Source: a virus (lineage: Duplodnaviria; Heunggongvirae; Uroviricota; Caudoviricetes). Taken from it: a stretch of 48,774 bases of DNA. The notes beneath the pieces are model-generated. The model did no database searches, had not been told where the DNA came from, and worked only from the letters and a program-made list of their open reading frames with translations. The stretch is from the IMG/VR virus record IMGVR_UViG_2909267149_000001; one strand, given 5' to 3'. This document shows, piece after piece, positions 1 through 48,774 of this stretch. Numbering within the stretch: the first letter of the stretch is position 1; each line of letters opens with the position of its first letter. Made by a program: the position numbers and the translations under genes.

Positions 1-837
1 ATGCCGTCTCTACGTTCAGCTTACGTTTGTAATTTGTCGCCGGAGTTCCAGCCTCCAAAGCACCATACGCACAAGCTGCCGCTGGTGTTATCTGATGCTT
101 TACAGCGCATTAATGGTCGTGATCTTACGTGTGAGGTTGCGTTCTACGTTAATCAACCGTCAGAGCGGAAACGCCGGATAAACGAGCATCGTCGTCGGGC
201 GATTAATGCTGTGATTGCTGCGATTTTGCACCATGTAAACATCATTTCTAAGCGGGTTCTGGCCAGTGCTGAGGCGTTGGCTGATTTTTGCGGCCTGTCT
301 ACCGTATCCGAAGCTGGGAACAAGTCTATAACGCGCTGTACAAGGGCGTTGTCGCAACTGAAAGAGTTAGGTTTTATTGATTATGAACGTCGCTGGGATC
401 GGGTGAATAAACAGTATTGGCCAGCGAAAATCGAGATTCGTGATCAACTGCTGGAAACAGTTGGTATTACTGAACAAGCATGGAGACGTGCGGTTAGCCA
501 GAAACTTAATTACTTCAATGCGAAGAATAGCGAACGGCTTAAAAAAGCGATAACGGAGGCTGATTATAAGCGTATTGTTATTCAGGAGCAGATGGAGAAT
601 GTATGGCGTCAGAGGAAGACGGCCAGAGAGATAAAGGCAAAACAGAAAGCAGCGGAGAGAGCTGCGCGTCTTGTTCAGGAAAAGGGAGAGGCCGAACTTC
701 GCCATCAAATCACTAGAGAGGTTAGCCAGGAATTTGCTGATGGCATGTATCCTGGTGCTGACCTTGCATATTTACGCTCCCTCGTTGAGCAGCGTTATAA
801 CAGGCTAAGAAAGACCTGGAAATCACTCCAACATTAA
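1..837 (+). CDS. repA: Plasmid replication initiator, IncFII RepA1-like
   Basis: 278-aa basic protein recalled as resembling IncFII RepA1 in architecture; followed by DnaA box and AT-rich region; ORF starts at window base 1 so the true start may be upstream. Confidence 0.55.
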   Translation: MPSLRSAYVCNLSPEFQPPKHHTHKLPLVLSDALQRINGRDLTCEVAFYVNQPSERKRRINEHRRRAINAVIAAILHHVNIISKRVLASAEALADFCGLSTVSEAGNKSITRCTRALSQLKELGFIDYERRWDRVNKQYWPAKIEIRDQLLETVGITEQAWRRAVSQKLNYFNAKNSERLKKAITEADYKRIVIQEQMENVWRQRKTAREIKAKQKAAERAARLVQEKGEAELRHQITREVSQEFADGMYPGADLAYLRSLVEQRYNRLRKTWKSLQH

Positions 838-840
838 CCC

Positions 841-1110
841 ACCTGAATGATGAATCCGGTTTTACCGGAGGATTATCTACGTCGCAATAAAATATCTGTT
901 CAAAAAACAATCTAAATTAATTTTCTCTAAACCTGAACACAGCAAAAATATCGCCTTTACAGGCATCGGCTAATAAAGTTATCCACAGTTTTGATATGTA
1001 TATGCAAATGGTTTTTTATAATAGATGCACTAAACAAATAAATGCAAAATCACTTTCTTTTATTAAAACTTTCTTTATTTAACTTACGCAGGCTTTGCCT
1101 GTGAATATGT
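841..1110. promoter_or_regulatory. Candidate vegetative origin (oriR-like AT-rich region downstream of repA)
   Basis: AT-rich tract directly after repA stop containing a consensus DnaA box. Confidence 0.45.
979..987 (+). promoter_or_regulatory. DnaA box TTATCCACA
   Basis: Exact 9-mer match to DnaA box consensus. Confidence 0.6.
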
Positions 1111-1480
1111 TCGCCCTTGCAGCGAGCTAAAGCTCGCGCCGGTTCGAGTCGCTACGCTCAAATATACCTCCTCCGGCACTTGCCGGAGGCATGGAGCAGC
1201 CTGATCATCCTTTTCGAAACGGCGCGTTTCGAACTATACAAAATCAATTTATATAAGGCCGAAATAAGGCCTACGGCCGGGCTTTGCAGGAGGAAGGGGC
1301 GAGCCTTATCAATAAACGTCGATAAATACGCACACAGTAGCCATCAGAACGCGATAAAACGTAAGAAACATCATTTCCTATTAGACATAGAAAACTTGTC
1401 TTATACGCAATGTAGTAAATTTCTATTGCCACATAGGAAAAGATTTCCTACCATCGTAGATATAATAAATGGAGATGGTT

Positions 1481-1768
1481 ATGGATAAAGATACTGTTTT
1501 AAAAATGTTGAATCCGGCTTGTTTAAAAAAAGCGGATGAATGGGAATCTCCTACATGTGGAGAAGTTCGGGCAGTCATTGGCCTGACCGGAATGAGCGGC
1601 TCGCAGTTGGCCAAAAAACTTGGCTTAAAAGATAGTCGCAATGTTCGCAACTGGCAGATGTTAAAGGAGTCCACATCCAGATCCAGCATTCCGTATGCAG
1701 CCTGGGCGCTGCTGTGTTACTTCGCTGGGTTAGGGTTAATCTTCATTGATAACAAAACAGATGTTTGA
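1481..1768 (+). CDS. Hypothetical small protein, possible HTH
   Basis: ORF with GGAG 5 nt upstream of ATG at 1481; the track start at 1469 is an in-frame alternative. Confidence 0.4.
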   Translation: MDKDTVLKMLNPACLKKADEWESPTCGEVRAVIGLTGMSGSQLAKKLGLKDSRNVRNWQMLKESTSRSSIPYAAWALLCYFAGLGLIFIDNKTDV

Positions 1769-1791
1769 AACATGCAAATATGAGGTTTGTT

Positions 1792-2055
1792 ATGGAACTT
1801 GTACGCAAAACACGCAAAGAGTTCTTGGACCTGTATCGCATGGGAGCTTTCACTTGTGTTGTGGCTACCCAGGACGAAGTGACAAAAAGCTGGCGGCTTT
1901 TTGCTCTCAATAAAAAAGGGATTGCCGTTTTCATTGAAAAAGCCCGTGGTGGTATCCGCGAATGGGCGGGATTGAATTATGTGGCTGATTTTTGCGCAGC
2001 TATGGGGATTCGTCGCTGGGAAGTCCATATGCCAGGAGTAAAGTCACAAAAATAG
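1792..2055 (+). CDS. Hypothetical protein
   Basis: ORF; GAGG 6 nt upstream of ATG at 1792; the track start at 1765 is a TTG. Confidence 0.4.
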   Translation: MELVRKTRKEFLDLYRMGAFTCVVATQDEVTKSWRLFALNKKGIAVFIEKARGGIREWAGLNYVADFCAAMGIRRWEVHMPGVKSQK

Positions 2056-2299
2056 GGCTTTCGCGTCGAAAATGAGGCGAAACTGAAAACGAGATTTCAT
2101 TAACAAATAAGCAACATAAAAAACGGTGGAAAACGCCCAGGAAAACATGATCTTTTGAGCGGATTTTTTAGATCCGACAATGAACGGTGATCCGGTGGTG
2201 CCGATAACGTCCATTATGTTAAATAGCCCCGTTTTTCTTGAAATTATAAATCACAGGTTATATAGTTAGTGATATAAACTACAGGTTATAGGATTGAGC

Positions 2300-2647
2300 A
2301 TGTGGACGGTACTTTTTAGCCAGCGATTTGACGACTGGCTAAATGAGCAAGAAGACGCTCTTCAGGAAAAGGTTTTGGCTGATTTGAAAAAGCTACAGGT
2401 TTACGGACCTGAGTTACCCAGGCCATATGCCGATACCGTAAAAGGTTCTCGGTACAAAAATATGAAAGAGCTTCGCGTTCAGTTTTCTGGCCGTCCGATA
2501 AGAGCCTTTTATGCGTTCGATCCGATTCGCCGGGCCATCGTTCTTTGTGCAGGAGACAAAAGTAACGATAAGCGGTTTTATGAAAAACTGGTGCGTATAG
2601 CTGAGGATGAGTTTGCAGCACATCTGAACACACTGGAGAGCAAGTAA
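2300..2647 (+). CDS. higB: Type II toxin, HigB-2/RelE-family (addiction-module killer protein)
   Basis: ~115-aa protein recalled as matching Gp49/HigB-2-like toxins; AGGA RBS before ATG 2300; 1-nt overlap with downstream XRE-HTH gene (toxin-first order typical of HigBA). Confidence 0.6.
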   Translation: MWTVLFSQRFDDWLNEQEDALQEKVLADLKKLQVYGPELPRPYADTVKGSRYKNMKELRVQFSGRPIRAFYAFDPIRRAIVLCAGDKSNDKRFYEKLVRIAEDEFAAHLNTLESK

Positions 2648-2946
2648 TGAGAACATTAGATGAGGCGATTGCCAGCCGTTCACCGGAAAGCCAGGCGCGA
2701 ATTAAAGAAATGGCAGATGAGATGATTCTTGAGGTCGGCTTGCAGATGATGCGTGAAGAACTCCAGTTATCACAAAAACAGGTTGCTGAGGCGATGGGTA
2801 TAAGCCAGCCAGCAGTAACAAAGCTGGAGCAGCGCGGAAATGATTTAAAGCTGGCGACATTAAAGCGTTACGTTGAAGCTATGGGAGGCAAATTAAGCCT
2901 GGATGTTGAGCTTCCCACAGGAAAACGAATAGCGTTTAACATCTGA
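2647..2946 (+). CDS. higA: Antitoxin HigA-like, XRE-family HTH
   Basis: 99-aa protein with HTH signature (LSQKQVAEAMGISQPAVTKLE); ATGA overlap with the toxin. Confidence 0.65.
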   Translation: MRTLDEAIASRSPESQARIKEMADEMILEVGLQMMREELQLSQKQVAEAMGISQPAVTKLEQRGNDLKLATLKRYVEAMGGKLSLDVELPTGKRIAFNI

Positions 2947-2960
2947 TCAGAACGAATGAT

Positions 2961-2988
2961 AAGCCCCTGTTGCAAAGGGGCTTTTTTG
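2961..2988 (+). terminator. Rho-independent terminator after higA
   Basis: GC hairpin agcccctgttgcaaaggggct followed by a T6 run. Confidence 0.6.
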
Positions 2989-2992
2989 TGCT

Positions 2993-3109
2993 CATAGAAT
3001 TATATAATTATATATTTATATAAAAAGTGCTTTACAGGTGGGAAAAAAATTCCTAAGGTTATACCCGAAACCGAGCGATACCCGCCCTGGTTAAACCGGA
3101 GATAACCCG
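2993..3109 (+). promoter_or_regulatory. Repeated promoter-leader element, copy A (AT-rich palindrome, TTTACA-17bp-TAAGGT, conserved 5' UTR, GGAG SD)
   Basis: Near-identical to copies at 12450-12575 and 19477-19593; ends at the ATG of the 3110 ORF. Confidence 0.6.
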
Positions 3110-3490
3110 ATGAGCATGATTAAAATCCGCAAAAACGCTTTCCTTAAAATTCAAACTATCCTGGCTGGTTCTGTTGGCGTGATTTGCCGTTCTTCCTCAA
3201 GCCGCATCGATGACTGCTACGATGATGAGTATCGTGTGTCCTCATGCGATGAGGCTTTAACCTGGCTGAAGGAGAATCAGGAACGTGCCCAGGTATATCT
3301 GGAAACAGAGAACGGCAATCAGATGCTGCGTATTAGCGGTCGTTATGGATTTGAAACTACATTCATGGCCTATTTTAATCAGGCTTACTTTGACAAGGAG
3401 TTGGCCTGGTACACTGATCGCATGAGCAAAAGCGAGCCAGCCCCGATTACACCGCCGAACAATAAACCATTTTTATTCCTCGTTAAGTAA
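3110..3490 (+). CDS. Hypothetical protein driven by repeated promoter element
   Basis: 126-aa ORF immediately after the conserved leader and SD. Confidence 0.5.
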   Translation: MSMIKIRKNAFLKIQTILAGSVGVICRSSSSRIDDCYDDEYRVSSCDEALTWLKENQERAQVYLETENGNQMLRISGRYGFETTFMAYFNQAYFDKELAWYTDRMSKSEPAPITPPNNKPFLFLVK

Positions 3491-3498
3491 ACACAATG

Positions 3499-3526
3499 CG
3501 CAAAGTGTCATTTTGACACTTTGCGA
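3499..3526. terminator. Perfect 12-bp stem hairpin (cgcaaagtgtca-tttt-tgacactttgcg), candidate terminator or protein-binding palindrome
   Basis: Perfect inverted repeat directly downstream of the 3110 ORF; no T-run. Confidence 0.4.
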
Positions 3527-3593
3527 GTGTTAATATAGGGGGCGTTTGAAGATAGATAACTTATTGTGGGGCAAGCCGATAACTTACATTGGG

Positions 3594-4019
3594 TTAGCTT
3601 GAATAGGTAGTTGGTATTTTGAGCATATGGCCAATCTCTTCGAGATGCTTAGATGGATTCTCCCCAGTCTTACCTTCATGTATTGACGCTATATAGTTCA
3701 AATTTTGAGCTGCCCCAAGAATCTCGGTGGCTGATGGAACAAGACGAAAGCCGATATGTAACTTTTTGATATAGAAAGGTAAAGTGGAATATTTCGCCAT
3801 TAACTGTGCTGCGGAATCTTTTAGATCATGAATGATTTCTGGCTTTAAGTTCGAGCCAGGATTCACTATTTTTGCTTGGTTACATAATAACAGATTGGAT
3901 ATTTTCCCTAGTTGTTCCCTGAATGAAATGTAAGGCTCAATAGCTCCTTTGACGATGAGTTGGCCTAGAACAAAAACACTTACACCAGTGACCACGGTGA
4001 CAAAAGCAGATGAACTCAT
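3594..4019 (-). CDS. Hypothetical protein with hydrophobic N-terminus
   Basis: 141-aa ORF divergent from an HTH gene; N-terminal hydrophobic stretch. Confidence 0.4.
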   Translation of the reverse strand: MSSSAFVTVVTGVSVFVLGQLIVKGAIEPYISFREQLGKISNLLLCNQAKIVNPGSNLKPEIIHDLKDSAAQLMAKYSTLPFYIKKLHIGFRLVPSATEILGAAQNLNYIASIHEGKTGENPSKHLEEIGHMLKIPTTYSS

Positions 4020-4120
4020 TTTTTACCTAAAGCCTAAAGATTGGATTGTTAATACATCTTATTTTGTCGTGAGTGGCTATGTCTAATTTATTGAATATCT
4101 AGGGAAAGGTAGAGGATGTA

Positions 4121-4393
4121 ATGACGGGTTACGAATTGAAATTATGGCGTCGTGGGATGAACTGGACGCAGGAGCGAGCAGCCGAAGAGTTTGGGATATC
4201 GTTGGCTACATATAAGCGATATGAGAAGGGGGAGCCGCCGAGGGTCATTGAGATGGCCATTCGCGTTCTGTCGTTTGACGATATGGTTAAGGATCTTTCA
4301 CACCTTGATAAAGATGCGATTCTGTTAAGGCTGCAAACCCTTGTATGGGAAAAGGTTAAAGTGTCGGCAGAATTGGAACAAGGGATCAAATGA
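4121..4393 (+). CDS. XRE-family HTH transcriptional regulator
   Basis: 90-aa protein with HTH signature (WTQERAAEEFGISLATYKRYE). Confidence 0.55.
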   Translation: MTGYELKLWRRGMNWTQERAAEEFGISLATYKRYEKGEPPRVIEMAIRVLSFDDMVKDLSHLDKDAILLRLQTLVWEKVKVSAELEQGIK

Positions 4394-4442
4394 TCCTTTA
4401 CGGATCGTTTTATGGTGGTGTAATGTAAGCGCCAGAAAGACA

Positions 4443-4469
4443 AAAACCGCCTTGCCGGGCGGTTTTCAG
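4443..4469 (+). terminator. Rho-independent terminator
   Basis: Hairpin accgccttgccgggcggt followed by tttt. Confidence 0.5.
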
Positions 4470-5179
4470 TCTGAAATTTAAATCTTGCTTGGTAGGCTGG
4501 ATTTAAAAAGACACCTCTTGATTGGGGCGGCTTTCTTGCGTCTAAAGATAATCAAATCTTTTTGCGCCTGCAACCCCTTTTTTACTGGTGCCCATTTCAG
4601 ACTCACGCTCGCGTCGTTGTCTTTGCCACTTCGTTGGGTTCGGTGTTTTTGGGCGAAGTGGCGCGCGGGTATGCGTACAAGGGGAAAGTGTGCTGACGCA
4701 AGCCAGGAACAGCGATCTAAACTAAGTCGAGTCTGAGAAAGGCAGGAGTGCGACAACTCGCCTGTGCTCTATGAGCAGAAGAAGGTATATCAGACGACCA
4801 ATGGCATGATTGTGGGCCACAGGGCGCACACGGCGGCGAAGCATTGGAAACGATGTGGAGCTATCTGGTGGCATGAGTTCCGGTACTCGATCTCGAGCTT
4901 TTTTTGATGCTTTTGAGAAGGGGCCGGAACTCCGGTAAAGGGCACCCTGTATGGGGGGAGGGGGGGTTGTGTCTGAAGGGTGGTTATCGGTTATGGTGGA
5001 ATTATGATGCGTAGAAAAGCGAGTTTGCTGCAAGCTATTGGGTCCATTATTTCTTTGTTTCCGGCAGTTGATCATTTTCGTCATATGGCGACACGTTCGA
5101 GTATGGGCTTGGCGCGTGACGCTGACGCTATTCGAAAGGATTTTCAGAAAGTCTCTGGTGTTGATAAGAGAGAAAAGAG

Positions 5180-5199
5180 TAAGGGGCCGTAGCCCCTTG
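5180..5199 (-). terminator. Terminator hairpin downstream of antirepressor gene
   Basis: aaggggccgtagcccctt hairpin just 3' of the minus-strand stop at 5203. Confidence 0.4.
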
Positions 5200-5202
5200 T
5201 AG

Positions 5203-6345
5203 TTATGGTCTGCTTTTCTGTGCCAGCTTATCAGCACATGTTTTTATCAGATCCTGTAGTGTCCTGGCTGGCAGGTTTGCATCCAGTACGCTGAGTATGC
5301 TGTTGTGATCAGCCTGGTCGACTACTTTGCCTGTCGGTGGTAGTAGCTTGAGCTGAGGATTCAGGTTTTCGTCAAAGCTGATAAGTGCTCTGGCGTTTCT
5401 GAGCAGATCAAGAAGTAAGGCTGATATCACATTTTCCTGAGTCATTGCTGGCAGACTTAGCGCCGCTTTGGTTTTCCCTGTTGCCTTGTCAAACTCCTTG
5501 ATTAGTTCCTTCCTGTAGTTCGGTTCCGTTAATAGCCGATTATGCTCTGTTGCCGCGCGGATAATCGTTTTTTCCTGGTACAGTCGTTTAGCCAGATCGC
5601 GCTCGTACTGTGTTTTTAACACGCTGCTGATAGCGTTAAAGGCTTCAATGTAGGCCAGCTTGATATCCTTCACGCCTGGACCGTCGATACTTTCCATGAG
5701 CAAGGTAAATCCGTCTTTTGTCATGCGATAGATTGTTATTTCGCGGTCGCTTCCTTCCAACGGTCGTTGCTCTTTAAAGAAATGACGCGCCGCAGCTGTG
5801 CGAGGAATGCGTAACGCATCGATGGCCATAACGATGGAATTGTTTGTGGTGCTGAATGCCTGGGCAACATCGGCTGAGGTTGTGAGTGGCTCGTTGTTGC
5901 ACACTTTAATGTAAAACATTGGTTTGGCGTTGAGCGTATCGACAACCTCACGAGCATTGTTTGGTGAGACGGTTACGGTCGCGGCCGTTTGTGCGTTCTG
6001 GTTGAAATAGCAGTCTTCCAGTTTTTCGAACACATCCCAAGCCTGATCGGTTTCGAGCATTTTGGCGTGACGGGCTGCTCCGTGTTCGGTCCAGAGAATT
6101 AGGGAGCGGGCATTTTTACCAACTAACCCGATTGTTTCAGGTCTGTTCTTGAACTCGCGTAATTCGTTTTTTTCAATTTTAAAGTAATGCTTTCCGGCTA
6201 TGAATCGCGTCGTGTTGTTCAGAAAGTTATCAGAAATGTTTTTGATTTTTGTTCCGTATAACTGCGCCAGAAGTTCACTAGTGATAACGGGGATCTGGTT
6301 ATGCAGGATAGGCTGTAGGGTGTTAACGGTCGGAAGCGTTTTCAT
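5203..6345 (-). CDS. Phage antirepressor (Ant-like; KilA-N/ORF6N-like N-terminus and Rha-like regulatory domain)
   Basis: 380-aa protein with motifs recalled from antirepressor families; GGAGG RBS; translationally coupled to an upstream small ORF. Confidence 0.55.
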   Translation of the reverse strand: MKTLPTVNTLQPILHNQIPVITSELLAQLYGTKIKNISDNFLNNTTRFIAGKHYFKIEKNELREFKNRPETIGLVGKNARSLILWTEHGAARHAKMLETDQAWDVFEKLEDCYFNQNAQTAATVTVSPNNAREVVDTLNAKPMFYIKVCNNEPLTTSADVAQAFSTTNNSIVMAIDALRIPRTAAARHFFKEQRPLEGSDREITIYRMTKDGFTLLMESIDGPGVKDIKLAYIEAFNAISSVLKTQYERDLAKRLYQEKTIIRAATEHNRLLTEPNYRKELIKEFDKATGKTKAALSLPAMTQENVISALLLDLLRNARALISFDENLNPQLKLLPPTGKVVDQADHNSILSVLDANLPARTLQDLIKTCADKLAQKSRP

Positions 6346-6533
6346 TTTGTACCTCCCATAACTACTTTGGTTACGAGGGAGATTTTTGCGTCAGAAACAG
6401 CGTTATCGTTGCTGGCGATGCGCATAGCTTCGCGCTCGATGATTTCAGCCAGGCGGAGTTTATCGGCGTATGAGGCTTTCTTGAGAAGGATCTTTACGAG
6501 GTTGACGTAATAGTCATGGGGTAAGTTTGTCAT
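6342..6533 (-). CDS. Small protein translationally coupled to the antirepressor (icd-like position)
   Basis: 63-aa ORF whose TGA stop overlaps the antirepressor ATG (ATGA). Confidence 0.4.
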   Translation of the reverse strand: MTNLPHDYYVNLVKILLKKASYADKLRLAEIIEREAMRIASNDNAVSDAKISLVTKVVMGGTK

Positions 6534-7418
6534 GGTGATAGTTCCCTTAAAGGTTAAGGATACTCACCACCGTCTGGTTCCAATCATTGGGTGGTGAGAC
6601 GTACAGGGTTGGAACTACCGGTCACCATGGAATCCGGCGAGTCTTACGACTCCCCCGCACGCCCCACCATAATTTGGGTGTAGCAGTGCTTTACGCATAA
6701 AAAAACCGCTAACGCGGTATGCGCCATGATGATTATCGGGGTTCCAATCCCGGCCGTAGATTTTGCTACGGCTCGGAAAGTGTCCACCAATGGCGCATTC
6801 ATGTCAATACGGCGGGATTTTAACAGAGACAACCACATAGCGTGGGTTTATTGGTAGGCAGAAACAAAAAAACCGCCCTATTGAGGACGGTTCTTTCGTG
6901 CTGATCGGATTCGCGGTCCTTTCAGCATTACGTTGTTGTATAAACAACCACGCAAGCACAAGCAGCAAGTTAATTTTACCCAAAAGGTAATAATAGTCCA
7001 CTATTATGCTTCAAAAAATTGTGGTTCTTGTTGTGCCTGCAAACTCACAGATTGTGGGTAGGTTACTGATTTTGTGAAAATAAACGAGTTTTTTCGTTTA
7101 ATTTCTTTCCTATTACTAATCTTAAAATAATCGTAAAATACCTGTGGACCTTCCCGCCGATTCGCACCCGGGCACCGACTTTAGGGGAGGATTCTCCGTT
7201 GCCGTACATGCAAGCACAAGCAGCCGTGCTTGCTCTCGCGTTGTTTTCGTCGGTGGGGATGCCGTGAAACGGCCTGTAAGGGCCATACAATGAAAAAATA
7301 CTGTATGTGTATTTTTATCGTTGTTACTGGAGCTTTGTTTACGCCACATGGGGAGGGTTGGAAGATTACTGATAACGCTCTGAATGTGACGATAAACATT
7401 AGCAGCAAGTAGCGATTA

Positions 7419-7442
7419 GGCCCCTTCGGGGGCCTTTTTTAT
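7419..7442 (+). terminator. Rho-independent terminator on plus strand
   Basis: aggccccttcgggggcct hairpin followed by T6. Confidence 0.6.
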
Positions 7443-7450
7443 GGTTGAAT

Positions 7451-7633
7451 TTAAACTCTGGAGCGCATTAAGCCTTTCAGAACTGCTTCACGTACCCATT
7501 CTGGCCTGGTGGATAGCAGGGCAAATAAGCGACCAGCTTGCAGCCGTTTGAGGTCGGTTAGACGAGTTTTCAGTAACCGTGTATATTGTTGCTCGGACAT
7601 AACAAATTCCCCTTGTTGTGTCGCGACGGCCAA
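7451..7633 (-). CDS. Hypothetical small protein
   Basis: 60-aa ORF upstream of the antirepressor leader. Confidence 0.3.
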   Translation of the reverse strand: MAVATQQGEFVMSEQQYTRLLKTRLTDLKRLQAGRLFALLSTRPEWVREAVLKGLMRSRV

Positions 7634-7662
7634 CAGTTGGCGCTGGAGGCCGTCACCTTCTC

Positions 7663-7917
7663 TTACTTCTGGTTGTATTGAGCCTTGAGTAACTCAAAAG
7701 ATTTTGTCAGCACTTCTTTCAATGACATATCCATTGAGCTGGCGAACGTTTTGTACTCGCGTTTAAATTCAGGGTCGACGTTAAACGCCATTTGTGCCCC
7801 ACCTGATTTGGTTCTGGTTGGCGTTTCAGTCGGGTCGAAAACCTGCGGTTGTTCGATCGATGGCGGTACGCCTTTGCTGTTCTTCTTTGGTGGTTTTGAT
7901 GGTGCGGCCATGTGCAT
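7663..7917 (-). CDS. Small partition/regulatory protein, ParG-like (possible ribbon-helix-helix)
   Basis: 84-aa protein directly downstream of a ParA-type ATPase in the same operon; disordered basic N-terminus and structured C-terminus typical of ParG-like centromere binders. Confidence 0.45.
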   Translation of the reverse strand: MHMAAPSKPPKKNSKGVPPSIEQPQVFDPTETPTRTKSGGAQMAFNVDPEFKREYKTFASSMDMSLKEVLTKSFELLKAQYNQK

Positions 7918-7954
7918 CCCCTCTTATATAAATCTATAAAACTATAATTATATA

Positions 7955-8608
7955 TTACGCGGCAGTAGTCAGAGCCTCAAGCTGGTTGATAATCCCCTGA
8001 ATAACGTCGTCTGCCTTTTTGCGTGGCGCAACGTATGAGCACTCAATGAGGCTTAAGCCCTTATCCTGAGCTTTGCTCAGAGCTGGCTTGTGGGGAATGT
8101 ACTTATCGACAACAAAGTATGGCGTATTAGCCAGGTACTCTTGGGCTTCAATATAGTCAGCTTCGTTTTCAGCCGCGCCGGAAAACACCATGCAAATTTT
8201 CTTGATTGGTACACCCTTTTTAACGATGCCGTGAGCTGTGTTAACGGTGGTTTCCAGGTCATCGGTAGAGAATCTGGTTGGCAAAATAACCATATCCAGA
8301 AATTCAGAGAGCTTCGGTACTGATTCAGATGCGTAGGCACCGCCATCTACGATAACCAGGTCGTATACTTCTGATTCGATGATTTTCTGGACTTGTGATG
8401 GTGTGCCGCACGGCTGTGCCGCGATTGCTGGTTCGATATTGTTGGCCATTCTGCGTTGTACCCAACGCGTTACCGTTCCGTTAAGCACATCCATATCGAT
8501 CAGGCATACATTCCAGCCAGCCTTTGCATAAGCAACTGCTAAAGCACGAGCAATGGTTGATTTGGTTACGCCGCCTTTTCCGTTGAAAATACCTACAGAT
8601 ATAGTCAT
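7955..8608 (-). CDS. Partition ATPase, ParA/ParF family (Walker-type)
   Basis: Deviant Walker A GKGGVTKST near the N-terminus; start at 8608 preferred, 8623 is the alternative upstream ATG. Confidence 0.8.
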   Translation of the reverse strand: MTISVGIFNGKGGVTKSTIARALAVAYAKAGWNVCLIDMDVLNGTVTRWVQRRMANNIEPAIAAQPCGTPSQVQKIIESEVYDLVIVDGGAYASESVPKLSEFLDMVILPTRFSTDDLETTVNTAHGIVKKGVPIKKICMVFSGAAENEADYIEAQEYLANTPYFVVDKYIPHKPALSKAQDKGLSLIECSYVAPRKKADDVIQGIINQLEALTTAA

Positions 8609-8623
8609 TTGTCGAGACTCCAT

Positions 8624-8758
8624 GTGTTTGATTATATAATTCTATAAATCTATATTTATAGAATGAGGTAAGCATAACCAACTTTTTGGCGGATGAAAAG
8701 CGTTTTATATAATTATATAAATCTATAATCATATAAGCGGGCGTTAGCCCGCTTGCAG
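8624..8758. repeat. AT-rich repeat array upstream of the partition operon (candidate centromere/operator)
   Basis: Two blocks of tatataattatataaatctata-type repeats containing the TATAATTATA palindrome. Confidence 0.5.
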
Positions 8759-9133
8759 TCAGAGGTCAGCTATCGTTGATATCAGTTGATTTGCTAGCTG
8801 TCGCTGTTTACGTGAGAGGGTTAGAGCAGCTTCTGAGCGGTCGCTAAGAGGGGTGTTTTCATCGAGAATCATGAGGCATACAGAAATAATAGCCCTGTTA
8901 TATGCCATCAATGACTGGCACAGCTTCGATACCGCTGGCACATCGTATTGTAAGGCCGTTTTGAGGCAGACTTTTTGTTCTGATGCCAGATGAAGGATAG
9001 ATTCTATCCAGTCGATATCTTTCTCATTATCAATGAGTTGGCATAACATACACTCAATCGCTATGTTCAACGCTTGGATTTCGATTCCAGCAGTGATCAG
9101 AGTTTCGTTTTTATTGGCTGTATGTAATTCCAT
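8759..9133 (-). CDS. Hypothetical protein (early-left gene downstream of repressor)
   Basis: 124-aa ORF; an operator-like palindrome lies between it and the repressor gene. Confidence 0.4.
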   Translation of the reverse strand: MELHTANKNETLITAGIEIQALNIAIECMLCQLIDNEKDIDWIESILHLASEQKVCLKTALQYDVPAVSKLCQSLMAYNRAIISVCLMILDENTPLSDRSEAALTLSRKQRQLANQLISTIADL

Positions 9134-9159
9134 GCGTAGCCTCTTTTATACTTTTACAT

Positions 9160-9172
9160 GTTGTCAAAACCA
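9160..9172. promoter_or_regulatory. Operator palindrome CCACA-N3-TGTGG (distal, OL-like)
   Basis: Perfect 13-bp palindrome ccacaaaatgtgg identical in half-sites to the sites in the repressor/cro intergenic region. Confidence 0.5.
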
Positions 9173-9225
9173 CAAAATGTGGTTTTTTTGAGCGTAGAAA
9201 TGCACGGCTTTCGCCGTGCTGTGTA

Positions 9226-9882
9226 TCATAACCAGTTGACAACACTAACTACGCGGCCAAGAACTTTATAACGCTTAAATTCCTCGTTATTCAGATGCTT
9301 AGTGTTCATTTCAGCATCCCTTTCGGTTGACAGCATAACAGCATTGTCACCCGGTATGACTCTACAGTGCCTCAAAACAACCAGGCCATTTCTGTCTTCA
9401 AGGGCATAGATCCCCTCATGAATCTCTGTATCGTCTGTATTAATCAGGACTTGGGAGCCAGGGGATATTGTTGGTGACATTAACTCATCGTTGCTCTGGA
9501 GAACTGACAGAGACGATGGGTTGATGTTCTTGCTTCGTAGAATCTCCTGTTCTATCGCCAGCACTGGCTTTTCTCCGGCGTGCGATGCTATGTCATTTTT
9601 TATAGCTACAAGCCCAGGAATAACAGGAGCGTTAGTATTCTGGGGTGGGAACGGGTTATCTGTTAAGCACGCGATATAAGGCGCTGATGCTTTCAGGGCG
9701 TGCGCGATTTTCTTGATGGCAGGTATAGATGGTTGTCTTAATCCGGCCTCATAGTTCTGCAAGGTGCTTAAGCCTATTCCAGTGACTTGCTGGAGATCTC
9801 CGGCAGTCATGCCGGATTGTTTCCGTAGAGTCTGAATGCGCAGACCTATTTCTTTCTTGATGTTCTCGTCGTTGCTTTTCAT
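9226..9882 (-). CDS. CI-like repressor (N-terminal XRE HTH, C-terminal S24 LexA-like peptidase domain)
   Basis: 218 aa; N-terminal HTH; C-terminal domain with candidate Ser (LMSPTISPGS) and Lys (YKVLGR) dyad; divergent from a Cro-like gene across an operator region. Confidence 0.8.
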   Translation of the reverse strand: MKSNDENIKKEIGLRIQTLRKQSGMTAGDLQQVTGIGLSTLQNYEAGLRQPSIPAIKKIAHALKASAPYIACLTDNPFPPQNTNAPVIPGLVAIKNDIASHAGEKPVLAIEQEILRSKNINPSSLSVLQSNDELMSPTISPGSQVLINTDDTEIHEGIYALEDRNGLVVLRHCRVIPGDNAVMLSTERDAEMNTKHLNNEEFKRYKVLGRVVSVVNWL

Positions 9883-9920
9883 GTCTCATCAATCGTGAAT
9901 GGTGGGTTATTTATACATTA

Positions 9921-10036
9921 CCACATTTAGTGGTTTTCACATGGTAAGACGAGAGGTGGACCACAAATAGAAGGTTATTTTTTGTTTCGCCCATTGAAAA
10001 ACTCACAATATGTGGTTTTAATACCACATATTGTGG
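9921..10036. promoter_or_regulatory. Operator region (OR-like) with three CCACA-N3-TGTGG sites
   Basis: ccacatttagtgg (9921-9933), tcacaatatgtgg (10003-10015), ccacatattgtgg (10024-10036) between divergent repressor and cro-like genes. Confidence 0.6.
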
Positions 10037-10055
10037 TTTAACTGGAGTTCGTTAA

Positions 10056-10550
10056 ATGACCTTTCAGGAGTGGGTTGACGAAAATGGAGGCCAAATTGGT
10101 GTTGCCAGAAAGTTTGGCTTTACGTCATCACTGATTGGTGCCTGGTATCGCTTCGAGAGATTCCCTCGTGCGGATAACCTGACGCTGCTGGTGGCGTATT
10201 CGGAAGGCCGGATTAACGTCCAGCAATGGGCGGCAGATTTTGCCGAACGTCAGCGCCAGCGTAGCGATGGCACATCGGTTCGGCAGAACAAGATCAAAGG
10301 GAATCTCCCTGTTAACTGCTTATCAAGGCTGAAAGCGGTTTTCTCTGAGCTGGGGATGCCTGCGGAGCGTTGCAATCTACGCGGTCCGCGATTCATTGCT
10401 CGCTGGAAACACTCACACGTAACCGTTTCAGAGGTTCGTGATGCGATTGCCATGCTGGAGTTTAAGAATAAAGATTCCAGCGATATCGAGCTGATTCATA
10501 AGGAGATTAGCAACGCCCGGCGTTCAGCACTTGGGAGGCTTGAGGAATGA
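10056..10550 (+). CDS. Cro/CII-like early regulator (putative)
   Basis: First rightward gene opposite the CI-like repressor; GGAG RBS. Confidence 0.35.
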   Translation: MTFQEWVDENGGQIGVARKFGFTSSLIGAWYRFERFPRADNLTLLVAYSEGRINVQQWAADFAERQRQRSDGTSVRQNKIKGNLPVNCLSRLKAVFSELGMPAERCNLRGPRFIARWKHSHVTVSEVRDAIAMLEFKNKDSSDIELIHKEISNARRSALGRLEE

Positions 10551-11062
10551 TGATTCTGGCCTTCTTTGGTGATAATCACCAGATTCAATCGAAGGTGGTG
10601 CACTACCTTGATCAAACGATTAAAGGATTTGTTATCGATCATATTGATAACGATAGCAAACATCTATCTGTAGATCAGAAAATTGGACGTGTGCAGCGAC
10701 TGGTTGCCAGCCGTAACAGACGTGACACCGTAACAGTAGTCACGGGGATAACGGAGGTCATGGAGTACCAGATGTTGCTGCATCGTGGAGCTGTTTTCTG
10801 CGTTCTTCCTGGCATTCTGCCAGCAATTCTTGCTCGTGGTTTGGTCCCTATTGATGAGTCGTTTTTATATGTAACCCCAAGCCGTTCCCTTCTGGATACG
10901 GAGGCGAAGCGTCGCATTTATATGATGCCGGACGAGGCATTTTCTGAATGTTACCGCCGTGAAATGAGGTTGGGTAAACGAGAAGTGTCTGTTGTTCGTG
11001 ATGGCAGGTTTTTAAGAAGCCGCACGGTGAAAAGCACCAGAAATGACGGGGGCCATCAATGA
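10547..11062 (+). CDS. Hypothetical protein
   Basis: 171-aa ORF, overlaps neighbours by 4 nt (operon-like). Confidence 0.45.
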   Translation: MMILAFFGDNHQIQSKVVHYLDQTIKGFVIDHIDNDSKHLSVDQKIGRVQRLVASRNRRDTVTVVTGITEVMEYQMLLHRGAVFCVLPGILPAILARGLVPIDESFLYVTPSRSLLDTEAKRRIYMMPDEAFSECYRREMRLGKREVSVVRDGRFLRSRTVKSTRNDGGHQ

Positions 11063-11292
11063 GTAGTTATGTTCGCGGTGCTGCGATGCATTGCCAGAAT
11101 CCCCAATTCTGGCGCTTTCTGACCAGTAAAACAGGGAAGAACGTTTCAAACAGTTCTGAGGCCTCTGTGATTCTGCGTGAGTTTTGCGGGATCTCATCCC
11201 GTAAAGAGCTGGCAAAGAACTACGCGGCCAGAAGCATGTATGTCCAGTTAATCAACGAGTTCAACCTCTTTATCAATGGTAAGGGGCGCTGA
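11059..11292 (+). CDS. Hypothetical protein
   Basis: 77-aa ORF with coupled overlaps on both sides. Confidence 0.4.
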   Translation: MSSYVRGAAMHCQNPQFWRFLTSKTGKNVSNSSEASVILREFCGISSRKELAKNYAARSMYVQLINEFNLFINGKGR

Positions 11293-11696
11293 TGAACGGA
11301 CGTACACCAACGAAGAAAGAGAAACTTTATATACAAGCGGTGCTCACTCACGTGGGTTGCATAGCTTGCATTATTGATGGCCGTGAAATTGAGAATCCAG
11401 AGCTGTGGACGGAGCTACATCACGATCCTGATTACGGCAGCGTTGATGAGAATTGCCACTTCCATAGCTTTGGGTTGTGCGCACCACATCATCGCGGTGT
11501 TGTGCCTGGTGGTGGGCGCGTGCCTCCGCATATTGCCGTTCGTCACCCTCCCCTGAGTAATTGTGCTCGCTTTGTTGAGCGTTATGGCACCGATGAATTT
11601 TTGTGTGCGCAGACGTGGGAGCTGTTGCCGCAGTCAGTTAAAGACGAAATTGGGTTTGATCTTAGTCTTGGTGAAGTACCAGGGGATACCAAATGA
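11292..11696 (+). CDS. Cys/His-rich protein, possible HNH/Ref-like zinc-finger nuclease
   Basis: Clustered Cys and His pairs (GCIACII, HH, CHFH, CAPHH); family assignment from memory only. Confidence 0.3.
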   Translation: MNGRTPTKKEKLYIQAVLTHVGCIACIIDGREIENPELWTELHHDPDYGSVDENCHFHSFGLCAPHHRGVVPGGGRVPPHIAVRHPPLSNCARFVERYGTDEFLCAQTWELLPQSVKDEIGFDLSLGEVPGDTK

Positions 11697-12025
11697 GATA
11701 TACCGGCTTTCGCAAACCAGCGACCAGGAAAAGCAAATACGGCAATAAAAAAACTGTTGTCGATGATATCGCTTTTGATAGCAAAAAAGAGGCTGATTAC
11801 TACTGCGAACTGAAGCTACTGAGAAAAGCTGGCCGCGTTGTGACGTTTCTTATGCAGGTGCCTTTTCATCTGCCTGGTGGTGTCGTTTATAAACTTGATT
11901 TCATGGTGTTTTATGACGATGGGACGATTGATTGTGTCGACACTAAAGGTGTGCGAACAGACGTCTACATCATGAAGAAAAAGCAGGTAGAGGCGCTTTA
12001 TCCCGTCACGATACGGGAGATCTGA
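11693..12025 (+). CDS. DUF1064-like phage protein
   Basis: N-terminal SKYGNKKT and FDSKKEA motifs recalled from DUF1064. Confidence 0.4.
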   Translation: MRYTGFRKPATRKSKYGNKKTVVDDIAFDSKKEADYYCELKLLRKAGRVVTFLMQVPFHLPGGVVYKLDFMVFYDDGTIDCVDTKGVRTDVYIMKKKQVEALYPVTIREI

Positions 12026-12028
12026 ACA

Positions 12029-12406
12029 GTGAGACGCGATCTGGATAGCTTGTTTGAGCTATGGGCGCTGTGGGTGCGCAATGGCTGCAACGCCCGTAGC
12101 GGTTTCGCGTCGATGTTAGAAATGATGATGGTTACGCGCTGCCAGTTTACCGGAGGGGGCGGCGCACCAAATGACTCACTGGAAACCAGTATCGAGGGAG
12201 CGGTGACGGCCCTCACGGTAGTTGATGAGACTGCGGCGCTGGTTGTCCGAATTGAATACGGGGCGTGGGAGATTCGGGGCCTCGACATAAATGCACCGCA
12301 TATTGATAAAGCCCACGCCCTTTCTCTTAGTCTCAGACAGTATCGCCGGAAGCTGGCAAAAGCCAGGGCGTATGTTGTCGACTATTTGAAAAAGCGAAGA
12401 GAGTAA
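12029..12406 (+). CDS. Putative late-gene regulator, Q-like antiterminator (PF06530-like)
   Basis: 125-aa protein with LFELWALW motif resembling the LERWGAW motif of small Q proteins; sits immediately upstream of promoter-leader copy B; GTG start. Confidence 0.35.
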   Translation: MRRDLDSLFELWALWVRNGCNARSGFASMLEMMMVTRCQFTGGGGAPNDSLETSIEGAVTALTVVDETAALVVRIEYGAWEIRGLDINAPHIDKAHALSLSLRQYRRKLAKARAYVVDYLKKRRE

Positions 12407-12449
12407 AAGTGTCATTTTGAGCTGTTTTGATGGTGTGTAGACATCGGGA

Positions 12450-12575
12450 ACATCGAAAATCTATAAATATATAATTATAGATTTATATAAAAAGTGCTTT
12501 ACAGGTGGGAAAAAATTTCCTAAGGTTATACCCGAAACCGAGCGATACCCGCCCTGGTTAAACCGGAGAAATCTG
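12450..12575 (+). promoter_or_regulatory. Repeated promoter-leader element, copy B
   Basis: Near-identical to copies A and C; ends at the ATG of the 12576 ORF. Confidence 0.6.
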
Positions 12576-13643
12576 ATGAATAAACAAGAAATTATTTCTG
12601 ACTGGATCAACAACCCTAACAGCCTGTTAAGCACTGATACTGGCTACCTATTACGCCATGTTAATGGTCGTATGGTCAAAAGCGATGAGCACGAAACCTT
12701 TTTCTTTGTTGAAGACGATGGGCGCATCTATGAGGATGGTTACTCTTATGAAGCCCAAACTGGTTGTATCCCTGCGGAGCTGGTGGACGTAACAGAAGAT
12801 CTGCGCAAAGCATGGCTTGAACAGCAGCAGCGCGGAGATGATTACGTAAACACCTATCAGGAACGCCAGAACGCGCGTCTTGCCCGATATATTGCTCGTG
12901 CAGAAAAAGCCAGAAAAGAAGGTGCGGTAGCGCATAAGCGAGCGCATGACCTGTTGGATGTGATCCCGTTAGGCCAGCCGATTTTAGTTGACCATTATAG
13001 CGCGAAAGGCCATCGCCGCCGTTTGTCTAAAGCTGATGCGTTATTAAGAAAAGCGTTTGTTGAATGCGAAAGTAAAGCATCACACTACGAGAGCAAAGCC
13101 GCAGGTGTTGGTCGTAATGGAATTTCGTCTGATGATCCTGATGCGCTATTTAAGTTGCTTCGTAAGCTGCAAGGCTGCATGAAGTCACACGTCAAAATGA
13201 AGGCCGCAAATAAGGCCATTCGCAAATACAAAAAAGACCAATTACAGCAGCTTTCTGCATTAATCGATCTCAGGTTTACAGAAAGCGAAGCCAAAGAGTT
13301 ACTGGCCGGAGATTTCTGTGGGCGCATCGGATTCCCTTCATACGCACTGAGCAACAATAACGCCGAAATCAAACGACTACAGAGCCGTATTAAGGAGCTT
13401 GAATCGGTCAAGTCTGTAACAGGAGCACAGCGCGAAGAATACGACGGCTTTTCTATGGAGATAGATCCAGAGGATAACCGCATCCTGTTTTATTTCCCTG
13501 GCAAACCAGAGGCAAACATTCGTTCGCTGCTTAAATCACGCGCCTTTAAGTGGAGTCCAACCCGTAATGCATGGGTTCGCAAGATTACTCCAAACGCCCT
13601 GGCTGATGCCCGATATCTAAAAGAATCGCTATTGAAAGCCTGA
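12576..13643 (+). CDS. Hypothetical 355-aa protein (first gene behind promoter-leader copy B)
   Basis: Long ORF with coiled-coil-like K/E-rich central region. Confidence 0.5.
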   Translation: MNKQEIISDWINNPNSLLSTDTGYLLRHVNGRMVKSDEHETFFFVEDDGRIYEDGYSYEAQTGCIPAELVDVTEDLRKAWLEQQQRGDDYVNTYQERQNARLARYIARAEKARKEGAVAHKRAHDLLDVIPLGQPILVDHYSAKGHRRRLSKADALLRKAFVECESKASHYESKAAGVGRNGISSDDPDALFKLLRKLQGCMKSHVKMKAANKAIRKYKKDQLQQLSALIDLRFTESEAKELLAGDFCGRIGFPSYALSNNNAEIKRLQSRIKELESVKSVTGAQREEYDGFSMEIDPEDNRILFYFPGKPEANIRSLLKSRAFKWSPTRNAWVRKITPNALADARYLKESLLKA

Positions 13644-13720
13644 CAGTAAGCCTACGGCGGGACGTCTCCCGCCGTATATAGAATTATATATTTATATAAA
13701 TGTATAAGGATGCCTCGACA

Positions 13721-14002
13721 ATGAAACGCAAAATTATTAACCCCCAAGATGTGATTAATTTCCTGACCGATCACCCATGTTCAAAAGTGGACGTAATCGC
13801 GGAGCACATTGGTGTGTCGCAGAACTCTATGCGTTGCAGACTGAGAAGCATGGTTGCCGAAGGACAGATAACAACCAGGAAAATAAATGGTTGCCTGTAC
13901 TACTCCGCTAAACCGGAATTGCCATTTGGCATGAATCCTAACTCCATGTTGTTTAACACCTTATTAGCCAAAGTTAAGCCGTTGAGAGGGGCTGTGGCAT
14001 GA
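13721..14002 (+). CDS. Small putative winged-helix DNA-binding protein
   Basis: AAGGA RBS before ATG 13721; the track start at 13700 is the alternative; preceded by the AT-rich palindromic motif. Confidence 0.4.
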   Translation: MKRKIINPQDVINFLTDHPCSKVDVIAEHIGVSQNSMRCRLRSMVAEGQITTRKINGCLYYSAKPELPFGMNPNSMLFNTLLAKVKPLRGAVA

Positions 14003-14364
14003 GCATCAAAACACATACCGGAATAATCATTACCAATGATGGTGAGAAAAAAGTGAAGTTGCGCGAGACGCCGACAACCTGGTGTGTTGGTCCGAAAGAA
14101 ACATATCGCAAGGAAGATGGCCGTCGTTGTGGGGCACCACTTTCCCGCCGTCGCCTCCTTTTGAGCACGATAAAACCTATCGGGCAGGTTGAGCAACCAA
14201 CGACTCCGGTAACGAAGATTTCAGACAAGAGTCTGGCAAACCTGATCGCCGATGCGGACAAGGTGCTGGAGCGGAACACCCCAGTAGCCGATGAAGAATG
14301 GTGGCAGGATTTCCGAGCCGCAATGCTAGAGCTTCAGGAACGTCGTCGGGAGGAGTTGAAGTGA
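13999..14364 (+). CDS. Hypothetical protein
   Basis: 121-aa ORF in operon context. Confidence 0.4.
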   Translation: MSIKTHTGIIITNDGEKKVKLRETPTTWCVGPKETYRKEDGRRCGAPLSRRRLLLSTIKPIGQVEQPTTPVTKISDKSLANLIADADKVLERNTPVADEEWWQDFRAAMLELQERRREELK

Positions 14365-14552
14365 GCAAGAAAAATGCCGGATGGGTCAGGCCAATGAAGG
14401 CGAATAAACATCATTATTTTAATGAAGGTGAAGTGACCAGCATTTGCGGCCGTTGGATGTATTTTGGTGATTACCGTGAGCCAGACACTTTTGAGAGTCC
14501 TGATGATTGCGTGTCTTGTCGCCGGAAATTGAACAAGGTGGCTTCTAAATGA
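14361..14552 (+). CDS. Small Cys-containing protein (zinc-ribbon-like)
   Basis: GGAGG RBS before GTG 14361; two Cys pairs (CGRW and CVSC). Confidence 0.35.
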   Translation: MSKKNAGWVRPMKANKHHYFNEGEVTSICGRWMYFGDYREPDTFESPDDCVSCRRKLNKVASK

Positions 14553-15232
14553 AAGAACGTGGTGTTGTTTTTAATGACGATATGGTTAGGGCCATCCTCG
14601 AAGGAAGGAAGACGCAGACTCGCCGACCTGTAAAAAATGTCAGGGCCGATAACTGCCTGGTTATCCGTAAACCGACAAAGAAACGCAATGGTGTCTATAC
14701 CCACGTTATGGATGCACCTGAACATGGTTTATGCCCGTTCGGTAACGTTGGTGATCGCATATGGGTCCGTGAAGCGTGGGCGATATTAGGCAATGAGGAT
14801 GGTTGCAGTGTGGACTGGAACGACAACCTTTGTCGTGGCGATGAGAAGAACGCAGCAAGGATTTATCGGGCCAGTTGTGAGCAAAAACCGGGGGATTATG
14901 GCTTATGGTCGATACCCGATGATGCCGACTGGAAGCCTCACACTGTGAATGAAAAGTTTGATGGCGGGTGGTGTCCATCAATTCACATGCCGCGCTGGGC
15001 TTCGCGTATTTTGCTGGAAATTACCGACGTGCGTGTGGAGCGGCTGCATGACATGAGCGAGGCAGATGCTAAAGCAGAAGGCGCAACTCCGGCGACGTAC
15101 AAGATTACGCCACCTGAAGCTGTTTATCGCGTTGGCTTTGGTGATATCTGGCGCGGTATTTACGGGCAAGAGAACTGGCTATCTAACCCGTGGGTATGGG
15201 TAATTGAGTTTAAGCGTATTCAGGAAGCATAA
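14549..15232 (+). CDS. ASCH-domain-like protein
   Basis: N-terminal ILEGRKTQTRR approximates the ASCH GxKxxExR motif; C-terminal WVIEFK. Confidence 0.45.
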   Translation: MKERGVVFNDDMVRAILEGRKTQTRRPVKNVRADNCLVIRKPTKKRNGVYTHVMDAPEHGLCPFGNVGDRIWVREAWAILGNEDGCSVDWNDNLCRGDEKNAARIYRASCEQKPGDYGLWSIPDDADWKPHTVNEKFDGGWCPSIHMPRWASRILLEITDVRVERLHDMSEADAKAEGATPATYKITPPEAVYRVGFGDIWRGIYGQENWLSNPWVWVIEFKRIQEA

Positions 15233-15234
15233 CT

Positions 15235-15579
15235 ATGAGCAAATCACTTAACGCACGCTGCATCCGTCGCTGGACCGTCGAATTTAAAGGTCGCTGCGAC
15301 TCAAAATATAGCCCGTATTGGCGTAAGCGTGACCTGCGGGGGTACATCCGTGAGGTTGCACTGACCACCGCGGATTGCATGGTCGAGCGTATGGCTGAGG
15401 ATAATGCGATGGTAGATTTTCAGGGGGCTAATCGAGGATGGTCGCCGGAGTTCTCTGCCTGGTACCACGAACGCCGTGAACAGTATCTCAAAGAGGCGCG
15501 CGACCATCTGAACGAAGACGCCACCAATGACGAGGTTGACGAGGAGATTCAGAACGAGCTGGAGGCCTGGAATGACTAA
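15235..15579 (+). CDS. Hypothetical acidic protein
   Basis: 114-aa ORF. Confidence 0.4.
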   Translation: MSKSLNARCIRRWTVEFKGRCDSKYSPYWRKRDLRGYIREVALTTADCMVERMAEDNAMVDFQGANRGWSPEFSAWYHERREQYLKEARDHLNEDATNDEVDEEIQNELEAWND

Positions 15580-16183
15580 CAGCACAGCAATTAACTATCA
15601 GGCACTGCGTGAGGCGGCACAGAACGCGAAAGATTTAGGTGGGATTAAGAATTACAAGCGAGGCGAGCAAGCTGTTGCCGAATTTGAGTCCTTGATAACG
15701 CCACACATTGTGCTGGGGCTTCTGGATGAACGGGAAAGAAACCAGCAATACATAAAACGCCGTGACCAGGAGAACGAGGAAATTGCGCTAACGGTAGGGA
15801 AGCTGCGTGTTGAGCTGGAAGCCGCAGAGAAGCGCAACGCAAAATTACAAAGCGAGAATGCATACATCCGCAACAGGTACAAAGAACTGGACCTATTAAT
15901 CGGGAAAAACATTCTGGTCATGCAGGCTGCCATTATCGAATGGCAATCGACTGGCGACGCTAAAAGCGGACTGGCATGGATTTATAACACACTGTTTGGT
16001 CCAGGCGAATTGCCGGACGAATCTGAGAAAGATGCTCAGGCCTACTTTAATCGCAAATATGCACCGATTGACGAAAAGCTCATGGAGCTTCACAAGTGGT
16101 TTTGGGAACAAAGTGAAGCCGAGCGCGCCGCTGGAATTCGCACCAAAGGAGACGCAGGAGAGCAAAACGATGAAAAACCGTAA
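15572..16183 (+). CDS. Ead/Ea22-like protein
   Basis: GGAGG RBS before ATG 15572; NYQALREAAQNA and coiled-coil region recalled from Ea22-like proteins. Confidence 0.4.
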   Translation: MTNSTAINYQALREAAQNAKDLGGIKNYKRGEQAVAEFESLITPHIVLGLLDERERNQQYIKRRDQENEEIALTVGKLRVELEAAEKRNAKLQSENAYIRNRYKELDLLIGKNILVMQAAIIEWQSTGDAKSGLAWIYNTLFGPGELPDESEKDAQAYFNRKYAPIDEKLMELHKWFWEQSEAERAAGIRTKGDAGEQNDEKP

Positions 16184-16355
16184 AGCTAAGATGCTTATCT
16201 CCCGTGTATACAGACTTTGCTATCCCAGCCAGTGGTTGAGAGTTAGCAATCGCCGTGTGGTGTTGTTCTCATTTTCTGGAATTGCCAGAGAGGGAGTAAA
16301 AGAGAAGCGCAGCGCGGCGCAAAACCGCTGGAAAAACCACTTATATAAGCTGTAG
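16170..16355 (+). CDS. Small basic hypothetical protein
   Basis: 61-aa ORF with AGGAG RBS. Confidence 0.3.
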   Translation: MKNRKAKMLISRVYRLCYPSQWLRVSNRRVVLFSFSGIAREGVKEKRSAAQNRWKNHLYKL

Positions 16356-16689
16356 TGAGAAACCATGCGCTTACGAGCAGTATTCAGATATTCAGAGCGG
16401 GTAATGAAGCACATACAACCGAAAACATGGCAGAAACTGGACTCTATGGGAGTTAAGTTGGAGAAGATTACTCAACTTAAGCAGTGGCATATCGGCGAAT
16501 ATTATGGAAGTCCTGGTCGGGATGTTCGGTTGGTAAAAAGTTGAACATTGCTTTTTTATTGATCGATTAACCACGATATGAAGGTTTTTTTATGGGAAAA
16601 CCTTGTTTTAGGTGGTAACTGGGTGTAGTGTTTCATTTAACGTAGTAAAACTGCGTTAAGCGATTACCGCGTAATTTGTTGCTTTATGA

Positions 16690-16720
16690 AGCCCTGCCTT
16701 TTTCGGCGGGGCTTTTTTTT
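16690..16720 (+). terminator. Rho-independent terminator upstream of the lysis cassette
   Basis: gccctgcc-tttttc-ggcggggc hairpin (one G-U pair) followed by T8. Confidence 0.5.
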
Positions 16721-16733
16721 AACGAGGATTTCA

Positions 16734-17129
16734 ATGTCAGCAGAACCAATTTCCGGTACGGCCGTTGCTGCTGGTGGCCTGATGGGTGCCAGCGTTTTTG
16801 GTATTGCAACTGGTATTGATTACGGCGTTGTATTCGGGGCATTTGCTGGCGCTGTTTTCTATGTTGCTACAGCGGTGAATATTAGCCGTCTCAAGCTGAT
16901 TGGCTATTTCTTTACATCGTTCATTGTTGGAGTGATTGGAGCGCCGTTAGTTGGCTCATTTCTTGCCAAATGGACCAGCTACAACGATCGACCTCTTGAT
17001 GCGCTTGGTGCGGTTATTGTGGCTGCATTGACAATTAAAATCCTCACGTTCGTAAACAGCCAGGATCTCGGTAGCATCTTTGGAATGCTTTCCCGCTTAC
17101 GTGGAGGGGGTTCAAATGGTAAGCAGTGA
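16734..17129 (+). CDS. Holin-like membrane protein
   Basis: GAGGA RBS; multiple hydrophobic segments; first gene of lysis cassette. Confidence 0.5.
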   Translation: MSAEPISGTAVAAGGLMGASVFGIATGIDYGVVFGAFAGAVFYVATAVNISRLKLIGYFFTSFIVGVIGAPLVGSFLAKWTSYNDRPLDALGAVIVAALTIKILTFVNSQDLGSIFGMLSRLRGGGSNGKQ

Positions 17130-17412
17130 CCCGTCAGCACTGATTAATGCGGTGCTTTGCACAGTAATAGTAATGGCGCTGATGCTTTATCGACGGAAAG
17201 ACTCCAGGCATCGTCCATTTGTTTCCTTTCTGGCTTATATCTACGTCATTGTATACGCCAATGTTCCCTTCCGTTATGTGTTCGGTCTTTATCAAGAATC
17301 CCACTGGCTGGTGGTTATTGGAAATCTGATTATCTGCATCGTTGTTCTGTATTTCAGGGGCAATCTGGCGCGGATAGTTGACGCATTAGGATTTAATCAT
17401 GACCAAAGATGA
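17116..17412 (+). CDS. Second small membrane protein (holin/antiholin candidate)
   Basis: GGAGGGGG RBS; hydrophobic segments; between holin and endolysin. Confidence 0.4.
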   Translation: MVSSDPSALINAVLCTVIVMALMLYRRKDSRHRPFVSFLAYIYVIVYANVPFRYVFGLYQESHWLVVIGNLIICIVVLYFRGNLARIVDALGFNHDQR

Positions 17413-17941
17413 GATTTTTAACAGCATTCTTGGAAAAGAGGGCGGCTATGTGGATCACCCTGACGACAAGGGAGGCCCAACAAAGTGGGGCATTACTCAG
17501 AACACTGCCCGTGCTCATGGATACCGTGGCGATATGCGCGATTTAACCCGCGAACAGGCACTAGAAATCCTTGAGGCTGATTACTGGTACGGACCACGCT
17601 TTGATCAGGTGGCCGCATTATCCTCTGATATTGCCGCAGAGCTGTGTGATACCGGTGTGAATATGGGGCCAACAGTGGCGTCCAAAATGCTTCAACGCTG
17701 GCTGAATGTGTTCAATCTGCGTGGGAAGCTGTATCCCGATTTGGATGCAGATGGACGAATCGGTCCACGTACCATTAATGCGCTGCGTGCTTATCTTGGG
17801 AATCGGGGAAAAGACGGCGAACGGGTGATGCTGACGTCGCTGAACTGTACGCAGGGCGAACGCTATCTGGAGTTGGCGGAGAAGCGCGAGGCGAATGAGT
17901 CGTTTGTCTACGGCTGGATGAAAGAGCGAGTGGTGGTATGA
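17399..17941 (+). CDS. Endolysin, GH108-like N-terminal domain with peptidoglycan-binding-like C-terminus
   Basis: N-terminal EGGYVDHPDDKGGPTKWGIT signature recalled from GH108 lysins. Confidence 0.7.
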   Translation: MTKDEIFNSILGKEGGYVDHPDDKGGPTKWGITQNTARAHGYRGDMRDLTREQALEILEADYWYGPRFDQVAALSSDIAAELCDTGVNMGPTVASKMLQRWLNVFNLRGKLYPDLDADGRIGPRTINALRAYLGNRGKDGERVMLTSLNCTQGERYLELAEKREANESFVYGWMKERVVV

Positions 17942-18216
17942 CTGGTTTGAAGGCCGTTTTGTCATTTATTGGCACAATTATATTGGTTGCATTCGGCGCG
18001 TTTGGTTTTGGTCGTATGAAGGGGCGAGAAAAGGCCGAAGATGAAGCTGAAAAGCAGCGCATTAATGAGAATGCAGCCGCCGTAAAAGCCACTGCGGAGC
18101 GGCGTATAGAAGTGACAAAAGAGGTGGGCAATGTACAGCAGAGTGTTAACCATATGGCTGATGACGATGTTGATCGCGAGCTGCGGGAGTCGTGGAAGCG
18201 TCCCGGTGGTGGTTGA
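17938..18216 (+). CDS. i-spanin (Rz-like)
   Basis: N-terminal transmembrane segment then charged coiled-coil; follows endolysin; contains an embedded lipoprotein ORF. Confidence 0.55.
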   Translation: MTGLKAVLSFIGTIILVAFGAFGFGRMKGREKAEDEAEKQRINENAAAVKATAERRIEVTKEVGNVQQSVNHMADDDVDRELRESWKRPGGG

Positions 18217-18340
18217 TACCGCCTGTGATTGGGTAAAGCCCATCTACCTGACTGATCACGATATCGATGTTATGGACCGCCAGACAAAGAAAGATATTCT
18301 GGCTCATAACAGGGCATGGGAAATCAACTGTCCAAAGTAA
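18131..18340 (+). CDS. o-spanin (Rz1-like lipoprotein), overlapping the i-spanin in another frame
   Basis: Signal peptide with lipobox-like LIASC; start embedded in the i-spanin gene. Confidence 0.55.
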   Translation: MYSRVLTIWLMTMLIASCGSRGSVPVVVDTACDWVKPIYLTDHDIDVMDRQTKKDILAHNRAWEINCPK

Positions 18341-18509
18341 TATATATTTCTATAATTATATAAATATATAGTTACAACATTCTATGCGCTTTTCTCATTA
18401 GCGCATGCATCAACCATGTTTGTCTGATATGCCGCCGCGCCCAAAAATCCTGAATTTATTGGCTGGGATTTTCGTGCGCGGCGCCACACCAGACAAACAG
18501 ATCAAATAT

Positions 18510-18585
18510 GGCCCCTTAGCTCAGTGGTTAGAGCAGGCGACTCATAATCGCACGGTCATCGGTTCAAATCCGGTAGGGGCCACCA
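18510..18585 (+). tRNA. tRNA with anticodon CAU (tRNA-Ile2-like or tRNA-Met), 76 nt with encoded CCA
   Basis: Cloverleaf: acceptor GGCCCCT/AGGGGCC, D-arm AGCTCAGTGGTTAGAGC, anticodon loop CTCATAA, T-arm GGTTCAAATCC; close to E. coli ileX from memory. Confidence 0.85.
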
Positions 18586-18793
18586 ATTCACTCTCACACA
18601 TAAAGATAAGCGCGGTGGAGTTACTTCCTTCGTGCTCATCTTTATGCGTGCCTGGTGCGCATTTCGGGCGAACGTGGGGCTAAGTTACAGGCAGGGCCTG
18701 TTATCCGCAAAGGGGTAAAAGCTGGAGCGGCGCGGAACTGTAGCCGTGTTACCAAAACAGCGTTGTCGGGCGATATCCGGCACACAACAGGCA

Positions 18794-18826
18794 AGGGCAT
18801 TAATCAGTCTGGTTAGTGCCCTTTTC
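18794..18826 (+). terminator. Terminator-like hairpin
   Basis: gggcattaa...ttagtgccc hairpin followed by tttt. Confidence 0.4.
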
Positions 18827-18893
18827 GTTGTGTTTGCTGTAGAGCTGGCCAGCGTTATGACTGCCGGAGATAAGCGCCGGAGGCACAACTAAC

Positions 18894-19481
18894 ATGGAGG
18901 CAATTGCATTGTTTAATCTGATTTATGCAGATCCCCCCTGGGAATACAAAGACAAGTGTAAGGATGGGAATCGTGGAGCTGGTTTTAAGTATCCAACGAT
19001 GAAAGCTGAGGAGATTGCTCGTATTCCTGTCTGGCAGCTTGCTAATCCTGAATCGTGTTTGTTGGCCATGTGGTGGGTTCCGACTCAGCCAGAAGAAGCG
19101 TTGCTGGTGGTGAAAGCATGGGGATTCAGGCTGATGACCATGAAGGGCTTCACATGGAACAAATGTGGTAGCCGACAGCCAGATAAGCTGGTGATGGGGA
19201 TGGGGCATATGACTCGTGCGAACAGTGAAGATTGCTTGTTTGCGGTAAAAGGCAAACTGCCGACTCGCCTTGATGCGGGGATCATTCAGTCGTTTACATC
19301 GCCTCGTCTGGAACATTCACGGAAGCCTGATGTGGTTCGTGACAAGCTGGTAAGACTGTTAGGTGATGTTCCTCGTATTGAGCTGTTTGCTCGCGGTGAT
19401 TTACCTGATGGCTGGCATGGCTGGGGCAACCAGTGCAACGGAGGTATCCAGTTGCATGATGCTCTCTGGCAAGTGTCATAG
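18894..19481 (+). CDS. DNA N6-adenine methyltransferase, MT-A70 family
   Basis: Catalytic DPPW motif (YADPPWEY) near the N-terminus. Confidence 0.75.
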   Translation: MEAIALFNLIYADPPWEYKDKCKDGNRGAGFKYPTMKAEEIARIPVWQLANPESCLLAMWWVPTQPEEALLVVKAWGFRLMTMKGFTWNKCGSRQPDKLVMGMGHMTRANSEDCLFAVKGKLPTRLDAGIIQSFTSPRLEHSRKPDVVRDKLVRLLGDVPRIELFARGDLPDGWHGWGNQCNGGIQLHDALWQVS

Positions 19482-19593
19482 AATTATATAATTATAGATT
19501 TATATAAAAAGTGCTTTACAGGTGGGAAAAAATTTCCTAAGGTTATAACCGAAACCGAGCGATACCCGCCCTGGTTAAACCGGAGATAACCCG
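19477..19593 (+). promoter_or_regulatory. Repeated promoter-leader element, copy C
   Basis: Near-identical to copies A and B; begins at the MTase stop codon and ends at the ATG of the 19594 ORF. Confidence 0.6.
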
Positions 19594-19863
19594 ATGAAAG
19601 TACAAGACCGTGAAGTAGTAAAAAACCTCCTGCAATACCTGACCTCAAAAAACCTGACTGGCAGCGTTGAGTTCCGTGAAGCGTTAAAACATTTCAACGT
19701 CACTACGGTTTATCGTTGGGAAAACAAACATTCTGAAAGACCGTATGTGGTGGATGTTTTTGCGCCTGATATTGAGTGCGGTTTTGAGCGCCATTCATTC
19801 AAAAAGAAACATTCCGCTGATGTTTTTTGTGAGGTTGTATGTGCGGCAGGAGATGATGAGTGA
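19594..19863 (+). CDS. Hypothetical protein
   Basis: 89-aa ORF directly behind promoter-leader copy C. Confidence 0.45.
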   Translation: MKVQDREVVKNLLQYLTSKNLTGSVEFREALKHFNVTTVYRWENKHSERPYVVDVFAPDIECGFERHSFKKKHSADVFCEVVCAAGDDE

Positions 19864-20060
19864 TGCGTATTTCCTTCAAACGTGCGACTGAGCAGCAACG
19901 CAAAGAGTTCCTGGCTGATGATGTAGCGGCCGTTTATGACCTCATGAAAGAGGTTGTGGAATCAGGGAACTACACGGCGGCAAAGATGCTTAAACTGCAA
20001 TTCTTGCTGGGCGACCTGAAATACAAATCCGAAGTTGTCGCCGGACGACGCGAGCATTAA
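19860..20060 (+). CDS. Hypothetical protein
   Basis: 66-aa ORF overlapping the upstream stop by 4 nt. Confidence 0.4.
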   Translation: MMRISFKRATEQQRKEFLADDVAAVYDLMKEVVESGNYTAAKMLKLQFLLGDLKYKSEVVAGRREH

Positions 20061-20082
20061 ACCGTAACGATAACGAACAACG

Positions 20083-20110
20083 AGCCTCGGCAATTGCCGG
20101 GGCTTTTTTA
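20083..20110 (+). terminator. Terminator-like hairpin
   Basis: gcctcggcaattgccggggc followed by T6. Confidence 0.45.
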
Positions 20111-20134
20111 CATCCAGACAAAGGAGAACATGGG

Positions 20135-20590
20135 ATGCCTTCGACAAGCACCAAAAAAGAAATGGCGATTAGTGATGTGCTTTACGCGCTTTCGATTATG
20201 TGTGACGGAGCAATGATGAGGATGAAAGTCCTCCATGAAGCATACGGAAAAAGTCACGATGAGGCAGCCAAAGAGTGCCTGAATGAGATTGTGGACTTCC
20301 TTGATAGTTATCGGTCGCTGATAGCTCTCGATAACCAGCCGCAAGCCGAAGAATGCCAGAAGCGCGAGTATAAAACGATATATGGGAATAAGTTCTCCTG
20401 TCTAAGCGAGTTGGCTGCAAAGGTGGCCGACATTCTGGAGAACAACGGCGGTCGAATGCGTCAGGTTAGCTATCTGGCTGAATATGAATCTCTAATCATG
20501 TTAGTTGATTATTTAGTTGATACCGGAGCTTTACAGCTCAACTGCGTAAGGCTATCTGGTCATCCGATAAAAATGAATGGAAGGATATAA
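20135..20590 (+). CDS. Hypothetical protein
   Basis: 151-aa ORF with AGGAGA RBS. Confidence 0.45.
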   Translation: MPSTSTKKEMAISDVLYALSIMCDGAMMRMKVLHEAYGKSHDEAAKECLNEIVDFLDSYRSLIALDNQPQAEECQKREYKTIYGNKFSCLSELAAKVADILENNGGRMRQVSYLAEYESLIMLVDYLVDTGALQLNCVRLSGHPIKMNGRI

Positions 20591-20592
20591 CC

Positions 20593-20799
20593 GTGGACTT
20601 GCCGAGTGATTTGTTCTGGTTTCCGCTTCCAATAAGAGATTTGTTGGTATTTCTGGCTGGCGCTTACGTCTGGAGAAAAGCGAAAGACACCTCGTTATCT
20701 TTGAGGTTTGTTTTAGCTATATCGGTAGGAACCGCGCTGGGGACGGCGTATCTCTTGACATTACTGGAGATATTCATTGAAGAATGGATAGTTTCATGA
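20593..20799 (+). CDS. Small hydrophobic protein
   Basis: 68-aa ORF with hydrophobic segments. Confidence 0.3.
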   Translation: MDLPSDLFWFPLPIRDLLVFLAGAYVWRKAKDTSLSLRFVLAISVGTALGTAYLLTLLEIFIEEWIVS

Positions 20800-20960
20800 A
20801 TGGTGTTGGCATTTTTCTGATGGTTGTGGCCGTGTGTTTTTGTATCTCGCTGGTGGTTATTGCTGGTGTCCTGTGGCGCATCTTAGTGGCGCAGAGAGCT
20901 TTTCGGCGTAAGCGGGAGCAATTGCGGTCAGGGTGCGTTTCATTCAAGTCAATGAGATAG
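20796..20960 (+). CDS. Small membrane protein (54 aa, below the ORF-track cut-off)
   Basis: ATG at 20796 overlapping the upstream stop; MNGVGIFLMVVAVCFCISLVVIAGVLW hydrophobic helix then basic tail. Confidence 0.3.
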   Translation: MNGVGIFLMVVAVCFCISLVVIAGVLWRILVAQRAFRRKREQLRSGCVSFKSMR

Positions 20961-20976
20961 ATGTAGGGTTATTTAT

Positions 20977-21690
20977 ATGATGCATTTAAAAAATATCAGT
21001 GCGCCGCTTATTGATCCCCGCGGCAAACATCCAGATGTGCTACCGCTTTTTACTGAAGACGGAAGAAATTGGTATGAGGAGCAGAAGAAATTTCAGCCTC
21101 ACACTTTAAAGATGATGTATGACAATAACGGCATTATCCGCAGTGTTTCGAAAGATGTATCGTTGCTTTGCCCGGATGGGATGAGTGTTATTGAGTTACC
21201 TGATACCGATGAGTATCGAAAAGTAGATAACACAGGTGATTGGCTCGTCAAAGATGTTCAAATTGTGAAGCGTGAAGGTCCAGAGCAGCGAGAAAACTCA
21301 CCGATATCTATTGGTGCAGAGTCTGTTCCGTTTAAGTTTGAATTATCCCAACTGGTAACAATGCGTATCAGTGACGAATGGGGAGAAGTTCAAGCCCGTG
21401 CTCAGTATGCAAATGGCGAAAACCAGTATCTGATTCACTATCAGGCGGCTGATGGCCGTGCTACTACAGAGTGGTTCGGTGAGTCGATGCTGATTGCGAT
21501 GGAGGATAAACGTCATCCTGGCTGTCCTGTTTTTGCCTGTATTGATCTGCCAGAAGGCGCGGTACTTGAAGACGACAAAGAAGAATGGTCGCCTGATGGC
21601 GAACTTGTCATTACCGGAATCGTGGATGGTAAGCCGAGATACTCTCGCATTGAGGTAAATAACGGCCACATCTGTTTGATACCAGAGTAA
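20977..21690 (+). CDS. Tail-fibre-assembly-chaperone-like protein (third paralog, extended C-terminus)
   Basis: N-terminus MMHLKNI...NWYEEQKKFQP...LKMMYD matches the two chaperones at 45707 and 46796. Confidence 0.5.
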   Translation: MMHLKNISAPLIDPRGKHPDVLPLFTEDGRNWYEEQKKFQPHTLKMMYDNNGIIRSVSKDVSLLCPDGMSVIELPDTDEYRKVDNTGDWLVKDVQIVKREGPEQRENSPISIGAESVPFKFELSQLVTMRISDEWGEVQARAQYANGENQYLIHYQAADGRATTEWFGESMLIAMEDKRHPGCPVFACIDLPEGAVLEDDKEEWSPDGELVITGIVDGKPRYSRIEVNNGHICLIPE

Positions 21691-21924
21691 CGCATTACAG
21701 CAGCTCTTGTGCTTATCAGGGGCTGCGATAATGCGCAAACCAAAGCTGCCTCATTAACTCCAGCTCATTGTGGAGTTAATGCTGGTGGCTTTTTTATTAC
21801 TGGAAGGTGGGCGACCGCCGTCAGTTGCGACCTGACGACAGTCATTCATACCCACAGGGTGCCGTGGATACAAACCGAGGCCCACTTGCTTGCACAAGCG
21901 AGGGGATTTTAGCGGATAAACGGC

Positions 21925-22548
21925 ATGACAAAACAACTTAATGTGGTTTCTTTACCACTTTCTGTGTTGATTGGTTATGAAAAGAACGCTCGCACACACT
22001 CCGTGGAGCAGGTAGATCAGATTGTTGCCAGCATACAGGAGTACGGATGGACTAATCCGATCCTGATAGACGAGAACAACGTTGTAATTGCTGGTCATGG
22101 TCGAATTGCTGCGGCCACTCAGTTGGGGATGGATGATGTTCCCTGCATTGTTCTGGCTGGGCTAACGGAGAATCAGAAGAAGGCATATCGTCTGGCCGAC
22201 AACCGTATTCCGCTGAATGCTGGTTGGGATGAAGAGTTGTTAAGCGCGGAGCTTGCAGATCTTGCGGCCGATGATTTTGCTCTGGACTCAATTGGTTTTA
22301 CTCAGCGCGAACTGGATAACTTATTGAGTGTGGCGGTCTACGATGACACAGAAGGTATGGATATCCCATTTGAGAAGGATGAGGCCAAATCAGGCGTAAA
22401 AGTTCAGTACCTGTCATTTGGAGGTCATAAAATCCCGGCAACGGATGAGGAAGCGGATCGTTTTGACTGCGCGGTGTCTCGTTATGTTGATGATAATGGC
22501 AGCTATATCGGATTTGTATCCGCATTGCTGGCTGGGGAGGTGTGCTGA
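21925..22548 (+). CDS. ParB N-terminal-domain (ParB/Srx-like) protein
   Basis: ParB-N-like motifs including GHGR; paralogous to the 25215 ORF. Confidence 0.55.
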   Translation: MTKQLNVVSLPLSVLIGYEKNARTHSVEQVDQIVASIQEYGWTNPILIDENNVVIAGHGRIAAATQLGMDDVPCIVLAGLTENQKKAYRLADNRIPLNAGWDEELLSAELADLAADDFALDSIGFTQRELDNLLSVAVYDDTEGMDIPFEKDEAKSGVKVQYLSFGGHKIPATDEEADRFDCAVSRYVDDNGSYIGFVSALLAGEVC

Positions 22549-23921
22549 TGCTTCACCTCAATTACGACATAACGCACCTACGCGGCGCGGAATATAACCC
22601 GCGTTTTATCGGTGAGGATGATCTTGCGAGGCTGGCGGAAAGCGTCAGGGAGCTGGGGCTTGTGAAGCCATTGATAGTGCGCGGCGATTTGCTGGTGGCG
22701 GGACACCAAAGGACGAAGGCGCTACGTAAATTGGGAATAACGCGTGCTGCGGTGTATGTGTTGCCCTGTGAAACGACGGTATACGACGAAGTACGGTTTA
22801 ACCAACTGCATAACGGAACGGATTTTGATAGCGGAGATGAGCGTTGCAGGGTGTCCGGTCTGGAAGATAAGCATGGTTTTGTTCAGGTATCGGCAAGCCA
22901 GATCTCAGGCAATATGCGCGCGAAAATGGCATATGTTCGAAAGAACATAGCGGAACTGGTTATCAAGTATGGTCCGTGGGGTGGTTGTGTTGCTACTCAG
23001 TCTGGTGAGGTTATTCACTGTGCTCAGTATGCATTAGCAGCGAAAATGACGCGCACACCGCTAACGGTGTTTGTGATCCCTGATGTTGAGAAGGAAAAAT
23101 ACCAAAGTTATCTGAATAAAACTTATGGTGTATTTGAGTATTCTCATCTGGAGAAAACAACATACATCCAGACGTATGCGCAGCTTATGCGGTTGCGTAA
23201 TGGTGGCAGCCTGAAATCAAATCTGTATGAGTCGTTGATCCTCCCGATCATTGCCAAGACGCCAAGAGGAATTGATTTTGGTTCGGGGCAGGGAGACTAC
23301 GCGCGAATGCTCAGGGCAAAGGGATATAACCTGCATGATCTCGAGCTTTTCCGCCGTAAGGGCGCTGGAAACACTCTGGATAGGGCTGCAACAAACCGAA
23401 TGATTGATACGCTGGTGGACGACTTAAAAACGCGAGGGCGTTACGACTACGTGATTTGCGATAGCGTTTTGAACTCGGTCGATAGTGTCGAGGCTGAATG
23501 GTCCGTTCTGACGGTTCTGAAAGGCCTGTGTAAAGCTGGTGGGTCAATATTCTTTTCTGGTCGTAGCCGTGGAGAGCTGGAAACAGTCCTGAAGCAAACA
23601 CAAGCGGCGAGTTCCAAAAGCCGGCTTTATTTTATTGATCATAACGGTTTTACCGCGTTGTACCGGAAGGGGCACTGGTTTTACCAGAAGTTTCACTCTG
23701 ATGATGAAGTGAAGCAGTTGTGTCGTGTACATGGTTTCAGGATTAAGCGGTCAATATTCAACTGTAAGAGCTGGTATTTGCACGTCATTAACGATGATTC
23801 CCTTAGTTGGGCGAGTCTGGAGAAAGCTGTTCGTTTTGAGTTTGAGTTGCCGTTGCCTGGTGGTTCAACAATCGGACGATCTGATGATGTGCTGGCGGCT
23901 TTCCGGCCGTTGATTAAGTAG
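22548..23921 (+). CDS. ParB-N-domain protein fused to a class-I SAM-dependent methyltransferase-like domain
   Basis: N-terminal ParB-like region (GHQR); C-terminal motif I IDFGSGQGD, acidic residue after beta-2 (LHDLE), YDYVICDSVLN and LKGLCKAGGSIFF motifs; no DPPY/DPPW-type motif seen. Confidence 0.55.
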   Translation: MLHLNYDITHLRGAEYNPRFIGEDDLARLAESVRELGLVKPLIVRGDLLVAGHQRTKALRKLGITRAAVYVLPCETTVYDEVRFNQLHNGTDFDSGDERCRVSGLEDKHGFVQVSASQISGNMRAKMAYVRKNIAELVIKYGPWGGCVATQSGEVIHCAQYALAAKMTRTPLTVFVIPDVEKEKYQSYLNKTYGVFEYSHLEKTTYIQTYAQLMRLRNGGSLKSNLYESLILPIIAKTPRGIDFGSGQGDYARMLRAKGYNLHDLELFRRKGAGNTLDRAATNRMIDTLVDDLKTRGRYDYVICDSVLNSVDSVEAEWSVLTVLKGLCKAGGSIFFSGRSRGELETVLKQTQAASSKSRLYFIDHNGFTALYRKGHWFYQKFHSDDEVKQLCRVHGFRIKRSIFNCKSWYLHVINDDSLSWASLEKAVRFEFELPLPGGSTIGRSDDVLAAFRPLIK

Positions 23922-23937
23922 TGTGTAGGAGGCGCTG

Positions 23938-24657
23938 GTGGCTGACAGAATTGAGATAAAGATGGATTTTTCTTCTCAGGATATTCAACGACAACTCCAG
24001 CGCCTTGAAGAACGCGAATTGCCGTTCGCAATGGCGCTTGCGGCAACCAGAACGGCAAAGGCTTCTCAGGCTGCGATTAAGAATGAAATTAATCGGGTAT
24101 TTGACAGGCCCACGCCGTGGATTCAGAACTCTACTTACGTTTTGGCCGCAAAGAAGAGTGATCCTACAGCCATTGTGTATGCTCGTGAATGGGGAGGAAC
24201 GCCAGCCCCTGTAACGTTGACTCCGCAAATCGAAGGTGGCCAACGACAGTACAAACGCTCAGAAGGGGCGCTAAGGGCTGGTGGATATTTGCCTAACGGC
24301 TGGCAGCTTGCTCCTGGTCCCGGCGCAAAGCTGGACAAATACGGGAATATTTCGCGGGGGCAATTACAGCAGGTCTTATCTGGCCTAAGAGTTCAGCGAG
24401 ATGCGCATCAAAATCGCCGTCAGGGCAAGTCTACGGAGTTTTTTGTTGTTCGACCTGGTACAAGTAACCCGCTTCAACCAGGCGTCTGGCAGCGCGTTGG
24501 GCGGCGTCCTACGTTGATCCTTACGTTTATCCAGCAACCTAACTATTCGCAGCGTCTTGATTGGCATGGCGTGGCGCTGCGTGCTGGTGAGGATGCGTTT
24601 GCTGATGAAGTCACAAAGGCTATTGATGACATTCTTTCTAAGACCTTCTCTCGTTAA
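23938..24657 (+). CDS. Hypothetical protein
   Basis: 239-aa ORF with AGGAGG RBS before GTG start. Confidence 0.45.
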   Translation: MADRIEIKMDFSSQDIQRQLQRLEERELPFAMALAATRTAKASQAAIKNEINRVFDRPTPWIQNSTYVLAAKKSDPTAIVYAREWGGTPAPVTLTPQIEGGQRQYKRSEGALRAGGYLPNGWQLAPGPGAKLDKYGNISRGQLQQVLSGLRVQRDAHQNRRQGKSTEFFVVRPGTSNPLQPGVWQRVGRRPTLILTFIQQPNYSQRLDWHGVALRAGEDAFADEVTKAIDDILSKTFSR

Positions 24658-25214
24658 TCATCGTGTGGTTGATGGTGTTGTTATGCAGAGTGTATTCACT
24701 GTGTTCTGTAGCGTCGCTCGCTGGCTGTCTGTGGGGGAGCACGAGCATCGTTTCATCGTCCGGCAGAATTGGGTCCTTCTGGCCAAAAGCGTTGGATGCG
24801 GGTCATTCGAACCCCGATGTTCGGCTAGCTAAACGTGAAAAAAGTTAGGTTAAAAGTTGCGGTAAAAGAAATTTACTCATCTCATTGAAAAATATCGGGA
24901 AAACGTGATTTTTTGCTGTATTTGTGCTGGTAAAAAGAAAGTAGAAAATTTTCTTTTAGATCATCAAGATACGCGCAGATCTTTAACCAATGTGATGTTG
25001 TTCTGATAAAAATCGTTATAAATCATGCAAATACATCCAATCTTTTAACCAAAACACCATCTCAAGATCCTTTTTACTTATAAAAACTTAATAAAATCAG
25101 ATGATTATGCTGGTTTGTGTGATTTTTTATGAGTAAAAAGATCGTCATTTTTCTCTTTTAGTATCAATAAGTTAAACAGTTTTCTTTAACCTGTTGTGTT
25201 ATGGCGGTTAAAAA

Positions 25215-25805
25215 ATGGCTCTAAAAATCGAATATTTACCAGTCGGTAAGCTGCTCAGATACGCCAAAAATTCACGGACTCATTCAGATGAGCAGGTTGA
25301 ACAGTTGGTGAACAGTATCCGTGAGTTCGGTTTCACTAATCCTGTGCTGATCGATGAAAAGAATGAACTGATTGCGGGGCATGGTCGGCTTGCAGCAGCC
25401 GAAATTCTGGAAATGGATAAAGTTCCGGCGATTCGGTTGAGTAACCTTTCTGAAAAACAGAAGAAGGCTTACAGGATTGCAGATAACAAGCTGGCCTTAA
25501 ATGCTGGCTGGGATATGCAGCTTCTGGCCGAAGAAGTCAAAGAGTTAATGGATGATGATTTTGATATTGATCTGCTTGGGTTTAATGATGCAGAGCTTGA
25601 CGAAATGTTAAGCGATGAACAGCCGCAGGAAGAAGACGATAATTCTTCCCCTGTTGTTCAAATTAAGTACCTGTCTATTGATAAAGAACGTATTCCCGCG
25701 ACGGATATGGAAATTGCATTGTTGCTGGATGTTTATCGTCAGTACCACGACGCGCATGAAACGCATGAGGGATTTGTTCAGTATCTTGCTAATGGTTGCA
25801 AGTAA
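25215..25805 (+). CDS. ParB N-terminal-domain protein (paralog of the 21925 ORF)
   Basis: Shares extended blocks with the 21925 product (NPxLIDE, IAGHGR, QKKAYRxADN, LNAGWD); acidic C-terminus. Confidence 0.55.
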   Translation: MALKIEYLPVGKLLRYAKNSRTHSDEQVEQLVNSIREFGFTNPVLIDEKNELIAGHGRLAAAEILEMDKVPAIRLSNLSEKQKKAYRIADNKLALNAGWDMQLLAEEVKELMDDDFDIDLLGFNDAELDEMLSDEQPQEEDDNSSPVVQIKYLSIDKERIPATDMEIALLLDVYRQYHDAHETHEGFVQYLANGCK

Positions 25806-26356
25806 TGGCCATCGTCAGTAAGTCAGAGTTTGCTCGCCGGAAAGGTATTTCTCCGGCAATGGTTACGAAGCTCTGTCGTTCCGGTCGCATTCCAGTGCTG
25901 AAAAGCGGCAAGCTGGATTTTGATAAAGCCAGTGCGGCTTATGAAGCGAGCCGACAGGTTGGTCGTGAGGTATCTGCTGAAAATGGAAAAAGAGGGCATG
26001 GGATATCTTCGGAACAACCAGAGTTACCCGCTGATGATGCCGGATTAGCTGGTGGTACTTCCGGTGTTGCGGTGCAATTCAACAAGGCTAAGACCGCAGA
26101 AAAAATTTATCAGGCAAAGCTGAAACGCCTTGAATTTGAAGAAAAGGAAGGCTCTCTCATCGCTAAAGATGCGGTCAGGGATGATGCATTTCTGGCAGCT
26201 AATGAATTGCGTAGCCGCTTATTTAGTATTGCTCCAAGAGCAGCTCCCCGTTGTGAAGGCAAAACAGCCAGGGAGATCGAACGCATTATTGAAGACGAGA
26301 TTAATTTTGCGCTTCAGGCGCTCCAGGAATCCCGATTTATTAAGCAGGAAGAATAA
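25805..26356 (+). CDS. Putative terminase small subunit (HTH N-terminus)
   Basis: Position immediately upstream of the large terminase; N-terminal HTH-like segment; TAATG overlap with upstream gene. Confidence 0.45.
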   Translation: MAIVSKSEFARRKGISPAMVTKLCRSGRIPVLKSGKLDFDKASAAYEASRQVGREVSAENGKRGHGISSEQPELPADDAGLAGGTSGVAVQFNKAKTAEKIYQAKLKRLEFEEKEGSLIAKDAVRDDAFLAANELRSRLFSIAPRAAPRCEGKTAREIERIIEDEINFALQALQESRFIKQEE

Positions 26357-26361
26357 ACCTC

Positions 26362-28218
26362 ATGGGCGAAACAGTATGGAGCACCGCTTTTTTCCGTGCG
26401 CTTCGCCCTAAATCACGGCTAACTGTTTCCGAATGGGCTGATAAGTATCGTCATGTAGCGCCGGGAACGTCTCCAGAGCCAGGGCCGTGGCGTACAAGCC
26501 GAGTGCCATATTTGCGTGAACCAATGGATGTTATTGGTGACGCTGATACAGAAACAGTAGTGATGCAATGTAGCTCGCAAATTGGTAAATCCGAATTACA
26601 GCTAAATGTTATGGGTTACTTTGCAGATCAGGAGCCATCTCCTCAGTTGATGATTTATCCAACGGTAGAGGCGGCTGAGGCTTTTTCAAAAGAGCGTATT
26701 GATCCGACGTTCAAATATTCCCCTGGTTTGAAACACAAGCTGCATGAAGGGAAAGAGGGGCGCGGTGCAGCCAAAAAGTCCAGCACGACTATACGTATGA
26801 AGCATTACGCTGGTGGATATATAGCACTTGTTGGTGCTAATTCCCCAGCAGGTCTTGCATCCAGGCCAATTCGAATACTGTTAGCTGATGAGATTGATCG
26901 TTACGGTGTGACGCAGGAGGGCGACCCACTAAAACTAGGTATTCAGCGTACTACCAACTTTCATAATCGTAAGAAAGTTTTTGTTTCTACTCCTGTTTTG
27001 GAGGAAACGAGCAAAATCCACAAGTGGTTTAAGCTCTCCGATCAGCGTTACTACCATGTTCCTTGCCCATGTTGTGGCACCATGCAGGTGATGAAATGGT
27101 CGCAAGTCAGATGGGATAAGAGCGATTCAGGTGAGGCGTTACCGGAAACGGCCAGATATGAGTGCTGTGAGTGCGGCGGGATTATGCGCGGATCTGGTAA
27201 ACCAGACGTTGATTGGTTGGCGAAGGGGGTATGGATAGCTGAACATACTGGAGTTAAAGGTATTGTTGGTTTTCATATTAACAGTCTTTACTCCCCGTGG
27301 GTTGCATTGTCAGAGCTGGTTGAAGAATTTACGGAAGCAACCAGAAACCGCGATAAAAATGGATTAATGGAGTTTATTAACCTTAAGCTGGGTGAGCCAT
27401 GGAAAGAGGATGCTAAAGACGATATCGATCCTGAATACTTGTTGCAACGCAGAATAAGGTTTGAAGAGTTTTTACCAGATGATGTTTTATTGTTAAGTGC
27501 TGGTGTTGACGTACAGGACACGTATTTAGTTTGTGAATTGGTCGGTTGGGGAAAAGGTAAGGAGTCATGGGGGATAGAATATAAAATATTCCCAGGTGAT
27601 CCCGCACAAGATGTTGTCTGGAAACAACTTGATGAATACTTACTCCGTAGCTGGTCATTCCGTGACGGTCGAAAATTACAGATTTCTTCCGTTTGTATTG
27701 ACTCTGGTGGGCATTTTACGACAGAGGTATATCGCTTTACTAAGCCGAGAGAATCAAGGCGAATATACTCTATCAGGGGGCGTGGTGGGGTAGGTTTACC
27801 ATTTATAGGAAAGCCAAGTAATAATAACCGTGTGGGTGCTATGTTGTTTAATTTGGGGGTTGATGATGGTAAAGGGACCATCATGGCAAGAATTAAACTA
27901 CATGATCCTGGTCCTGGTTATATGCATTTCCCATTAGATTCTGACAGAGGATATGATACCGAATACTTTAAAGGATTATTATCAGAGAAGAAAATATTTG
28001 AATATAAAAATGGGCAGACAAAAGAAAAGTGGGTGAAAGTCTACGAGCGTAACGAGCCTCTTGATTGCCGTAACTATGCAACTGCCGCGATGGAAATTCT
28101 GAACCCTAATTTTAACTGGCTTGCCGAACAGGAAATGCGAGGTAATGTGTATGTGCAGAACTCGTCAGGTATACGTAGAAGACGCCGTAGAGTTATAAGT
28201 AAAGGCGTAACCATATAG
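26362..28218 (+). CDS. Terminase large subunit (lambda gpA-like)
   Basis: 618-aa protein with ATPase and nuclease regions; position before gpW-like and portal. Confidence 0.8.
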   Translation: MGETVWSTAFFRALRPKSRLTVSEWADKYRHVAPGTSPEPGPWRTSRVPYLREPMDVIGDADTETVVMQCSSQIGKSELQLNVMGYFADQEPSPQLMIYPTVEAAEAFSKERIDPTFKYSPGLKHKLHEGKEGRGAAKKSSTTIRMKHYAGGYIALVGANSPAGLASRPIRILLADEIDRYGVTQEGDPLKLGIQRTTNFHNRKKVFVSTPVLEETSKIHKWFKLSDQRYYHVPCPCCGTMQVMKWSQVRWDKSDSGEALPETARYECCECGGIMRGSGKPDVDWLAKGVWIAEHTGVKGIVGFHINSLYSPWVALSELVEEFTEATRNRDKNGLMEFINLKLGEPWKEDAKDDIDPEYLLQRRIRFEEFLPDDVLLLSAGVDVQDTYLVCELVGWGKGKESWGIEYKIFPGDPAQDVVWKQLDEYLLRSWSFRDGRKLQISSVCIDSGGHFTTEVYRFTKPRESRRIYSIRGRGGVGLPFIGKPSNNNRVGAMLFNLGVDDGKGTIMARIKLHDPGPGYMHFPLDSDRGYDTEYFKGLLSEKKIFEYKNGQTKEKWVKVYERNEPLDCRNYATAAMEILNPNFNWLAEQEMRGNVYVQNSSGIRRRRRRVISKGVTI

Positions 28219-28229
28219 AGGAAATATAA

Positions 28230-28469
28230 ATGAACAATGAAGCATTTTCTCTGACTGAAGCCAGAGAGATGTTATCTGTCTGGCGGGAAGCATATCGCGC
28301 TATTGCTATTGGCGGTCAGTCATATAAATTTGGTACGCGGCAGTTAACTCGTGCGGATTTATCAGAAGTCAGAAAAGAGATGGATTACTGGCGTAATGAA
28401 GTAGAAAGATTATCAGCAGGTATACGCCGAGGCCCACGAATTAAACGAGTGGTGATAAGAGATTTATGA
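28230..28469 (+). CDS. Head-tail joining protein (lambda gpW-like)
   Basis: 79-aa protein between terminase and portal, as in lambda. Confidence 0.5.
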   Translation: MNNEAFSLTEAREMLSVWREAYRAIAIGGQSYKFGTRQLTRADLSEVRKEMDYWRNEVERLSAGIRRGPRIKRVVIRDL

Positions 28470-30040
28470 ATATTCTTGATCGAGTTATTGCGCCGTTTTC
28501 ACCTCAGAGGGCATTAAATCGAGCTTTGGCAAGAAAACGGTTAGAAGCACTTGAAGGTATTAATAACCTTGGATATTCACGTCATGGTGCAAGCACTCAT
28601 AAAAAATCATTAAGGGGTTGGTTTAGTAAAGCTGGTTCTCCTGATGATGATATTGTTAAAAATATAGATAAATTGCGTGAGCGTTCTCGTGATCTCTTCA
28701 TGGGAAACCCGCTATCGGTTGGCGCAATAAAAACTATCAGGACAAACGTTGTTGGTTCCGGTTTAAAACTAAATGCGAACATTGATGCCGATTTCTTGGG
28801 GATGACGCAGGAAGAAGCGCGAGCATGGGAAAAGCATGTTGAGCGTGAGTTTAGATTATGGGCTGATTCTCCAAATTGTGATGCATCAAGAATGTGTACT
28901 TTTGGACAATTGCAATCATTGGTCCAAATATCTGCGTTAACATCTGGCGATATATTTGCTGCGCTACCAGTTATTAAGCGTAAGGGTGTTATATATGATT
29001 TGTGCGTCTATTTAATTGAAGGTGATCGTGTTTGCAATCCAGAGGATCGTTTTATACCAAATCTTTACGGTGGCGTAGAGGTTGGTGAATTTAGCGAGCC
29101 TGTGGCGTACTGGGTTGCAAAACATCACCCAGCCGGGACTTCTGGTTTTGTAACCCGCAAGTGGGAACGTATTCCCGCATATGGGAGTAAAACAGGAAGA
29201 AGAAATATTCTGCATGTCATGCAGGATTTTGAAAGGCCTGGGCAACGTCGTGGCGTTCCTGTCCTTGCTCCTGTTATTGAAGCATTGAAGCAGTTAGGAC
29301 GATACACCGATGCTGAATTGGTTGCTGCGGTTGTGTCAGGGATGTTTACTGTCTTTATTAAAACAGACGCTCCTGATGGACCAGTCGGTGAATCGGGTAT
29401 CCCTCAGTACGAGCAGATCGATAACCATGATGATAACACCCAAGAAATGGGGAATGGCTCCATAGTAAGTTTGGGTGAAGGTGAGTCGATAGATACAGCA
29501 AATCCCGGGCGACCAAATACGGCATTTGATGGTTTTGTTGTCGCCATATGCCGTCAAATTGGGGCTGCTTTAGAACTCCCTTACGAACTCTTGGTAAAGC
29601 ATTTTACAGCAAGTTATAGCGCAAGCAGGGCCGCATTACTTGAAGCCTGGAAAATGTTCCGTATGCGACGTGACTGGATGGTTCAGTCATTTTGCCAACC
29701 GATCTATGAGGAATGGTTGGCCGAAGCCGTTGCTAAAGGTCGTGTTATTGCCCCTGGTTTTTTTTATGGGCCTGAATATCGCGCTGCATGGAGTGGCGCT
29801 CAATGGTATGGCCCATCACAAGGCCAATTAGATCCCCTTAAAGAAGTCAAAGCTGCAAAACTGCGTGTTGAGGAAACATTCTCTACCCGTGAAAAGGAAG
29901 CGGCTGAAATGTCAGGTCTTAACTGGGAAGAAACCGCACAAATTTGTGGCAGAGAAGAGAATGCTCGCCGTGAGTTGGGGCTGATTACGCCTCCTGTTTC
30001 TGAGGTAAATGAACAAAATATGGAGACAGATGATGCCTAA
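28466..30040 (+). CDS. Portal protein (lambda gpB-like)
   Basis: 524-aa protein following gpW-like; lambda-type head gene order. Confidence 0.8.
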   Translation: MNILDRVIAPFSPQRALNRALARKRLEALEGINNLGYSRHGASTHKKSLRGWFSKAGSPDDDIVKNIDKLRERSRDLFMGNPLSVGAIKTIRTNVVGSGLKLNANIDADFLGMTQEEARAWEKHVEREFRLWADSPNCDASRMCTFGQLQSLVQISALTSGDIFAALPVIKRKGVIYDLCVYLIEGDRVCNPEDRFIPNLYGGVEVGEFSEPVAYWVAKHHPAGTSGFVTRKWERIPAYGSKTGRRNILHVMQDFERPGQRRGVPVLAPVIEALKQLGRYTDAELVAAVVSGMFTVFIKTDAPDGPVGESGIPQYEQIDNHDDNTQEMGNGSIVSLGEGESIDTANPGRPNTAFDGFVVAICRQIGAALELPYELLVKHFTASYSASRAALLEAWKMFRMRRDWMVQSFCQPIYEEWLAEAVAKGRVIAPGFFYGPEYRAAWSGAQWYGPSQGQLDPLKEVKAAKLRVEETFSTREKEAAEMSGLNWEETAQICGREENARRELGLITPPVSEVNEQNMETDDA

Positions 30041-31097
30041 TTGGTGGGAAATAAAAAATAGCACGGGTGAAGATGACTCTCCGGCTGAACTTTTAATCTA
30101 CGGATATATTGGCGAATTTGATGAGGTTTCTTCTTCTGACATAGTTAATAAATTAAAGGATATATCATCAAATGCTATCAACGTAAAAATTAATAGTTAT
30201 GGTGGTTCTGTTTTTACTGCTCAAGCTATTCTTTCTTCATTAAAACGTCATAAGGCTAATATTACTGTTTATATTGATGGTATTGCTGCATCGGCTGCAA
30301 CCATTATTGCAATGGCAGGTGATAAAGTTGTTATCCCATCTAATGCTATGATGATGATCCATAATCCGTGGACATTTGCTGCTGGTGATGCGGATGAACT
30401 ACGTGATATTGCTGAGATGATGGATAAGATACGAGATAGTATTTTATCTGCATATAAGGAGAAAACAGGGCTTTCTGAGGATAAATTAATTGAACTAATG
30501 GATCAGGAAACATGGCTAAATGCAGAAGAGGCTGTAGAGCTTGGATTTGCTGACGAAGTTGAAAAACCAATGCGCTTATCCGCTTCTATAAAGGAAGGGA
30601 TGCTTTCGCTCAATGGAATAACTTTTGAAGCATCAAGGTTTTCAAAATTACCTGATTCGCTCGCAAAGTTGCCACAAAATAAAAATGAATTATCTACTGA
30701 ATTAAATGAACAAAATGAGGACGATGTTGTGACTCTTGATGAATTAAAAAATAAACATCCAGAATTATACAATCAGGTTTTTAATGCTGGTAAAGACGAG
30801 GGCGTTAAATCAGAACGCGAGCGCATTGAAACAATCGAGAATAGCGTGATTCCAGGTCATGACGACCTGGTTAAGAATGCAAAATTCAAAACGGGAGTTT
30901 CTGCGGCTGAACTTGCTTTGGAAATTATGAATGCAGAGCGAGCGCGTAACAAAAACTTTCTTAATCAACGGCAAGAAGACGCAAATGAGGTGAATGATTC
31001 AGTTGATGTTAATCAACCAGAAAACAACGGAGATAAACAAGCTGAAGTAGTAAAAAATGTTATTGGGTCAGTATTTAAAAACCGCGATAAAAATTAA
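30009..31097 (+). CDS. Prohead protease (ClpP/S49-like) fused to a scaffold-like C-terminal region
   Basis: Protease core (YGGSVFTAQAI...MIHNPW) then acidic coiled-coil C-terminus; start could be 30030. Confidence 0.7.
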   Translation: MNKIWRQMMPNWWEIKNSTGEDDSPAELLIYGYIGEFDEVSSSDIVNKLKDISSNAINVKINSYGGSVFTAQAILSSLKRHKANITVYIDGIAASAATIIAMAGDKVVIPSNAMMMIHNPWTFAAGDADELRDIAEMMDKIRDSILSAYKEKTGLSEDKLIELMDQETWLNAEEAVELGFADEVEKPMRLSASIKEGMLSLNGITFEASRFSKLPDSLAKLPQNKNELSTELNEQNEDDVVTLDELKNKHPELYNQVFNAGKDEGVKSERERIETIENSVIPGHDDLVKNAKFKTGVSAAELALEIMNAERARNKNFLNQRQEDANEVNDSVDVNQPENNGDKQAEVVKNVIGSVFKNRDKN

Positions 31098-31106
31098 GGT
31101 GAGTTT

Positions 31107-31490
31107 ATGCGAGAGTCTTTTTCATTTGAACCAGATAATCTGATTATTTCTGGTGGTATGCCAGCAATTACAACAAGTATTAAACTTGCCAGCGGTAAAG
31201 TAAATCGAGGTGAGTTGCTTGCTTTTGTCAGTATTGATCAGACAACAAATGTTGTCACTGTAGCACCAATAAATCTCTCTGGTGAGGGGGTGGCAAAAGA
31301 ACCGTATTGTATCGCTCAACACAGTATTGATGCGACTGATTCAGCGCAAGTTGGAACAGCATGGCTGACCGGAATGTTCAATGCACATGCGGTTATCCTT
31401 CCTGAATCAGCAAAGATTGCCGATGTATATCTGGCTTGCCGGAAGGTTGGGATATTCCTTAACACCGCACAACAAAATCCATCTGCATAA
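31107..31490 (+). CDS. Head decoration protein (lambda gpD-like)
   Basis: 127-aa protein immediately before the major capsid gene. Confidence 0.5.
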   Translation: MRESFSFEPDNLIISGGMPAITTSIKLASGKVNRGELLAFVSIDQTTNVVTVAPINLSGEGVAKEPYCIAQHSIDATDSAQVGTAWLTGMFNAHAVILPESAKIADVYLACRKVGIFLNTAQQNPSA

Positions 31491-31510
31491 TATAAAGAGG
31501 TCGTATTTTT

Positions 31511-32554
31511 ATGCCGAATATTGATATTTTTGAACGACGTACAATGCTTGAGCCTGTTATTCAGAATTTCAAGGCTCGTCGTTTTCTTCTTCGTACCTTT
31601 TTTCCTGGTGTTCAGACCTTTAATACAAAGAAAGTTGATCTGGATTTTGTTCGCGGTGGCCGTACTATGGCTCCGTTTGTTGGTAAAGGTTTTGGCTCAA
31701 AAACCGTTGAGCGACGCGGCTTTGTAACGAGAACTCTGGAGCCACCACTTGTTGCACCTGATTTGGTAACAACAGCAGAGCTGCTTTTAAACAGGCTTCC
31801 GGGTGAGAATATTTACAACGCAAAATCGCCAGCAGAACGAGCCGCCGAGCAATTAGGTAAAGATTTGCTTGAGCTTGATGAAATGGTTAACCGCCGTGAA
31901 GAATGGATGTGTGCACAAGTCTTGTTTACGGGGCAGGTTGATATTGTTGGTGAAGGTGTGGATGACACAGTTTATTTTTGGCCTGAAGAGGAAGGAGATA
32001 AACCATATCTTGAACTGACAGGTGATGATTTATGGAGTGCTGCAAAATCAGATCCGTTGGTCAATGTTCGCAACTGGAAACGTCGGGTATCACTAACTTC
32101 AGGTTTTACACCTCGTGTTGCCGTAATGGGCGCAAAAGTTGTTGATGCTTTCGTTAAAAATGAAGCAGTAACTAAATATCTTGATAATCGCCGAAAAGAG
32201 CTTGGGTATATTGAGCCTAAGGAGTTAGAAGAAGGCGTAACTCATTATGGCAATCTTGAAGGTGTCGATTTTTATGGTTACGACGAACTTATTCGCAATG
32301 ATAAAACAGGAAAACCAGAACCATTAGTACCGGAAGATAAGATCCTCTTTGGCTCTCCTGGTCGAGGAACGATGCTGTATGGTGCTGTAGAGCTTGTAGA
32401 TGACGCCGAAAAGACTCTAACGATTGTTGAGTCACCACGAGTTCCAGACACCTGGGTAACTCGTAAGCCGGCTGGCCGTTATGTTGCCATGAAGTCATCT
32501 CCACTGCCTAATCCTGGTGTGGCTGATGCCTATCTGGTGGCTAAGGTGGTTTAA
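31511..32554 (+). CDS. Major capsid protein (lambda gpE-like)
   Basis: 347-aa protein following protease and decoration genes. Confidence 0.75.
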   Translation: MPNIDIFERRTMLEPVIQNFKARRFLLRTFFPGVQTFNTKKVDLDFVRGGRTMAPFVGKGFGSKTVERRGFVTRTLEPPLVAPDLVTTAELLLNRLPGENIYNAKSPAERAAEQLGKDLLELDEMVNRREEWMCAQVLFTGQVDIVGEGVDDTVYFWPEEEGDKPYLELTGDDLWSAAKSDPLVNVRNWKRRVSLTSGFTPRVAVMGAKVVDAFVKNEAVTKYLDNRRKELGYIEPKELEEGVTHYGNLEGVDFYGYDELIRNDKTGKPEPLVPEDKILFGSPGRGTMLYGAVELVDDAEKTLTIVESPRVPDTWVTRKPAGRYVAMKSSPLPNPGVADAYLVAKVV

Positions 32555-32947
32555 ATGGCCAGACTGATTAAAAACATTGATACGATAAGCCACGGCTCGC
32601 TAAAAGCGGGCCGTTTGCTTAATGGGCTAATGGATAACTCCAGAATTGCCGAACTGATTGCGTCAGGACATGCTATTGCCACCGAAGAGGATGGTGATTT
32701 GGCATCGGCCGGGGGCTATGATGCTGCTAAGTTAGCTTTTGAGCATGGATACGCATCTGCTGTTAATGATGCTGTGGACGCGGGGTTGATTACGCGAACG
32801 GAGGCGGGTAGCTGTGTATTCGAGGTTGAGTTTGAGGATGATGGCGGCAATGAGGAAACGGTTGCTGATGATTCATCTGAATCTGTAGCTACTTCTGATA
32901 CCAGTAATGCGAAAAAATCAACGCAAAAAAAAGGTAATAAGAAGTAA
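32555..32947 (+). CDS. Hypothetical head-associated protein
   Basis: 130-aa ORF in head module. Confidence 0.35.
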   Translation: MARLIKNIDTISHGSLKAGRLLNGLMDNSRIAELIASGHAIATEEDGDLASAGGYDAAKLAFEHGYASAVNDAVDAGLITRTEAGSCVFEVEFEDDGGNEETVADDSSESVATSDTSNAKKSTQKKGNKK

Positions 32948-33291
32948 TGAACTCCTTCAAAGAGGTTATAGCGCAAGATATTTCTGCAATATTCCTCAAT
33001 GAAAAAGAGTTTGCCGATACATATAACATAGACGGCAAGGATATCCTTGCCGTTATTGATACAGACCTTATTCATGAGCGGAATAAACGCTCATATGCTG
33101 AGTTTGCAGAGGGAATAAATCAGGGGCAAATAATATTATTTGTTTCAAGAAAAGATTTTCCTGTTCTCCCTGTCAAAGACCAGTCAATGAAAATCAACGG
33201 TAAAAATTATATTGTTGATGAAGTATCAGATAATGTTGGTGTATTGGAAATAACTCTCACTGTTAATACTAACAGAGGAATGCCGATTTGA
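32947..33291 (+). CDS. Putative head-tail connector/adaptor protein
   Basis: Position between capsid and tail sheath genes. Confidence 0.35.
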   Translation: MNSFKEVIAQDISAIFLNEKEFADTYNIDGKDILAVIDTDLIHERNKRSYAEFAEGINQGQIILFVSRKDFPVLPVKDQSMKINGKNYIVDEVSDNVGVLEITLTVNTNRGMPI

Positions 33292-33773
33292 TTAATCTTT
33301 TGATAGATGCAATAAAAAATCGGTTGGAACATGAGGTTTTCCATGATTTATTAGTGCAGGGGCCTCCTTATGATGAAACAGACAGCGATATTAAATTGTT
33401 TGTTCCAACAATATTTAAAGGGTACTTGCCTCCTAAATCACAACCATCTCCAGATAAACCGCCAGAATTTCCTCATGTGATTATCAGGCCCACGGAAGGA
33501 GGAATGCAGCCTGAAACGGATGAAGTTAAGGTTAAGTTTCTTCTAGGTGGTTTTTGTGAGGACCATACTGGATATGAATGGGTAATGGCTCTTCTTGAAA
33601 GGATGATGTTTCATTTTCAGGAGAAGCCTTTACTTGAAGAGAAATTTCTCTTTCAGGGTGATATCAGATGGCGAATGTTTGATGATCAACCATATCCATA
33701 TTGGATAACGGAAGCAACTGGAACGTGGCTAGTATTAAAGCCTCAGAATATTCAGTCTCAGGAGTTTATCTAA
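33288..33773 (+). CDS. Putative head completion / tail terminator protein
   Basis: Position only. Confidence 0.35.
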   Translation: MINLLIDAIKNRLEHEVFHDLLVQGPPYDETDSDIKLFVPTIFKGYLPPKSQPSPDKPPEFPHVIIRPTEGGMQPETDEVKVKFLLGGFCEDHTGYEWVMALLERMMFHFQEKPLLEEKFLFQGDIRWRMFDDQPYPYWITEATGTWLVLKPQNIQSQEFI

Positions 33774-34064
33774 ATGGCTAATAAGAAAAGTAGTAAAGAA
33801 GATATAGAAAAGAAGGAAGATGTTGCTCAAACATTTGTATATATAGGACCAACAATCCCTCAACTCTCAATTTTGAAGCATAAACTATTTAAGAATGGTT
33901 TATCTCCAGAGTGTAAAAAATTAATATCACATATTCCTGGTGCAAAGTGTTTGTTTGTGGCAACCAGTGATTTTGCAGATGCAGAAAAAAGACTTTCTGA
34001 TAAAACCAGTGTCGAGTATGTAATGTACTCTAGAGTTTCTTCTTCTATCATGGAGATTAAATAA
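33774..34064 (+). CDS. Hypothetical protein
   Basis: 96-aa ORF immediately upstream of sheath gene. Confidence 0.3.
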   Translation: MANKKSSKEDIEKKEDVAQTFVYIGPTIPQLSILKHKLFKNGLSPECKKLISHIPGAKCLFVATSDFADAEKRLSDKTSVEYVMYSRVSSSIMEIK

Positions 34065-35527
34065 TGGGATATCGCCACGGTATTTATATATCTGAGCTGG
34101 CTACATCTATAACTCCTCCAGTACAAGTTAGTGCTGGGTTGATTGTCGCATTTGGTACAGCTCCTGTTAATCAGTTAGAAGATCCAGCCTCAGCGGTAAA
34201 TAAACCTATCATTGCTTATACATACGCAGAGGCCGTATCTAAAATAGGATATAGCACAAACTTCGAGAAATATACTTTAAGCGAAGTAATTAAAGTCGCA
34301 TTTGGAATATATGGTGTTGCGCCAGTTGTATTTATTAATGTGCTTGATCCAGCAAAGCATAAGAAAGACGTAACTGATGAGGTAGTAAAACTTTCTGGCG
34401 GGAAAGGTACGCTCTCTAACGATGGTGTCTTATATAAATCTGTTGTTGTGAAAAAAGCAGATGGTGATTCGGCAGGATTAACGGTTGACACCGATTATGT
34501 GCTGGCGCTGGATGATAATGGCTATACGGTCATTACCGCTATTAGCGGAGGAAAAATTACCGAAAAAGACGCTACTCTTAAGGTTAGTTATACGCATCTT
34601 GATCCCGGTGCCGTAACTAAAAATGACATTATCGGTGGTGTGGATTCCAACACTAAAGCCAATACAGGGCTTGAGTTACTGTCTGATGTGTATCCCCGCT
34701 TCAAGTTGGTTCCTGGACAAGTGATTGCGCCTGGATTTAGTTCTGATAGTGAAGTTGGTCAGCTAATGGCGGCTAAAGCCGCGTTGATTAGTGAATTGTT
34801 CAAAGCAGAAGCCATAACTGATGCACCGACCGATAAATCTACTATCAGTGATTACTCGGCTGTTCCTGAATGGAAACAGAACAATAATCACATGGCCGCT
34901 AACCAGACAGTGTGCTGGCCGATGGTGAAACTTGGTGACAATATTTACCATCACTCAACCCATTTAGCGGCCGCAACATGCTTGCTGGATAGTCAGTATG
35001 GTGATATTCCATCACGTTCTCCGTCAAATATAAAACTACAGATGGACGGTGCTGTACGTAAAGATGGCAGTGAAGTATGGCTTAACATTAGCCAGGCAAA
35101 CTACTTAAATGGACAGGGGATTGTAACAAGCCTTAATTTTGATGGTTGGAAATCATGGGGAAACCGTAATGCTATTTATCCAACATCTACAGACCCCAAA
35201 GACGCATTTCGTGTTTGCCGACGTATGTTTAACTGGGTGGGTAATACGTTAATTCTTTCGCATTGGTCAAAAATAGACAATCCTGCAAACCGTCGATTAA
35301 TTGAATCGATTGTTACAAGTGCGAATATTTGGCTTAACGGCCTCACAGGTAATCAGGATATTGCAGGTGGTGTTGTTACCTTTGATCAATCTGAAAACAC
35401 GATTACGTCATTGATGGACGGGATTGTTAAATTCCATGTAAAAATGACACCATTCTCACCTGCCAGAGATATAGAGTTCGTCATGGAATATAATCCTGAT
35501 TATCTGCTGAACTTGTTTTCTGAATAA
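34064..35527 (+). CDS. Contractile tail sheath protein
   Basis: 487-aa protein followed by tube, frameshifted chaperone and tape measure genes. Confidence 0.8.
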   Translation: MGYRHGIYISELATSITPPVQVSAGLIVAFGTAPVNQLEDPASAVNKPIIAYTYAEAVSKIGYSTNFEKYTLSEVIKVAFGIYGVAPVVFINVLDPAKHKKDVTDEVVKLSGGKGTLSNDGVLYKSVVVKKADGDSAGLTVDTDYVLALDDNGYTVITAISGGKITEKDATLKVSYTHLDPGAVTKNDIIGGVDSNTKANTGLELLSDVYPRFKLVPGQVIAPGFSSDSEVGQLMAAKAALISELFKAEAITDAPTDKSTISDYSAVPEWKQNNNHMAANQTVCWPMVKLGDNIYHHSTHLAAATCLLDSQYGDIPSRSPSNIKLQMDGAVRKDGSEVWLNISQANYLNGQGIVTSLNFDGWKSWGNRNAIYPTSTDPKDAFRVCRRMFNWVGNTLILSHWSKIDNPANRRLIESIVTSANIWLNGLTGNQDIAGGVVTFDQSENTITSLMDGIVKFHVKMTPFSPARDIEFVMEYNPDYLLNLFSE

Positions 35528-35543
35528 ATAATAGGAGGTTGCT

Positions 35544-36065
35544 TTGAGCAATCAAATTCCTGAGAGACTTATTAACTTTACAGTATACGGTGAGGGAAAC
35601 CGTATTATCGGTGTTGCTGACGCAAAGCTGCCATCAATTGAGATGATGACAGAAACTGTTAGTGGTGCAGGTATCGCTGGAGAGCTTGAGAGCGGAACGC
35701 TGGGGCATTTCAAACCAATGACTGTCTCTCTTAAATGGCGAACTCTGACCTCTGCTGGTACAAAATTATTTCTATCCTCATCGCATCAGGTAGATTTTCG
35801 CGGTAGCCAGCAGGTTTATGATGCAGGAACAGGAAAATATAAAACGGTTCCTATTCGGGCTTCAATGAAGCTAAACCCTAAAAAACTGGATTTAGGTTCG
35901 CTACAGGTGGCAAAGGCTACTGATTCAGAGAATGAATTTGAAGTTCTCTATATCAAATTATTTATTGATGGAAAAGAAGTCTTGGAAATTGATAAGTTGA
36001 ACTTTATTTGTATCTTTGATGGTGAAGATATATTAAAAAGCGTTCGTGATGATTTAGGTTTATAA
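35544..36065 (+). CDS. Tail tube protein
   Basis: 173-aa protein directly after sheath. Confidence 0.75.
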   Translation: MSNQIPERLINFTVYGEGNRIIGVADAKLPSIEMMTETVSGAGIAGELESGTLGHFKPMTVSLKWRTLTSAGTKLFLSSSHQVDFRGSQQVYDAGTGKYKTVPIRASMKLNPKKLDLGSLQVAKATDSENEFEVLYIKLFIDGKEVLEIDKLNFICIFDGEDILKSVRDDLGL

Positions 36066-36074
36066 GGTGACAAA

Positions 36075-36356
36075 ATGGAAACCGTTAAATTAAGTAAAGA
36101 ATATCGTTTTGAAGACTTTGAGCCGGTGACTGAACTCAACCTTGATTTAGACAACCTAAAAGGCAGTGATATTTTAGAGGTATCGGACTTACTGCAATCT
36201 CAAGGGCATGTTTCAGTTCAAACATCACTTGATAATAAAGTCCATGCAGCCTTGGCTGCTCGCTGTATTGGCCGTCCAATAGAGTATCTGAATGGATTGC
36301 CAGCGAAAGACTTTGTTAAAGTTTGTCAAAAGGTACAGAATTTTTTGCTCTCGTAG
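36075..36356 (+). CDS. Tail assembly chaperone (short form)
   Basis: Between tube and tape measure; ends just after a TTTTTTG slippery heptamer. Confidence 0.65.
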   Translation: METVKLSKEYRFEDFEPVTELNLDLDNLKGSDILEVSDLLQSQGHVSVQTSLDNKVHAALAARCIGRPIEYLNGLPAKDFVKVCQKVQNFLLS

Positions 36357-36505
36357 GTTTTGATGAGCAAAAACCTATTGATAAGCAAATAATGAGGGCC
36401 GCGAGTTCTCTATCTCAATCATCTCAATCAACACCTATATCCTACTGGCTTTCGCTTCGGTTGAGGCGAATCGTCGCATGGATTGATGTGTTTAATGAGG
36501 ATTAA
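36075..36505 (+). CDS. Tail assembly chaperone, -1 frameshift-extended form
   Basis: The -1 frame is open from the slippery site T_TTT_TTG (36341-36347) to 36505, as in P2 E/E+E'. Confidence 0.55.
36341..36347 (+). promoter_or_regulatory. Programmed -1 ribosomal frameshift slippery site TTTTTTG
   Basis: Heptamer in X_XXY_YYZ register relative to the zero frame, 3 codons before the stop. Confidence 0.55.
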
Positions 36506-36510
36506 TACTA

Positions 36511-39303
36511 ATGGCCAGCAATAAGAACTTTAAGCTGGCTTTTGAAATTGGCGGCAAAGTTGCCGCCTCTCTCCCCAAAAGTTTTACTACAGCTAATCAG
36601 GCTGTTGCTAAATTAAATGCCGAGCTTGCTGGATTAACGAAAGAACATGGGGAAATTCAAAAGCTACAATCTGTAAAAGTAAAGGTTGGACAGACTGCCC
36701 TCGAATATCATAAAGCTGCCGCTCGCGTTGAAGAGTTACAGAAGCAAATAAAAAACACGGCCAATCCAACCAGAGCGATGCTTCGTGACTTTGAGAAGGC
36801 AAAAACACATTCATCGAATTTACGAGCATCACTACGTTCTCAGCGTGAAGAACTGGCCGCTTTAAAGTCTGCCTATCAGGGAGCTGATACATCTGCCAGA
36901 GCTTTGGCCTCAAGAGAGAAAGAGCTTAAAGCCAGCATTGATCGTAATCGTGAGGCTCAGGTCCGTAGCGTTGAGCAGGTTAACCGCTACAGAACGGCTT
37001 TGGCTTTAGCCAGAGCAAATGTTCAGCAAGTGAAAAAACAGCAGGAGGAACTTAACCGGGCATTAGAAAAACAACGTATTGATAAAATTAACAGCTATAA
37101 AAATGCGTTGGCTGAAGCACGGAAAAATGTTCTTGCAGTAAAACGTGCTCAGGAGGAGTTAAACCGCGCGTTGGAAAGGCAGCGTGAATTGAAGCGAGAG
37201 CATCTTGGTGAGGCAAAGAGTCAACTTGTAAGGTCAGGATTACAAACTGGTGCTGTAGCGGCTGGTGCATTTGCTGCTGCTAACAATGCAGCAAATTTCA
37301 ATCGTGAAAACAAAATGATTGGTCTTACGGCAGATATGAAGCCGGAAGAAGTTCAGGCGATGGGGCAGGCGATGCTTGTTACCGGAACGGCCACCAACCA
37401 GTTTGCATCTGATATTCAGGCCGCTCAGGGTTTTCTCGTCGCTGCTGGGCAGGATTATAAAGAGGCTCAGGCGAATCTACTAACTATTGGGCGAACAGCT
37501 ACAGCTACTGGCTCTGATATCCTCGATGTCTCGAAAGCATCATTTACATTAAGTGACTCATTGAAGATTGATCCATCTCAAATGAAGTCTGCAATGGGGA
37601 TTCTGGTTCAGGCAGGGAAAGAGGGAAACTTTGAATTTAAAGATATGGCCAAAAATCTTCCTGTGCTTGGTGCTCAGTTCCAGGCATTAAAAATGGGAGG
37701 TAAAGAAGCCGCCGCGACGATGGGGGCAGCTTTGCAGATAGCTCGCAAAGGTGCTGCAACTTCGGATGAGGCTGCTAATAATATGAACAACTTTTTGGCG
37801 AAAATACTTTCCCCTGAAACACTAAAAAAAGCAAAGAAAAATTTCGGTGTAGATTTATATAAAATTGTCACAACAGCGCAGAAAAAAGGGAAGAATCCAT
37901 TCGAAGCTGCAATGCATTCTGTCATGAAAATGACTAAGAACGGAGATCAGAAGTTACTTGGTGAGCTATTTGGCGATATGCAGGTTCAGAACTTTGTTCG
38001 TCCGATGATTCAAAACTGGAAGGAATACCAGAGAATCAAAGCAACATCTCTTGGTGCTGGAAGTGCTGTTATTGACCGCGATTTTGCCAACATAACGAAA
38101 GACAATGCGGAGCGATTGAAACAATTACGTATTCAGGCTAGCAATGCATCATTAAGTTTTGGTCAGGCCTTGCAACCTGCTTTGAATGCCGCGCTTAGTG
38201 TTTTGGTTCCGCTGATTACAAAAATTAGTGAATTTGTAGCTAACAACCCCAATTTTGTGTCTCAGGTTGTGATGGCGGCAGGTGCGTTTCTAACCATGAA
38301 AAGTGTGGTTATAGCGTGTAGGGTAGCTATGCTGGCTTTATCTGTAGCGACAAAGCTAACACCCTTCGGGTGGATTCAGATGGCTATATCTGCGCTGGTT
38401 GCCGCAGGAATATTGCTCTATCAGAACTGGGATAAGATCAGAGATTATGCTGTCAGAGTTTGGCCTTCTGTTAAGGAATATACAGTTAAATCGTTTGAAG
38501 CTATAAAAAACTTTATCTTAAACTTTGATCTCAATGGATGGATTATATCTATGTTTGGTAAAGCATGGGATTATCTTTCCAACATAAACTGGAGTTCGGC
38601 AGGAGTAAGAATTTACAGTACATTAATTAGTGCTTTTAAATGGATGTCTCCGCTTCCGTTCTTAATTAAAGCATTTAAACTTACAACAAATTACCTTTCT
38701 GGTATTAACTGGAGCGAAACAGGAAAGAAAATCATAGATACACTGGTATCTGTTTTTATGCGTTTTTCACCAGTTGGACTCTTTATAAGAGCATTCCAAT
38801 CTGTAACGGCTTATTTGTCTGGAATAAACTGGAGTGAGTCAGGCGCAAAAATAATTGAGACGTTAATCACTGGGATAAAATCAAAAGCAAATGCTTTAAT
38901 TAATGAAGTGAAAGGCGTTTTTTCTTCTGTACGTGAGTATTTACCGTTCTCTGACGCGAAAAAAGGTCCATTCTCACAGCTAACAAAGTCAGGTGGTGCA
39001 ATAATGACTACTCTGGCATCAGGCGTTAGCAGGAATAACAGCTTACAGAATGCAATAGCAACCAAGTTCGGGCAATCAAATTTATCACCTCACGGGATAT
39101 CTGCCGCCGGGACTTCTGGACCTCGCCAGAACGTTAATGCTGTGACTGGTGGAATAACCTATTCACCTGTAATCAATCTTCCGGCTGGTTCACCAAAGGA
39201 AACTGAGGCGGCAGCTAAAAGAGCATTAGATGCGGGATATTCTGATTTTGAGAAGAAATTGAGTGCTCATATGTTCCAACAACGGAGATTAAGTTTTGGA
39301 TGA
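36511..39303 (+). CDS. Tail tape measure protein
   Basis: 930 aa, coiled-coil N-terminal half, hydrophobic segments; canonical position. Confidence 0.85.
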   Translation: MASNKNFKLAFEIGGKVAASLPKSFTTANQAVAKLNAELAGLTKEHGEIQKLQSVKVKVGQTALEYHKAAARVEELQKQIKNTANPTRAMLRDFEKAKTHSSNLRASLRSQREELAALKSAYQGADTSARALASREKELKASIDRNREAQVRSVEQVNRYRTALALARANVQQVKKQQEELNRALEKQRIDKINSYKNALAEARKNVLAVKRAQEELNRALERQRELKREHLGEAKSQLVRSGLQTGAVAAGAFAAANNAANFNRENKMIGLTADMKPEEVQAMGQAMLVTGTATNQFASDIQAAQGFLVAAGQDYKEAQANLLTIGRTATATGSDILDVSKASFTLSDSLKIDPSQMKSAMGILVQAGKEGNFEFKDMAKNLPVLGAQFQALKMGGKEAAATMGAALQIARKGAATSDEAANNMNNFLAKILSPETLKKAKKNFGVDLYKIVTTAQKKGKNPFEAAMHSVMKMTKNGDQKLLGELFGDMQVQNFVRPMIQNWKEYQRIKATSLGAGSAVIDRDFANITKDNAERLKQLRIQASNASLSFGQALQPALNAALSVLVPLITKISEFVANNPNFVSQVVMAAGAFLTMKSVVIACRVAMLALSVATKLTPFGWIQMAISALVAAGILLYQNWDKIRDYAVRVWPSVKEYTVKSFEAIKNFILNFDLNGWIISMFGKAWDYLSNINWSSAGVRIYSTLISAFKWMSPLPFLIKAFKLTTNYLSGINWSETGKKIIDTLVSVFMRFSPVGLFIRAFQSVTAYLSGINWSESGAKIIETLITGIKSKANALINEVKGVFSSVREYLPFSDAKKGPFSQLTKSGGAIMTTLASGVSRNNSLQNAIATKFGQSNLSPHGISAAGTSGPRQNVNAVTGGITYSPVINLPAGSPKETEAAAKRALDAGYSDFEKKLSAHMFQQRRLSFG

Positions 39304-39514
39304 TTATAGAACGGTTCAAGGGGACTCATGGGATAGTATCGCGTTAAAGTTGTATGGTAATGAGTACCTGTCTTATCTTCTTATTGATGCTAATACTGAG
39401 CACCGCTTTACGGTGCTTTTTTCTGCGGGAATTATTCTTAAAGTTCCTGATGCTCCGGTTATGCCAATATCAGTAAACAATTTGCCTCCGTGGAGACGCA
39501 ATAGTGTTACGTAA
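39296..39514 (+). CDS. Tail protein X-like (LysM-like, P2 gpX family)
   Basis: 72-aa protein; GDSWDSIALKLYG resembles the gpX motif from memory. Confidence 0.45.
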   Translation: MDDYRTVQGDSWDSIALKLYGNEYLSYLLIDANTEHRFTVLFSAGIILKVPDAPVMPISVNNLPPWRRNSVT

Positions 39515-40505
39515 AACGCTTTTTGATGTTATATATCAGAATGTAAATATTACCGCTCATATGTCACCTGATGTTTTGTCAATGTCTTATACAGATAATG
39601 AAGATGGTCAGGTCGATGATATTTCTATTATATTAAAAAATGATGATGGGAAATGGTCTGGAGACTGGACACCTAAAAAGGGTGATTTTATTGATTTGAG
39701 CTTTAAGCCTATAAATCAAATCGTCCTTGAGTGCGGGAAATTCCAGGTAGATGGCATAACTTGCTCTGGACCACCTTCTGTTGTTGAGGTGACTGCTGTT
39801 TCTGTTCCTGTTTCATCAGGCATTAGACGTGATTTAAAAAGTAATGCATGGGAAAAAACAACTCTTAAAGATATAGCAACCTCTATAGCTAAATTAGCTA
39901 ACCTTGAACTGTTGTTTCTTATTGATGGTGATAGTAATCCATATTATGCGCGTGAAGATCAAATGGAGGAAAGCGATTTAAAATTTCTCCATCGACTATG
40001 CCAGGATGAAGGGGTGTCGTTAAAGGTCACTGATAGCCAATTAATAATATTTGCTCAAGAGATGTTTGAGCAAAAAGATCCTATCGCTACGCTTACGTTA
40101 GGTATTGATGAGATAATCAGATATAGCTTTAGCACACAATCTACAGATTTGTATAAAAGTTGCACGTGCAAATATCGCGTACCTAAAAAAAGAAAGTCGC
40201 TTTCGTATACTTGGGTAGATCCATCCGTAGAAGAAGGGTCGAATCTTAAGATAAGAAAACTGGTAGCTAATTTAGATGAAGCAAAACGTAAGGCAAAGGC
40301 TGCTTTGCGGCTTAAAAATAGATATCAAAATACAGGATCTTTAGTATTGGTTGGAGACACCAGATTGGTAGCTGGTGTAACTATAAATCTGGACGGATTC
40401 GGTTCATTTTCTGGAAAATATCTTATATCGAAAGCTGTGCATTCAATTGGGGCTAGTGGTTATACCACCTCGATTGATGTCCGAAGAGTAATTAATGGGT
40501 ATTAA
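39504..40505 (+). CDS. Tail/baseplate hub protein (P2 gpD-like)
   Basis: 333-aa protein after tape measure; GTG start with GGAG RBS. Confidence 0.65.
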   Translation: MLRKTLFDVIYQNVNITAHMSPDVLSMSYTDNEDGQVDDISIILKNDDGKWSGDWTPKKGDFIDLSFKPINQIVLECGKFQVDGITCSGPPSVVEVTAVSVPVSSGIRRDLKSNAWEKTTLKDIATSIAKLANLELLFLIDGDSNPYYAREDQMEESDLKFLHRLCQDEGVSLKVTDSQLIIFAQEMFEQKDPIATLTLGIDEIIRYSFSTQSTDLYKSCTCKYRVPKKRKSLSYTWVDPSVEEGSNLKIRKLVANLDEAKRKAKAALRLKNRYQNTGSLVLVGDTRLVAGVTINLDGFGSFSGKYLISKAVHSIGASGYTTSIDVRRVINGY

Positions 40506-40507
40506 TT

Positions 40508-41128
40508 ATGAATGATTTAGAAACATTATTACGTCAGACTATAAGAGTTGGCGTTGTTTCTGATATTGATGATGGTGATGTTACAGCAAGAGTTACTTTC
40601 GATGATCAGGATAACGTCACTTCGGCAAAGTTATCAGTTATTGTGAAAAATACGGATAAGAATGCTGATTACTGGATGCCAGATATTGGTGAGCAAGTTT
40701 TGTGTATCTTTCATCCCGCAGGGCCGCAACAAGGTTTTATTCTTGGTAGTTTTTATGATGAAACACAGAAGCCGCCATCTAATACTGTTAATAAACGCGT
40801 CATTAGATTTAATAACGGAACTCGTATTGAGGTAGACAGAGAATCTAATTTACTCCTTGTTGATGCTGTCGGAGATGTAACCGTTAAGGCTACAGGAACC
40901 GTAACTATTGATGCTCCAGAAACCATCATTACCGGAAATGCTACAGTTGAAGGATTACTAACCTTCAAAGGTGGAATGAAAGGATCTTCTGCTGGAGGTG
41001 TTGCAGCTACAATTTCTGGGGATGTTAAGGTTGTTGGTGGTGATATAGATGTTGATGGGATTAAATCTAAAGGCCACCATCACACGGCTCAGGGGGAATA
41101 CGCTCCGACAACGGAGGCTCAGGCATGA
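40508..41128 (+). CDS. Baseplate spike protein (P2 gpV / Mu gp45-like)
   Basis: 206-aa protein with OB-fold-like N-terminus and Gly-rich C-terminal region. Confidence 0.65.
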   Translation: MNDLETLLRQTIRVGVVSDIDDGDVTARVTFDDQDNVTSAKLSVIVKNTDKNADYWMPDIGEQVLCIFHPAGPQQGFILGSFYDETQKPPSNTVNKRVIRFNNGTRIEVDRESNLLLVDAVGDVTVKATGTVTIDAPETIITGNATVEGLLTFKGGMKGSSAGGVAATISGDVKVVGGDIDVDGIKSKGHHHTAQGEYAPTTEAQA

Positions 41129-41592
41129 TTGTGGGTATGCTTGGTACAATGCCTTTTGTTGCCTCATCAATAGTGGTGAATACGTTCAACAATTTTAAAA
41201 GGACGTCAAAGCGTCGTGTAGCGCGCCATGATGTTATTGGGCTTAAACCTGTTCTGGAGGATATAGGTCCAGATCTGGATGAAGTTAGTTTTAATATGCG
41301 GTTGGATACAACACTTGGCATTGTTCCATTGGCTGCGCTTTCATTACTTAGGACAATGCAATCAATTCAGGAAGTAAATCCTGTTGTAATTGGTATTCAG
41401 TATTTTGGTAATTTTATAATTACAGATATAGAGGAATCATGGACTTATTTCGGTCCAACTGGGAATCCACGAGTGATTATCGTCGGCATTAAATTACAGG
41501 AAGTCGGACAGACCTCTCTGAAAGAAGCATTAGTTGATATTGCTGGCAATATAGAGTCAAAAACTAGAAGTGCGTTAGGTAAATTATTATGA
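41125..41592 (+). CDS. Baseplate assembly protein (Mu gp46-like position)
   Basis: 155-aa ORF between the spike and gp25-like genes. Confidence 0.4.
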   Translation: MIVGMLGTMPFVASSIVVNTFNNFKRTSKRRVARHDVIGLKPVLEDIGPDLDEVSFNMRLDTTLGIVPLAALSLLRTMQSIQEVNPVVIGIQYFGNFIITDIEESWTYFGPTGNPRVIIVGIKLQEVGQTSLKEALVDIAGNIESKTRSALGKLL

Positions 41593-41909
41593 ATAATACG
41601 TTTACCATATCATCACCTTCTTACTCGATTGATTGGTCGCCCAAAACAGTTGTAGAAGAAGTTTTGCAAAATGTCTCTACTATTATTAATACTCAGATTG
41701 GCACTGTACCATATGCCAGAAAATTAGGAGTTAATTCAAGTCTTGTTGATAGCCCTAGCCCAATTTTTATTGCTACAGCAACACGAGAAATAATTCAAAA
41801 AATTAGTGAGTTTGAGCCTAGAGCGATTATCCATTCTGTTACTTTTGAAAGAACGGACGTTTCTGATGGTTTTATTAGGCCAAAACTTGTGATAGGAGTT
41901 AGAGAATGA
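41589..41909 (+). CDS. Baseplate wedge protein (gp25 / P2 gpW-like)
   Basis: 106-aa protein immediately before baseplate J. Confidence 0.65.
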   Translation: MNNTFTISSPSYSIDWSPKTVVEEVLQNVSTIINTQIGTVPYARKLGVNSSLVDSPSPIFIATATREIIQKISEFEPRAIIHSVTFERTDVSDGFIRPKLVIGVRE

Positions 41910-43030
41910 CGTTGCCGCGCGGTGGTTTGCCAGATATTACTTTCGCAGATTCTAACCCGACTGATATAACAACTCGTTCAATCAGGGCTTTTGAGAGTAT
42001 AACAGGTGAAACATTAGCACCTGCTGATCCACGTAGATTATTCATCTTGTCATTGTGTGAGATTATTATACAGCAAAGAAAAGCTATCGATTTTTCTGCA
42101 AAACAAAACCTTCTTACATATGGTGGGGGTGAATATCTCGACCATATAGGCTATCTGACGGATACGCCTAGGCTGGAAGCTCAATCTGCCTTGACTACAT
42201 TTGAGTTTAATCTGTCAACAAAATTATCGGGGATATATACAATACCTGCTGGCACTCAAATTTCAACTGGAAATAGTGTTATTTTCCAAACAGATGTTTT
42301 GTTGGAAATACCAGCTGGGAAAACAGTTGGTACAGTCTCAGGATATGCTGTTATACCTGGCTTATCGGGGAATGGATTTTTACCTGGGCAAATAAACGAG
42401 TTGGTGACTCCGTTGCCGTATGTTTCCAGCGTAAGGAATCTAACAACATCTAATTCTGGTGCTGATACAGAGTCAGATGATAATTATGCTGAAAGAATAA
42501 AACTGTCGCCGGAAAAACTGTCTACAGCAGGGCCGGAGGATTCTTATAAATATTGGACAAGAACAGCCAATCAGAATATAAAAGATGTGAATGTATATAC
42601 ACCATCGCCCGGAACTGTAGAAATCCGTTCTTTGTTAGAGAACGGGGATATACCTTCTGATGAACTATTAGAGCAGATAAATAGCGTTCTCTCTGCAACT
42701 AATATTCGACCATTCACAGATAAAGTTCTTGTTAAGAAACCAGAGAGCATTGAATACGATATAATAATTAAATACTGGATTAACTCATCGGACAAAAACA
42801 GAACAACGTTAATTCAAAGTGAGGTTGAGAAAGCTCTTGATGAGTATAAACAATGGCAACGTTCGGTTATGGGAAGAGATATAAATCCAGATGAAATTAT
42901 TCAACGTTTAAAAAATGCCGGGGCTAAAAGATTAGAAATATCAAGTCCTGTATTTACTGTAGTTGGAGAGACGCAGGTCGCCAGAGAGAGAAATATAAAT
43001 TGCCAGTATGCGGGGTTAGAGGATGGCTGA
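41906..43030 (+). CDS. Baseplate J-like protein
   Basis: 374-aa protein in conserved W-J-I order. Confidence 0.75.
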   Translation: MTLPRGGLPDITFADSNPTDITTRSIRAFESITGETLAPADPRRLFILSLCEIIIQQRKAIDFSAKQNLLTYGGGEYLDHIGYLTDTPRLEAQSALTTFEFNLSTKLSGIYTIPAGTQISTGNSVIFQTDVLLEIPAGKTVGTVSGYAVIPGLSGNGFLPGQINELVTPLPYVSSVRNLTTSNSGADTESDDNYAERIKLSPEKLSTAGPEDSYKYWTRTANQNIKDVNVYTPSPGTVEIRSLLENGDIPSDELLEQINSVLSATNIRPFTDKVLVKKPESIEYDIIIKYWINSSDKNRTTLIQSEVEKALDEYKQWQRSVMGRDINPDEIIQRLKNAGAKRLEISSPVFTVVGETQVARERNINCQYAGLEDG

Positions 43031-43604
43031 TATCTTTAATGTTAGCTTGTTGGATGTTTTACCTCCTAACTTAGCTAGAGATCCCAACGTGATAGCTATG
43101 TCGAAAGCTATTGATGATGAACTACAAGCAATTAACAATTTAATATATAAGACAGAAATATATAGCGTTGTTGATAACCTGGACTCAGTTGTTCTCGATC
43201 ATTTAGCTTGGCAATGGAATGCTGATACATGGAGGGATAGTTGGCCTGTATCGTTAAAGCGTTCTGTTTTTAAATCAATAATACGAACAAAGCGAATAAA
43301 GGGTACAAGGGCAGCGGTTGAAGATGTAGTAAATAGCTTGGGTGGAGAGGTAAACATAACAGAATGGTTTGAAACATCACCACCTGGCGAACCATATACA
43401 GCCTCAATTGTTGCTTCGATTAACTCTTTTGATGGTGCCGTTCCTTCGAAAGAGATGTTGGAAGATACGTTAAGAAGTATCAAGAGCGCAAAGTCGGCAA
43501 GAACATTATTTACATTTTCGCAAGCAGCCAATGTTTCTGGTGGTGTCGGTATTGTTGGTGCTTGTCAGCCTGTGTCTTATGTACGATTAATTGGCGAGTG
43601 CTAA
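43023..43604 (+). CDS. Baseplate/tail protein I-like (P2 gpI)
   Basis: 193-aa protein preceding the tail fibre gene. Confidence 0.65.
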   Translation: MADIFNVSLLDVLPPNLARDPNVIAMSKAIDDELQAINNLIYKTEIYSVVDNLDSVVLDHLAWQWNADTWRDSWPVSLKRSVFKSIIRTKRIKGTRAAVEDVVNSLGGEVNITEWFETSPPGEPYTASIVASINSFDGAVPSKEMLEDTLRSIKSAKSARTLFTFSQAANVSGGVGIVGACQPVSYVRLIGEC

Positions 43605-43634
43605 TTCGCAATTTGTTAATTCAAGGAATTAAGC

Positions 43635-45704
43635 GTGAGTAAATTATTATTTACGATGACTGACGCCGGGCGTCAGGAGCTGGTTAATGCCAACAAAACA
43701 GGAACAAATAAAGTTGAGATTGTTTCTGTTGGTTTAGGTAGTAGATATTATGTCACGTCAACTTCACAAACAAATATAACAAACGAAATAAAACGACTTA
43801 CCACAATAGGTGGCAAAGTTGTTTCCCCTGATACAATTCATGTAACGGCGAAGGATGATAGTAAAGATGAGTATGTTGTCCATACAATAGGATTGTATAC
43901 AAATAAGGGAACGTTGTTTGCTGTATACTCGCAAGAACAAGCAATAATAAATAAAGCATCATCTACTATTGCTTTAATATCAAGTGACATAGCAATCAAG
44001 ACTCTTGATACTAAAAATATTACATTTGGTGATATTGAGTTTATTAATCCTCCCGCAACCGAAACTGTTGTTGGGGTTGCAAGATTTGCCAATGAACAAG
44101 AAATTGATGACGGTACAGATGATTCCCTTGCTGTTTCAGCAAAGCGGCTTAAGCAAGCCATTGTGAAACATGAACAATCACGTAATCATCCTGATGCAAC
44201 TTTAACCTCAAAAGGCTTTGTTCAACTTAGCAGCGCCACCAATAGCTCGTCTGAAACGCTTGCTGCGACGCCTAAGGCTGTTAAGGCAGCATATGACCTG
44301 GCTAATGGCAAATACACCGCACAGGACGCTACCACAGCGCGAAAAGGGATTGTTCAGCTCAGTAGTGCCACCAACAGCACGTCTGAAACGCTAGCAGCAA
44401 CACCAAAGGCTGTTAAGGCAGCGTATGATCTTGCGGCCGGAAAGGCTCCGTCCAATCACACGCATTCGTGGGAGCAGATAACAAATGTGCCTGTAGCTTC
44501 ACTGACTGTAAGGGGAATAACTCAGCTCAGTAGTTCCACCAACAGCACGTCTGAAACACTGGCCGCGACATCGAAAGCGGTCAAGGCGGTAATGGATGAA
44601 ACGAACAAGAAAGCGCCCTTAAACAGTCCTGCGTTGACCGGAACGCCAACAACGCCAACTGCGCGACAGGGAACGAATAATACCCAAATCGCAAGCACGG
44701 CTTTCGTTATGGCTGCGATCGCTGCCCTCGTGGACTCGTCACCTGACGCACTGAATACGCTGAACGAGTTAGCGGCGGCGCTGGGAAACGACCCGAATTT
44801 TGCGACCACCATGACTAACGCGCTTGCGGGTAAGCAACCGAAAGATGCCACCCTGACGGCGCTGGCCGGGCTTGCTACTGCGGCAGACAAGTTTCCGTAT
44901 TTTACGGGGAATGATGTCGCCAGCCTGGCACCCCTGACAAAAGTCGGGCGGGATATTCTTGCGAAATCGACCGTTGCTGCCGTTATCGAATACCTCGGTT
45001 TACGAGAACTCGGCACAAGCGGGGAGAAAATACCGTTACTCAGTACAGCGAATACCTGGACTAATAGACAAACATTCAGCGGTGGCCTTTCTGGGGAACT
45101 GTCCGGCAATGCCGCTACTGCAACAAAGCTGAAAACAGCACGAAAAATTGCTGGAGTTGGTTTTGATGGTTCTAGCGATATTTCAATTAGTGCCAAAAAT
45201 GTCAATGCATTTGCACTCCGACAAACAGGTAATACTGTTAATGGTGATACATCCGTTGGATGGAATTGGGATAGTGGTGCATATAACGCCCTGATTGGTG
45301 GTGCATCTGCATTAATTCTTCACTTTAATATAAATGCTGGTAGCTGTCCTGCCGTACAATTCCGTGTGAATTATAAAAATGGTGGCATTTCCTACAGGTC
45401 GGCTCGTGATGGTTATGGGTTTGAATTAGGTTGGTCAGATTTCTATACCACGACACGAAAACCTTCAGCGGGAGATGTTGGTGCATATACGCAGGCAGAA
45501 TGTAACTCAAGGTTTATTACAGGTATTCGCCTTGGCGGTCTGTCATCTGTTCAGACATGGAATGGTCCCGGCTGGTCTGACAGGTCAGGTTATGTCGTTA
45601 CGGGTTCAGTTAACGGAAACCGTGATGAATTAATTGATACAACTCAGGCAAGGCCAATTCAGTATTGCATTAATGGGACGTGGTATAACGCGGGGAGTAT
45701 TTAA
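43635..45704 (+). CDS. Tail fibre protein (constant N-terminal part plus currently expressed variable C-terminus Sv)
   Basis: 689 aa; three internal ~30-aa repeats; crossover site inside the ORF; C-terminus YCINGTWYNAGSI parallels the inverted alternative. Confidence 0.8.
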   Translation: MSKLLFTMTDAGRQELVNANKTGTNKVEIVSVGLGSRYYVTSTSQTNITNEIKRLTTIGGKVVSPDTIHVTAKDDSKDEYVVHTIGLYTNKGTLFAVYSQEQAIINKASSTIALISSDIAIKTLDTKNITFGDIEFINPPATETVVGVARFANEQEIDDGTDDSLAVSAKRLKQAIVKHEQSRNHPDATLTSKGFVQLSSATNSSSETLAATPKAVKAAYDLANGKYTAQDATTARKGIVQLSSATNSTSETLAATPKAVKAAYDLAAGKAPSNHTHSWEQITNVPVASLTVRGITQLSSSTNSTSETLAATSKAVKAVMDETNKKAPLNSPALTGTPTTPTARQGTNNTQIASTAFVMAAIAALVDSSPDALNTLNELAAALGNDPNFATTMTNALAGKQPKDATLTALAGLATAADKFPYFTGNDVASLAPLTKVGRDILAKSTVAAVIEYLGLRELGTSGEKIPLLSTANTWTNRQTFSGGLSGELSGNAATATKLKTARKIAGVGFDGSSDISISAKNVNAFALRQTGNTVNGDTSVGWNWDSGAYNALIGGASALILHFNINAGSCPAVQFRVNYKNGGISYRSARDGYGFELGWSDFYTTTRKPSAGDVGAYTQAECNSRFITGIRLGGLSSVQTWNGPGWSDRSGYVVTGSVNGNRDELIDTTQARPIQYCINGTWYNAGSI
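44214..44600 (+). repeat. Three ~90-bp direct repeats inside the tail fibre gene
   Basis: Repeated coding units LSSATNS(S/T)SETLAAT(P/S)KAVKA starting near 44214, 44346 and 44513. Confidence 0.7.
44983..45008. promoter_or_regulatory. Inversion crossover site (gix/cix-like), left
   Basis: ttatcgaatacctcggtttacgagaa; inverted partner at 47803-47828 shares the core cctcggtttac. Confidence 0.65.
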
Positions 45705-45706
45705 CG

Positions 45707-46240
45707 ATGATGCACTTAAAAAACATTACTGCTGGCAACCCTAAAACAAAAGAGCAATACCAGCTAACAAAGCAATTTAACATCAAATGGCTTTATTCAG
45801 ATGATGGAAAAAACTGGTATGAGGAACAAAAGAATTTCCAGCCAGACACTTTGAAAATGGTCTATGACCATAACGGCGTTATTATTTGTATTGAAAAGGA
45901 TGTTTCAGCAATTAATCCGGAAGGCGCAAGCGTCGTTGAATTACCTGATATTACAGCAAATCGCCGTGCTGACATTTCGGGTAGATGGATGTTCAAAGAT
46001 GGCGTAGTGGTAAAGCGAACTTATACCGAGGAAGAGCAGAGGCAGCAGGCGGAAAATGAAAAGCAAAGCCTGCTACAGCTCGTCAGGGATAAAACCCAGC
46101 TATGGGACTCACAGCTACGGCTGGGCATCATTTCCGACGAGAATAAACAAAAATTAACCGAGTGGATGCTCTATGCGCAGAAAGTCGAATCTACAGACAC
46201 CTCCAGCCTGCCAGTAACATTTCCCGAACAACCTGAATGA
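45707..46240 (+). CDS. Tail fibre assembly chaperone (U-like)
   Basis: 177-aa protein directly after the fibre gene; paralogous N-terminus MMHLKNI. Confidence 0.7.
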   Translation: MMHLKNITAGNPKTKEQYQLTKQFNIKWLYSDDGKNWYEEQKNFQPDTLKMVYDHNGVIICIEKDVSAINPEGASVVELPDITANRRADISGRWMFKDGVVVKRTYTEEEQRQQAENEKQSLLQLVRDKTQLWDSQLRLGIISDENKQKLTEWMLYAQKVESTDTSSLPVTFPEQPE

Positions 46241-46268
46241 GACAAGGCCCGATAGCGGGCCTTAATTT

Positions 46269-46796
46269 TTATTCAGGCTTTTGTGGCCATTCAGGATTTG
46301 CCGTATCCACACGGCTGACCAGAACACTGTAGCGTTCCCATGACTCCAGTCGTGCGCGCTCCTCATCCGTCGCCATATTCAGCCTGACAGCGCGTTCCAG
46401 TGGCTGAATAACGCTTTCTGCTTCGGAAAGTAACGCGGCCTTTTGTGATTCGGCCTGTTGTTGCTGTTCGTCAGCCGTATAAATCCGTTTAACCACAGCT
46501 CCGTCCTTAAACATCCACTTCCCTGAATCATCGGCACGACGATTGGCTGTTATATCGGGAACCTCAACGACGCTAAAGCCTTCAGGGTTAAGCGTAGAGG
46601 CATCCTTGGTGATAGCGACAATAATATTATTTTCATCGTAAACAATCTTTATTGTGTCTGGCTGAAAGTTTTTCACTTCCTCATACCAGTTTTTTCCGTC
46701 CTCAGAGTAAAGCCAGATAACTCCGTGTTTCTTTGTTAATTCGTACTGCTCAAGTGTTTTAGCGTTACCCGCTTTAATGTTCTTTAAGTGCATCAT
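46269..46796 (-). CDS. Alternative tail fibre assembly chaperone (U'-like)
   Basis: 175-aa paralog on the opposite strand inside the invertible segment. Confidence 0.7.
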
Positions 46797-46797
46797 A

Positions 46798-47883
46798 TTA
46801 AACGCTCGCTACATTATACCAGGTGCCATTTATATACTTTTGAACGGGTCTGTAATAAACGCCCGCTATATTATCGGCAGAGTTGGACCCTGTATCCTGA
46901 ACATTAATACCAGACAATACATGACCTGACGGGCACTGGAAATTCCATGTTTGCCAGTTGTTCACTCCATAATATTGCTGTGAACCAAGTCGAACATCTT
47001 TCACATATCTGGAATCAAAATTGCCATAGTTGCCGGGAATAACTTGCGCACCGCAAAGCCAGTTTCCGTTATTATCCATGTACGCCTGACCATCGGTGCC
47101 ATTGGTTGTCCTTGAATTATTAATCATGTAGATGCCAAATTGCTTGTTCCCCAGTCCACCTATCATGAACTTGCGGTCGGCGTGATTCTGGCGAAGCAAC
47201 GCCTGAGCGCTATCAGTGTTAACTATATTTTTCCCAAAGATAGCGTTGTTATCGCGCATCTGAATCCACATACCATTACTGCTGTTAATAGCAAAACGGT
47301 CTGAAAGTGTCTCCCCTGAAACATTAAGACCACGCCCCATCGAAACAGCGCCAGTAGCGTTATTAATCCATAATGGCCTTAATCCGTTATAAGTCCCCAT
47401 GTTGTCACCGGAGTTTGTCAACATGAAGTATGTATTTGAACCATCATTACGAATAAAGAATCCGTAATTACCATAAGCAATACGTAGGCCGTTTGCTGAT
47501 TTTGATATGACTTCGCCATTTACAATGGCATTGACAAGAACATACAAAGCATCCCATTTAAGATTCATCAGGTCTTTTGTTGTGGTACTTTGTTTGCTTC
47601 TCCATTTGAAATATTCATTGCCGTTGTCGCCTGTCTCAAACCACATGTATGAATCAGTGTCACCATCGGCATCATTTTTAAATCCAATCTTCACCCAGTC
47701 AGTATTTCGAATCCAGGCAAGGATTGAGTCATTTTCAAAAGTAAGCCCACCGGACAAAGTATCGCCATTTTTTTGCACGGCGTTACCAGCCCTGTTTACC
47801 GTTTCCTGTAAACCGAGGTTTTTGCGAATTGCCTCTGTGTCGTCTGAACGATATTTTTTCCCGCTTTTAGCAACAATCGCGGT
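46798..47883 (-). CDS. Alternative tail-fibre variable C-terminal segment (Sv'), lacking its own start
   Basis: Minus-strand frame is open from 47883 through the crossover site (by my hand translation); ends [12 protein letters not shown], parallel to the plus-strand fibre C-terminus. Confidence 0.65.
47803..47828. promoter_or_regulatory. Inversion crossover site (gix/cix-like), right
   Basis: ttcctgtaaaccgaggtttttgcgaa, close to the Mu gix sequence from memory. Confidence 0.65.
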
Positions 47884-47892
47884 TTAGAAAGT

Positions 47893-48447
47893 ATGCAATA
47901 TGGTTATGCGAGGGTGTCAACTTTTGACCAGAATTTGGAATTACAATTGGAGGCGCTCAGGAGTTCAGGATGTGACCGGATTTTTGAAGATAAAATATCC
48001 GGTGCTAAATCAAAACGACCAGGACTTGATAAGCTACTGAAGGTGTTACGGCCGGGCGATACGGTTATTGTCTGGAAGCTGGACCGAATGGGGCGTTCTC
48101 TGATTCATCTTGTTGATTTACTAAACTATTTTTTATCAAACAACATTGAGTTTATTTCGATTACGGAAGGGATAAAAATTAGCACTTCAATTGGCCGCTT
48201 TGCCTACACGATGCTGAGTGCAGTCGCAGAGATGGAGCGGGAAAATATGATTGAAAGAACGCGTGCAGGATTGGCGGTGGCAAGGGCTAACGGCAGGATA
48301 GGAGGACGCCGCTCAAAATTGGCACCAGAGCAATGGGAACAGATCGGAAGGCTTATTGCGAATGGTGTTTCACGTAAGCGGATAGCGATTATCTTCGATG
48401 TTACCTTATCCACGCTTTACCGCAGGTTTCCGGCTGGGAATCATTGA
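47893..48447 (+). CDS. Serine DNA invertase, Gin/Cin/Hin/Pin family
   Basis: N-terminal YARVSTFDQ with catalytic Ser; C-terminal HTH; strong resemblance to Gin from memory; adjacent to the right crossover site. Confidence 0.9.
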   Translation: MQYGYARVSTFDQNLELQLEALRSSGCDRIFEDKISGAKSKRPGLDKLLKVLRPGDTVIVWKLDRMGRSLIHLVDLLNYFLSNNIEFISITEGIKISTSIGRFAYTMLSAVAEMERENMIERTRAGLAVARANGRIGGRRSKLAPEQWEQIGRLIANGVSRKRIAIIFDVTLSTLYRRFPAGNH

Positions 48448-48635
48448 CTGGAGTTAGGCCAGTAGTATGATGCTCGCAAAACGAGATCCAATTTAGATCC
48501 TTTTACTGGTGGATTATCGTTCGATCAGTGAGAGACTTCGTGCATGACCGAAAGTGTTGTGGTAGAGTTCTCTTAAAACCACGTAACGTGGTTATGATTG
48601 TGGGTGTCTGGTTGAAAAGTGACCAGATATGGAAA

Positions 48636-48665
48636 CAAAAAGCCCGCAGATAAATCTGCGGGCTT
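48636..48665 (-). terminator. Rho-independent terminator for a leftward transcript entering from beyond the window
   Basis: agcccgcagataaatctgcgggct hairpin followed by a T-run on the minus strand. Confidence 0.5.
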
Positions 48666-48774
48666 CTTGCGACATCCACGGAAAGGAAAACCAACAACTA
48701 ACCATGGGCGCCTCGACAACTCCCATTATACGTTGGTTTTCCGTGGACGCAAGAGCGAACATATGGATAGACCA

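Follow-up and report, generated by a model that had tools for sequence, protein, structure and literature searches.

The window, by which we mean the whole stretch of DNA analyzed here (48,774 bp), carries a RepA-family replication initiator with an origin-like region, a toxin-antitoxin pair, a partition operon, an immunity region with a CI-like repressor, an early operon, a lysis cassette, and the packaging, head, tail and fiber genes of a myovirus, interspersed with arrays of 8-bp repeats (Table 1). It is an entire molecule, as its two ends join in the circular plasmid CP099184.1 (RHB21-E3-C02 unnamed3; 49,989 bp), which is 99.96% identical to it. Window positions 1-31862, 31863-45003 and 47808-48774 tile this circle such that position 48774 meets position 1. 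The only part of the plasmid absent from the window is 1.7 kb containing an IS3 element, and the sole differences between the two are this insertion and a flipped fiber segment. The circularity that the preliminary description wished to see examined in the source is thereby established.

Table 1. Coordinates of the features in the 48,774-bp window
Feature	Position	Strand	Details
repA, replication initiator	1..837, wraps window junction	+	start likely ATG 48763 or ATG 1; longest ORF from GTG 48619
Tail fiber and invertible segment	43635..48447		alternative fiber C-termini, assembly genes; Gin/Cin/Hin-family serine invertase 47893-48447
Candidate CopA/Inc-type antisense RNA	48629..48754	-	over repA leader; long stem-loop and intrinsic terminator
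oriR-like origin	979..1150	+	DnaA box TTATCCACA (979-987), GATGCAA repeats, AT-rich stretch, conserved GC hairpin
Type II toxin-antitoxin pair, HigBA-type	2294..2946	+	HigB/Gp49-like toxin 2294-2647, HTH antitoxin 2647-2946
Promoter-leader cassette, copy a	2992..3113	+	array 2992-3023, -35 TTTACA, 17-bp spacer with palindrome GGGAAAAAAATTCC, -10 TAAGGT, leader hairpin, SD, ATG 3110
P1-type immI locus	5203..6772	-	isrK-like RNA 6772-6699, C4 antisense RNA 6674-6587, 63-aa ORF 6533-6342, antirepressor 6345-5203
ryfA-family RNA, possible type I toxin locus	7144..7440	+	Rfam RF00126, 142 bits vs 80
par operon	7663..8623	-	type Ib ParA 8623-7955; 84-aa ParG-like ribbon-helix-helix (RHH) protein 7917-7663, putative centromere binder
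8-bp-repeat array	7924..7955		parA-parG intergenic space
par promoter region, presumed centromere and operator	8632..8736		flanked by arrays of four 8-bp units, 8632-8663 and 8705-8736
CI-like repressor	9226..9882	-	HTH_3 E 4.5e-11; Peptidase_S24 C-terminal domain weak, E 0.0018, below cut-off
Divergent promoter region	9921..10036		three CCACAnnnTGTGG palindromes at 9921, 10003, 10024
Early rightward operon	10056..16355	+	three function-unknown proteins, Ref nuclease, DUF1064, DUF3560, Ead/Ea22-like, others
Promoter-leader cassette, copy b	12451..12580	+	array 12451-12490; predicted to drive DUF3560/primase-like gene 12576-13643
8-bp-repeat array	13676..13715		isolated
Lysis cassette	16686..18216	+	two holins, GH108 endolysin, Rz-like spanin
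8-bp-repeat array	18340..18379		isolated, between lysis genes and tRNA-Met
Promoter-leader cassette, copy c	19476..19597	+	array 19476-19507; predicted to drive 19594 onwards
Lambda-type packaging and head	25796..32554	+	TerS, gpA TerL, DUF6148 (name from PGAP annotation), lambda-family portal, ClpP-type protease, decoration protein, gpE capsid
Connectors and P2-type contractile tail/baseplate	32555..43604	+	sheath, FII tube, chaperone, tape measure, gpD, V, GpU-family protein, W-like, J, I

Virion genes and the fiber switch

During lytic growth the structural genes would yield a lambda-type head, packaged by the cos mechanism, and attach it to a contractile tail of the P2 type. The gpA terminase, lambda-family portal, ClpP-type protease and gpE capsid bear out the lambda-like head that had been proposed at the outset. 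The tail had been termed Mu/P2-like: the P2 part holds for both tail and baseplate, but resemblance to Mu and P1 is found only in the fiber/invertase segment. This segment contains a pair of 26-bp gix-like sites facing in opposite directions (44983-45008 and 47803-47828), and its orientation is opposite in the window and in CP099184.1, in agreement with the suggested G-segment-type switch; the Gin/Cin-type invertase is predicted to alternate the fibers between two host-range specificities. With head, packaging, contractile tail, fiber switch and CI-like repressor all present, the earlier view of an essentially complete temperate phage stands.

No integrase occurs among the ORFs of the window, as had also been noted: each ORF of at least 227 aa in the six frames was scanned and either belonged to another family or had no match. 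Further, in the PGAP annotations of four close relatives, three of which also carry IS-element transposases, the invertase is otherwise the only recombinase. Among lytic-replication genes, no helicase, primase-polymerase or O/P-type gene is recognizable in the window, the sole exception being the DUF3560 protein, which weakly resembles a primase (12576-13643; Pfam DUF3560, PHROG 'primase' at E 2e-37).

Replication, maintenance and immunity

We infer the modes of replication, segregation, lysogeny and lytic growth from homology and anatomy. RepA matches the Pfam IncFII_repA family (E 3e-44) and the NCBIfam model NF040977 RepA_IncFII_LM (233 bits against a cut-off of 70), yet obtains only 82 bits against the canonical IncFII equivalog TIGR03474, whose cut-off is 447. 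On these profile matches it is a member of the IncFII/IncL-M family and not a canonical IncFII protein, and the IncFII-like replication of the preliminary description holds at the level of this broader family only. The predicted RepA-like initiator and DnaA-box origin are both present: the box at 979-987 is the only perfect one in the window and lies 142 bp past the repA stop, followed by AT-rich DNA. Five other replicons keep this layout at a distance of 115-153 bp downstream of the repA stop, and it is conserved even where RepA is only 32-85% identical. Over the repA leader, the candidate antisense RNA folds with an MFE of -63.6 kcal/mol (z = -7.9), and four diverged replicons have the same two-hairpin architecture upstream of their repA, with the apical loop GUUGUCGAGGC conserved and the stem sequences differing. 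In all these respects (RepA family, countertranscript with stem-loop and terminator over the repA leader, and a downstream origin with DnaA box and AT-rich DNA) the window resembles the IncFII (R1/R100) and IncL/M-IncB-type replicons. However, given the missed TIGR03474 cut-off and the lack of an Rfam CopA match at the antisense RNA candidate, IncFII-type copy control applies by analogy only; a CopB homolog is named in no annotation. By this analogy, RepA would fire the downstream oriR-type origin through its DnaA box, short repeats and AT-rich DNA, with its synthesis probably throttled by the countertranscribed two-hairpin RNA.

The toxin-antitoxin pair recognized earlier is supported by Pfam matches to Gp49 for the toxin (E 6e-23; labeled 'RelE/ParE family toxin' by PGAP in relatives) and to HTH_3 for the antitoxin (E 4e-10). 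This HigBA-type pair, and possibly also the ryfA-type locus, would penalize loss of the element from daughter cells. The ryfA region varies between relatives; in ATCC 25922 the interval from immI to par holds an additional annotated HTH gene. A multimer-resolution system was not recognized in the window.

As for immunity, the sequence points to a system of two parts: CI-type immunity, as first described, is one of them but does not act alone, being joined by a P1-style C4-antisense-RNA/antirepressor locus. First, the CI-like repressor likely uses CCACAnnnTGTGG palindromes as its operators, both at the divergent early promoter and ahead of the antirepressor operon. Additional copies of this palindrome are located at 9170, 6833 and 7045; the window has 30 matches with up to two mismatches, against 16.5 expected, and those with zero or one mismatch cluster in the immunity region, near which we found no LexA box. 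Second, the immI locus is recognized by Rfam matches to C4 (84 bits against 45) and isrK (72.5 against 50) and by an antirepressor with ORF6N and Rha (Phage_pRha) domains, whose start is overlapped by the 63-aa ORF by 4 nt. Visual inspection shows complementarity between the C4 loop CAUGGUGA and UCACCAUG in the start region of this ORF. The C4 RNA would additionally gate antirepressor translation in the fashion of P1 immI.

P1 is also alike in being a plasmid prophage that does not integrate, in the control of an antirepressor by a C4 RNA via a coupled small ORF, in encoding a Ref nuclease homolog, and in its invertible fiber segment, which is 92-93% identical over ~2.5 kb and adjoined by a serine invertase. 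However, the window is half the size of P1 and has no DNA similarity to it outside the fiber segment. It has an IncFII-family RepA in place of the RepA/iteron replicon, a type Ib ParA/RHH pair rather than type Ia ParA/ParB, and HigBA and a CI-type repressor where P1 has Phd-Doc and C1; it further differs in its lambda-type head, P2-type tail and lack of Cre/lox. The comparison with SSU5-, P1- and N15-type phage-plasmids that had been recommended revealed no relation beyond the fiber segment.

The partition proteins and the 8-bp repeat arrays

ParA matches Pfam CbiA/ParA and NCBIfam ParA_partition, with a weak match to ParF (PDB 4dzz, E 3e-4). The RHH family profile matches ParG (1P94) at E 3.7e-4 with an hhalign probability of 89%, and in the AF2 model the 84-aa protein has a disordered N-tail and helices at 49-61 and 64-83. 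The ParFG-like operon of the preliminary description is therefore upheld. Type Ib ParA ATPase and the RHH protein would drive segregation, the latter most likely by binding the 8-bp-repeat arrays (four to five units each) around the par promoter. Upstream of parA, the two-array layout recurs in each of the 11 relatives whose ParA is at least 39% identical, and is absent in one with 29% identity. In the window, such arrays occur at eight places, of which two surround the par promoter and three precede the promoter-leader cassettes, whose copies b and c have the spacer palindrome GGGAAAAAATTTCC. In distant relatives, the array sequence and the ParG-like protein have changed in concert, which suggests, rather than proves, that this partition protein doubles as a global regulator.

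Alternatively, the arrays, which are extremely AT-rich and at the cassette promoters sit at about -40 to -75, in the zone of UP-element or activator action, could be UP-elements, curved DNA or sites of another regulator (host IHF, H-NS or Fis, or an element-encoded protein); CI and other proteins likewise diverge between lineages whose array sequences differ. We consider this unlikely, if still deserving serious attention: the 8-bp periodicity is strict, with four to five units per block and no such block expected by chance, the par promoter is always bracketed by two arrays where type Ib centromeres lie, the core of the unit covaries over five lineage types with the ribbon residues of the RHH protein, and CI possesses its own palindromic operators.

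Binding by the ParG-like protein would have parallels in several known systems. The box of TP228 is ACTC, as opposed to the TATA-type box of the window. The ParF-ParG-parH system of TP228 is alike in its small ParA without an N-terminal HTH and in the flexible basic N-tail and RHH fold of ParG, though the homology is distant (E ~3e-4 for both proteins) and the window has arrays at six more places beyond its par locus. Its parH is an upstream centromere/operator of short boxes with 8-bp spacing (PMC3130281), an arrangement like the presumed one at the window par locus. In pSM19035, the RHH ParB omega has repeat arrays overlapping the copS, delta and omega promoters, and at least four contiguous repeats are required for ParA activation (PMC9499535). 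The window arrays are likewise of four to five units and at several promoters, but the pSM19035 units are of 7 bp, whereas ours are of 8 bp, in a Gram-negative phage-plasmid. In the phage-plasmid N15, too, centromere sites are scattered through the genome, and RK2 KorB binds dispersed operators; however, N15 SopB and KorB are large HTH-type ParB proteins, unlike the RHH protein of the window.

The Serratia sp. plasmid pJSRIV006_2 (NZ_CP074139.1) has the same chassis order (RepA, antirepressor, RHH, ParA, small protein, CI, three early proteins, Ref, DUF1064) and the same arrays and promoter-leader cassettes, although its proteins are only 27-56% identical and its repeat unit is TTTA-type. It joins this chassis to a PemK/MazF toxin-antitoxin, a fused protease-capsid gene and a lambda-like non-contractile tail in place of the P2-type tail, in line with the mosaicism that had been claimed.

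Distribution and status of the element

The par-cI-early backbone (at least 80% of window 6300-13700 covered) is present in 65 of 5,426 complete E. coli genomes (~1%), always on plasmids of 46-57 kb and never on the chromosome, where matches cover no more than 6% of the query. The ParG-like protein is encoded by at least 62 circular, non-mobilizable plasmid records of 44-94 kb (most 46-52 kb). The Yersinia phages vB_YpM_39/41/44 (OR545053-55), deposited as phage genomes with Yersinia pestis EV76 as listed host, match 57-90% of each half of the window at ~98% identity and have the gene order and the RepA, ParA, toxin-antitoxin and CI genes in common with the window, their structural genes being of identical length. 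Nearly all their proteins are annotated as hypothetical, the records do not term them phage-plasmids, and we found no publication on them.

The window is, with high confidence, a complete temperate myovirus genome maintained as a circular and presumably low-copy plasmid, i.e. a phage-plasmid, as in the original proposal of an extrachromosomal prophage. Gene content, circular closure, plasmid-only distribution, inversion state and near identity to phage-deposited records are directly observed. A domesticated or defective phage-like plasmid, stably inherited and no longer completing a lytic cycle, appears improbable. In its favor, most members of the family have been seen solely as plasmids in assemblies, no induction signal could be recognized (no LexA box lies near the immunity region), and relatives have insertions in fiber or baseplate genes (IS3 in CP099184.1, IS2 in p853EC2 and TnpB/IS200 in pESBL3215); yet the window copy is free of IS elements, its head, tail and lysis ORFs are all full length with lengths matching those of the Yersinia phages, and the fiber segment still inverts between near-identical copies. 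An integrated prophage with an integrase just beyond the window, favored only by the a priori frequency of such prophages, is ruled out by the contiguity of the window ends in a circular record that is wholly accounted for, alongside zero chromosomal copies of the backbone in the 5,426 complete E. coli genomes and the absence of an integrase in every frame.

Correct as the earlier reading was, the phage-plasmid itself is not new, since it belongs to a common E. coli family that is also carried by the reference strain ATCC 25922, where the backbone is present in five separate assembly records; we found no established name for this 48-kb family. The 48.5-kb ATCC 25922 plasmid NZ_CP009073.1, pESBL3215 and p853EC2 are the same element, with 91-93% of the window covered at ~98% identity and gene order kept, and depart from it in the fiber C-termini and in small islands at 3537-4111, 14366-16371, 20307-20599 and 20924-21691.

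Circular closure and distribution of the element

Among plasmid records, megablast retrieved CP099184.1 (RHB21-E3-C02 unnamed3, a circular E. coli plasmid of 49,989 bp), which is 99.96% identical to the window. Window positions 1-31862 correspond to 18126-49989 of this record, 31863-45003 to 1-13141 and 47808-48774 to 17159-18125, such that in CP099184.1 the last base of the window directly precedes the first. The sole part of the plasmid absent from the window, 13435-15143, comprises an IS3-family insertion and the fibre sequence next to it, and the window begins 12 nt into the annotated repA gene. The window is the entire circular replicon; hence, there is no 'outside' that could hide an integrase. 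None was found within it: all ORFs of at least 227 aa in the six frames were scanned, and each was either assigned to a different family or left without a match. Likewise, the only recombinase in the PGAP annotations of four relatives, transposases of IS elements aside, is an invertase. The element unites a complete virion, packaging and lysis gene set with RepA and a partition system in an autonomous circle devoid of an integrase, and is a phage-plasmid. The preliminary description, which had noted the missing integrase, suggested an extrachromosomal prophage and called for a check of circularity, is thus confirmed in its observation and supported in its interpretation, with corrections of detail.

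Occurrence in sequenced genomes points the same way. The par-cI-early segment (at least 80% of it) is present in 65 of 5,426 complete E. coli genomes (~1.2%), in all 65 on plasmid records of 46-57 kb; chromosomal matches cover at most 6% of the segment and represent the C4/isrK region. At least 62 circular, non-mobilizable plasmids in PLSDB, 44-94 kb in size and mostly of 46-52 kb, encode the ParG-like protein; their hosts are E. coli, Salmonella, Klebsiella and Serratia. Records from E. fergusonii are among the matches to the window backbone, and the family is present, too, in Klebsiella, Salmonella and Citrobacter. A member of 48.4-48.5 kb (NZ_CP009073.1 for one) is found in five separate assembly records of the quality-control strain E. 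coli ATCC 25922, and its recurrence in all five argues for stable inheritance. Its presence in so widely used a strain makes the element an immediately tractable experimental system. One ATCC 25922 record, of 94,204 bp, resembles a dimer or two copies wrongly assembled into one.

Three records deposited as Yersinia phages, vB_YpM_39/41/44 (OR545053-55; listed host Y. pestis EV76), are ~98% identical to the window, and their structural genes are equal in length to its virion ORFs. Indirectly, and as the sole such evidence, these deposits suggest that the family may form infectious particles. Different IS elements are seen in close relatives, namely an IS3-family element in the fibre gene of CP099184.1, IS2 between baseplate genes I and J in p853EC2 and an IS200/IS605 element with TnpB in pESBL3215; accordingly, some copies of the family may be decaying.

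Replication, partition and immunity functions

The replication module had been described as IncFII-like, with a RepA-like initiator and a DnaA-box origin. At the level of the family this stands, as RepA matches Pfam IncFII_repA (PF02387; E = 3e-44) and passes the NCBIfam equivalog NF040977, RepA_IncFII_LM, with 233 bits against a cut-off of 70. However, it is far from a canonical IncFII RepA, scoring 81.9 bits against a cut-off of 446.9 for TIGR03474 and 85 against 478 for PRK13750. Beyond the lone perfect DnaA box, 142 bp past the repA stop, come GATGCAA repeats, AT-rich DNA and a GC hairpin. While the 9-mer alone is not significant (0.7 expected by chance), the oriR-like layout of a DnaA box and AT-rich DNA downstream of repA is kept in diverged replicons, in line with the proposed origin. 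On the opposite strand upstream of repA, a 120-nt sequence is predicted to form a long stem-loop and an intrinsic terminator (-63.6 kcal/mol, z = -7.9), looking as a CopA/Inc-type antisense regulator would. This two-hairpin layout recurs in four relatives with RepA proteins 32-85% identical, the apical loop GUUGUCGAGGC being kept across the candidate countertranscripts with unrelated stem sequences. These are single-sequence folds; RNAalifold recovered the apical stem and terminator alone, the outer stems having diverged too far for alignment, and Rfam CopA did not match the repA leader region even at E up to 1. Just upstream of this leader lies a perfect palindrome, AACCACGTAACGTGGTT, with half-sites similar to CI-type operators (AACCACA...TGTGGTT), a hint that plasmid replication might come under the influence of the phage repressor.

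The partition operon appears to be of the ParFG type (type Ib), combining a small ParA with a ribbon-helix-helix (RHH) protein that is predicted to bear a flexible N-terminal tail. ParA is a small Walker ATPase of 222 aa (P-loop at residues 10-20) without an N-terminal DNA-binding domain; it aligns with 10-211 of 203 of NCBIfam ParA_partition and is weakly similar to ParF (PDB 4dzz; E = 3e-4). A search of genome contigs with ParA yielded only unrelated ParA-like matches. Its 84-aa RHH partner has no Pfam or NCBIfam match, but a nine-member family profile recovered ParG among PDB structures (1P94; E = 3.7e-4), along with other ribbon-helix-helix proteins, and hhalign gave a probability of 89%. 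These matches uphold the earlier assignment of the operon as ParFG-like. The AlphaFold model of the protein, based on a shallow alignment of homologs that are all at least 79% identical, has residues 1-47 disordered followed by two confident helices, the ribbon being absent in this monomer model. Short iterated boxes upstream of parA co-vary in sequence with the RHH protein type.

A Gp49/HigB-like toxin with an HTH antitoxin makes up the toxin-antitoxin pair that had been noted before. Additionally, a strong ryfA-family RNA match holds a 40-aa hydrophobic ORF (MKKYCMCIFIVVTGALF...) without a Pfam match, which may be a type I toxin that adds to plasmid addiction. The ATCC 25922 plasmid annotates an extra HTH gene in the interval matching this RNA.

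With respect to immunity, the CI-type system proposed earlier is present but incomplete as a description. The CI-like protein combines an HTH_3 domain with a weak S24-like C-terminus, and three copies of the palindrome CCACAnnnTGTGG cluster in the cI/early divergent region, with further copies upstream of the gene adjoining cI and of the antirepressor operon. This operon, judged by its RNA and domain matches, follows the logic of the P1 immI locus: Rfam recognizes in it a C4 antisense RNA (84 bits against 45) and, also significantly, isrK, and a 63-aa ORF shares 4 nt with the start of a 380-aa antirepressor (ORF6N and Rha domains). Inspection by eye shows the loop of C4 to be complementary to the 63-aa ORF around its start. 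A search for LexA boxes found none near the immunity region; its one match, inside a structural gene, is a chance one.

Coordinates of the features discussed in the window and in related replicons
Feature	Sequence	Position	Strand	Remark
DnaA box	window	979-987		perfect 9-mer
Promoter-leader cassettes	window	2992-3113, 12459-12580, 19476-19597		
Promoter-leader cassettes	Serratia sp. plasmid pJSRIV006_2 (NZ_CP074139.1)	16933-17021, 19273-19361, 26230-26318		
8-bp repeat arrays	window	2992-3023, 7924-7955, 8632-8663, 8705-8736, 12451-12490, 13676-13715, 18340-18379, 19476-19507		
P1-type immI locus	window	5203-6772	-	isrK-like RNA, C4 antisense RNA, 63-aa ORF, antirepressor
ryfA-family RNA	window	7144-7440	+	142 bits
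ParG-like RHH protein	window	7663-7917	-	84 aa
ParA	window	7955-8623	-	222 aa
tRNA-Met (CAU)	window	18510-18585		
MT-A70 family methyltransferase	window	18894-19481		
ParB_N/Srx-domain genes	window	21925-22548, 22542-23921, 25215-25805		
gix-like sites	window	44983-45008, 47803-47828		inverted, 26 bp
Palindrome AACCACGTAACGTGGTT	window	48577-48593		
IS3-family element	CP099184.1	13557-14785		
IS2	p853EC2	16146-17374		
IS200/IS605 with TnpB	pESBL3215	47378-49067		

Dispersed repeat arrays and promoter-leader cassettes

Exactly eight places, all within 2992-19507, carry an array of four to five 8-bp units (nnnTATAA), as against zero expected by chance. Two of the arrays flank the par promoter, one sits in the gap separating parA from the RHH gene, and three form the 5' ends of a 122-nt sequence that is itself present in three copies, 88-98% identical and each ending at an ATG. 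The latter reads as a promoter-leader cassette with a -35 element, a 17-bp spacer containing a palindrome, a -10 element, a leader hairpin and a Shine-Dalgarno site. It is conserved in three copies in the Serratia plasmid pJSRIV006_2 as well as in metagenomic relatives; two base pairs of the leader hairpin switch from AU to GC in a compensatory fashion, and the genes that it precedes are non-homologous between the E. coli and Serratia elements. That the cassettes might instead be recombination junctions was prompted by BLAST matches starting at 2988/2993 or ending at 19597. We reject this for the close relatives, as without low-complexity masking the similarity to vB_YpM_39 and the ATCC 25922 plasmid crosses the cassettes; the breakpoints, being gone with DUST off, are artefacts of masking and of the joining of matches around a three-copy repeat.

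The positions of the arrays are retained throughout while the unit sequence changes. Moreover, the core of the unit and the predicted ribbon residues of the RHH protein change together across five lineage types in twelve relatives, which represent few independent lineages between which other proteins also diverge. Thus, QM(A/S)FNV is paired with TATAA, QLLL(R/Q)L with (G/T)ATAT, xMNFN(V/M) with TTTA(A/T) and LVNFRW with GCTATAA. A precedent is offered by plasmid pSM19035, whose RHH ParB recognises repeat arrays that overlap three promoters, with activation of ParA requiring at least four contiguous repeats (PMC9499535). Based on the co-variation, the kept layout and this precedent, we infer the arrays to be sites of the ParG-like protein that serve as multiple centromeres and possibly as operators. 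More tentatively, and with a likelihood we place a little short of even, the ParG-like protein might be a genome-wide regulator in addition to a centromere binder. Assembly of the partition complex would then be coupled to the expression of accessory or early genes. Such a coupling of partition with gene expression would resemble that of the pSM19035 omega protein and RK2 KorB, but, unlike in those plasmids, would be set in a phage-plasmid chassis carrying a contractile or non-contractile tail. Should the ParG-like protein indeed bind the dispersed arrays, the family would link plasmid segregation to phage gene control.

Virion module, mosaicism and place among phage-plasmids

The preliminary description had combined a lambda-like head with a contractile tail and a fibre switch of the G-segment type, and the domain matches agree on all three. 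The packaging and head genes encode TerS, a gpA-type TerL, a lambda-family portal, a ClpP-type protease, a decoration protein and a gpE-type capsid. The tail genes encode the sheath, P2 FII tube, chaperone, tape measure and P2-type tail proteins (gpD, V, GpU-family, W-like, J and I), and the lysis genes two holins, a GH108 endolysin and a spanin. The fibre gene runs into a 2.8-kb segment between inverted gix-like sites, which carries on the other strand an alternative fibre C-terminus and an assembly gene; a serine invertase gene adjoins it. At 92-93% identity, this segment matches both the P1 C-segment and the Mu G-segment, and its orientation is opposite in CP099184.1, such that inversion is active now or was so recently. 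With its invertase, crossover sites, fibre sets and observed inversion, the locus is an invertible host-range switch of the Gin/Cin/Hin kind.

In the Serratia plasmid pJSRIV006_2 the order of the chassis equals that of the window, with RepA, antirepressor, RHH protein, ParA, a small protein, CI, three early proteins, Ref and DUF1064, at 27-56% amino-acid identity. There, however, it is combined with a non-contractile tail of lambda-like type and a gene that fuses protease and capsid, as opposed to the P2-type contractile tail of the window. This substantiates the mosaicism suggested earlier and implies that the plasmid/immunity chassis and the virion module are separable units, the pair of elements providing a clean example of module exchange.

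Phage-plasmids are a well-known kind, whose part in carrying genes between phages and plasmids is increasingly appreciated, and the present element is essentially already in GenBank. Published groupings comprise P1, N15, AB and five SSU5-related groups, with no 48-kb E. coli myovirus type (PMC7969092; PMC12977533). In a megablast search of 50,697 phage records, P1, D6, Mu and D108 matched only a ~2.5-kb fibre segment, and neither SSU5 nor N15 was among the matches listed. The comparison with SSU5-, P1- and N15-type phage-plasmids advised earlier therefore left the fibre segment alone, shared with P1; outside it there is no DNA similarity to P1, D6, N15 or SSU5-type elements. By this measure the element appears to lie outside the named types P1, D6, N15, SSU5/pHCM2/pKpn/pSLy3/pMT1/pCAV and AB. 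Two further candidates were dismissed: the pSLy3 group belongs to the SSU5 supergroup, which was unmatched in the phage-database search, and the Yersinia phage vB_YpM_HQ103, a 'plasmid-like pseudolysogen', is an unrelated 32-kb Peduoviridae phage. Our literature search found no paper on the family, and as far as we can tell it is well-populated yet undescribed. Beyond the P1, N15, SSU5-related and AB types, the only ones that typing schemes cover, the element represents a further, fairly common enterobacterial type, one that goes unrecognised in plasmid annotation. The family is of interest because it is common yet seemingly unnamed, because ATCC 25922 carries it and because it offers a candidate coupling of partition with regulation.

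Several genes outside these modules deserve mention. No lytic replication gene is recognisable in the early region (10056-13643), where the first three proteins have no matches other than to PHROGs of unknown function; the C-terminus of the DUF3560 protein matches a PHROG annotated as primase (E = 2e-37). PADLOC, run on the cassette-driven and neighboring genes, returned a methyltransferase domain and nothing else. Three genes with ParB_N/Srx domains, distinct from the partition ParB, are found upstream of the terminase genes; one of them bears a fused methyltransferase domain, and they may act in packaging, DNA modification or anti-restriction. A tRNA-Met (CAU) gene and an MT-A70 family methyltransferase gene separate the lysis cassette from the third promoter cassette.

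Follow-up and report, generated by a model that had tools for sequence, protein, structure and literature searches.

The window, by which we mean the whole stretch of DNA analysed (48,774 nt), is a complete phage-plasmid of ~48.8 kb and of the myovirus type, from Escherichia coli. Downstream of the higBA toxin-antitoxin pair, positions 2993-4393 harbour three open reading frames, located exactly where the preliminary description had placed them, which specify proteins of 126, 141 and 90 amino acids; the first and the last are referred to below as orf126 and HTH90. The features of the region are listed in Table 1.

Table 1. Genes and sequence elements in and around positions 2993-4393 of the window, with the distant copy of the hairpin 15-mer.
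Feature	Position	Strand	Remarks
Intrinsic terminator that follows higBA and delimits the region on the left	2961-2983	+	Terminator scan: 8-bp stem, T-run
Promoter-leader copy A, structured 5′ leader reaching the start codon of orf126	2992-3113	+	One of three near-identical copies
AT-rich array, 8-bp period, T(A/C)TA boxes, opening promoter-leader copy A	2992-3023		Repeat family D1
orf126, conserved backbone gene, 126 aa	3110-3490	+	
Perfect 12-bp stem with 3-nt loop, between orf126 and HTH90	3499-3525	+	Arms 3499-3510 and 3514-3525
TGTTAATAT, extended -10-like motif, putative HTH90 promoter	3528-3536	+	Read from the intergenic sequences of 15 loci
Inserted cassette, 575 bp, replacing 8 bp (TGTGCGAG) of the empty-site form	3537-4111		BLAST break points against relatives L002 and L003; direct sequence comparison
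Accessory gene, 141 aa: N-terminal transmembrane helix, four-helix bundle, conserved C-terminal IPTTY motif	3594-4019	-	
Sigma-70-like promoter site before the 141-aa gene, TAGACA / 18-nt spacer / TAAGAT	4056-4085	-	Promoter scan, 9 of 12 positions; consensus match only
HTH90, small XRE-family regulator, 90 aa, backbone gene	4121-4393	+	Backbone ribosome-binding site GAGGA retained at 4112-4116
GC-rich hairpin with T-runs on both sides, likely bidirectional terminator of the HTH90 transcript	4441-4468		Terminator scan flags the minus strand
Second copy of AAAGTGTCATTTTGA (one hairpin arm + loop + 3 nt)	12406-12420	+	Promoter-leader copy B follows 39 nt downstream

The promoter-leader in front of orf126 had been described as occurring in two copies, A and B; the duplication is genuine, but the copies number three rather than two (2992-3113, 12459-12580 and 19476-19597), and each extends to the ATG of a different gene. 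Folded as RNA, copy A has a z-score of -2.8. A relative in Salmonella also has all three copies, which have changed in concert. Since the same ~115-nt promoter-leader heads each of the three operons, these are probably switched together, and they could represent the early or establishment programme of the element. A C4-like antisense RNA (6587-6674) was considered as a pairing partner of the shared leader and rejected, its duplex energy being no better than with shuffled leaders (fraction 0.06).

The AT-rich array with which the leader opens belongs to a repeat family (D1) present in 11 registers at eight loci, including sites upstream of parA, and the array is presumably bound by a protein. 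In other replicons, dispersed operator-like or centromere-like sites link many promoters to partition or immunity proteins, e.g., the C1 operators of P1, the sites of the omega protein of pSM19035 and the dispersed sopC sites of N15. The array is similarly distributed, being repeated upstream of parA and at four further loci besides the leaders, but its repeat sequence is unrelated to any of those three and its binding protein is putative.

Promoter-leader A, orf126, the stem-loop and HTH90 form, in this order, a conserved backbone operon of the phage-plasmid. We found orf126 in 61 plasmids, all of them non-mobilizable and nearly all ~47-52 kb in size, and detected the combination of orf126, hairpin and HTH90 in every one (61/61); the gene is also carried by 71 out of 5426 complete E. 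coli genomes. Salmonella and Klebsiella relatives, whose proteins are 65-74% identical, preserve the order orf126-hairpin-HTH90. In relatives that lack an insert, HTH90 sits 67-78 nt after orf126, i.e., directly after the hairpin and on the same strand. Plasmid pSLy3 was rejected as a relative; it is an unrelated 114-kb element of the SSU5 type. Literature searches on the element family and on DUF3560 yielded nothing useful.

In the window and in ~17% of its relatives, this operon is interrupted by the 575-bp cassette, which was inserted in reversed orientation between the -10 motif (conserved as TGnTAATAT) and the ribosome-binding site of HTH90, with junctions at 3536/3537 and 4111/4112. Its GC content is low (0.387 for 3537-4110 versus 0.445 for the element). 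The cassette occurs in 11 of the 61 plasmids and in 12 of the 71 E. coli genomes, and it is at least 99.3% identical in every carrier; the relatives with and without it are otherwise collinear and its junctions are sharp, as is typical of an accessory cassette. The empty site is extant in the plasmid of E. coli ATCC 25922 and in five viral contigs (gap of 67-69 nt), while in three Yersinia phages, among them vB_YpM_41, an unrelated 323-bp inverted-repeat element occupies the same place. The insertion site is a recurrent landing spot, found empty, filled by the 141-aa cassette, or filled by the inverted-repeat element.

In the preliminary description, the three genes were taken together as one accessory island, possibly variable among related elements. 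The variability is borne out for the 141-aa gene but not for orf126 and HTH90, which are conserved in every relative found, an outcome that the description itself had named as refuting its reading. The divergent arrangement of the membrane-protein gene and the regulator, likewise, arises from the insertion; without the 141-aa gene, HTH90 directly follows the hairpin on the strand of orf126. We consider it probable that the 1.4-kb stretch combines a conserved backbone operon with an insertion that came later. As a side effect of the latter, the backbone promoters and the inserted gene would be transcribed convergently.

The hairpin between orf126 and HTH90 is indeed a perfect inverted repeat with a 12-bp stem, as had been noticed, although its right end is at 3525 rather than at 3526. 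Folded as RNA it reaches -21 kcal/mol (z = -4.0), which was equalled by none of 200 shuffled sequences. Across 10 variants, compensatory double changes occur in four of the 13 pairs, and 94.6% of the cells in the alignment are paired. Five of the six single-arm changes yield G·U on the plus strand; this excess of 5 to 1 among related sequences is only suggestive. The element is best read as a stem-loop in plus-strand RNA, which may double as a DNA operator. It most likely acts in the plus-strand mRNA, where it would serve as a 3′ stabiliser or as an attenuator that uncouples orf126 from HTH90. It does not have the makings of an intrinsic terminator in this direction: the plus strand continues with AGUGUUAAUAU, without a U-tract, and the terminator scan flags the minus-strand reading only. 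In polycistronic operons, intercistronic stem-loops such as those of the REP type and of the puf operon lend stability to the mRNA segment before them or attenuate read-through. The hairpin resembles them in that a strong stem of 12-16 bp separates two co-directional genes, with compensatory changes, tolerance of G·U on the coding strand and no canonical U-tract. Unlike those, it is a perfect DNA palindrome beside a promoter-like motif, and for that reason an operator role is equally possible.

HTH90 probably has its own extended -10 promoter directly 3′ of the stem-loop, where divergent relatives keep the motif as TGTTAAAAT or TGATAAAAT. With the insert present, no good plus-strand promoter for HTH90 is seen in 4020-4120, and the promoter scan lists none there. 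Since the putative promoter adjoins the stem-loop, the palindrome may double as the operator of HTH90. A stronger version of this idea, compatible with the RNA reading, holds that the 27-bp palindrome is mainly a DNA operator to which a dimer of HTH90 binds, repressing its own promoter. The location suits it, with a conserved TGnTAAAAT-like motif and an HTH gene immediately 3′ of the palindrome, and so does the conservation of the core half-site AAAGTGTCA; one relative (L018) shows a joint change of both arms, and symmetric changes fit a DNA operator as well as they fit an RNA stem. The half-site also recurs 39 nt ahead of leader copy B. The 15-mer AAAGTGTCATTTTGA, which had been reported as shared by the hairpin and this site, occurs exactly twice in the window, at 3502 and at 12406; shuffled sequences contain on average 0.26 matches with up to two mismatches, and a second copy without any mismatch is much less probable than that. 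However, complementarity is kept over the full 12-16 bp, including outer positions that are not conserved in sequence, and the predominance of G·U among single-arm changes on the plus strand points to RNA. The element, moreover, holds only one full palindrome: a search for further copies returned no other exact half-site than the one at 12406, where the full palindrome is absent, and distant HTH90 homologues lack a comparable palindrome upstream. A mainly operator function is, consequently, a tentative possibility; the palindrome as, in the first place, a stem-loop in the orf126-HTH90 mRNA is the reading that we prefer.

The 141-aa protein has the hydrophobic N-terminus that was ascribed to it, in the form of one segment at residues 5-23 (Kyte-Doolittle 19-residue mean of 2.23), contained in a single long helix predicted for residues 4-46. 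It would be an inner-membrane protein whose four-helix bundle lies in the cytoplasm, the cytoplasmic location being a weak prediction from the positive-inside rule. Neither Pfam, NCBIfam, PADLOC and PHROG searches nor fold matches provide a function; the full-length PHROG matches of the three proteins of the region (8090, E = 6e-89; 7512, E = 3e-74; 6962, E = 2e-45) all lead to families with no assigned function. After the 141-aa gene, the minus-strand reading of the backbone hairpin is the only terminator-like element. Altogether, 344 plasmid records match the 141-aa gene, of which 263 are conjugative; besides the 11 relatives with the cassette, these include 333 enterobacterial plasmids in which the match comprises only the coding part, at 60-80% identity. 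The neighbours of the homologues vary, from ParE/Phd and Abi_2 to sitABCD, and to humD with phd/doc in phage D6 and a P1-like plasmid; there is no conserved neighbour or HTH partner, and none of their neighbours with a Pfam or PADLOC assignment is conserved.

Morons of temperate phages are autonomous gene cassettes between backbone genes. The inserted cassette resembles them, with one reversed gene, its own promoter-like site, a GC content below that of the backbone and presence or absence among otherwise near-identical relatives, but the homologues of its gene reside mostly on conjugative plasmids and not in prophages. We infer that the 141-aa gene is a moron, i.e., an addition that brings its own expression signals, and that it is expressed in the plasmid state. 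Superinfecting phage is excluded by small membrane proteins such as HK97 gp15, P22 SieA and T4 Imm; the 141-aa product is likewise predicted to be a small inner-membrane protein, but it resembles no known exclusion protein in sequence or fold. Its most likely role would be a membrane function protective of the host or the plasmid, such as the exclusion of incoming DNA or phage, proposed because of its architecture and accessory status only; as a specific assignment, a defence or exclusion factor is doubtful. Similarly doubtful is a non-protective role, in which the protein would contribute to plasmid fitness or maintenance, serve as an orphan immunity protein, or be a membrane protein of mild toxicity that travels with addiction modules. 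Such a role would suit the almost exclusive occurrence of the homologues on plasmids, most of them conjugative, and their repeated location beside toxin-antitoxin or partition genes (ParE/Phd, phd/doc, ParA, sopAB), but no partner gene is conserved beside them, the protein matches no immunity or toxin family, and its folded domain is predicted, albeit weakly, to be cytoplasmic.

The product of orf126, previously described as a protein without assigned function, remains so after Pfam, NCBIfam, PADLOC, PHROG and fold searches. In its structural model, residues ~8-107 form an alpha/beta domain, which is followed by a low-confidence C-terminal tail that ends in PFLFLVK; the protein may be a cytoplasmic protein of the adaptor type, with a globular alpha/beta domain and a flexible tail bearing a short hydrophobic end motif. 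The genes beside its homologues elsewhere fit a co-regulation with phage genes. In an Enterovibrio genome, a relative of the gene that follows leader copy B (BLASTP E = 1e-31) is encoded ~500 nt downstream of the homologue and on its strand; in a Vibrio phage, NinG and an MT-A70 methylase are the neighbours. In neither is the homologue followed by a homologue of HTH90 or of the window's open reading frame 1469-1768, while in marine elements a homologue of the latter does come after it.

The regulator HTH90 was correctly recognised as an XRE-type HTH protein: it passes the gathering score of Pfam HTH_3 (PF01381; 29.8 bits versus 23) and scores 27.6 bits against HTH_31 (cutoff 27). It belongs to PHROG 6962. 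Like the small regulators of the XRE/Cro-C1 type (RstR repressors, MqsA, HipB, HigA), it has an N-terminal XRE-type helix-turn-helix in a protein of ~90 amino acids and is encoded right after a perfect palindrome and a -10-like motif; its scores for RstR, MqsA and HipB, however, lie far below the family cutoffs, with 34.1 bits against a cutoff of 80 for the RstR-family repressors (NCBIfam NF041951), restricted to the HTH part, and its C-terminal 40 residues are without any match.

Could orf126 and HTH90 constitute a toxin-first type II toxin-antitoxin pair, like the adjoining higBA, with HTH90 as the antitoxin and the palindrome as its operator? They are two small co-directional genes that stay together across a large evolutionary distance in a plasmid-maintenance region, and HTH90 weakly resembles the HTH domains of the antitoxins MqsA, HipB and Y4mF. 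Compared with pairs of the HigBA and MqsRA type, however, the genes neither overlap nor closely abut: the gap is 67-78 nt in insert-free loci, where it contains the strong 12-16 bp stem-loop and the -10-like motif, and 634 nt in the window. Furthermore, orf126 matches no known toxin family or fold and carries a long, probably disordered tail, its promoter-leader also heads two phage operons, the Enterovibrio and Vibrio phage homologues lack the companion gene, and the scores of HTH90 for antitoxin families are far under their cutoffs. We regard such a pair as very improbable.

Equally improbable is the suggestion that the 141-aa membrane protein and the divergent HTH90 are a regulator-effector cassette for superinfection exclusion or abortive infection, within one accessory island with orf126: the two genes do lie head to head over a 101-bp region that holds a promoter-like site, the 141-aa gene varies among relatives, and in other elements distant HTH90 homologues immediately precede Septu PtuA/PtuB genes and the gene of an Mrr-like nuclease, but 50 related plasmids without the 141-aa gene keep HTH90, 67 nt after the orf126 hairpin, 141-aa homologues elsewhere have no HTH partner, and orf126 and HTH90 are core rather than accessory genes. 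The hint of an exclusion or abortive-infection function finds no backing in anti-phage defence families, none of which matches any of the three proteins; in PADLOC-DB v2, orf126 and the 141-aa protein have no matches and HTH90 only mad1, at E = 0.026.

The hairpin that likely terminates the HTH90 transcript reads AAAAACCGCCTTGCCGGGCGGTTTT on the plus strand and is invariant in relatives. Just downstream of it lies an unannotated, highly conserved and apparently structured RNA of ~0.5 kb (about 4470-4985). An Rfam scan of positions 1-20000, with E-values up to 1, returned no match in 2993-4393 or in 4394-4990. The metagenome locus L059 was rejected as a relative of this RNA, a 20-mer having matched by chance within seemingly unrelated sequence. 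The RNA itself is, on balance, likely to be real, but a functional tie to HTH90 is more of a long shot. The segment orf126/stem-loop/HTH90 may be the 5′ half of a conserved unit whose 3′ half is this undescribed RNA, controlled by HTH90 or expressed together with it.

The value of the region is mainly corrective. As an example of an interrupted operon, it is the ordinary, routine mosaicism of mobile elements; orf126 and HTH90 are to be treated as phage-plasmid backbone genes and not as cargo, the sole true cargo being one small membrane-protein gene. Because the insertions part HTH90 from its likely promoter, natural variants are available for studying the role of this regulator. The 141-aa family has spread widely among E. 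coli plasmids of clinical relevance (ColV/IncFIB types, P1/D6-like phage-plasmids) and is completely uncharacterised; with its 344 plasmid records, phage D6, a P1-like plasmid and this element, it may represent an exclusion or defence determinant of an undescribed kind, made up of one gene for a membrane-anchored protein. That at least one of the two proposals, this family or the HTH90-linked RNA unit, holds in full is possible but not what we would expect. The most promising lead from our analysis is the conserved ~0.5-kb RNA, which, if true, would represent a new class of large non-coding RNA of enterobacterial phage-plasmids.

The region that holds orf126, the 141-aa gene and HTH90 is composite and not one island: it is a backbone operon broken up by a moron, the 141-aa cassette, which is an ordinary finding. 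Relatives from Salmonella and Klebsiella, whose proteins are 65-74% identical, retain the order orf126, hairpin, HTH90, and both genes are therefore core. In five viral contigs and the ATCC 25922 plasmid (E. coli), HTH90 has its own Shine-Dalgarno sequence and stands 67-69 nt behind the hairpin. In the window, 575 bp (3537-4111) stand in place of 8 bp of this empty-site spacer; the segment, with a GC of 0.387 vs. 0.445 for the element, carries the 141-aa gene on the opposite strand to orf126 and HTH90, together with a sigma-70-like site. Of 5426 complete E. coli genomes, 71 have orf126, as do 61 plasmids in PLSDB, none of them mobilizable and almost every one some 47-52 kb long; the insert is carried by 11 of these plasmids and 12 of these genomes, always at an identity of at least 99.3%. 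The site of the insert is occupied in three Yersinia phages by an unrelated element of 323 bp, bounded by terminal inverted repeats.

All features in the preliminary description proved real (three ORFs, the hairpin, a second copy of its 15-mer, the hydrophobic N-terminus and the HTH). Its interpretation is supported in part: the 141-aa gene is a variable accessory gene, and conservation in relatives, which it had itself named as refuting, was found for the other two genes, orf126 and HTH90. Toxin-antitoxin and regulator-effector readings both fail the tests that could be run.

In Yersinia phage vB_YpM_41 (L003 4357-4679), the 323-bp element is non-coding, has terminal inverted repeats of ~27 bp starting GGGGTTCCGTGGGAATTTCTGCGATAA and sits at the HTH gene's start codon as an insertion, with the target GCTATG duplicated on both sides; it appears to be a miniature inverted-repeat transposable element. 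The window's cassette contains a direct repeat just past the stop of the 141-aa gene (GATAACTTATTGTGGG at 3555-3570 and GATAACTTACATTGGG at 3578-3593, 23 nt apart).

Coordinates of the features in the window and of the slot counterparts in relatives
Feature	Position	Strand	Remark
Promoter-leader copies	2992-3113, 12459-12580, 19476-19597		near-identical, ~115 nt
AT-rich array loci	2992-3023, 7924-7955, 8632-8663, 8705-8736, 12451-12490, 13676-13715, 18340-18379, 19476-19507
orf126	3110-3490	+
orf126 linker/motif region	3440-3487		residues ~109-126, alignment A4
12-bp perfect inverted repeat	3499-3510 / 3514-3525		3-nt loop
141-aa gene	3594-4019	-
HTH90	4121-4393	+
63-aa ORF and 380-aa ORF6N/Rha antirepressor	5203-6533	-
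C4 antisense RNA	6587-6674	-	Rfam, 84 bits
isrK	6699-6785	-	Rfam
ryfA	7144-7440	+	full-length Rfam match, 142 bits, E = 5e-37
tRNA gene	18510-18582	+	Rfam tRNA, 67 bits
Slot counterparts	L004 5780-6519; L017 1480-2136; L018 5159-5803; L019 1231-2025

The 141-aa protein (PHROG 7512; no match in Pfam, NCBIfam or PADLOC) has one hydrophobic segment, residues 5-23, and, to judge from Lys24 and the lack of charge at the N-terminus, its topology may be N-out, C-in. Its family is small (37 clusters, with every organism-named source in Enterobacterales), and the coding part of the gene alone matches 333 further, mostly conjugative plasmids at 60-80% nucleotide identity. The neighbours of the homologues vary: they include ParE/Phd and Abi_2, sitABCD (ColV plasmids, e.g. 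pECOS88), and humD together with phd/doc (phage D6 and one P1-like plasmid). None is conserved or assignable, so the head-to-head layout with HTH90 is an accident of insertion. The HTH90 protein (90 aa) passes the Pfam HTH_3 threshold. Distant homologues of it, 53-57% identical (L025 4001-6716; L023 4001-5307), are found in other elements: Septu-like PtuA/PtuB genes lie directly downstream (PADLOC E = 8e-196 and 2e-93), while in another plasmid-like contig an Mrr_cat nuclease gene follows. This context is a lead and not evidence about the window locus.

The model of the orf126 protein (PHROG 8090; pLDDT 77) shows an alpha/beta domain followed by a C-terminal tail of low confidence, and no fold match was found for the protein. 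An exhaustive profile search returned 39 representative family proteins; numerous distant ones have in common the domain, then a variable acidic/proline-rich linker and, at the C-terminus, a short conserved hydrophobic motif, NVVSLCAYR (N-VVSLCAYR) in many of them and PFLFLVK in the window, which may be a docking peptide for some partner. Homologues precede a relative of window ORF 1469-1768 in marine gammaproteobacterial elements, lie ~500 nt upstream of, and on the same strand as, a relative of the 355-aa DUF3560 protein in an Enterovibrio genome, and occur among early-type genes, beside NinG and an MT-A70 methylase, in a Vibrio phage. Together with the shared promoter-leader, these contexts place orf126 in the coordinated gene programme of the phage and not in lysogenic-conversion cargo.

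That leader occurs in three copies, where two had been described, and the conservation of each extends to the very ATG of a separate gene: orf126, the 355-aa DUF3560 protein (copy B) and an 89-aa ORF. The Salmonella relative L043 has the leader core at 30433, 38245 and 45642; its copies match one another exactly and depart from the window's at ~12 positions, a case of concerted evolution. No change touches the inner hairpin or the GAAACCGAGCGATA and CGCCCTGGTTAAACCGGAGA blocks. An AT-rich array heads each copy, and two more stand directly upstream of parA; at all eight loci they consist of T(A/C)TA boxes set 4 bp apart and so repeat with an 8-bp period, a layout resembling the operator/centromere arrays of small type Ib partition proteins. 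The obvious candidate binder is the product of an 84-aa gene without family match (7663-7917, minus strand). The tRNA gene lies just downstream of one array.

The hairpin between orf126 and HTH90, an exact 15-mer of which recurs at 12406 as a half-site copy, folds as RNA at -21 kcal/mol (z = -4.0). Among ten variants, 94.6% of cells are paired, and in four of the 13 pairs both partners have changed in a compensatory way (0-1 in slid controls); single-arm changes give G·U on the plus strand in five cases and one mismatch. The stem lacks a U-tract on the plus strand, and a motif conserved in all lineages directly 3′ of the stem (TGTTAATAT, TGTTAAAAT or TGATAAAAT) can be read as a putative extended -10. 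On these grounds, we favour an RNA stem-loop separating orf126 from HTH90; possibly, it is also an operator of the putative HTH90 promoter.

The window, ~48.8 kb long, is an entire phage-plasmid. It has an IncFII-type RepA, HigBA, a small ParA and myovirus head and tail genes, and its ant operon includes a C4-like antisense RNA. NZ_AP025749.1 and CP099184.1 are among the plasmids nearly identical to it; further kin are the 48.5-kb ATCC 25922 plasmid and Yersinia phages vB_YpM_39, 41 and 44. C4, isrK and a c4-a1b1 target match below its Rfam gathering score (39.2 against 46.7 bits) are followed downstream by a 63-aa ORF and the antirepressor gene, an immI-like module of the P1/P7 type. The ryfA match sits between the ant operon and the par genes.

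The true accessory hot spot of the neighbourhood is the variable slot at 4980-5222, between a conserved RNA-like block and the ant gene, which holds a 62-aa ORF (5004-5192) in the window and unrelated proteins of 211-264 aa, without Pfam or PADLOC match, in relatives. The unannotated, non-coding block (4394-4985) is present in 61 of 61 relatives, at 88-91% identity where the flanking proteins reach only 65-74%; single-base indels in its alignment argue against coding. RNAalifold on ten variants gave, for the plus strand, 171 pairs, 99.1% of cells paired and seven compensatory pairs, falling in two helices, one a GAAA-tetraloop hairpin; slid controls gave 0-2, and one of 500 shuffles reached seven. 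One variant lacks a 50-nt stretch spanning an entire hairpin module. The plus strand has a consensus energy of -173 kcal/mol, the minus strand one of -116, and Rfam holds no match. The plus strand of ~4470-4985 looks like a candidate new structured RNA of ~0.5 kb, which merits separate attention.

Follow-up and report, generated by a model that had tools for sequence, protein, structure and literature searches.

In phages P1 and P7, the immI operon is laid out as promoter(s), a1 and b1, a terminator-like hairpin, c4, a2, b2, a small ORF and ant, and in the annotated P1 locus (a1, b1, c4, a2, b2, icd, ant1) the last two genes share a 4-nt overlap. P1 c4 RNA is excised from a precursor, with RNase P acting at its 5′ end, and represses in trans. 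Allele-wise specificity of immI is presumably the basis of heteroimmunity between P1 and P7. In satellite P4, the CI RNA terminates transcription of replication genes, and both the RNA family and its targets differ from those of c4. As in immI, this processed RNA is flanked by complementary targets (seqA and seqC) in the same transcript, an analogy drawn previously for IsrK (PMC4825925). The isrK-orf45-anrP locus (IsrK, STnc1160) of Gifsy-1, an integrated lambdoid prophage, carries the isrK and C4 RNA families in the same order before an ORF6N-type antirepressor, with AntQ as the output under study in that system; Hfq binding and trans-activation by IsrK are known only for Gifsy-1 (PMC4825925). 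The closest described relative of the neighbouring DNA is the chromosomal timPR system of Salmonella and E. coli, situated between sseA and sseB, in which the 5′ end of the sRNA TimR (formerly RyfB/STnc2070) is complementary to SL2 of timP.

The window, by which we mean the whole ~49-kb stretch of DNA analysed here, is an E. coli phage-plasmid from a family found in ~1.3% of complete E. coli genomes, among them that of the reference strain ATCC 25922. We read region 5203-7440 as two adjacent, independent RNA-regulated modules of this element, and place the probability of the joint reading at roughly 85%: a P1-type immI operon (~6846 to 5203, minus strand) with the antirepressor under a c4 antisense switch, and a timPR-type type I toxin-antitoxin system (~6862 to 7440; Table 1). 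The ~900 bp upstream of the antirepressor gene had been taken in an earlier note for a single leader without convincing ORFs, but only ~240 nt of this is leader; the rest is taken up by a gene for an sRNA, by two promoters pointing in opposite directions and by an mRNA of 297 nt that contains a genuine 40-codon ORF. Three Rfam families (C4 antisense RNA, isrK and ryfA) scored above their gathering scores inside this supposed leader, and did so likewise in 7 of 7 related loci searched. These RNAs had gone unannotated in all 14 plasmid and phage records of relatives that were inspected. As the 900-base "leader" comprises two known RNA-controlled modules, its features are accounted for by what is already known.

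Table 1. Features of the two modules in region 5203-7440 of the window.
Feature	Position	Strand	Details
ant, antirepressor-like, 380 aa	5203-6345	minus	ORF6N and Phage_pRha domains
63-aa ORF, placed like icd in P1	6342-6533	minus	stop overlaps ant start as ATGA
b2 target UCACCAUG	6531-6538	minus	over AUG of 63-aa ORF; complementary to c4 loop b′
a2 target UUGGAAC	6577-6583	minus	begins 4 nt past c4 match (c4 end 6587); in hairpin loop
c4 antisense RNA	6587-6674	minus	a′ GUUCCAA 6609-6615; b′ CCAUGGUGA 6622-6630
isrK intrinsic terminator	6699-6718	minus
isrK, equivalent of a1b1	6699-6772	minus	a1 UUGGAAC 6741-6747; b1 UCAUCAUGG 6724-6732
Predicted promoter of isrK-c4-orf-ant operon	6779-6807	minus	TTGACA, 17 nt, GACACT; start near 6772; read from sequence
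Operator-like palindrome CCCACGCUAUGUGGU	6832-6846 (element 6817-6846)	minus	over possible extended -10 promoter TGTTAAAAT, 6817-6825
TimR-like antitoxin sRNA	6862-6966	minus	5′ seed GCUGCUUGUGCUUGCGUG 6949-6966; terminator 6866-6892; ends inferred from promoter and terminator
Predicted TimR promoter	6973-7000	minus	TGGACT, 16 nt, TAAAAT; start at G6966
timP mRNA (Rfam ryfA family)	7144-7440	plus	RF00126
Pseudoknot partners	within 7173-7255	plus	site 1 CACCGAC 7173-7179; site 3 GUCGGUG 7249-7255
TimR-binding site (second repeat copy), predicted	7207-7224	plus	5′ arm and loop of SL2, far upstream of RBS
TimP-like ORF, 40 aa, MKKYCMCIFIVVTGALFTPHGEGWKITDNALNVTINISSK	7290-7412	plus	Shine-Dalgarno AAGGG 7278-7282
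Intrinsic terminator of timP mRNA	7418-7440	plus

The immI module of the window ran from a promoter through a1/b1, c4, a2/b2 and the 63-aa ORF to ant, so that the P1-like layout suggested earlier was borne out element by element against the annotated P1 locus. The product of the Ant-like gene matched Pfam ORF6N (1e-20) and Phage_pRha (3e-12) as well as PHROG anti-repressor families, confirming its earlier assignment. The previously noted overlap of the upstream stop with the ant ATG is likewise present in the sequence, corresponding to the 4-nt overlap in P1, and the ant Shine-Dalgarno (GGAGG, 6352-6356) lies inside the 63-aa ORF, an arrangement from which translational coupling is predicted. 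The 63-aa ORF matched phrog_7886 (function unknown). Neither it nor Ant gave a significant BLASTP alignment with P1 Icd and Ant1, and therefore what the window has in common with P1 is limited to the RNA cassette and the layout. The cargo proteins belong to different families, ORF6N plus pRha in the window. The primary repressor of the window is cI/LexA-like (218 aa, 9226-9882), not C1 as in P1, and is the presumed target that Ant would inactivate. The predicted operon promoter was nearly invariant across 13 loci and would give a true antirepressor leader of ~240 nt (~6772 to 6534). Upstream of it, the operator-like palindrome belongs to a motif (ACCACA-N3-TGTGGT) with 13 matches against 1.27 expected, clustering at the repressor gene; the site was kept in 6 of 6 loci checked, including those with an inserted gene. 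It may act as an operator over a possible extended -10 promoter, and its position upstream of the operon promoter is similar to that of Oc4 in P1.

The covariance-model search proposed in the earlier note found a clear C4 family member: the window c4 scored 84.3 bits with RF01695 (gathering score 45) over the full-length model, compared to 68.8 bits for the c4 of P1 itself. The RNA has a fold z of -4.6, compensatory changes in hairpin 1 and the closing stem, and the same fold as P1 c4, with b′ in the loop of hairpin 2 and a′ in a single-stranded segment. The isrK match reached 72.5 bits (RF01394, gathering score 50), terminator included. Under the c4-a1b1 model (RF03163) the window isrK fell short of the gathering score (39 against 46.7 bits), and the P1 a1b1 region scored 35 bits with the isrK model. 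Within the window, a′ (GUUCCAA) is complementary to a2 (UUGGAAC) and b′ (CAUGGUGA) to b2 (UCACCAUG). The recognition sequences differ from those of P1, with a as UUGGAAC in the window and UUGACAG in P1, and b as UCACCAUG and GUUAGUGA, respectively; in addition, b2 lies on the AUG and not on the Shine-Dalgarno, unlike in P1, and a2 and b2 are spaced by 45 nt, compared to 29 nt in P1.

Transcription of immI would start near 6772, and much of it probably terminates at the end of isrK to give an IsrK/a1b1 RNA of ~74 nt. Read-through transcripts would carry c4, presumably excised as in P1. The c4 loop b′ would then pair with b2 over the start codon of the 63-aa ORF, and the single-stranded a′ with a2. 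Pairing would block translation of the ORF and, given the ATGA overlap and the placement of the ant Shine-Dalgarno, that of the presumably coupled antirepressor as well; by analogy with P1, it probably also permits Rho-dependent polarity. Through a1 and b1, IsrK offers alternative partners to these c4 sequences, so that it could switch Ant on, either by sequestering c4 in cis or by titrating it away in trans. Titration in trans by IsrK has been shown for Gifsy-1 (PMC4825925).

Five specificity alleles of immI were found among 13 related plasmid loci, and in 4 of the 5 both a1/a′/a2 and b1/b′/b2 shift together at all three positions. Alleles A and D share one b1 sequence (UCAUCAUGG), and in A this b1 matches the b′ of the same allele with a single G.U pair. 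The a1-a′ helix was 100% paired, with 4 of 7 pairs altered on both sides, and the b1-b′ helix was also 100% paired, with 3 of 9 pairs altered on both sides; a′-a2 and b′-b2 had changes on both sides in 4 and 2 pairs, respectively. All of these counts stem from few events, as no more than 3-5 independent haplotypes are represented among the related loci. Sliding the partners by 1-3 columns as a control reduced pairing to 33-47%. Across the five alleles, b2 covaried with b′. In two loci (L013 and L014), a2 is perfect by eye (GAUUGGCGUC against ACGCCAA) but placed one column off by MAFFT, and the 'unpaired' a2 cells are therefore an alignment artefact. Duplex energies of the c4 core discriminated weakly across alleles because they ignore intramolecular structure, and our argument for immI rests on explicit pairing and covariation counts instead.

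The N-terminal part of the Gifsy-1 antirepressor is ~90% identical in DNA to that of the window, and the Gifsy-1 'a' allele (UUGGCGU) is that of alleles D and E in this plasmid family. As IsrK activates anrP translation in trans in Gifsy-1 (PMC4825925), the same pair of isrK and C4 RNAs might operate in the window in the Gifsy-1 manner, with the long transcript kept intrinsically silent by a1b1 pairing with c4 in cis, the short IsrK serving as a trans-activator, and c4 having no independent role as a trans-repressor; in favour of this, the covariation of a1/b1 with c4 is as tight as that of a2/b2. That a2/b2 also covary with c4, however, argues that target pairing is under selection, and the window has a separate small ORF after c4, with b2 on its AUG and a2 just past c4, as in P1. 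Gifsy-1 is without such an ORF, its orf45 running through c4 and being coupled directly to anrP, whereas the equivalent frame in the window ends after 8 codons. We consider an exclusively Gifsy-1-like mode unlikely, though P1 and Gifsy-1 mechanisms can coexist.

Within a P1-type immI operon, we tentatively suggest a further possibility, that IsrK is a dedicated decoy for c4 and the antirepressor decision is made by competition among three RNAs (IsrK, c4 and the orf63-ant mRNA). If so, the covariation of a1/b1, a′/b′ and a2/b2 over five natural alleles would be the genetic footprint of the circuit, uniting mechanistically the 'putative a1/b1 sites' of P1, IsrK activation in Gifsy-1 and seqA/CI/seqC of P4, and it would explain how near-identical phage-plasmids become heteroimmune at immI. 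Only ~90 nt separate the end of TimR, which lies upstream in the same orientation, from the start of isrK; read-through transcription from TimR feeding immI is a still more speculative addition to the decoy proposal.

In the second module, the plus-strand RNA matched the ryfA family at 142.3 bits (gathering score 80) over model positions 1-296 of 296, and would be the 297-nt mRNA for a TimP-like membrane toxin. A terminator claimed earlier at 7419-7442 is present at its 3′ end, 7418-7440. The 40-aa ORF, of a length typical of TimP (~38-41 aa) and with the conserved N-terminus, shares MK..C.CI..V.GAL.T and a C-terminal SSK with K-12 TimP, and its product is predicted to be a membrane toxin; it scored 23 bits with NCBIfam toxic_TimP (NF040796, cutoff 45) and had no match in Pfam or PHROGs. 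It is also, in part, the protein-coding gene whose presence in the leader the earlier note had named as evidence against its own proposal. The SL1-SL4 build of chromosomal timP is kept in the window, as is the SL1-SL3 pseudoknot, whose 7 bp persist; compared with the K-12 partners (CGCUGGC/GCCAGUG), there are compensatory double changes at two of these pairs. With site positions inferred from mutation coordinates in PMC13000454, sites 2-4 could pair through 5 bp only, and no convincing pairing of sites 1-2 of the timP switch was found in the window.

RyfA has been described as an sRNA in UPEC and APEC that affects stress responses and virulence (PMC8205139, PMC13188913), and the TimP score below the NCBIfam cutoff would also suit a homologue that is a non-coding regulatory sRNA, with the minus-strand RNA as its sponge or regulator and no toxin-antitoxin function. 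Against this, the ORF keeps its start, stop, Shine-Dalgarno and the conserved N- and C-terminal TimP residues, and SL2, SL4 and the pseudoknot, with its compensatory changes, are preserved. Preservation of these translation-control elements makes sense only if timP translation matters, and we therefore regard a purely non-coding RNA as improbable; roles as an sRNA and as a toxin mRNA can both hold.

Consistent with a timPR-type system, a TimR-like sRNA of ~105 nt (fold z = -5.9) is predicted divergently from timP, in the same arrangement in which timR, ryfA and timP are annotated in K-12. Its architecture, three hairpins and a terminator as in chromosomal TimR, and its body sequence are homologous to K-12 TimR, and the geometry of its predicted promoter is kept in divergent haplotypes. 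A TimR family was not found in a permissive Rfam search; RNAI (26.7 bits) and Phe_leader (23.1 bits) fell far below their gathering scores and were taken as chance matches. The 15-mer GCAAGCACAAGCAGC reported earlier does occur exactly at 6952-6966 and 7210-7224, with the second copy in a hairpin (GCAAGCAC-loop-GUGCUUGC), and the repeat extends to 18 nt (6949-6966 and 7207-7224) with one C/T difference. By chance, ~0.11 matches to the 15-mer with up to 2 mismatches would be expected in the window. A direct repeat in DNA entails complementarity between RNAs read from opposite strands; we interpret the two copies as the 5′ end of the TimR-like sRNA and its putative pairing site in SL2 of the timP 5′ UTR. 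The seed and site form a duplex of 18 bp with one G.U pair, with a cognate energy of -35.5 kcal/mol compared to ~-15 kcal/mol for cross-pairing with K-12, and are thus not cross-compatible; these are seed-only duplexes, used because whole-length RNAduplex of sRNA against mRNA was uninformative. Both copies vary in concert among related loci (GCAGC/GCAGC, ACAGC/ACAGC, GCGGC/GCGGU), and all one-sided differences are G.U-compatible, though gene conversion could in principle also produce concerted change of a direct repeat. TimR has been defined by complementarity to the timP 5′ UTR, by a position upstream on the opposite strand with a terminator behind it, and by a binding site that is located in SL2, a long way upstream of the RBS (PMC7667032, PMC11228461), and all of these published features were present in the window. 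The divergent sRNA would pair through its 5′ 18 nt with SL2, and in Salmonella such pairing stops the SL1-SL3 pseudoknot from forming and leaves the Shine-Dalgarno sequestered.

The two modules are separable among the related loci, where immI and timPR alleles assort independently and, in three of them (L002, L007 and L003, the last being the family member carried by E. coli ATCC 25922), an HTH gene of ~0.66 kb is inserted between the modules. This bears directly on the proposal of the earlier note that the whole of 6534-7442 is one structured leader, with the repeat as a c4- or sar-like antisense/target pair controlling ant and the terminator ending an antisense RNA. The repeat and hairpins are real and the region does lie upstream of ant on the map, but the conserved promoter and the isrK 5′ end put the leader start near 6772, the repeat copies fall in homologues of TimR and timP SL2, repeat alleles do not covary with c4 alleles, and the inserted gene parts the repeat from the operon. 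The plus-strand RNA has no overlap with the ant leader and is therefore not antisense to it. We thus consider a single leader very improbable: RNA-based control of ant holds as far as c4-type control is concerned, while the repeat, the hairpin at its second copy and the plus-strand terminator belong to timPR and are not supported as part of ant control.

Chromosomal ryfA was not found by a blastn 'distant' search of E. coli genomes with the timPR module, which returned phage-plasmid copies only; DNA similarity is too low for blastn, and homology with K-12 was therefore established by covariance model and direct comparison. The window copy is carried on a phage-plasmid instead of the chromosome and has an intergenic spacer of 178 nt, compared to 400 nt in K-12. 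Copies of timP also occur on Yersinia pGDT4 and Serratia conjugative plasmids, and our literature searches on Yersinia phages and on timPR on phage-plasmids found nothing relevant. As in hok/sok-type systems, the window pairs a predicted small toxin of the membrane with an antisense sRNA on a low-copy plasmid, though the window sRNA is trans-encoded without overlap with the toxin gene, there is no mok-like coupling, and timPR is controlled by a pseudoknot or structural switch whereas hok/sok relies on mRNA processing. The plasmid also bears a type II toxin-antitoxin pair and genes for partition. Together with these genes, the likeness to hok/sok supports a role in stabilisation, and the likely function of timPR on this element is stabilisation of the plasmid-prophage or defence.

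Though no new kind of mechanism is implied, an unannotated gap of ~900 bp can now be described as four defined RNA genes and one small gene for a predicted toxin. The five covarying immI alleles are ready-made compensatory mutants for recognition among c4, IsrK and their targets, and for heteroimmunity. Likewise, a plasmid-borne timPR with a non-K-12 seed offers a natural system for asking about plasmid-prophage maintenance or defence.

The interval 6534-7442, which the earlier note took for a single ORF-free leader, does not hold up as one: an Rfam scan run at gathering thresholds located the C4, isrK and ryfA families there, and the interval also contains a 40-aa ORF. All three families were recovered in 7/7 related loci searched, and these RNAs lack annotation in every one of 14 related records inspected, from plasmids and phages. 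The antirepressor side of the note was borne out: the domains of the ant-like ORF are ORF6N and Phage_pRha, its PHROG hits are to anti-repressor families, its start shares ATGA with the end of the 63-aa ORF, and the RNA missing from the proposed P1 immI-like layout is a C4 family member. The 15-mer is exact at both positions, with two copies only (~0.11 chance matches expected with <=2 mismatches), and is extendable to 18 nt. This repeat, the hairpin containing its second copy and the plus-strand terminator are all present, but they had been read as evidence for ant control and belong instead to an adjoining type I toxin-antitoxin locus. Judged on sequence, the central idea of c4-type, P1 immI-like RNA control of a putatively translation-coupled antirepressor is correct.

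Features of the immI-type and timPR modules (window coordinates unless a related locus is named)
Feature	Position	Strand	Detail
ant-like ORF	5203-6345	minus	380 aa
ant Shine-Dalgarno GGAGG	6356-6352	minus	within 63-aa ORF
63-aa ORF	6342-6533	minus
b2 UCACCAUG	6538-6531	minus	over AUG of 63-aa ORF
a2 UUGGAAC	6583-6577	minus	begins 4 nt past c4 match
C4 antisense RNA	6587-6674	minus	84 bits (gathering 45)
c4 a' GUUCCAA	6615-6609	minus	single-stranded segment
c4 b' CCAUGGUGA	6630-6622	minus	hairpin-2 loop
isrK	6699-6772	minus	72.5 bits (gathering 50)
Intrinsic terminator after b1	6718-6699	minus
b1 UCAUCAUGG	6732-6724	minus
a1 UUGGAAC	6747-6741	minus	loop of isrK hairpin 2
Predicted promoter TTGACA-17-GACACT	6807-6779	minus	start near 6772
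Palindromes matching ACCACA-N3-TGTGGT	6832-6846, 9169-9183, 9920-9934, 10002-10016, 10023-10037, 48578-48592
Inserted HTH_3 (XRE-type) gene	L002 6985-7524, L003 1953-2525, L007 1956-2549		equivalent window ~6849-6858
TimR terminator	6892-6866	minus	strong
15-mer repeat	6952-6966, 7210-7224		copies 1 and 2
TimR promoter-like site TGGACT-16-TAAAAT	7000-6973	minus	predicted start G6966
ryfA	7144-7440	plus	142 bits (gathering 80)
Pseudoknot partners CACCGAC, GUCGGUG	7173-7179, 7249-7255	plus
TimP-like ORF	7290-7412	plus	40 aa; conserved TimP N-terminal residues, C-terminal SSK
Terminator	7418-7440	plus
cI/LexA-like repressor	9226-9882		HTH + S24 peptidase

The window represents an Escherichia phage-plasmid, circular and ~49 kb long. 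Across 5000-7600, plasmids NZ_AP025749.1 and CP099184.1 are 99.9% identical to it, and three Yersinia phages with complete genomes, vB_YpM_39, 41 and 44, share 93-95% identity. Related records contain repA, a ParA partition operon, a RelE/HigB-type toxin-antitoxin pair and a cI/LexA-like repressor. The RelE/HigB-type toxin and its HTH antitoxin lie at ~2294-2946 (annotated in the related loci L001 and L002), so the element has a type II toxin-antitoxin besides the type I timPR. A tRNA-Met gene (CAT anticodon) is found at 18510-18585.

The richly annotated P1 record served as the reference for element order. Its immI region runs a1 (TTGACAG), b1 (GTTAGTGC), c4, a2, b2, icd and ant1, with b2 over the icd Shine-Dalgarno, a 4-nt ant1/icd overlap, and an operator and tandem promoters upstream; this order is reproduced on the window minus strand. 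P1 Icd and Ant1 gave no alignment with the window proteins, which are not P1 homologues. The P1 a1b1 region scores 35 bits against the isrK model and the window isrK 39 bits against the c4-a1b1 model; by this sequence evidence isrK and a1b1 are one and the same element. The models RF01394 (isrK) and RF03163 (c4-a1b1) match one shared element in the window, P1 and Gifsy-1, and appear to describe one element modelled twice; Rfam clan CL00128 comprises C4 and c4-a1b1, and isrK is absent from its listing. Gifsy-1 (isrK/orf45 locus; PMC4825925) has the same isrK and C4 pair, but there orf45 runs through c4 and no separate ORF follows it, so the window is P1-type in that respect.

Several near-identical plasmids in RefSeq and PLSDB have only the C-terminal 239 aa of ant annotated ('Rha family transcriptional regulator'), while keeping the intact 380-aa ORF (L001 5403-6545), and the pTD225C4_47 record marks the N-terminal portion as a pseudogene. 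In pMB9880_3 (L013 1413-1700, allele D) the small ORF before ant is annotated as 288 nt, not 192 nt, with a start ahead of the conserved ATGACAAAC that would fall within the a2/b2 region.

The 13 family members comprise five immI alleles.

Pairing segments of the five immI alleles (targets / c4)
Allele	a segment	b segment
A	UUGGAAC / GUUCCAA	UCAUCAUGG, UCACCAUG / CCAUGGUGA
B	UUGGAAC / GUUCCAA	ACACAAUG, CACAAUG / CAUUGUGU
C	UUAGCCU / AGGCUAA	ACACGAUG, CACAAUG / CAUUGUGU
D	UUGGCGU / ACGCCAA	UCAUCAUG at both targets / CAUGAUGA
E	UUGGCGU / ACGCCAA	GCACAAUG, CACAAUG / CAUUGUGC

In an alignment of 8 distinct sequences (A1), few haplotypes and so few independent events, changes on both sides affected 4/7 pairs of a1-a' and 3/9 of b1-b', with 100% of cells paired in each, and c4 hairpin 1 had three pairs with compensatory change. 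When the partners were slid by 1-3 columns, only 33-47% pairing remained. Both-sided pairs numbered four in a'-a2 and two in b'-b2; the few unpaired a'-a2 cells are an alignment artefact, two rows being misregistered by one column. Concerted changes of this kind, at as many as three separate sites, are hard to account for unless pairing is under selection.

What these pairings would do we infer from P1 and Gifsy-1. By pairing with a2 and b2, c4 would block initiation at the 63-aa ORF, on whose translation that of ant would depend because of the ATGA overlap and the Shine-Dalgarno inside the ORF. Since IsrK/a1b1 carries c4 target sequences, it could act on c4 by sequestration in cis or by titration in trans; trans-activation has been shown for Gifsy-1 IsrK, and a c4 titration model fits. 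The 15-bp palindrome family has 13 matches in the window (<=2 mismatches) against 1.27 expected, clustering around the repressor gene with a single copy upstream of the isrK promoter. That copy (6832-6846) resembles the clustered motif, overlies a possible extended -10 promoter and is kept in 6/6 loci checked. The palindromes are probably prophage repressor operators, and the predicted arrangement resembles that of P1, in which the C1-controlled P51a lies upstream of the constitutive P51b.

In E. coli K-12 (RefSeq), timR on the minus strand diverges from ryfA and timP, the latter annotated as a 41-aa "putative toxic protein". RyfA is the mRNA of the TimP toxin; a TimR homologue is complementary to the timP 5'UTR, lies upstream of timP on the other strand and has a terminator behind it; the TimR binding site is stem-loop SL2, and timP translation requires an SL1-SL3 pseudoknot and an interaction of sites 2-4 (PMC7667032; PMC11228461; PMC13000454). 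The published timPR features have predicted counterparts in the window. Repeat copy 1, read as its reverse complement, begins with G6966, and the TimR-like RNA folds into three hairpins (z = -5.9) with the architecture of K-12 TimR and a conserved body. Its 5' 18 nt are complementary to 7207-7224, in the loop and 5' arm of SL2. The predicted seed duplex reaches -35.5 kcal/mol, including one G.U, versus about -15 on the K-12 target, so cross-pairing between plasmid and K-12 chromosome is not predicted. The repeat copies vary in concert across haplotypes (GCAGC, ACAGC and GCGGC types), and one-sided differences are all G.U-compatible. The K-12 pseudoknot, CGCUGGC/GCCAGUG, retains its 7 bp in the window through two compensatory double changes. 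Against NCBIfam the TimP-like ORF scores 23 bits, under the 45-bit cutoff, which probably explains the missing annotation. The divergent promoter spacer (6970-7143) is much more variable across haplotypes than the nearly invariant sRNA body and timP ORF flanking it, with indels and retained promoter geometry; this could reflect recombination or diversifying selection on expression.

The two modules vary independently of each other, their alleles occurring in all sorts of combinations. The isrK-c4 cassette is present in many other plasmids giving no match to the timPR query, and timP homologues reside on unrelated conjugative plasmids, those of Serratia and Yersinia pGDT4 (where timP is annotated). 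The timPR part was found in 71/5426 complete E. coli genomes, on a plasmid in 72/73 places. In L002, L003 (the E. coli ATCC 25922 family member) and L007, a ~190-aa HTH gene is inserted precisely in the gap that separates the TimR terminator from the immI operator-like site; this gene, present in some relatives and absent from the window, may be a second immI regulator.

Each module belongs to a well-described family, and for both we infer the steps past pairing and homology. The novelty is limited to three points: the unannotated presence of immI and timPR in this phage-plasmid lineage, a natural series of covarying immI specificity alleles, and a plasmid-borne timPR whose seed mismatches the K-12 target.

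Follow-up and report, generated by a model that had tools for sequence, protein, structure and literature searches.

The locus described here belongs to a 48,774-bp stretch of DNA (the window), which was analysed at its full length and constitutes a complete circular phage-plasmid of Escherichia coli, about 48.8 kb in size. According to annotated relatives, its gene content comprises RepA, a HigB/HigA-like toxin-antitoxin pair, a Rha/antirepressor region, parA and a CI-like HTH-S24 repressor, together with an early operon, lysis genes, a terminase-portal-capsid module, a P2-like contractile tail and an invertible tail-fibre segment. The par region (7400-9900) is 100% identical to that of the 50-kb E. 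coli plasmid CP099184. PLSDB holds 60 matching plasmid records, 57 of which cover at least 80% of this region, nearly all of them at 95% identity or more; their hosts are Escherichia, Salmonella and Klebsiella, and NZ_CP009073 of E. coli ATCC 25922 is among them. Closely related phages occur in Yersinia, where vB_YpM_39, 41 and 44 are 99.0-99.7% identical to the window.

Three small genes form the par operon (Table 1). The parA product has a Pfam CbiA/ParA/MipZ match and aligns with the NCBIfam model ParA_partition over its full length (2-200 of 203; E 4.7e-22, which lies below the curated cutoff). It is a Walker-type ParA of about 200-220 aa without an N-terminal DNA-binding domain, as is characteristic of type Ib systems. 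The protein of 84 aa encoded behind it combines a basic, proline-rich N-terminal half with the segment QMAFNVDPEFKREYKTFASSMDMSLKEVLTKSFELLKAQ. Its predicted layout consists of a flexible basic, Pro-rich tail (residues 1-40), a beta-strand, QMAFNV (42-47), and two helices (49-61 and 64-83).

Eight short tandem arrays, A to H, are found in the window, three of them (B, C and D) at the partition genes and five (A, E, F, G and H) dispersed. Each is made up of exactly four 8-bp units placed head to tail and is thus 32 bp long. The unit is a nearly palindromic W-T-N-T-A-K-A-W with the consensus TTATATAA and the variants TTATAGAA and TTCTATAA; none of the 32 units deviates at positions T4, A5 and A7, and 28 of them have T2. 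The edges of the arrays are sharp, as units score +4.5 to +12.7 bits and the flanking octamers -7 to -26 bits. A preceding sequence-only reading of this DNA had described an AT-rich palindromic motif shared by the partition locus and other regions. All sites that it named exist, within 1-2 nt of where it had placed them, and the motif is indeed nearly palindromic and, in the window, composed of A and T. However, the repeat proper is the 8-bp unit in four copies; the 10-mer core TATAATTATA is a by-product of two adjacent units. This 10-mer is present in six exact copies (0.07 expected from dinucleotide shuffles), and arrays C and F are full arrays though they do not contain it.

With a matrix of four units, the eight arrays score 38-44 bits and the next best site of the window 0.1 bits. 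A motif-blind autocorrelation scan of the whole window at lag 8 returned the same eight segments and nothing else. With B, C and D, the par arrays, as its sole training set, the matrix still gave the five dispersed arrays 37-41 bits, compared with maxima of 16.8 bits in 200 Markov-1 simulated genomes, 17.2 bits when the intergenic composition of the plasmid itself was simulated 1000 times, and 34.8 bits in 1000 random 8-kb sequences of 80% A+T. Each of these three tests shows that chance does not account for the arrays. Since the non-coding DNA of the plasmid, minus the arrays, has a G+C content of 44.6%, the arrays are AT islands and not a feature of AT-rich spacers, and an explanation by AT-rich intergenic DNA does not hold. 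The motif had also been held to be intergenic in every instance, and all eight arrays indeed lie outside the coding sequences annotated in a collinear RefSeq record, with stop-codon overlaps of at most 6 nt (array B extends 1 nt into the parA stop, array H 6 nt into that of the methyltransferase gene). Read towards the downstream gene, six of the eight arrays (A-E and H) finish with a perfect TTATATAA by manual count, and the asymmetric TATAG variants, counted manually from the units, face downstream in 10 of 13 cases.

Table 1. Arrays, inferred promoters and par genes of the phage-plasmid, with their positions in the window.
Feature	Position	Strand	Setting and remarks
Array A	2992..3023		Units TCATAGAA TTATATAA TTATATAT TTATATAA; after the higBA-like terminator (2961-2983); ends 7 bp upstream of -35 TTTACA
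Promoter-leader module after array A	3031..3109	+	-35 TTTACA (3031-3036), -10 TAAGGT (3054-3059); promoter assignment inferred
Third small par-operon ORF	7451..7600	-	49 aa, MSEQQYTRLL...; conserved in Serratia and Vibrio elements; unannotated in RefSeq relatives
84-aa ParG/omega-like protein (candidate binder)	7663..7917	-	Encoded directly after parA
Array B	7924..7955		Four units fill the 37-bp gap from the parA stop to the start of the 84-aa gene; directly on the RBS of the 84-aa gene
parA	7955..8623	-	Small partition ATPase; longest ORF 222 aa; deviant Walker A GKGGVTKS; RefSeq start at 8608
Array C	8632..8663		Four units immediately behind the inferred parA promoter (placed by eye), covering about +2 to +33 of the minus-strand transcript
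Inferred parA promoter	8671..8699	-	-35 TTTTCA (8699-8694), 17-bp spacer, -10 TATGCT (8676-8671); read by eye
Array D	8705..8736		Four units, the last 5 bp ahead of the inferred parA -35; in the parA sense, the array follows hairpin 8738-8753, which belongs to the upstream gene
Array E	12459..12490		Four units ending 7 bp upstream of -35 TTTACA; DUF3560 gene module
Promoter-leader copy after array E	12498..12575		
Array F	13676..13707		Four units, with a terminator-like hairpin (13653-13675) on one side and, on the other, the RBS/start GGATGCCTCGACAATG of gene 13721-14002
Array G	18340..18371		Four units behind the lysis genes; tRNA-Met (18510-18585) follows about 140 bp downstream
Array H	19476..19507		Overlaps the MT-A70 methyltransferase stop; ends 7 bp upstream of -35 TTTACA; heads gene 19594-19863 and the following genes
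Promoter-leader copy after array H	19515..19593		

Apart from G, the arrays occupy two kinds of position, as judged from promoter positions read manually from the sequence. Arrays D, A, E and H lie in promoter regions of different operons and end, by eye, 5-7 bp upstream of the -35 element, and 5' leaders or ribosome-binding sites are occupied by arrays C, B and F. Upstream of parA, both kinds are combined: on the minus strand, the order is hairpin, array D, 5 bp, -35, 17 bp, -10, array C, GGAG and start codon. Array A is followed by a promoter-leader module, in which the 17-bp spacer holds the palindrome GGAAnnnnnTTCC (GGAA-N5-TTCC) and a leader of about 50 nt contains a conserved hairpin and the SD sequence GGAGA. 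Further copies follow arrays E and H, and the motif heads all three copies, as the first description had it. With the array 7 bp from the -35 in each of them, the geometry relative to the -35 equals that of array D at parA. Arrays A, E and H belong to copies of one 122-nt module and hence are not independent contexts; they could have spread by duplication. The start context of the gene behind array F (GGATGCCTCGACAATG) is the same as that of parA (GGAGTCTCGACAAATG), the common RBS context being CTCGACAATG.

The proposal that the motif recurs in at least five other promoter regions is thus correct as to the number of dispersed arrays, but recognisable -35 and -10 elements are found only at A, E and H and at the parA promoter. 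Array F is placed directly on a ribosome-binding site behind a terminator-like hairpin, and array G precedes a tRNA-Met gene. A scan for consensus sigma-70 promoters picked up neither the TTTACA-17-TAAGGT promoters nor the parA promoter; mostly, it reports TATAAT-like hexamers within the arrays, which for parA are on the wrong strand. Neither the arrays nor the leaders match a family in Rfam.

Searches of Pfam and NCBIfam gave no match to the 84-aa protein. An exhaustive HMMER search yielded 63 representative clusters at E<=1e-3, mostly proteins of about 80 aa with the same layout, and including a few long proteins that match the low-complexity tail only. Members recur among the phage-plasmids of Escherichia, Salmonella, Serratia and Vibrio, and more distant ones occur in other bacteria. 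Sub-threshold Pfam matches to ribbon-helix-helix (RHH) domains occur among 53 of its members (RHH_10 in 13, Antitox_RHH in 11, ParG in one, with E 0.018). Against PDB, sequence and profile searches yielded weak matches only, to SvtR (2kel) with E 0.24 and to ParG (1p94), which the family profile matches in register, with E 0.7. When the profile of the 53 sequences was compared with that of the ParG family by hhalign, the match extended over the entire RHH domain (46 columns, 81% probability, E 1.2e-5), and it is on this one profile-profile score, of moderate strength, that the relationship to ParG rests. An AF2 model of the 84-aa protein comprises a disordered tail, an extended segment and two helices; the strand cannot form in a monomer, and fold searches with the model were uninformative. 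Membership in Pfam ParG (PF09274) was rejected, as the gathering threshold is not reached, and the 84-aa proteins probably constitute a separate, unannotated RHH family. A spreading HTH ParB of the KorB, SopB or P1 ParB kind was likewise rejected: the protein encoded after parA has 84 aa and no ParB domain, and the ParB/Srx-domain proteins of the window are encoded elsewhere, in the methyltransferase/terminase region (21925-23921 and 25215-25805).

Related loci were collected with a six-sequence alignment of the 84-aa family. In a Salmonella relative, whose 84-aa protein is about 89% identical, the arrays are kept at homologous places. Homologous arrays of E. coli and Salmonella differ at 23 positions, 21 of which are unit positions 1, 3, 6 or 8 and none of which is position 5 or 7. 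This pattern points to purifying selection acting on the array motif, such that conservation extends to the motif and not merely to the sequence.

The Serratia plasmid pJSRIV006_2 has RepA, ParA (54% identity), the 84-aa protein, the CI-like repressor and the early operon in common with the window, and its tail is lambda-like. The 84-aa homologue is 39% identical in the alignment and 38-40% in local matches. With the full matrix of 32 TTATATAA units, no array of at least 20 bits was found in this plasmid. It carries ATTTAAAT arrays instead, two of which bracket the parA promoter and four of which lie elsewhere, with scores of 38-43 bits against a null maximum of 20.4. The arrangement at parA is the same as in the window (array, -35 TTTACA, 17 bp, -10 TAATCT, array). 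Three of the four dispersed Serratia arrays head a promoter-leader module of the E. coli type which carries the Serratia unit, and the fourth (27683) precedes a CCTCGACAATG start, in the same context as array F. The par-only TTATATAA matrix gives the Serratia arrays intermediate cross-scores (up to about 30 vs 43 bits); the unit switch from E. coli to Serratia is modest, both units being A/T-only with a central TA.

The switch extends to G/C-containing units in other elements. The Vibrio phage PQ189289 is a 41-kb phage-plasmid that has ParA, the 84-aa protein, the 49-aa ORF, two proteins of the early region (DUF1064 and the 125-aa ORF beside it) and distant structural proteins in common with the window. 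Two four-unit arrays of the GCACGAAA type bracket its parA promoter in inverted orientation, and six further arrays are located in short intergenic gaps, all in the gene sense and several within the tail operon. They score 28-41 bits against a null of 26.7, and the exact GCACGAAA unit is present 11 times (1.25 expected). The dispersed arrays lie on ribosome-binding sites inside late operons, where there is no room for a promoter. Three viral contigs likewise have arrays both at par and dispersed: L022 with GCACGAAA, L023 with seven ATTTAAAT arrays in 20 kb, and L021 with a fourth unit, CGCTAATT/CGCGAATT, in about ten arrays in 15 kb. In other phyla, 8-bp periodic arrays also adjoin the gene of distant homologues. 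The 49-aa ORF is the sole other small protein that travels with the arrays in three complete elements.

Two features recur throughout these comparisons. One is the pair of four-unit arrays around the inferred parA promoter, which the window has in common with the Serratia plasmid and the Vibrio phage; the other is that within each genome the par-locus and dispersed arrays agree in their unit, which differs between lineages. Such a joint change at the par and the dispersed sites is to be expected if a single par-encoded protein reads all arrays. The predicted DNA-facing residues of the 84-aa family vary as well. ParG residues R36, N38 and N40 align with Q42, A44 and N46 of the 84-aa protein, and at these positions Q-A/S-N occurs with TTATATAA, P-N-N with ATTTAAAT (in two lineages) and x-N-K with CGAA-containing units. 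These strand residues thus track the sequence of the unit.

A different par-encoded reader has to be considered, namely the 49-aa ORF, which might bind the arrays by itself or jointly with the 84-aa protein, or leave the latter as a mere ParA adaptor. In E. coli, Serratia and Vibrio alike it is conserved beside the 84-aa gene, and in these three elements it would therefore co-vary with the arrays equally well. We nevertheless consider its involvement very unlikely, since tblastn (E<0.1) did not detect it in six related loci (L019, L021, L023, L024, L026 and L027) or in the alphaproteobacterial loci, several of which have 8-bp arrays beside the parA/ParG-like gene and two of which, L021 and L023, have many dispersed ones. 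The ORF has no recognisable DNA-binding domain, and tandem sites with an 8-bp period are a known signature of RHH dimers, which also counts against it (PMC3130281). As it goes undetected in several array-bearing lineages, we assign the arrays to the 84-aa protein and treat the 49-aa ORF as a minor rival.

Another idea is that only the par-proximal arrays are functional, and that the dispersed ones are neutral or slowly decaying passengers, copied along with pieces of the par promoter and RBS or with the 122-nt cassette. The derivation of A, E and H from one module would agree with this, as would the parA RBS context CTCGACAATG at array F, which suggests duplicated par-promoter fragments. Decay is difficult to reconcile, however, with four intact units in all five dispersed arrays and with a divergence from Salmonella that is restricted to degenerate unit positions. 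Arrays G and F lie outside the cassette, the cassette retained in Serratia bears the Serratia unit, and dispersed arrays with different units in at least four lineages would require re-specification together with the par arrays. Passenger status is highly improbable on these grounds.

Finally, the dispersed arrays might act without any partition protein, as UP-element-like or curved AT tracts or as nucleation sites for H-NS, IHF or Fis. The arrays of the window are pure A/T and contain TATAAT-like hexamers, and A, E, H and D are found exactly at the position of an UP element (about -42 to -74). This explanation was rejected as extremely improbable because in relatives units with G and C (GCACGAAA, CGCTAATT) form arrays of the same build, four times 8 bp, and the dispersed sites in those relatives always match the units of their own par locus. 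An 8-bp phasing, an exact length of four units and invariant T4, A5 and A7 are foreign to UP elements, B, F and the Vibrio arrays are placed on ribosome-binding sites inside operons and not upstream of promoters, and the remaining non-coding DNA of the plasmid is not AT-rich. Three other candidate binders were discarded: a homologue of RepA was not detected in the Vibrio element, the CI-like repressor has no Vibrio homologue and has candidate palindromes of its own (ACCACAnnnTGTGGT), and the 124-aa protein encoded upstream of parA has no homologue in Vibrio or Serratia.

Two known RHH systems provide a framework for the role of the 84-aa protein. ParG of TP228 binds 4-bp boxes separated by regular 4-bp AT-rich spacers, i.e., with an 8-bp period and one dimer per box, and coats operator and centromere cooperatively; both are located upstream of the operon, which is autorepressed (PMC3130281). 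The omega protein of pSM19035 binds contiguous heptads, and its centromeres are operator arrays embedded in the promoters of copS, delta and omega, so that the same arrays serve both functions, with negative or positive regulation depending on occupancy (PMC4627068). In the omega system, at least four contiguous repeats are needed to activate ParA, and RHH ParBs do not spread (PMC9499535).

Against this background, the eight arrays are probably the cognate binding sites of the 84-aa protein, a reading that draws on the comparison of genomes. The sequence-only reading had taken the arrays for the operator or centromere of this ParG-like protein and had suggested that the dispersed copies could be its sites as well, a view that comparative genomics supports in silico. 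It had offered a global regulator and distributed centromeres as alternatives, which in the omega system are served by the same sites. The 84-aa protein would be an RHH centromere-binding protein of the ParG/omega type, the flexible basic N-terminal tail of which would contact ParA while the C-terminal beta-strand and two helices dimerise. One dimer is expected to occupy each 8-bp unit, and four dimers would then coat a 32-bp array cooperatively. The parA promoter is flanked by array D, which precedes the -35, and array C, which closely follows the transcription start; the two would thereby mediate autoregulation and assemble a ParA-stimulating partition complex. Array B, on the RBS of the 84-aa gene, could provide feedback on that gene. 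Most likely, by analogy with omega on streptococcal plasmids, the small partition protein binds all arrays.

Binding of the same protein to A, E, F, G and H would create further loading sites, or additional centromeres, for a protein that does not spread; the role as additional centromeres is suggested because a functional centromere of the omega system requires four contiguous repeats, a number that each of the five provides. By adjoining a promoter (A, E and H) or a gene start (F and G), these arrays would also bring the respective transcription units under partition-protein control. That all eight arrays have strictly four units agrees with a centromere role in ParA activation, if the comparison with omega holds. 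Arrays A, E and H are set at a fixed distance before the -35, in the manner of D at parA, which agrees with a regulatory role; as with omega, both may apply. The Vibrio arrays suggest functions beyond simple operator logic, such as roadblock or silencing, or purely centromeric roles. On the best reading, the four-unit arrays are the putative par operator and centromere, with extra centromeres and/or operators at other transcription units.

Several likenesses connect this arrangement to omega/delta of the inc18 plasmid pSM19035. In both, a small protein combines an unstructured N-terminal tail with an RHH domain (here predicted), and arrays of short contiguous repeats occur several times per replicon and in promoter regions. 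The four units in each of the eight arrays compare with the requirement for at least four repeats, which is known for omega only. The systems differ in that omega binds unspaced 7-bp heptads (WATCACW), 6-10 per site, on plasmids of Firmicutes, whereas here 8-bp units, four per site, are found at eight sites of a Gram-negative phage-plasmid, some of which cover ribosome-binding sites and adjoin genes for lysis, tRNA and the late region. With ParF-ParG-parH of TP228 (type Ib), the window has in common a small ParA followed by a protein of about 76-84 aa with a flexible tail and an RHH domain (again predicted here), the 8-bp period of the sites, arrays upstream of the operon, and profile-profile homology over the RHH domain. 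In TP228, however, the ParG sites (ACTC boxes, 8 in the operator and 12 in parH) form one locus upstream of parFG, and dispersed ParG sites are not described in the cited literature; the phage-plasmid has palindromic TTATATAA units in blocks of four and an array between its two par genes. Judged by these analogies, the closest system is omega/delta functionally and ParG/ParF structurally and by remote homology.

Partition sites that are scattered over a replicon and influence the expression of other genes are also a feature of SopB/sopC of N15 and of KorB of RK2. In the linear phage-plasmid N15, such scattered sites reportedly influence the phage late genes. SopB and KorB are large HTH proteins of the ParB family that bind single palindromes, and the likeness consists in a partition DNA-binding protein with scattered sites, which here are predicted, as is the RHH protein that would bind them, and take the form of tandem-unit arrays. 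The analogy with KorB that had been drawn from the sequence is thus apt for the scattering of the sites, but omega is mechanistically closer, and the 84-aa protein is not an HTH ParB. In StbA/stbDR of the IncW plasmid R388, a DNA-binding protein associated with partition also acts as a regulator, since its short direct repeats are found at several promoters. The recurrence of short repeats at several promoters is what that system has in common with this one; the differences are another protein fold, another repeat length, and a conjugative plasmid instead of a phage-plasmid.

Phage-plasmids must segregate as low-copy plasmids and, at the same time, keep their lytic genes quiet. To our knowledge, a coupling of these two tasks is known only for N15 and for HTH ParB systems of the P1 type. 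Omega-like scattered sites are already known, as is, in N15, a precedent for partition sites that influence phage genes. Searches of the literature on phage vB_YpM_41, on ParG/RHH proteins in phage-plasmids and on the ATCC 25922 plasmid did not return a description of the arrays or of the 84-aa family. What the comparisons add is a putative, unannotated family of RHH centromere-binding proteins in Gram-negative phage-plasmids, with arrays of four 8-bp units at 6-10 sites per genome and a lineage-specific binding specificity that would have been switched concertedly. The 84-aa family appears to follow an omega-like logic, in which one small RHH protein acts on many four-unit sites of the same replicon.

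A more far-reaching view, which we offer as an unlikely one, is that the partition protein might be a master organiser of the dual life of phage-plasmids. The segregation complex would then silence or time phage genes in the plasmid state, the expression of these genes would sense copy number and partition status, and phage-plasmids that circulate together would fall into incompatibility or 'immunity' groups set by the concerted switching of units at 6-10 loci per genome. Arrays that head accessory and late transcription units, and the Vibrio arrays inside the tail operon, are the observations from which this idea derives. If the arrays are only extra centromeres, the finding amounts to an ordinary but well-defined new par family.

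The three beta-strand residues can be compared with the 8-bp unit and may offer a readable recognition code. The family would also represent a natural case of concerted re-specification, in which a whole set of cis sites was changed together. Plasmids of this kind, about 48 kb in size, are frequent in E. coli of clinical and animal origin, with 60 records in PLSDB (that of ATCC 25922 among them), and the arrays could be used for their incompatibility typing, curing or engineering.

At the promoters belonging to arrays A, E and H (three of the eight 32-bp arrays, each consisting of four tandem 8-bp units), alignment with the copies in L004, a Salmonella relative, and L005, the Serratia plasmid pJSRIV006_2, revealed that an inverted repeat is conserved inside the 17-bp spacer that separates the inferred -35 and -10 elements. 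It reads GGGAAAAAAATTCC in E. coli, TAGGAAAATATTTCCTA in Salmonella and TAGGAAAAAAAGTCCTA in Serratia, and its conservation suggests that a second, dimeric regulator acts at the core promoter. The three promoter-leader copies are almost identical to one another within each genome, in the window as well as in L004. Because the substitutions distinguishing E. coli from Salmonella recur identically in all three copies, this module appears to be under concerted evolution or gene conversion, as the pattern indicates. Furthermore, in the E. coli lineage as well as in the Serratia lineage, the start context CTCGACA(A)ATG is common to parA and the gene following array F; here, array, leader and ribosome-binding site appear to have been duplicated as one unit.

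The par operon itself contains a third gene, an unannotated 49-aa ORF (MSEQQYTRLLKTRLTDLKRLQAGRLFALLSTRPEWVREAVLKGLMRSRV; 7451-7600, minus strand), which has conserved counterparts on the Serratia plasmid and the Vibrio phage-plasmids and had no match in a Pfam search. Alongside the operon, matches at the Rfam gathering level were obtained for a C4 antisense RNA of the P1/P7 immI type, isrK and ryfA. These adjoin a Rha/antirepressor-like gene (5203-6345), and together they suggest a P1-like c4/ant secondary immunity module.

Coordinates of features in the window and, where available, their counterparts
Feature	Window	Remarks
Spacer inverted repeat, A/E/H promoters	3037-3053, 12504-12520, 19521-19537	between -35 and -10
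Promoter-leader copies	2992-3113, 12459-12580, 19476-19597	L004: from 30357, 38169, 45566
CTCGACA(A)ATG start context	8608-8623 (parA), 13708-13723 (gene after F)	L005: 22096-22108, 27715-27727
C4 antisense RNA / isrK / ryfA	6587-6674 (-), 6699-6772 (-), 7144-7440 (+)	
ACCACAnnnTGTGGT-core repeats	9162-9189, 9995-10043, 21926-21953, 48571-48598	
Tail-fibre region (repeats, assembly genes, invertase)	44210-44602, 45707-46796, 47893-48447	

The window also carries a second repeat family with the core ACCACAnnnTGTGGT. Since its members are densest between the CI-like repressor gene (9226-9882, minus strand) and the early operon (10056, plus strand), they are probably CI operators. Additional copies lie at 21.9 kb and close to the invertase gene. 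This Hin-type invertase accompanies tail-fibre assembly genes in opposed orientation, an arrangement predicted to be a host-range switch. Within the tail-fibre gene there are three tandem-like repeats of 93 nt. Moreover, a 161-nt segment (45790-45950) of a tail-fibre assembly gene shares 71% identity with part (21045-21205) of gene 20977-21690.

Homologues of the ParG-like gene, which encodes the candidate array binder, also occur on alphaproteobacterial chromosomes or MAG contigs (L028, L030-L036, L040), where a conserved array, ATGAAATAACGAAAGGATGAAAGRATGAAA, lies at a fixed distance of approximately 2 kb downstream of the gene. These loci may be integrated elements bearing just one or two arrays.

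Follow-up and report, generated by a model that had tools for sequence, protein, structure and literature searches.

Three promoter-leader cassettes of a temperate phage-plasmid are candidate repressor-gated units of the kil-kor type

Introduction

The IncP-1 plasmids RK2 and RP4 have a kil-kor regulon in which KorC acts on operators in the promoters of klcA, kleA and kleC, jointly with KorA and KorB, a ParB homologue (PMC7314908, PMC12365149). The KorC sites of pOXA-48 and RP4 lie between the -35 and -10 elements, and KorC is autoregulated (PMC12365149, PMC7314908). In pSM19035 of the inc18 group, the RHH ParB protein Omega is both a centromere-binding protein and a promoter regulator. Omega is small, with an unstructured N-terminal tail, and binds contiguous arrays of short repeats in several promoters that double as parS (PMC4627068). 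The ParG sites of TP228 recur every 8 bp, each consisting of a 4-bp box and a 4-bp AT spacer, and their arrays upstream of the operon serve as operator and centromere (PMC3130281).

In phage-plasmids, little is known of how plasmid maintenance is coordinated with the lysis-lysogeny decision. Grigoriev and Lobocka reportedly observed in 2001 that the plasmid-prophage N15 has its SopB centromere sites dispersed over the genome and not grouped at the par operon. Partition of N15 is of type Ia, with a large ParA, an HTH ParB, inverted repeats and four single sites, and in this it differs from the system described here. In lambdoid phages, loading of the antiterminator Q requires a TAnnnT pause element.

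The phage-plasmid and its family

The 48.8-kb window, by which we mean the whole stretch of DNA analysed, is a complete circular phage-plasmid: the carrier of the three cassettes described below is a temperate myovirus maintained as a plasmid. The ~48-kb family to which it belongs is present in ~1.3% of complete E. coli genomes, among them that of the reference strain ATCC 25922, where the member is pATCC25922_4. It has also been recovered as Yersinia phages; a literature search on these Yersinia phages and on the ~48-kb plasmid family returned no published description. The cassette was found in 73 of 5426 complete E. coli genomes, at a median of three places, with 211 of 214 places located on plasmids, and at three places in each of three Yersinia phage records. 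The three-copy arrangement is conserved in PLSDB (66 plasmids, 189 places). Conservation between plasmids of the 48-kb family was rejected as a sign of selection, because the genes flanking the cassettes are themselves 97–100% identical. A second, type-2 lineage is more informative in this respect, as its flanking genes are 69–82% identical to those of the 48-kb family.

Anatomy of the three cassettes

A repeat search recovered the three copies as one family (D2; 2992–3113, 12459–12580 and 19476–19597). The cassettes, all on the plus strand, extend over 2992–3109 (A), 12459–12575 (B) and 19476–19593 (C), each with an ATG directly 3' of it (3110, 12576 and 19594, respectively). Their alignment is gapless between the AT-rich block and the ATG, and the pairwise identity is 95–98% over the 86 nt from GTGC through the ATG. 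The sequence-only reading of this DNA, which had described three near-identical copies ending at an ATG, is thus borne out by the repeat search and the alignment. The likeness is not limited to AT-rich sequence, since the G+C-containing promoter and leader also match. That reading placed the start of copy B at 12450; homology begins at ~12459.

Each cassette consists of an iteron block, a promoter and a leader. The first of these had been taken for an AT-rich palindrome and is really a direct array of four 8-bp units (TTATAKAW) that is common to the partition locus. The block of cassette A (2992–3023) reads TCATAGAA TTATATAA TTATATAT TTATATAA. In cassette B (12459–12490), the first unit is inverted (ATCTATAA AT ATATAATT ATAGATTT ATATAAAA), and the block of cassette C occupies 19476–19507. 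The promoters (3031–3059, 12498–12526 and 19515–19543) combine a -35 element TTTACA (3031–3036, 12498–12503 and 19515–19520), a 17-bp spacer and a -10 element TAAGGT (3054–3059, 12521–12526 and 19538–19543). The discriminator and leader of cassette A (3060–3109) comprise a variable TATACCCG followed by the conserved AAACCGAGCGATACCCGCCCTGGTTAAACCGGAGA; the leaders of B and C are located at 12527–12575 and 19544–19593. All three contain a putative hairpin (3069–3092, 12536–12559 and 19553–19576) and a Shine-Dalgarno sequence GGAG (3098–3101, 12565–12568 and 19582–19585), and the last 6–7 nt before the ATG read TAACCCG in copies A and C, and AATCTG in copy B. While the promoter-leader unit built on TTTACA-17 bp-TAAGGT holds as first proposed, its ~55-nt untranslated region does not: the stretch from the -10 element to the ATG is 49–50 nt, so that the transcribed leader, with its possible 5' hairpin and GGAG, is probably ~42 nt long.

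Among 76 sites from ~60 loci, the -10 element appears as TAAGGT, TATGGT, TAGTGT, TAAGAT, TAATGT or TATGAT, with changes confined to positions 3–5. At most of these sites T1, A2 and T6 were set by the search pattern, and their constancy is therefore attested by the independently found copies only. TAAGGT agrees with the -10 consensus at 3 of 6 positions, and for this reason the cassette promoter was missed by a generic promoter scan. Scanning the genome contigs with a degenerate promoter pattern returned two chance matches and nothing else.

Cassette A precedes the gene of a 126-aa protein, cassette B that of a 355-aa DUF3560 protein, and cassette C the genes of an 89-aa and then a 66-aa protein. 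The three downstream genes within one genome are mutually unrelated, and PADLOC gave no defence match for the cassette-driven genes. After each cassette, one or two genes are followed by a hairpin or terminator on the plus strand: a 12-bp perfect hairpin 3' of the cassette A gene (3499–3525), without a T-tract on that strand; a G+C-rich hairpin 3' of the cassette B gene (13654–13675); and, for cassette C, a strong intrinsic terminator (20082–20105) that separates its two genes from the 26-kb packaging and morphogenesis block. Two other candidate elements were rejected. Operators of the cI type (ACCACA...TGTGGT) do not occur in the cassette, and a 9-mer near all three copies, AAGTGTCAT, is probably due to chance, as it is coding at C and variable between plasmids.

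The spacer palindrome and a KorC homologue

A 17-bp palindrome, RGGAAA-N3-TTTCCTA, extends through the promoter spacer into the first two bases of the -10 element. Both the palindrome and its tie to a KorC-like repressor gene had been overlooked in the sequence-only reading. It occurs at four sites in the window (1434–1450, 3040–3055, 12507–12522 and 19524–19539), giving seven strand-matches compared to 0.18 expected. The copy in cassette A (GGGAAAAAAATTCCTA) has one arm mismatch; the left arms of A, B (GGGAAAAAATTTCCTA) and C all carry a G where symmetry calls for an A. The palindrome is perfect in the type-2 lineage (TAGGAAAATATTTCCTA), and its symmetry is retained by paired changes in the relatives L031 (GGAAT/ATTCC) and L004 (GGACT/AGTCC).

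The fourth site, a perfect palindrome (TAGGAAAAGATTTCCTA, 1434–1450), lies in a fourth plus-strand promoter (TTGCCA-17-TACCAT, 1426–1454), which has the same operator without the iterons and the common leader. A korC-like gene follows this promoter in the window, and likewise in 16 family loci and the type-2 locus L038; in L038 the palindrome is retained although the flanks differ. The gene (1481–1768, plus strand) encodes a 95-aa HTH protein, which is the candidate binder of the palindrome. Its identity to P0058 is 52% (E = 1e-25); the gene of P0058 occupies the korC position in the locus of an IncP-1-type plasmid, after klcA (Antirestrict) and klcB. Matches of P0058 in tblastn include korC or KorC-annotated features as well as this phage-plasmid family; no curated KorC HMM was matched by the 95-aa protein. 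Upstream of the klcA homologue in the IncP-1-type locus L068, we identified TAGGGCATTATGCCCTA, which ends in the TA of TATAAT, and its register with respect to the -10 element is identical to that of the cassette operators. Both the palindrome and the KorC homologue are absent from the available stretches of the relatives L002 and L005.

The phage-plasmid shares with KorC-regulated plasmids a homologous candidate repressor and a palindrome between the -35 and -10 elements that overlaps the latter; at the level of sequence, the operator is present at the putative regulator's own promoter and at several others. In both this phage-plasmid and the IncP-1 kil-kor system, the operator is a 17-bp 7-3-7 palindrome with TAGG...CCTA ends, the last TA of which starts the -10 element; the 95-aa protein is homologous to the one in the korC position of the IncP-1-type plasmid; and several dispersed promoters carry the operator, with a partition protein as the inferred co-regulator (PMC7314908, PMC12365149). 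The inner half-sites differ, GGAAA in the phage-plasmid compared to GGGCA in IncP-1. The co-regulators also differ, being a putative ParG-like protein on 8-bp iterons in the former and the HTH protein KorB on OB sites in the latter. Additionally, unlike in IncP-1, the units of the phage-plasmid are located in its phage part, share a common leader and have targets unrelated to klcA and kle.

Iterons and the partition locus

The window contains exactly eight iteron blocks (32 pattern matches, compared to 0.03 in shuffled sequences). Outside the cassettes, three blocks surround parA and two occupy further sites. The partition genes are on the minus strand. ParA (7955–8623) is a small ATPase of 222 aa, a size typical of type Ib, with Pfam matches to CbiA, ParA and MipZ and RefSeq relatives annotated as ParA family; it is of the Walker type and lacks an N-terminal DNA-binding domain. 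The neighbouring gene (7663–7917, likely start at 7911) encodes a candidate centromere-binding protein of 82 or 84 aa. One iteron block (7924–7955) separates the two genes, and two more (8705–8736 and 8632–8663) are found in the par promoter region (8632–8736), all on the minus strand. The order at the par promoter (-35 TTTTCA, 8699–8694; -10 TATGCT, 8676–8671), with iterons, 5 nt and then the -35 element, can be likened to that of the cassettes. The solitary blocks, both on the plus strand, are located between the hairpin 3' of the DUF3560 gene and the next RBS (13676–13707) and upstream of a tRNA gene (18340–18379).

The small par protein, examined for the ribbon-helix-helix fold of ParG- and omega-type partners, is predicted to consist of a basic, disordered N-terminal tail, a short extended segment and two helices; in the AF2 model, residues 1–42 are disordered and the helices span residues 49–61 and 64–83. 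The predicted strand differs among the relatives L004, L005, L032 and L002. The L004 orthologue matched HicB at E = 0.0086, which is below cut-off. These four relatives have their own iteron types (GATATA- in L004, TAATTA- in L005, GATAGC- in L032 and AATAAATA-type in L002), located at the par promoter and elsewhere in the same genome, usually directly 3' of a gene similar to that at 12029 in the window. Short-repeat arrays specific to the system are thus present at the par promoter in the window and in all four relatives, with the weakest match in L002. Alternatively, the iterons could be bound by a different protein, for example the one of 124 aa encoded at 8759–9133.

The type Ib ParF/ParG system of TP228 likewise has the gene of a small ParA ahead of that of a small protein whose N-terminal tail is flexible, and its sites have the 8-bp period seen here, in arrays upstream of the operon. 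The sequence similarity to ParG is marginal (hhalign E = 0.0024, probability 12%), and the TP228 arrays are confined to one locus, compared to eight blocks over 17 kb in the phage-plasmid. With omega, the phage-plasmid shares a small candidate centromere-binding protein with an unstructured tail and arrays of short repeats at several promoters. The 7-bp heptads of omega overlap the -35 element, whereas the 8-bp units of the cassettes end 7 bp upstream of it; omega is also a Firmicute system with other regulated functions. N15 shares with the window the combination of a phage-plasmid and dispersed centromere sites, which are putative here.

A model for regulation of the cassettes

We propose, with a probability of roughly 0.55, that the cassettes are dually repressed, kil-kor-like sigma-70 promoter units of a plasmid-prophage. 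From their anatomy, homology and comparative conservation, we infer binding, repression, timing and the function of the leader. RNA polymerase would use TTTACA-17-TAnnnT. The four iterons, at approximately -44 to -75 and thus in the position of an UP element, may be bound by the small ParG-like protein encoded beside parA, in which case the eight blocks would serve as dispersed centromere sites and as operators. The 95-aa KorC homologue would occupy the spacer palindrome and, through the operator in the fourth promoter, control its own gene as well. While the plasmid is resident, the two proteins together would keep expression of the three rightward units low: the first unit is the 126-aa gene, the second the DUF3560 gene, which leads towards lysis, and the third the pair of small genes before the packaging and morphogenesis block. 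The promoters would fire before the repressors build up, or when the repressors are titrated. The ~42-nt leader probably supplies a 5'-terminal hairpin and a strong RBS, and gene conversion would hold it identical among the copies. How transcription gets past the terminators to the late genes is not accounted for by repression alone.

A more far-reaching proposal, which we consider less likely than not, is that the myovirus has put its post-early, lysis and packaging promoters under the control of its partition protein and the KorC homologue, such that the iteron blocks are both centromeres and switches and expression reads the state of the plasmid. That state could be copy number, occupancy of the segregation complex or entry into a naive cell, the last resulting in a burst resembling zygotic induction, and this layer of control would be separate from the cI/antirepressor immunity circuit. 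The anatomy provides a testable wiring, with two candidate trans-acting proteins (KorC-like and ParG-like), predicted sites and three target units. If confirmed, the logic of global plasmid regulators such as kil-kor and omega would reach phage genes, and dispersed type Ib centromere arrays would double as promoter operators.

The 12029 protein and antitermination

The cassettes had also been suggested to be Q-dependent late promoters, at which the 12029 protein would load so that polymerase passes the terminators and transcribes the genes for lysis and morphogenesis. Such a mechanism is compatible with repression by the KorC-like and partition proteins, and the two are not exclusive; we nevertheless consider it unlikely. 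The protein (125 aa, 12029–12406, plus strand) is a Q21-like or sigma-region-4-like candidate antiterminator, encoded at the end of the early-right operon with cassette B less than 100 bp further on, which is the order of lambdoid Q (bioRxiv 10.1101/651190). The top Foldseek matches of its model (pLDDT 77) are all to Q21, over nearly the full length, followed by sigma region 4. However, these Q21 matches have E values of 0.28–0.9, all above 0.1, with probabilities of at most 0.94 and TM scores of ~0.5. Within the 12029 family, 1 of 24 members matched Pfam Phage_antitermQ (E = 0.074) and 5 of 24 matched Sigma70_r4_2, and NCBIfam PA0613_fam was matched at E = 2.5e-4, all of them below cut-off.

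A terminator (20082–20105), in addition to the hairpins at 3499–3525 and 13654–13675, is located between promoter and late genes. Another strong terminator is found at 16688–16715, and the 26-kb late block has no better plus-strand promoter. A candidate Q21-like gene, promoter, short unit, terminator and late genes thus follow one another as in the lambdoid Q/PR'/tR' arrangement (10.1101/651190). The phage-plasmid departs from the latter in having three promoters where lambdoid phages have one, and in the coding genes that separate promoter from terminator; the protein match is weak. The leader also differs: a -10-like, sigma-dependent TAnnnT pause hexamer between the -10 element and the Shine-Dalgarno sequence was found in no leader variant of either lineage. 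In favour of the suggested Q dependence are the weak Q21 fold match and the hairpins or terminators after the cassettes. The palindrome occupies the spacer, as does the Q-binding element of lambda. The Q21 binding element, however, is a direct repeat and not a palindrome (10.1101/651190). An autoregulated repressor typically has its operator at its own promoter, and the korC-like gene carries the palindrome there; a better PR'-6S-tR'-like unit may be located at 16545–16733.

The leader RNA

In an alternative that we estimate as improbable, the cassette exists for a cis-acting leader RNA (a riboregulator, a put-like antiterminator, or an RNA on which a translational repressor or sRNA acts) and the promoter is incidental. 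In favour of such an RNA, 33 of ~35 transcribed positions before the SD-ATG spacer are unchanged between the two lineages, whose flanking genes are 69–82% identical. Substitutions are found in the untranscribed discriminator, at two loop positions and in the SD-ATG spacer, and eight stem pairs are invariant. However, the fold energies are ordinary (z-scores of -0.7 to -1.9), and folding 12 leader variants as an alignment gave 11 predicted pairs with 0 compensatory changes. Rfam gave no match to the cassette (whole window at the gathering threshold; cassette C at E ≤ 10). A search of the rest of the plasmid, with its C4, isrK and ryfA loci, for leader complements gave chance-level 9–11-mers and none of 12 nt or more. 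The leader thus neither matches an Rfam family nor has a stable fold supported by covariation, and the relatives L031 and L004 share the promoter and operator architecture with leaders that are unrelated. The earlier view that an invariant untranslated region indicates selection on the RNA is not upheld by these results; its invariance across the 48-kb family is uninformative, since the flanking coding DNA is itself 97–100% identical. A direct repeat in the leader, ATACCCG, was rejected as a protein site because the type-2 lineage reads ACAACCA and ATAGTCG.

Positions and evolution of the copies

The same three genomic positions hold the cassette in the family lineages examined and in the type-2 lineage, and the one difference is in the first gene after copy C, in the relative L033. 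Across genomes, the cassette was not seen to precede non-homologous genes at non-orthologous positions. The idea of a portable cassette that marks morons is therefore retained for its look of promoter, gene and terminator, and abandoned for its portability. A generic strong promoter, passively duplicated or mobile before morons and without dedicated regulators, its AT-rich block being an UP element or an H-NS/IHF target, would suit the promoter, gene(s) and hairpin of every unit, the exchange between copies described below and an A-tract, AAAAAGTGC, which we take to resemble a proximal UP subsite, but is improbable given the constant positions, the lineage-specific iterons that extend beyond the par promoter in four relatives, for which a host factor offers no explanation, and a palindrome whose symmetry survives in paired changes and which is found again at the korC-like gene.

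The copies evolve in concert, and the identity of the paralogues reflects this concerted evolution. Such identity, when kept by gene conversion, may mimic selection on an RNA element. Polymorphisms are common to the paralogues at the -10 element (TAAGGT/TATGGT), in the iterons (ATAGATTT/ATATATTT) and before the ATG (TAACCCG/AATCTG). A recombinant cassette copy is present in L048, and two copies in L033 are identical at 86 of 86 positions.

Organization of the cassettes

The promoter–leader cassettes A (2992–3109), B (12459–12575) and C (19476–19593) were each recovered on the plus strand by reading, by alignment and by an unbiased repeat search, in which they constitute repeat family D2. The earlier sequence-only reading had described three copies of ~118 bp, each ending at a plus-strand ATG (3110, 12576 and 19594, respectively), and this is borne out; TTTACA-17-TAAGGT and GGAG lie where it had placed them, whereas copy B starts at ~12459 rather than at 12450. 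The copies are 95–98% identical in pairwise comparison over 86 nt, from GTGC through the ATG, and the 6–7 nt directly before the ATG occur in two forms. Since the similarity extends to G+C-rich parts of the promoter and leader, it is not an artefact of low complexity. The organization is richer than had been described: each cassette is a stack of four layers, consisting of iterons for a putative partition protein, a sigma-70 promoter, a predicted KorC-type operator and a common leader. The cassettes occupy three fixed positions, and are accompanied by one related, probably autoregulatory, promoter.

A predicted KorC-type operator within the promoter

Diverged cassettes were compared at loci of relatives encoding homologues of the 12029 protein (125 residues, 12406 being the last nucleotide of its gene). 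L033 and L029 (87% and 82% identity to the 12029 protein) carry TTTACA GGTAGGAAAATATTTCC TATGGT, the L029 sequence stopping at the contig end after the TAT of the -10; L031 (66%) carries TTTACA CATAGGAATAAAATTCC TATTAT and L004 (63%) TTGCGT GCTAGGACTAAAAGTCC TATTAT. What all of them share is a 17-bp palindrome, TAGGAnn-N3-nnTCCTA. Its last TA begins the -10, and its inner bases change in pairs (AA/TT, AT/AT, CT/AG), so that symmetry is kept. The window contains four such sites (7 strand-matches versus 0.18 expected). The fourth is perfect (TAGGAAAAGATTTCCTA, 1434–1450) and lies in the spacer of a TTGCCA-17-TACCAT promoter, without iterons or the common leader, immediately 5′ of a gene for a 95-residue HTH protein (1481–1768). 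This arrangement of palindrome promoter and HTH gene is kept in the diverged type-2 lineage (L038), where the flanking sequence is different.

The HTH protein shares 52% identity (E 1e-25) with P0058, whose gene directly follows klcA and klcB, the korC position, on an IncP-1-type plasmid; some plasmid homologues of P0058 are annotated as korC or KorC protein. On the P0058 plasmid, TAGGGCATTATGCCCTA adjoins a KorA-type operator upstream of klcA, with its final TA starting TATAAT, and it shares its length, TAGG...CCTA ends and register with the window palindrome. From these sequence comparisons, we infer that the cassette palindrome is a KorC-type operator, bound as such. The klcA, kleA and kleC promoters are under the control of RP4 KorC, and in pOXA-48 the operon of KorC itself has the KorC site between its -35 and -10 (PMC12365149). 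KorA, KorB, KorC and TrbA all act globally, through multiple sites (PMC7314908).

Iterons shared with the partition locus

The AT-rich "palindrome" of the sequence-only reading proved to be an iteron array, common to the cassettes and the partition locus. A scan of the window (TTATAKAW x3, up to 4 mismatches), complemented by repeat family D1, gave 32 matches compared to 0.03 in local shuffles. Repeat search and scan together define eight blocks and no more, each made of four 8-bp units: those of the three cassettes, two on either side of the parA promoter (8632–8663 and 8705–8736), one between parA and the downstream small gene (7924–7955), and two solitary blocks (13676–13707 and 18340–18379). 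On the minus strand, the par promoter is laid out like the cassettes (four iterons, 5 nt, TTTTCA, 17 nt, TATGCT), and a further block covers the start region downstream of its -10.

In the small par protein, the 82/84-residue product encoded beside parA, the N-terminal half is basic and disordered; a short extended segment and then two helices come after it. This build follows the ParG/omega pattern, of which sequence and structure searches gave no proof: one orthologue matched HicB below threshold, and hhalign against a ParG sequence gave a weak match. The comparative argument for a ParG/omega-like role is stronger. Among distant relatives retrieved through the 12029-like protein (57–66% identity), L004 has GATATA-type iterons at the par promoter, just past the 12029-like gene, before the holin gene and at the contig end; L005 has TAATTAAA-type iterons at seven sites; L032 has GATAGC/GCTATC-type iterons, which are not of low complexity, at the par promoter, after the 12029-like gene and at one further site; and L002 has AATAAATA-type iterons at the par promoter (the weakest array match) and several more sites. 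The predicted strand of the small par protein varies accordingly (AQMAFNVD, KQLLFRLD, AQLNLRID, KPLHFSVD, KPLNFNVD). This joint variation suggests that a single plasmid-encoded specificity determinant recognizes the par promoter as well as the dispersed blocks. In L002 and L005, two relatives with pure A/T iterons, the small par protein (L002 3869–4165, minus; L005 4365–4652, minus) carries an AT-hook-like KRGRGRP insert in its N-terminal tail.

In parH/OF of TP228, a 4-bp box with a 4-bp AT spacer binds one ParG dimer per box; the window iterons have the same 8-bp period and promoter-flanking placement (PMC3130281). In pSM19035, promoter regions bound by omega serve as centromeres, similar to the role proposed for the iterons (PMC4627068). 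With the binding, repression, timing and RNA functions that we infer, the cassettes would behave most nearly as a globally repressed promoter set of the kil-kor or omega type, moved into a phage-plasmid.

Leader and concerted evolution

The near-invariance of the 5′ UTR had been taken as a sign of selection on the RNA. Between plasmids of the family this identity is uninformative, because flanking coding DNA is itself 97–100% identical (third positions 94–100%). In the type-2 lineage, flanking genes are 69–82% and the cassette 86–88% identical to the window, and the two L033 copies are identical to each other (86/86), a pattern of concerted evolution among the copies. Paralogous copies also have polymorphisms in common (TAAGGT/TATGGT, ATAGATTT/ATATATTT, TAACCCG/AATCTG), and one cassette in L048 (metagenome contig OJJP01000130.1), in which a B-type left flank leads into the 5′ end of gene A, is a natural recombinant between copies.

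Across 76 sites, the leader varies at three places only: ~9 nt after the -10, two hairpin-loop positions, and the SD–ATG spacer. The first stretch fits an untranscribed discriminator, which would put the transcription start near G3067/A3068 and leave a leader of ~42 nt with a possible hairpin (3069–3092) at its extreme 5′ end. Stem-loops at the 5′ terminus shield mRNAs from 5′-end-dependent decay, ompA being the classic case, and by this analogy the leader may be read as an mRNA stabilizer and strong ribosome-binding site. Support for structure from folding is thin (z-scores -0.7 to -1.9), and 0 of 11 predicted pairs co-vary. The leader has no match in Rfam and no antisense partner within the plasmid. 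L031 and L004 retain promoter and operator with unrelated leaders.

Downstream units and late gene expression

Each cassette leads into a short unit with a hairpin or terminator behind its coding part. Unit A comprises a gene for 126 residues and a 12-bp hairpin (3499–3525); unit B, a DUF3560 gene, a hairpin (13654–13675) and an iteron block; and unit C, genes for 89 and 66 residues and a strong terminator (20082–20105). Since the 26-kb late block starts past this last terminator, and no better plus-strand promoter was found there, some antitermination mechanism is likely. The cassettes had been proposed as Q-dependent late promoters, dependent on the product of 12029–12406 (+). The terminators agree with this, as do the matches of its AF2 model (pLDDT 77), led by structures of phage 21 Q that align along almost the whole length, with sigma region 4 next; yet all structural matches are weak (E > 0.1, TM about 0.5), and family HMM matches fall below threshold. 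A TAnnnT pause element, the defining feature of a Q-loading site (10.1101/651190), is absent from the leader, KorC accounts better for the palindrome, and the stretch at 16545–16733 looks more like a PR′-tR′ unit than the cassettes do. We therefore keep Q-dependence as a weakly supported addition, compatible with repression, to the KorC-type reading.

The stretch at 16545–16733 is a gene-free 190 bp with a possible TTGTTT-17-TAGTGT promoter, a TAACGT -10-like element just downstream, and a strong terminator (16688–16715) directly before the holin gene. It resembles a lambdoid PR′-6S-tR′ unit, and the Q21-like protein may act here rather than at the cassettes. Over its full length, the 12029 protein also weakly matches NCBIfam family PA0613 (E 2.5e-4, well short of the cut-off). 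PA0613 is an uncharacterized gene preceding the holin gene of the P. aeruginosa R/F-pyocin cluster, and the match may place the 12029 protein in a common class of late-gene regulators. The 15-mer AAAGTGTCATTTTGA recurs unchanged, once within the hairpin past gene A (3502–3516) and once immediately past the 12029 stop codon (12406–12420). In the late region, ~560 bp (24657–25215) contain no long plus-strand ORF, and no gene is annotated in the counterpart in the ATCC 25922 plasmid; a cos/pac site or a late promoter that depends on an activator could lie in this interval.

The host element and its distribution

The window is the whole of a circular phage-plasmid and aligns collinearly with pATCC25922_4 from E. 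coli ATCC 25922. An IncFII-type RepA gene runs across its ends, and it encodes a RelE/HTH toxin–antitoxin pair, a partition locus (small ParA and the 82/84-residue protein), a cI-like S24 repressor with an early-right operon, lysis genes, a tRNA, an MT-A70 methylase, a P2-like packaging and tail block, and a fibre module of invertible appearance. Database searches confined the cassette element to this ~48-kb phage-plasmid family: 66 PLSDB plasmids (189 places), 73 of 5426 complete E. coli genomes (median 3 places; 211 of 214 places plasmid-borne), and Yersinia pestis phages vB_YpM_39, 41 and 44 (three places each). Near-identical genomes have been deposited both as plasmids of E. coli, Klebsiella, E. 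albertii and E. fergusonii and as virions (vB_YpM_39/41/44) propagated on Y. pestis EV76. Thus, the family is a functional phage-plasmid of broad enterobacterial range.

An ORF6N/Rha antirepressor gene (5203–6345, minus) adjoins Rfam matches at gathering level to C4 antisense RNA (6587–6674, minus), isrK (6699–6772, minus) and ryfA (7144–7440, plus), and the arrangement resembles an antirepressor control module of the P1/P7 immI type. Inverted repeats ACCACA-N3/4-TGTGGT at 9885–10040 and 9169, between the divergent cI-like (9226–9882, minus) and early-right genes, are probably cI operators; none occurs within the cassettes. The tail-fibre gene contains three 93-nt repeats (44210–44602) and the tape-measure gene 45-nt repeats, one per 120 nt (38568–38852). 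Opposed tail-fibre and assembly genes (46269–48447) adjoin a small recombinase gene, which suggests an invertible host-range segment.
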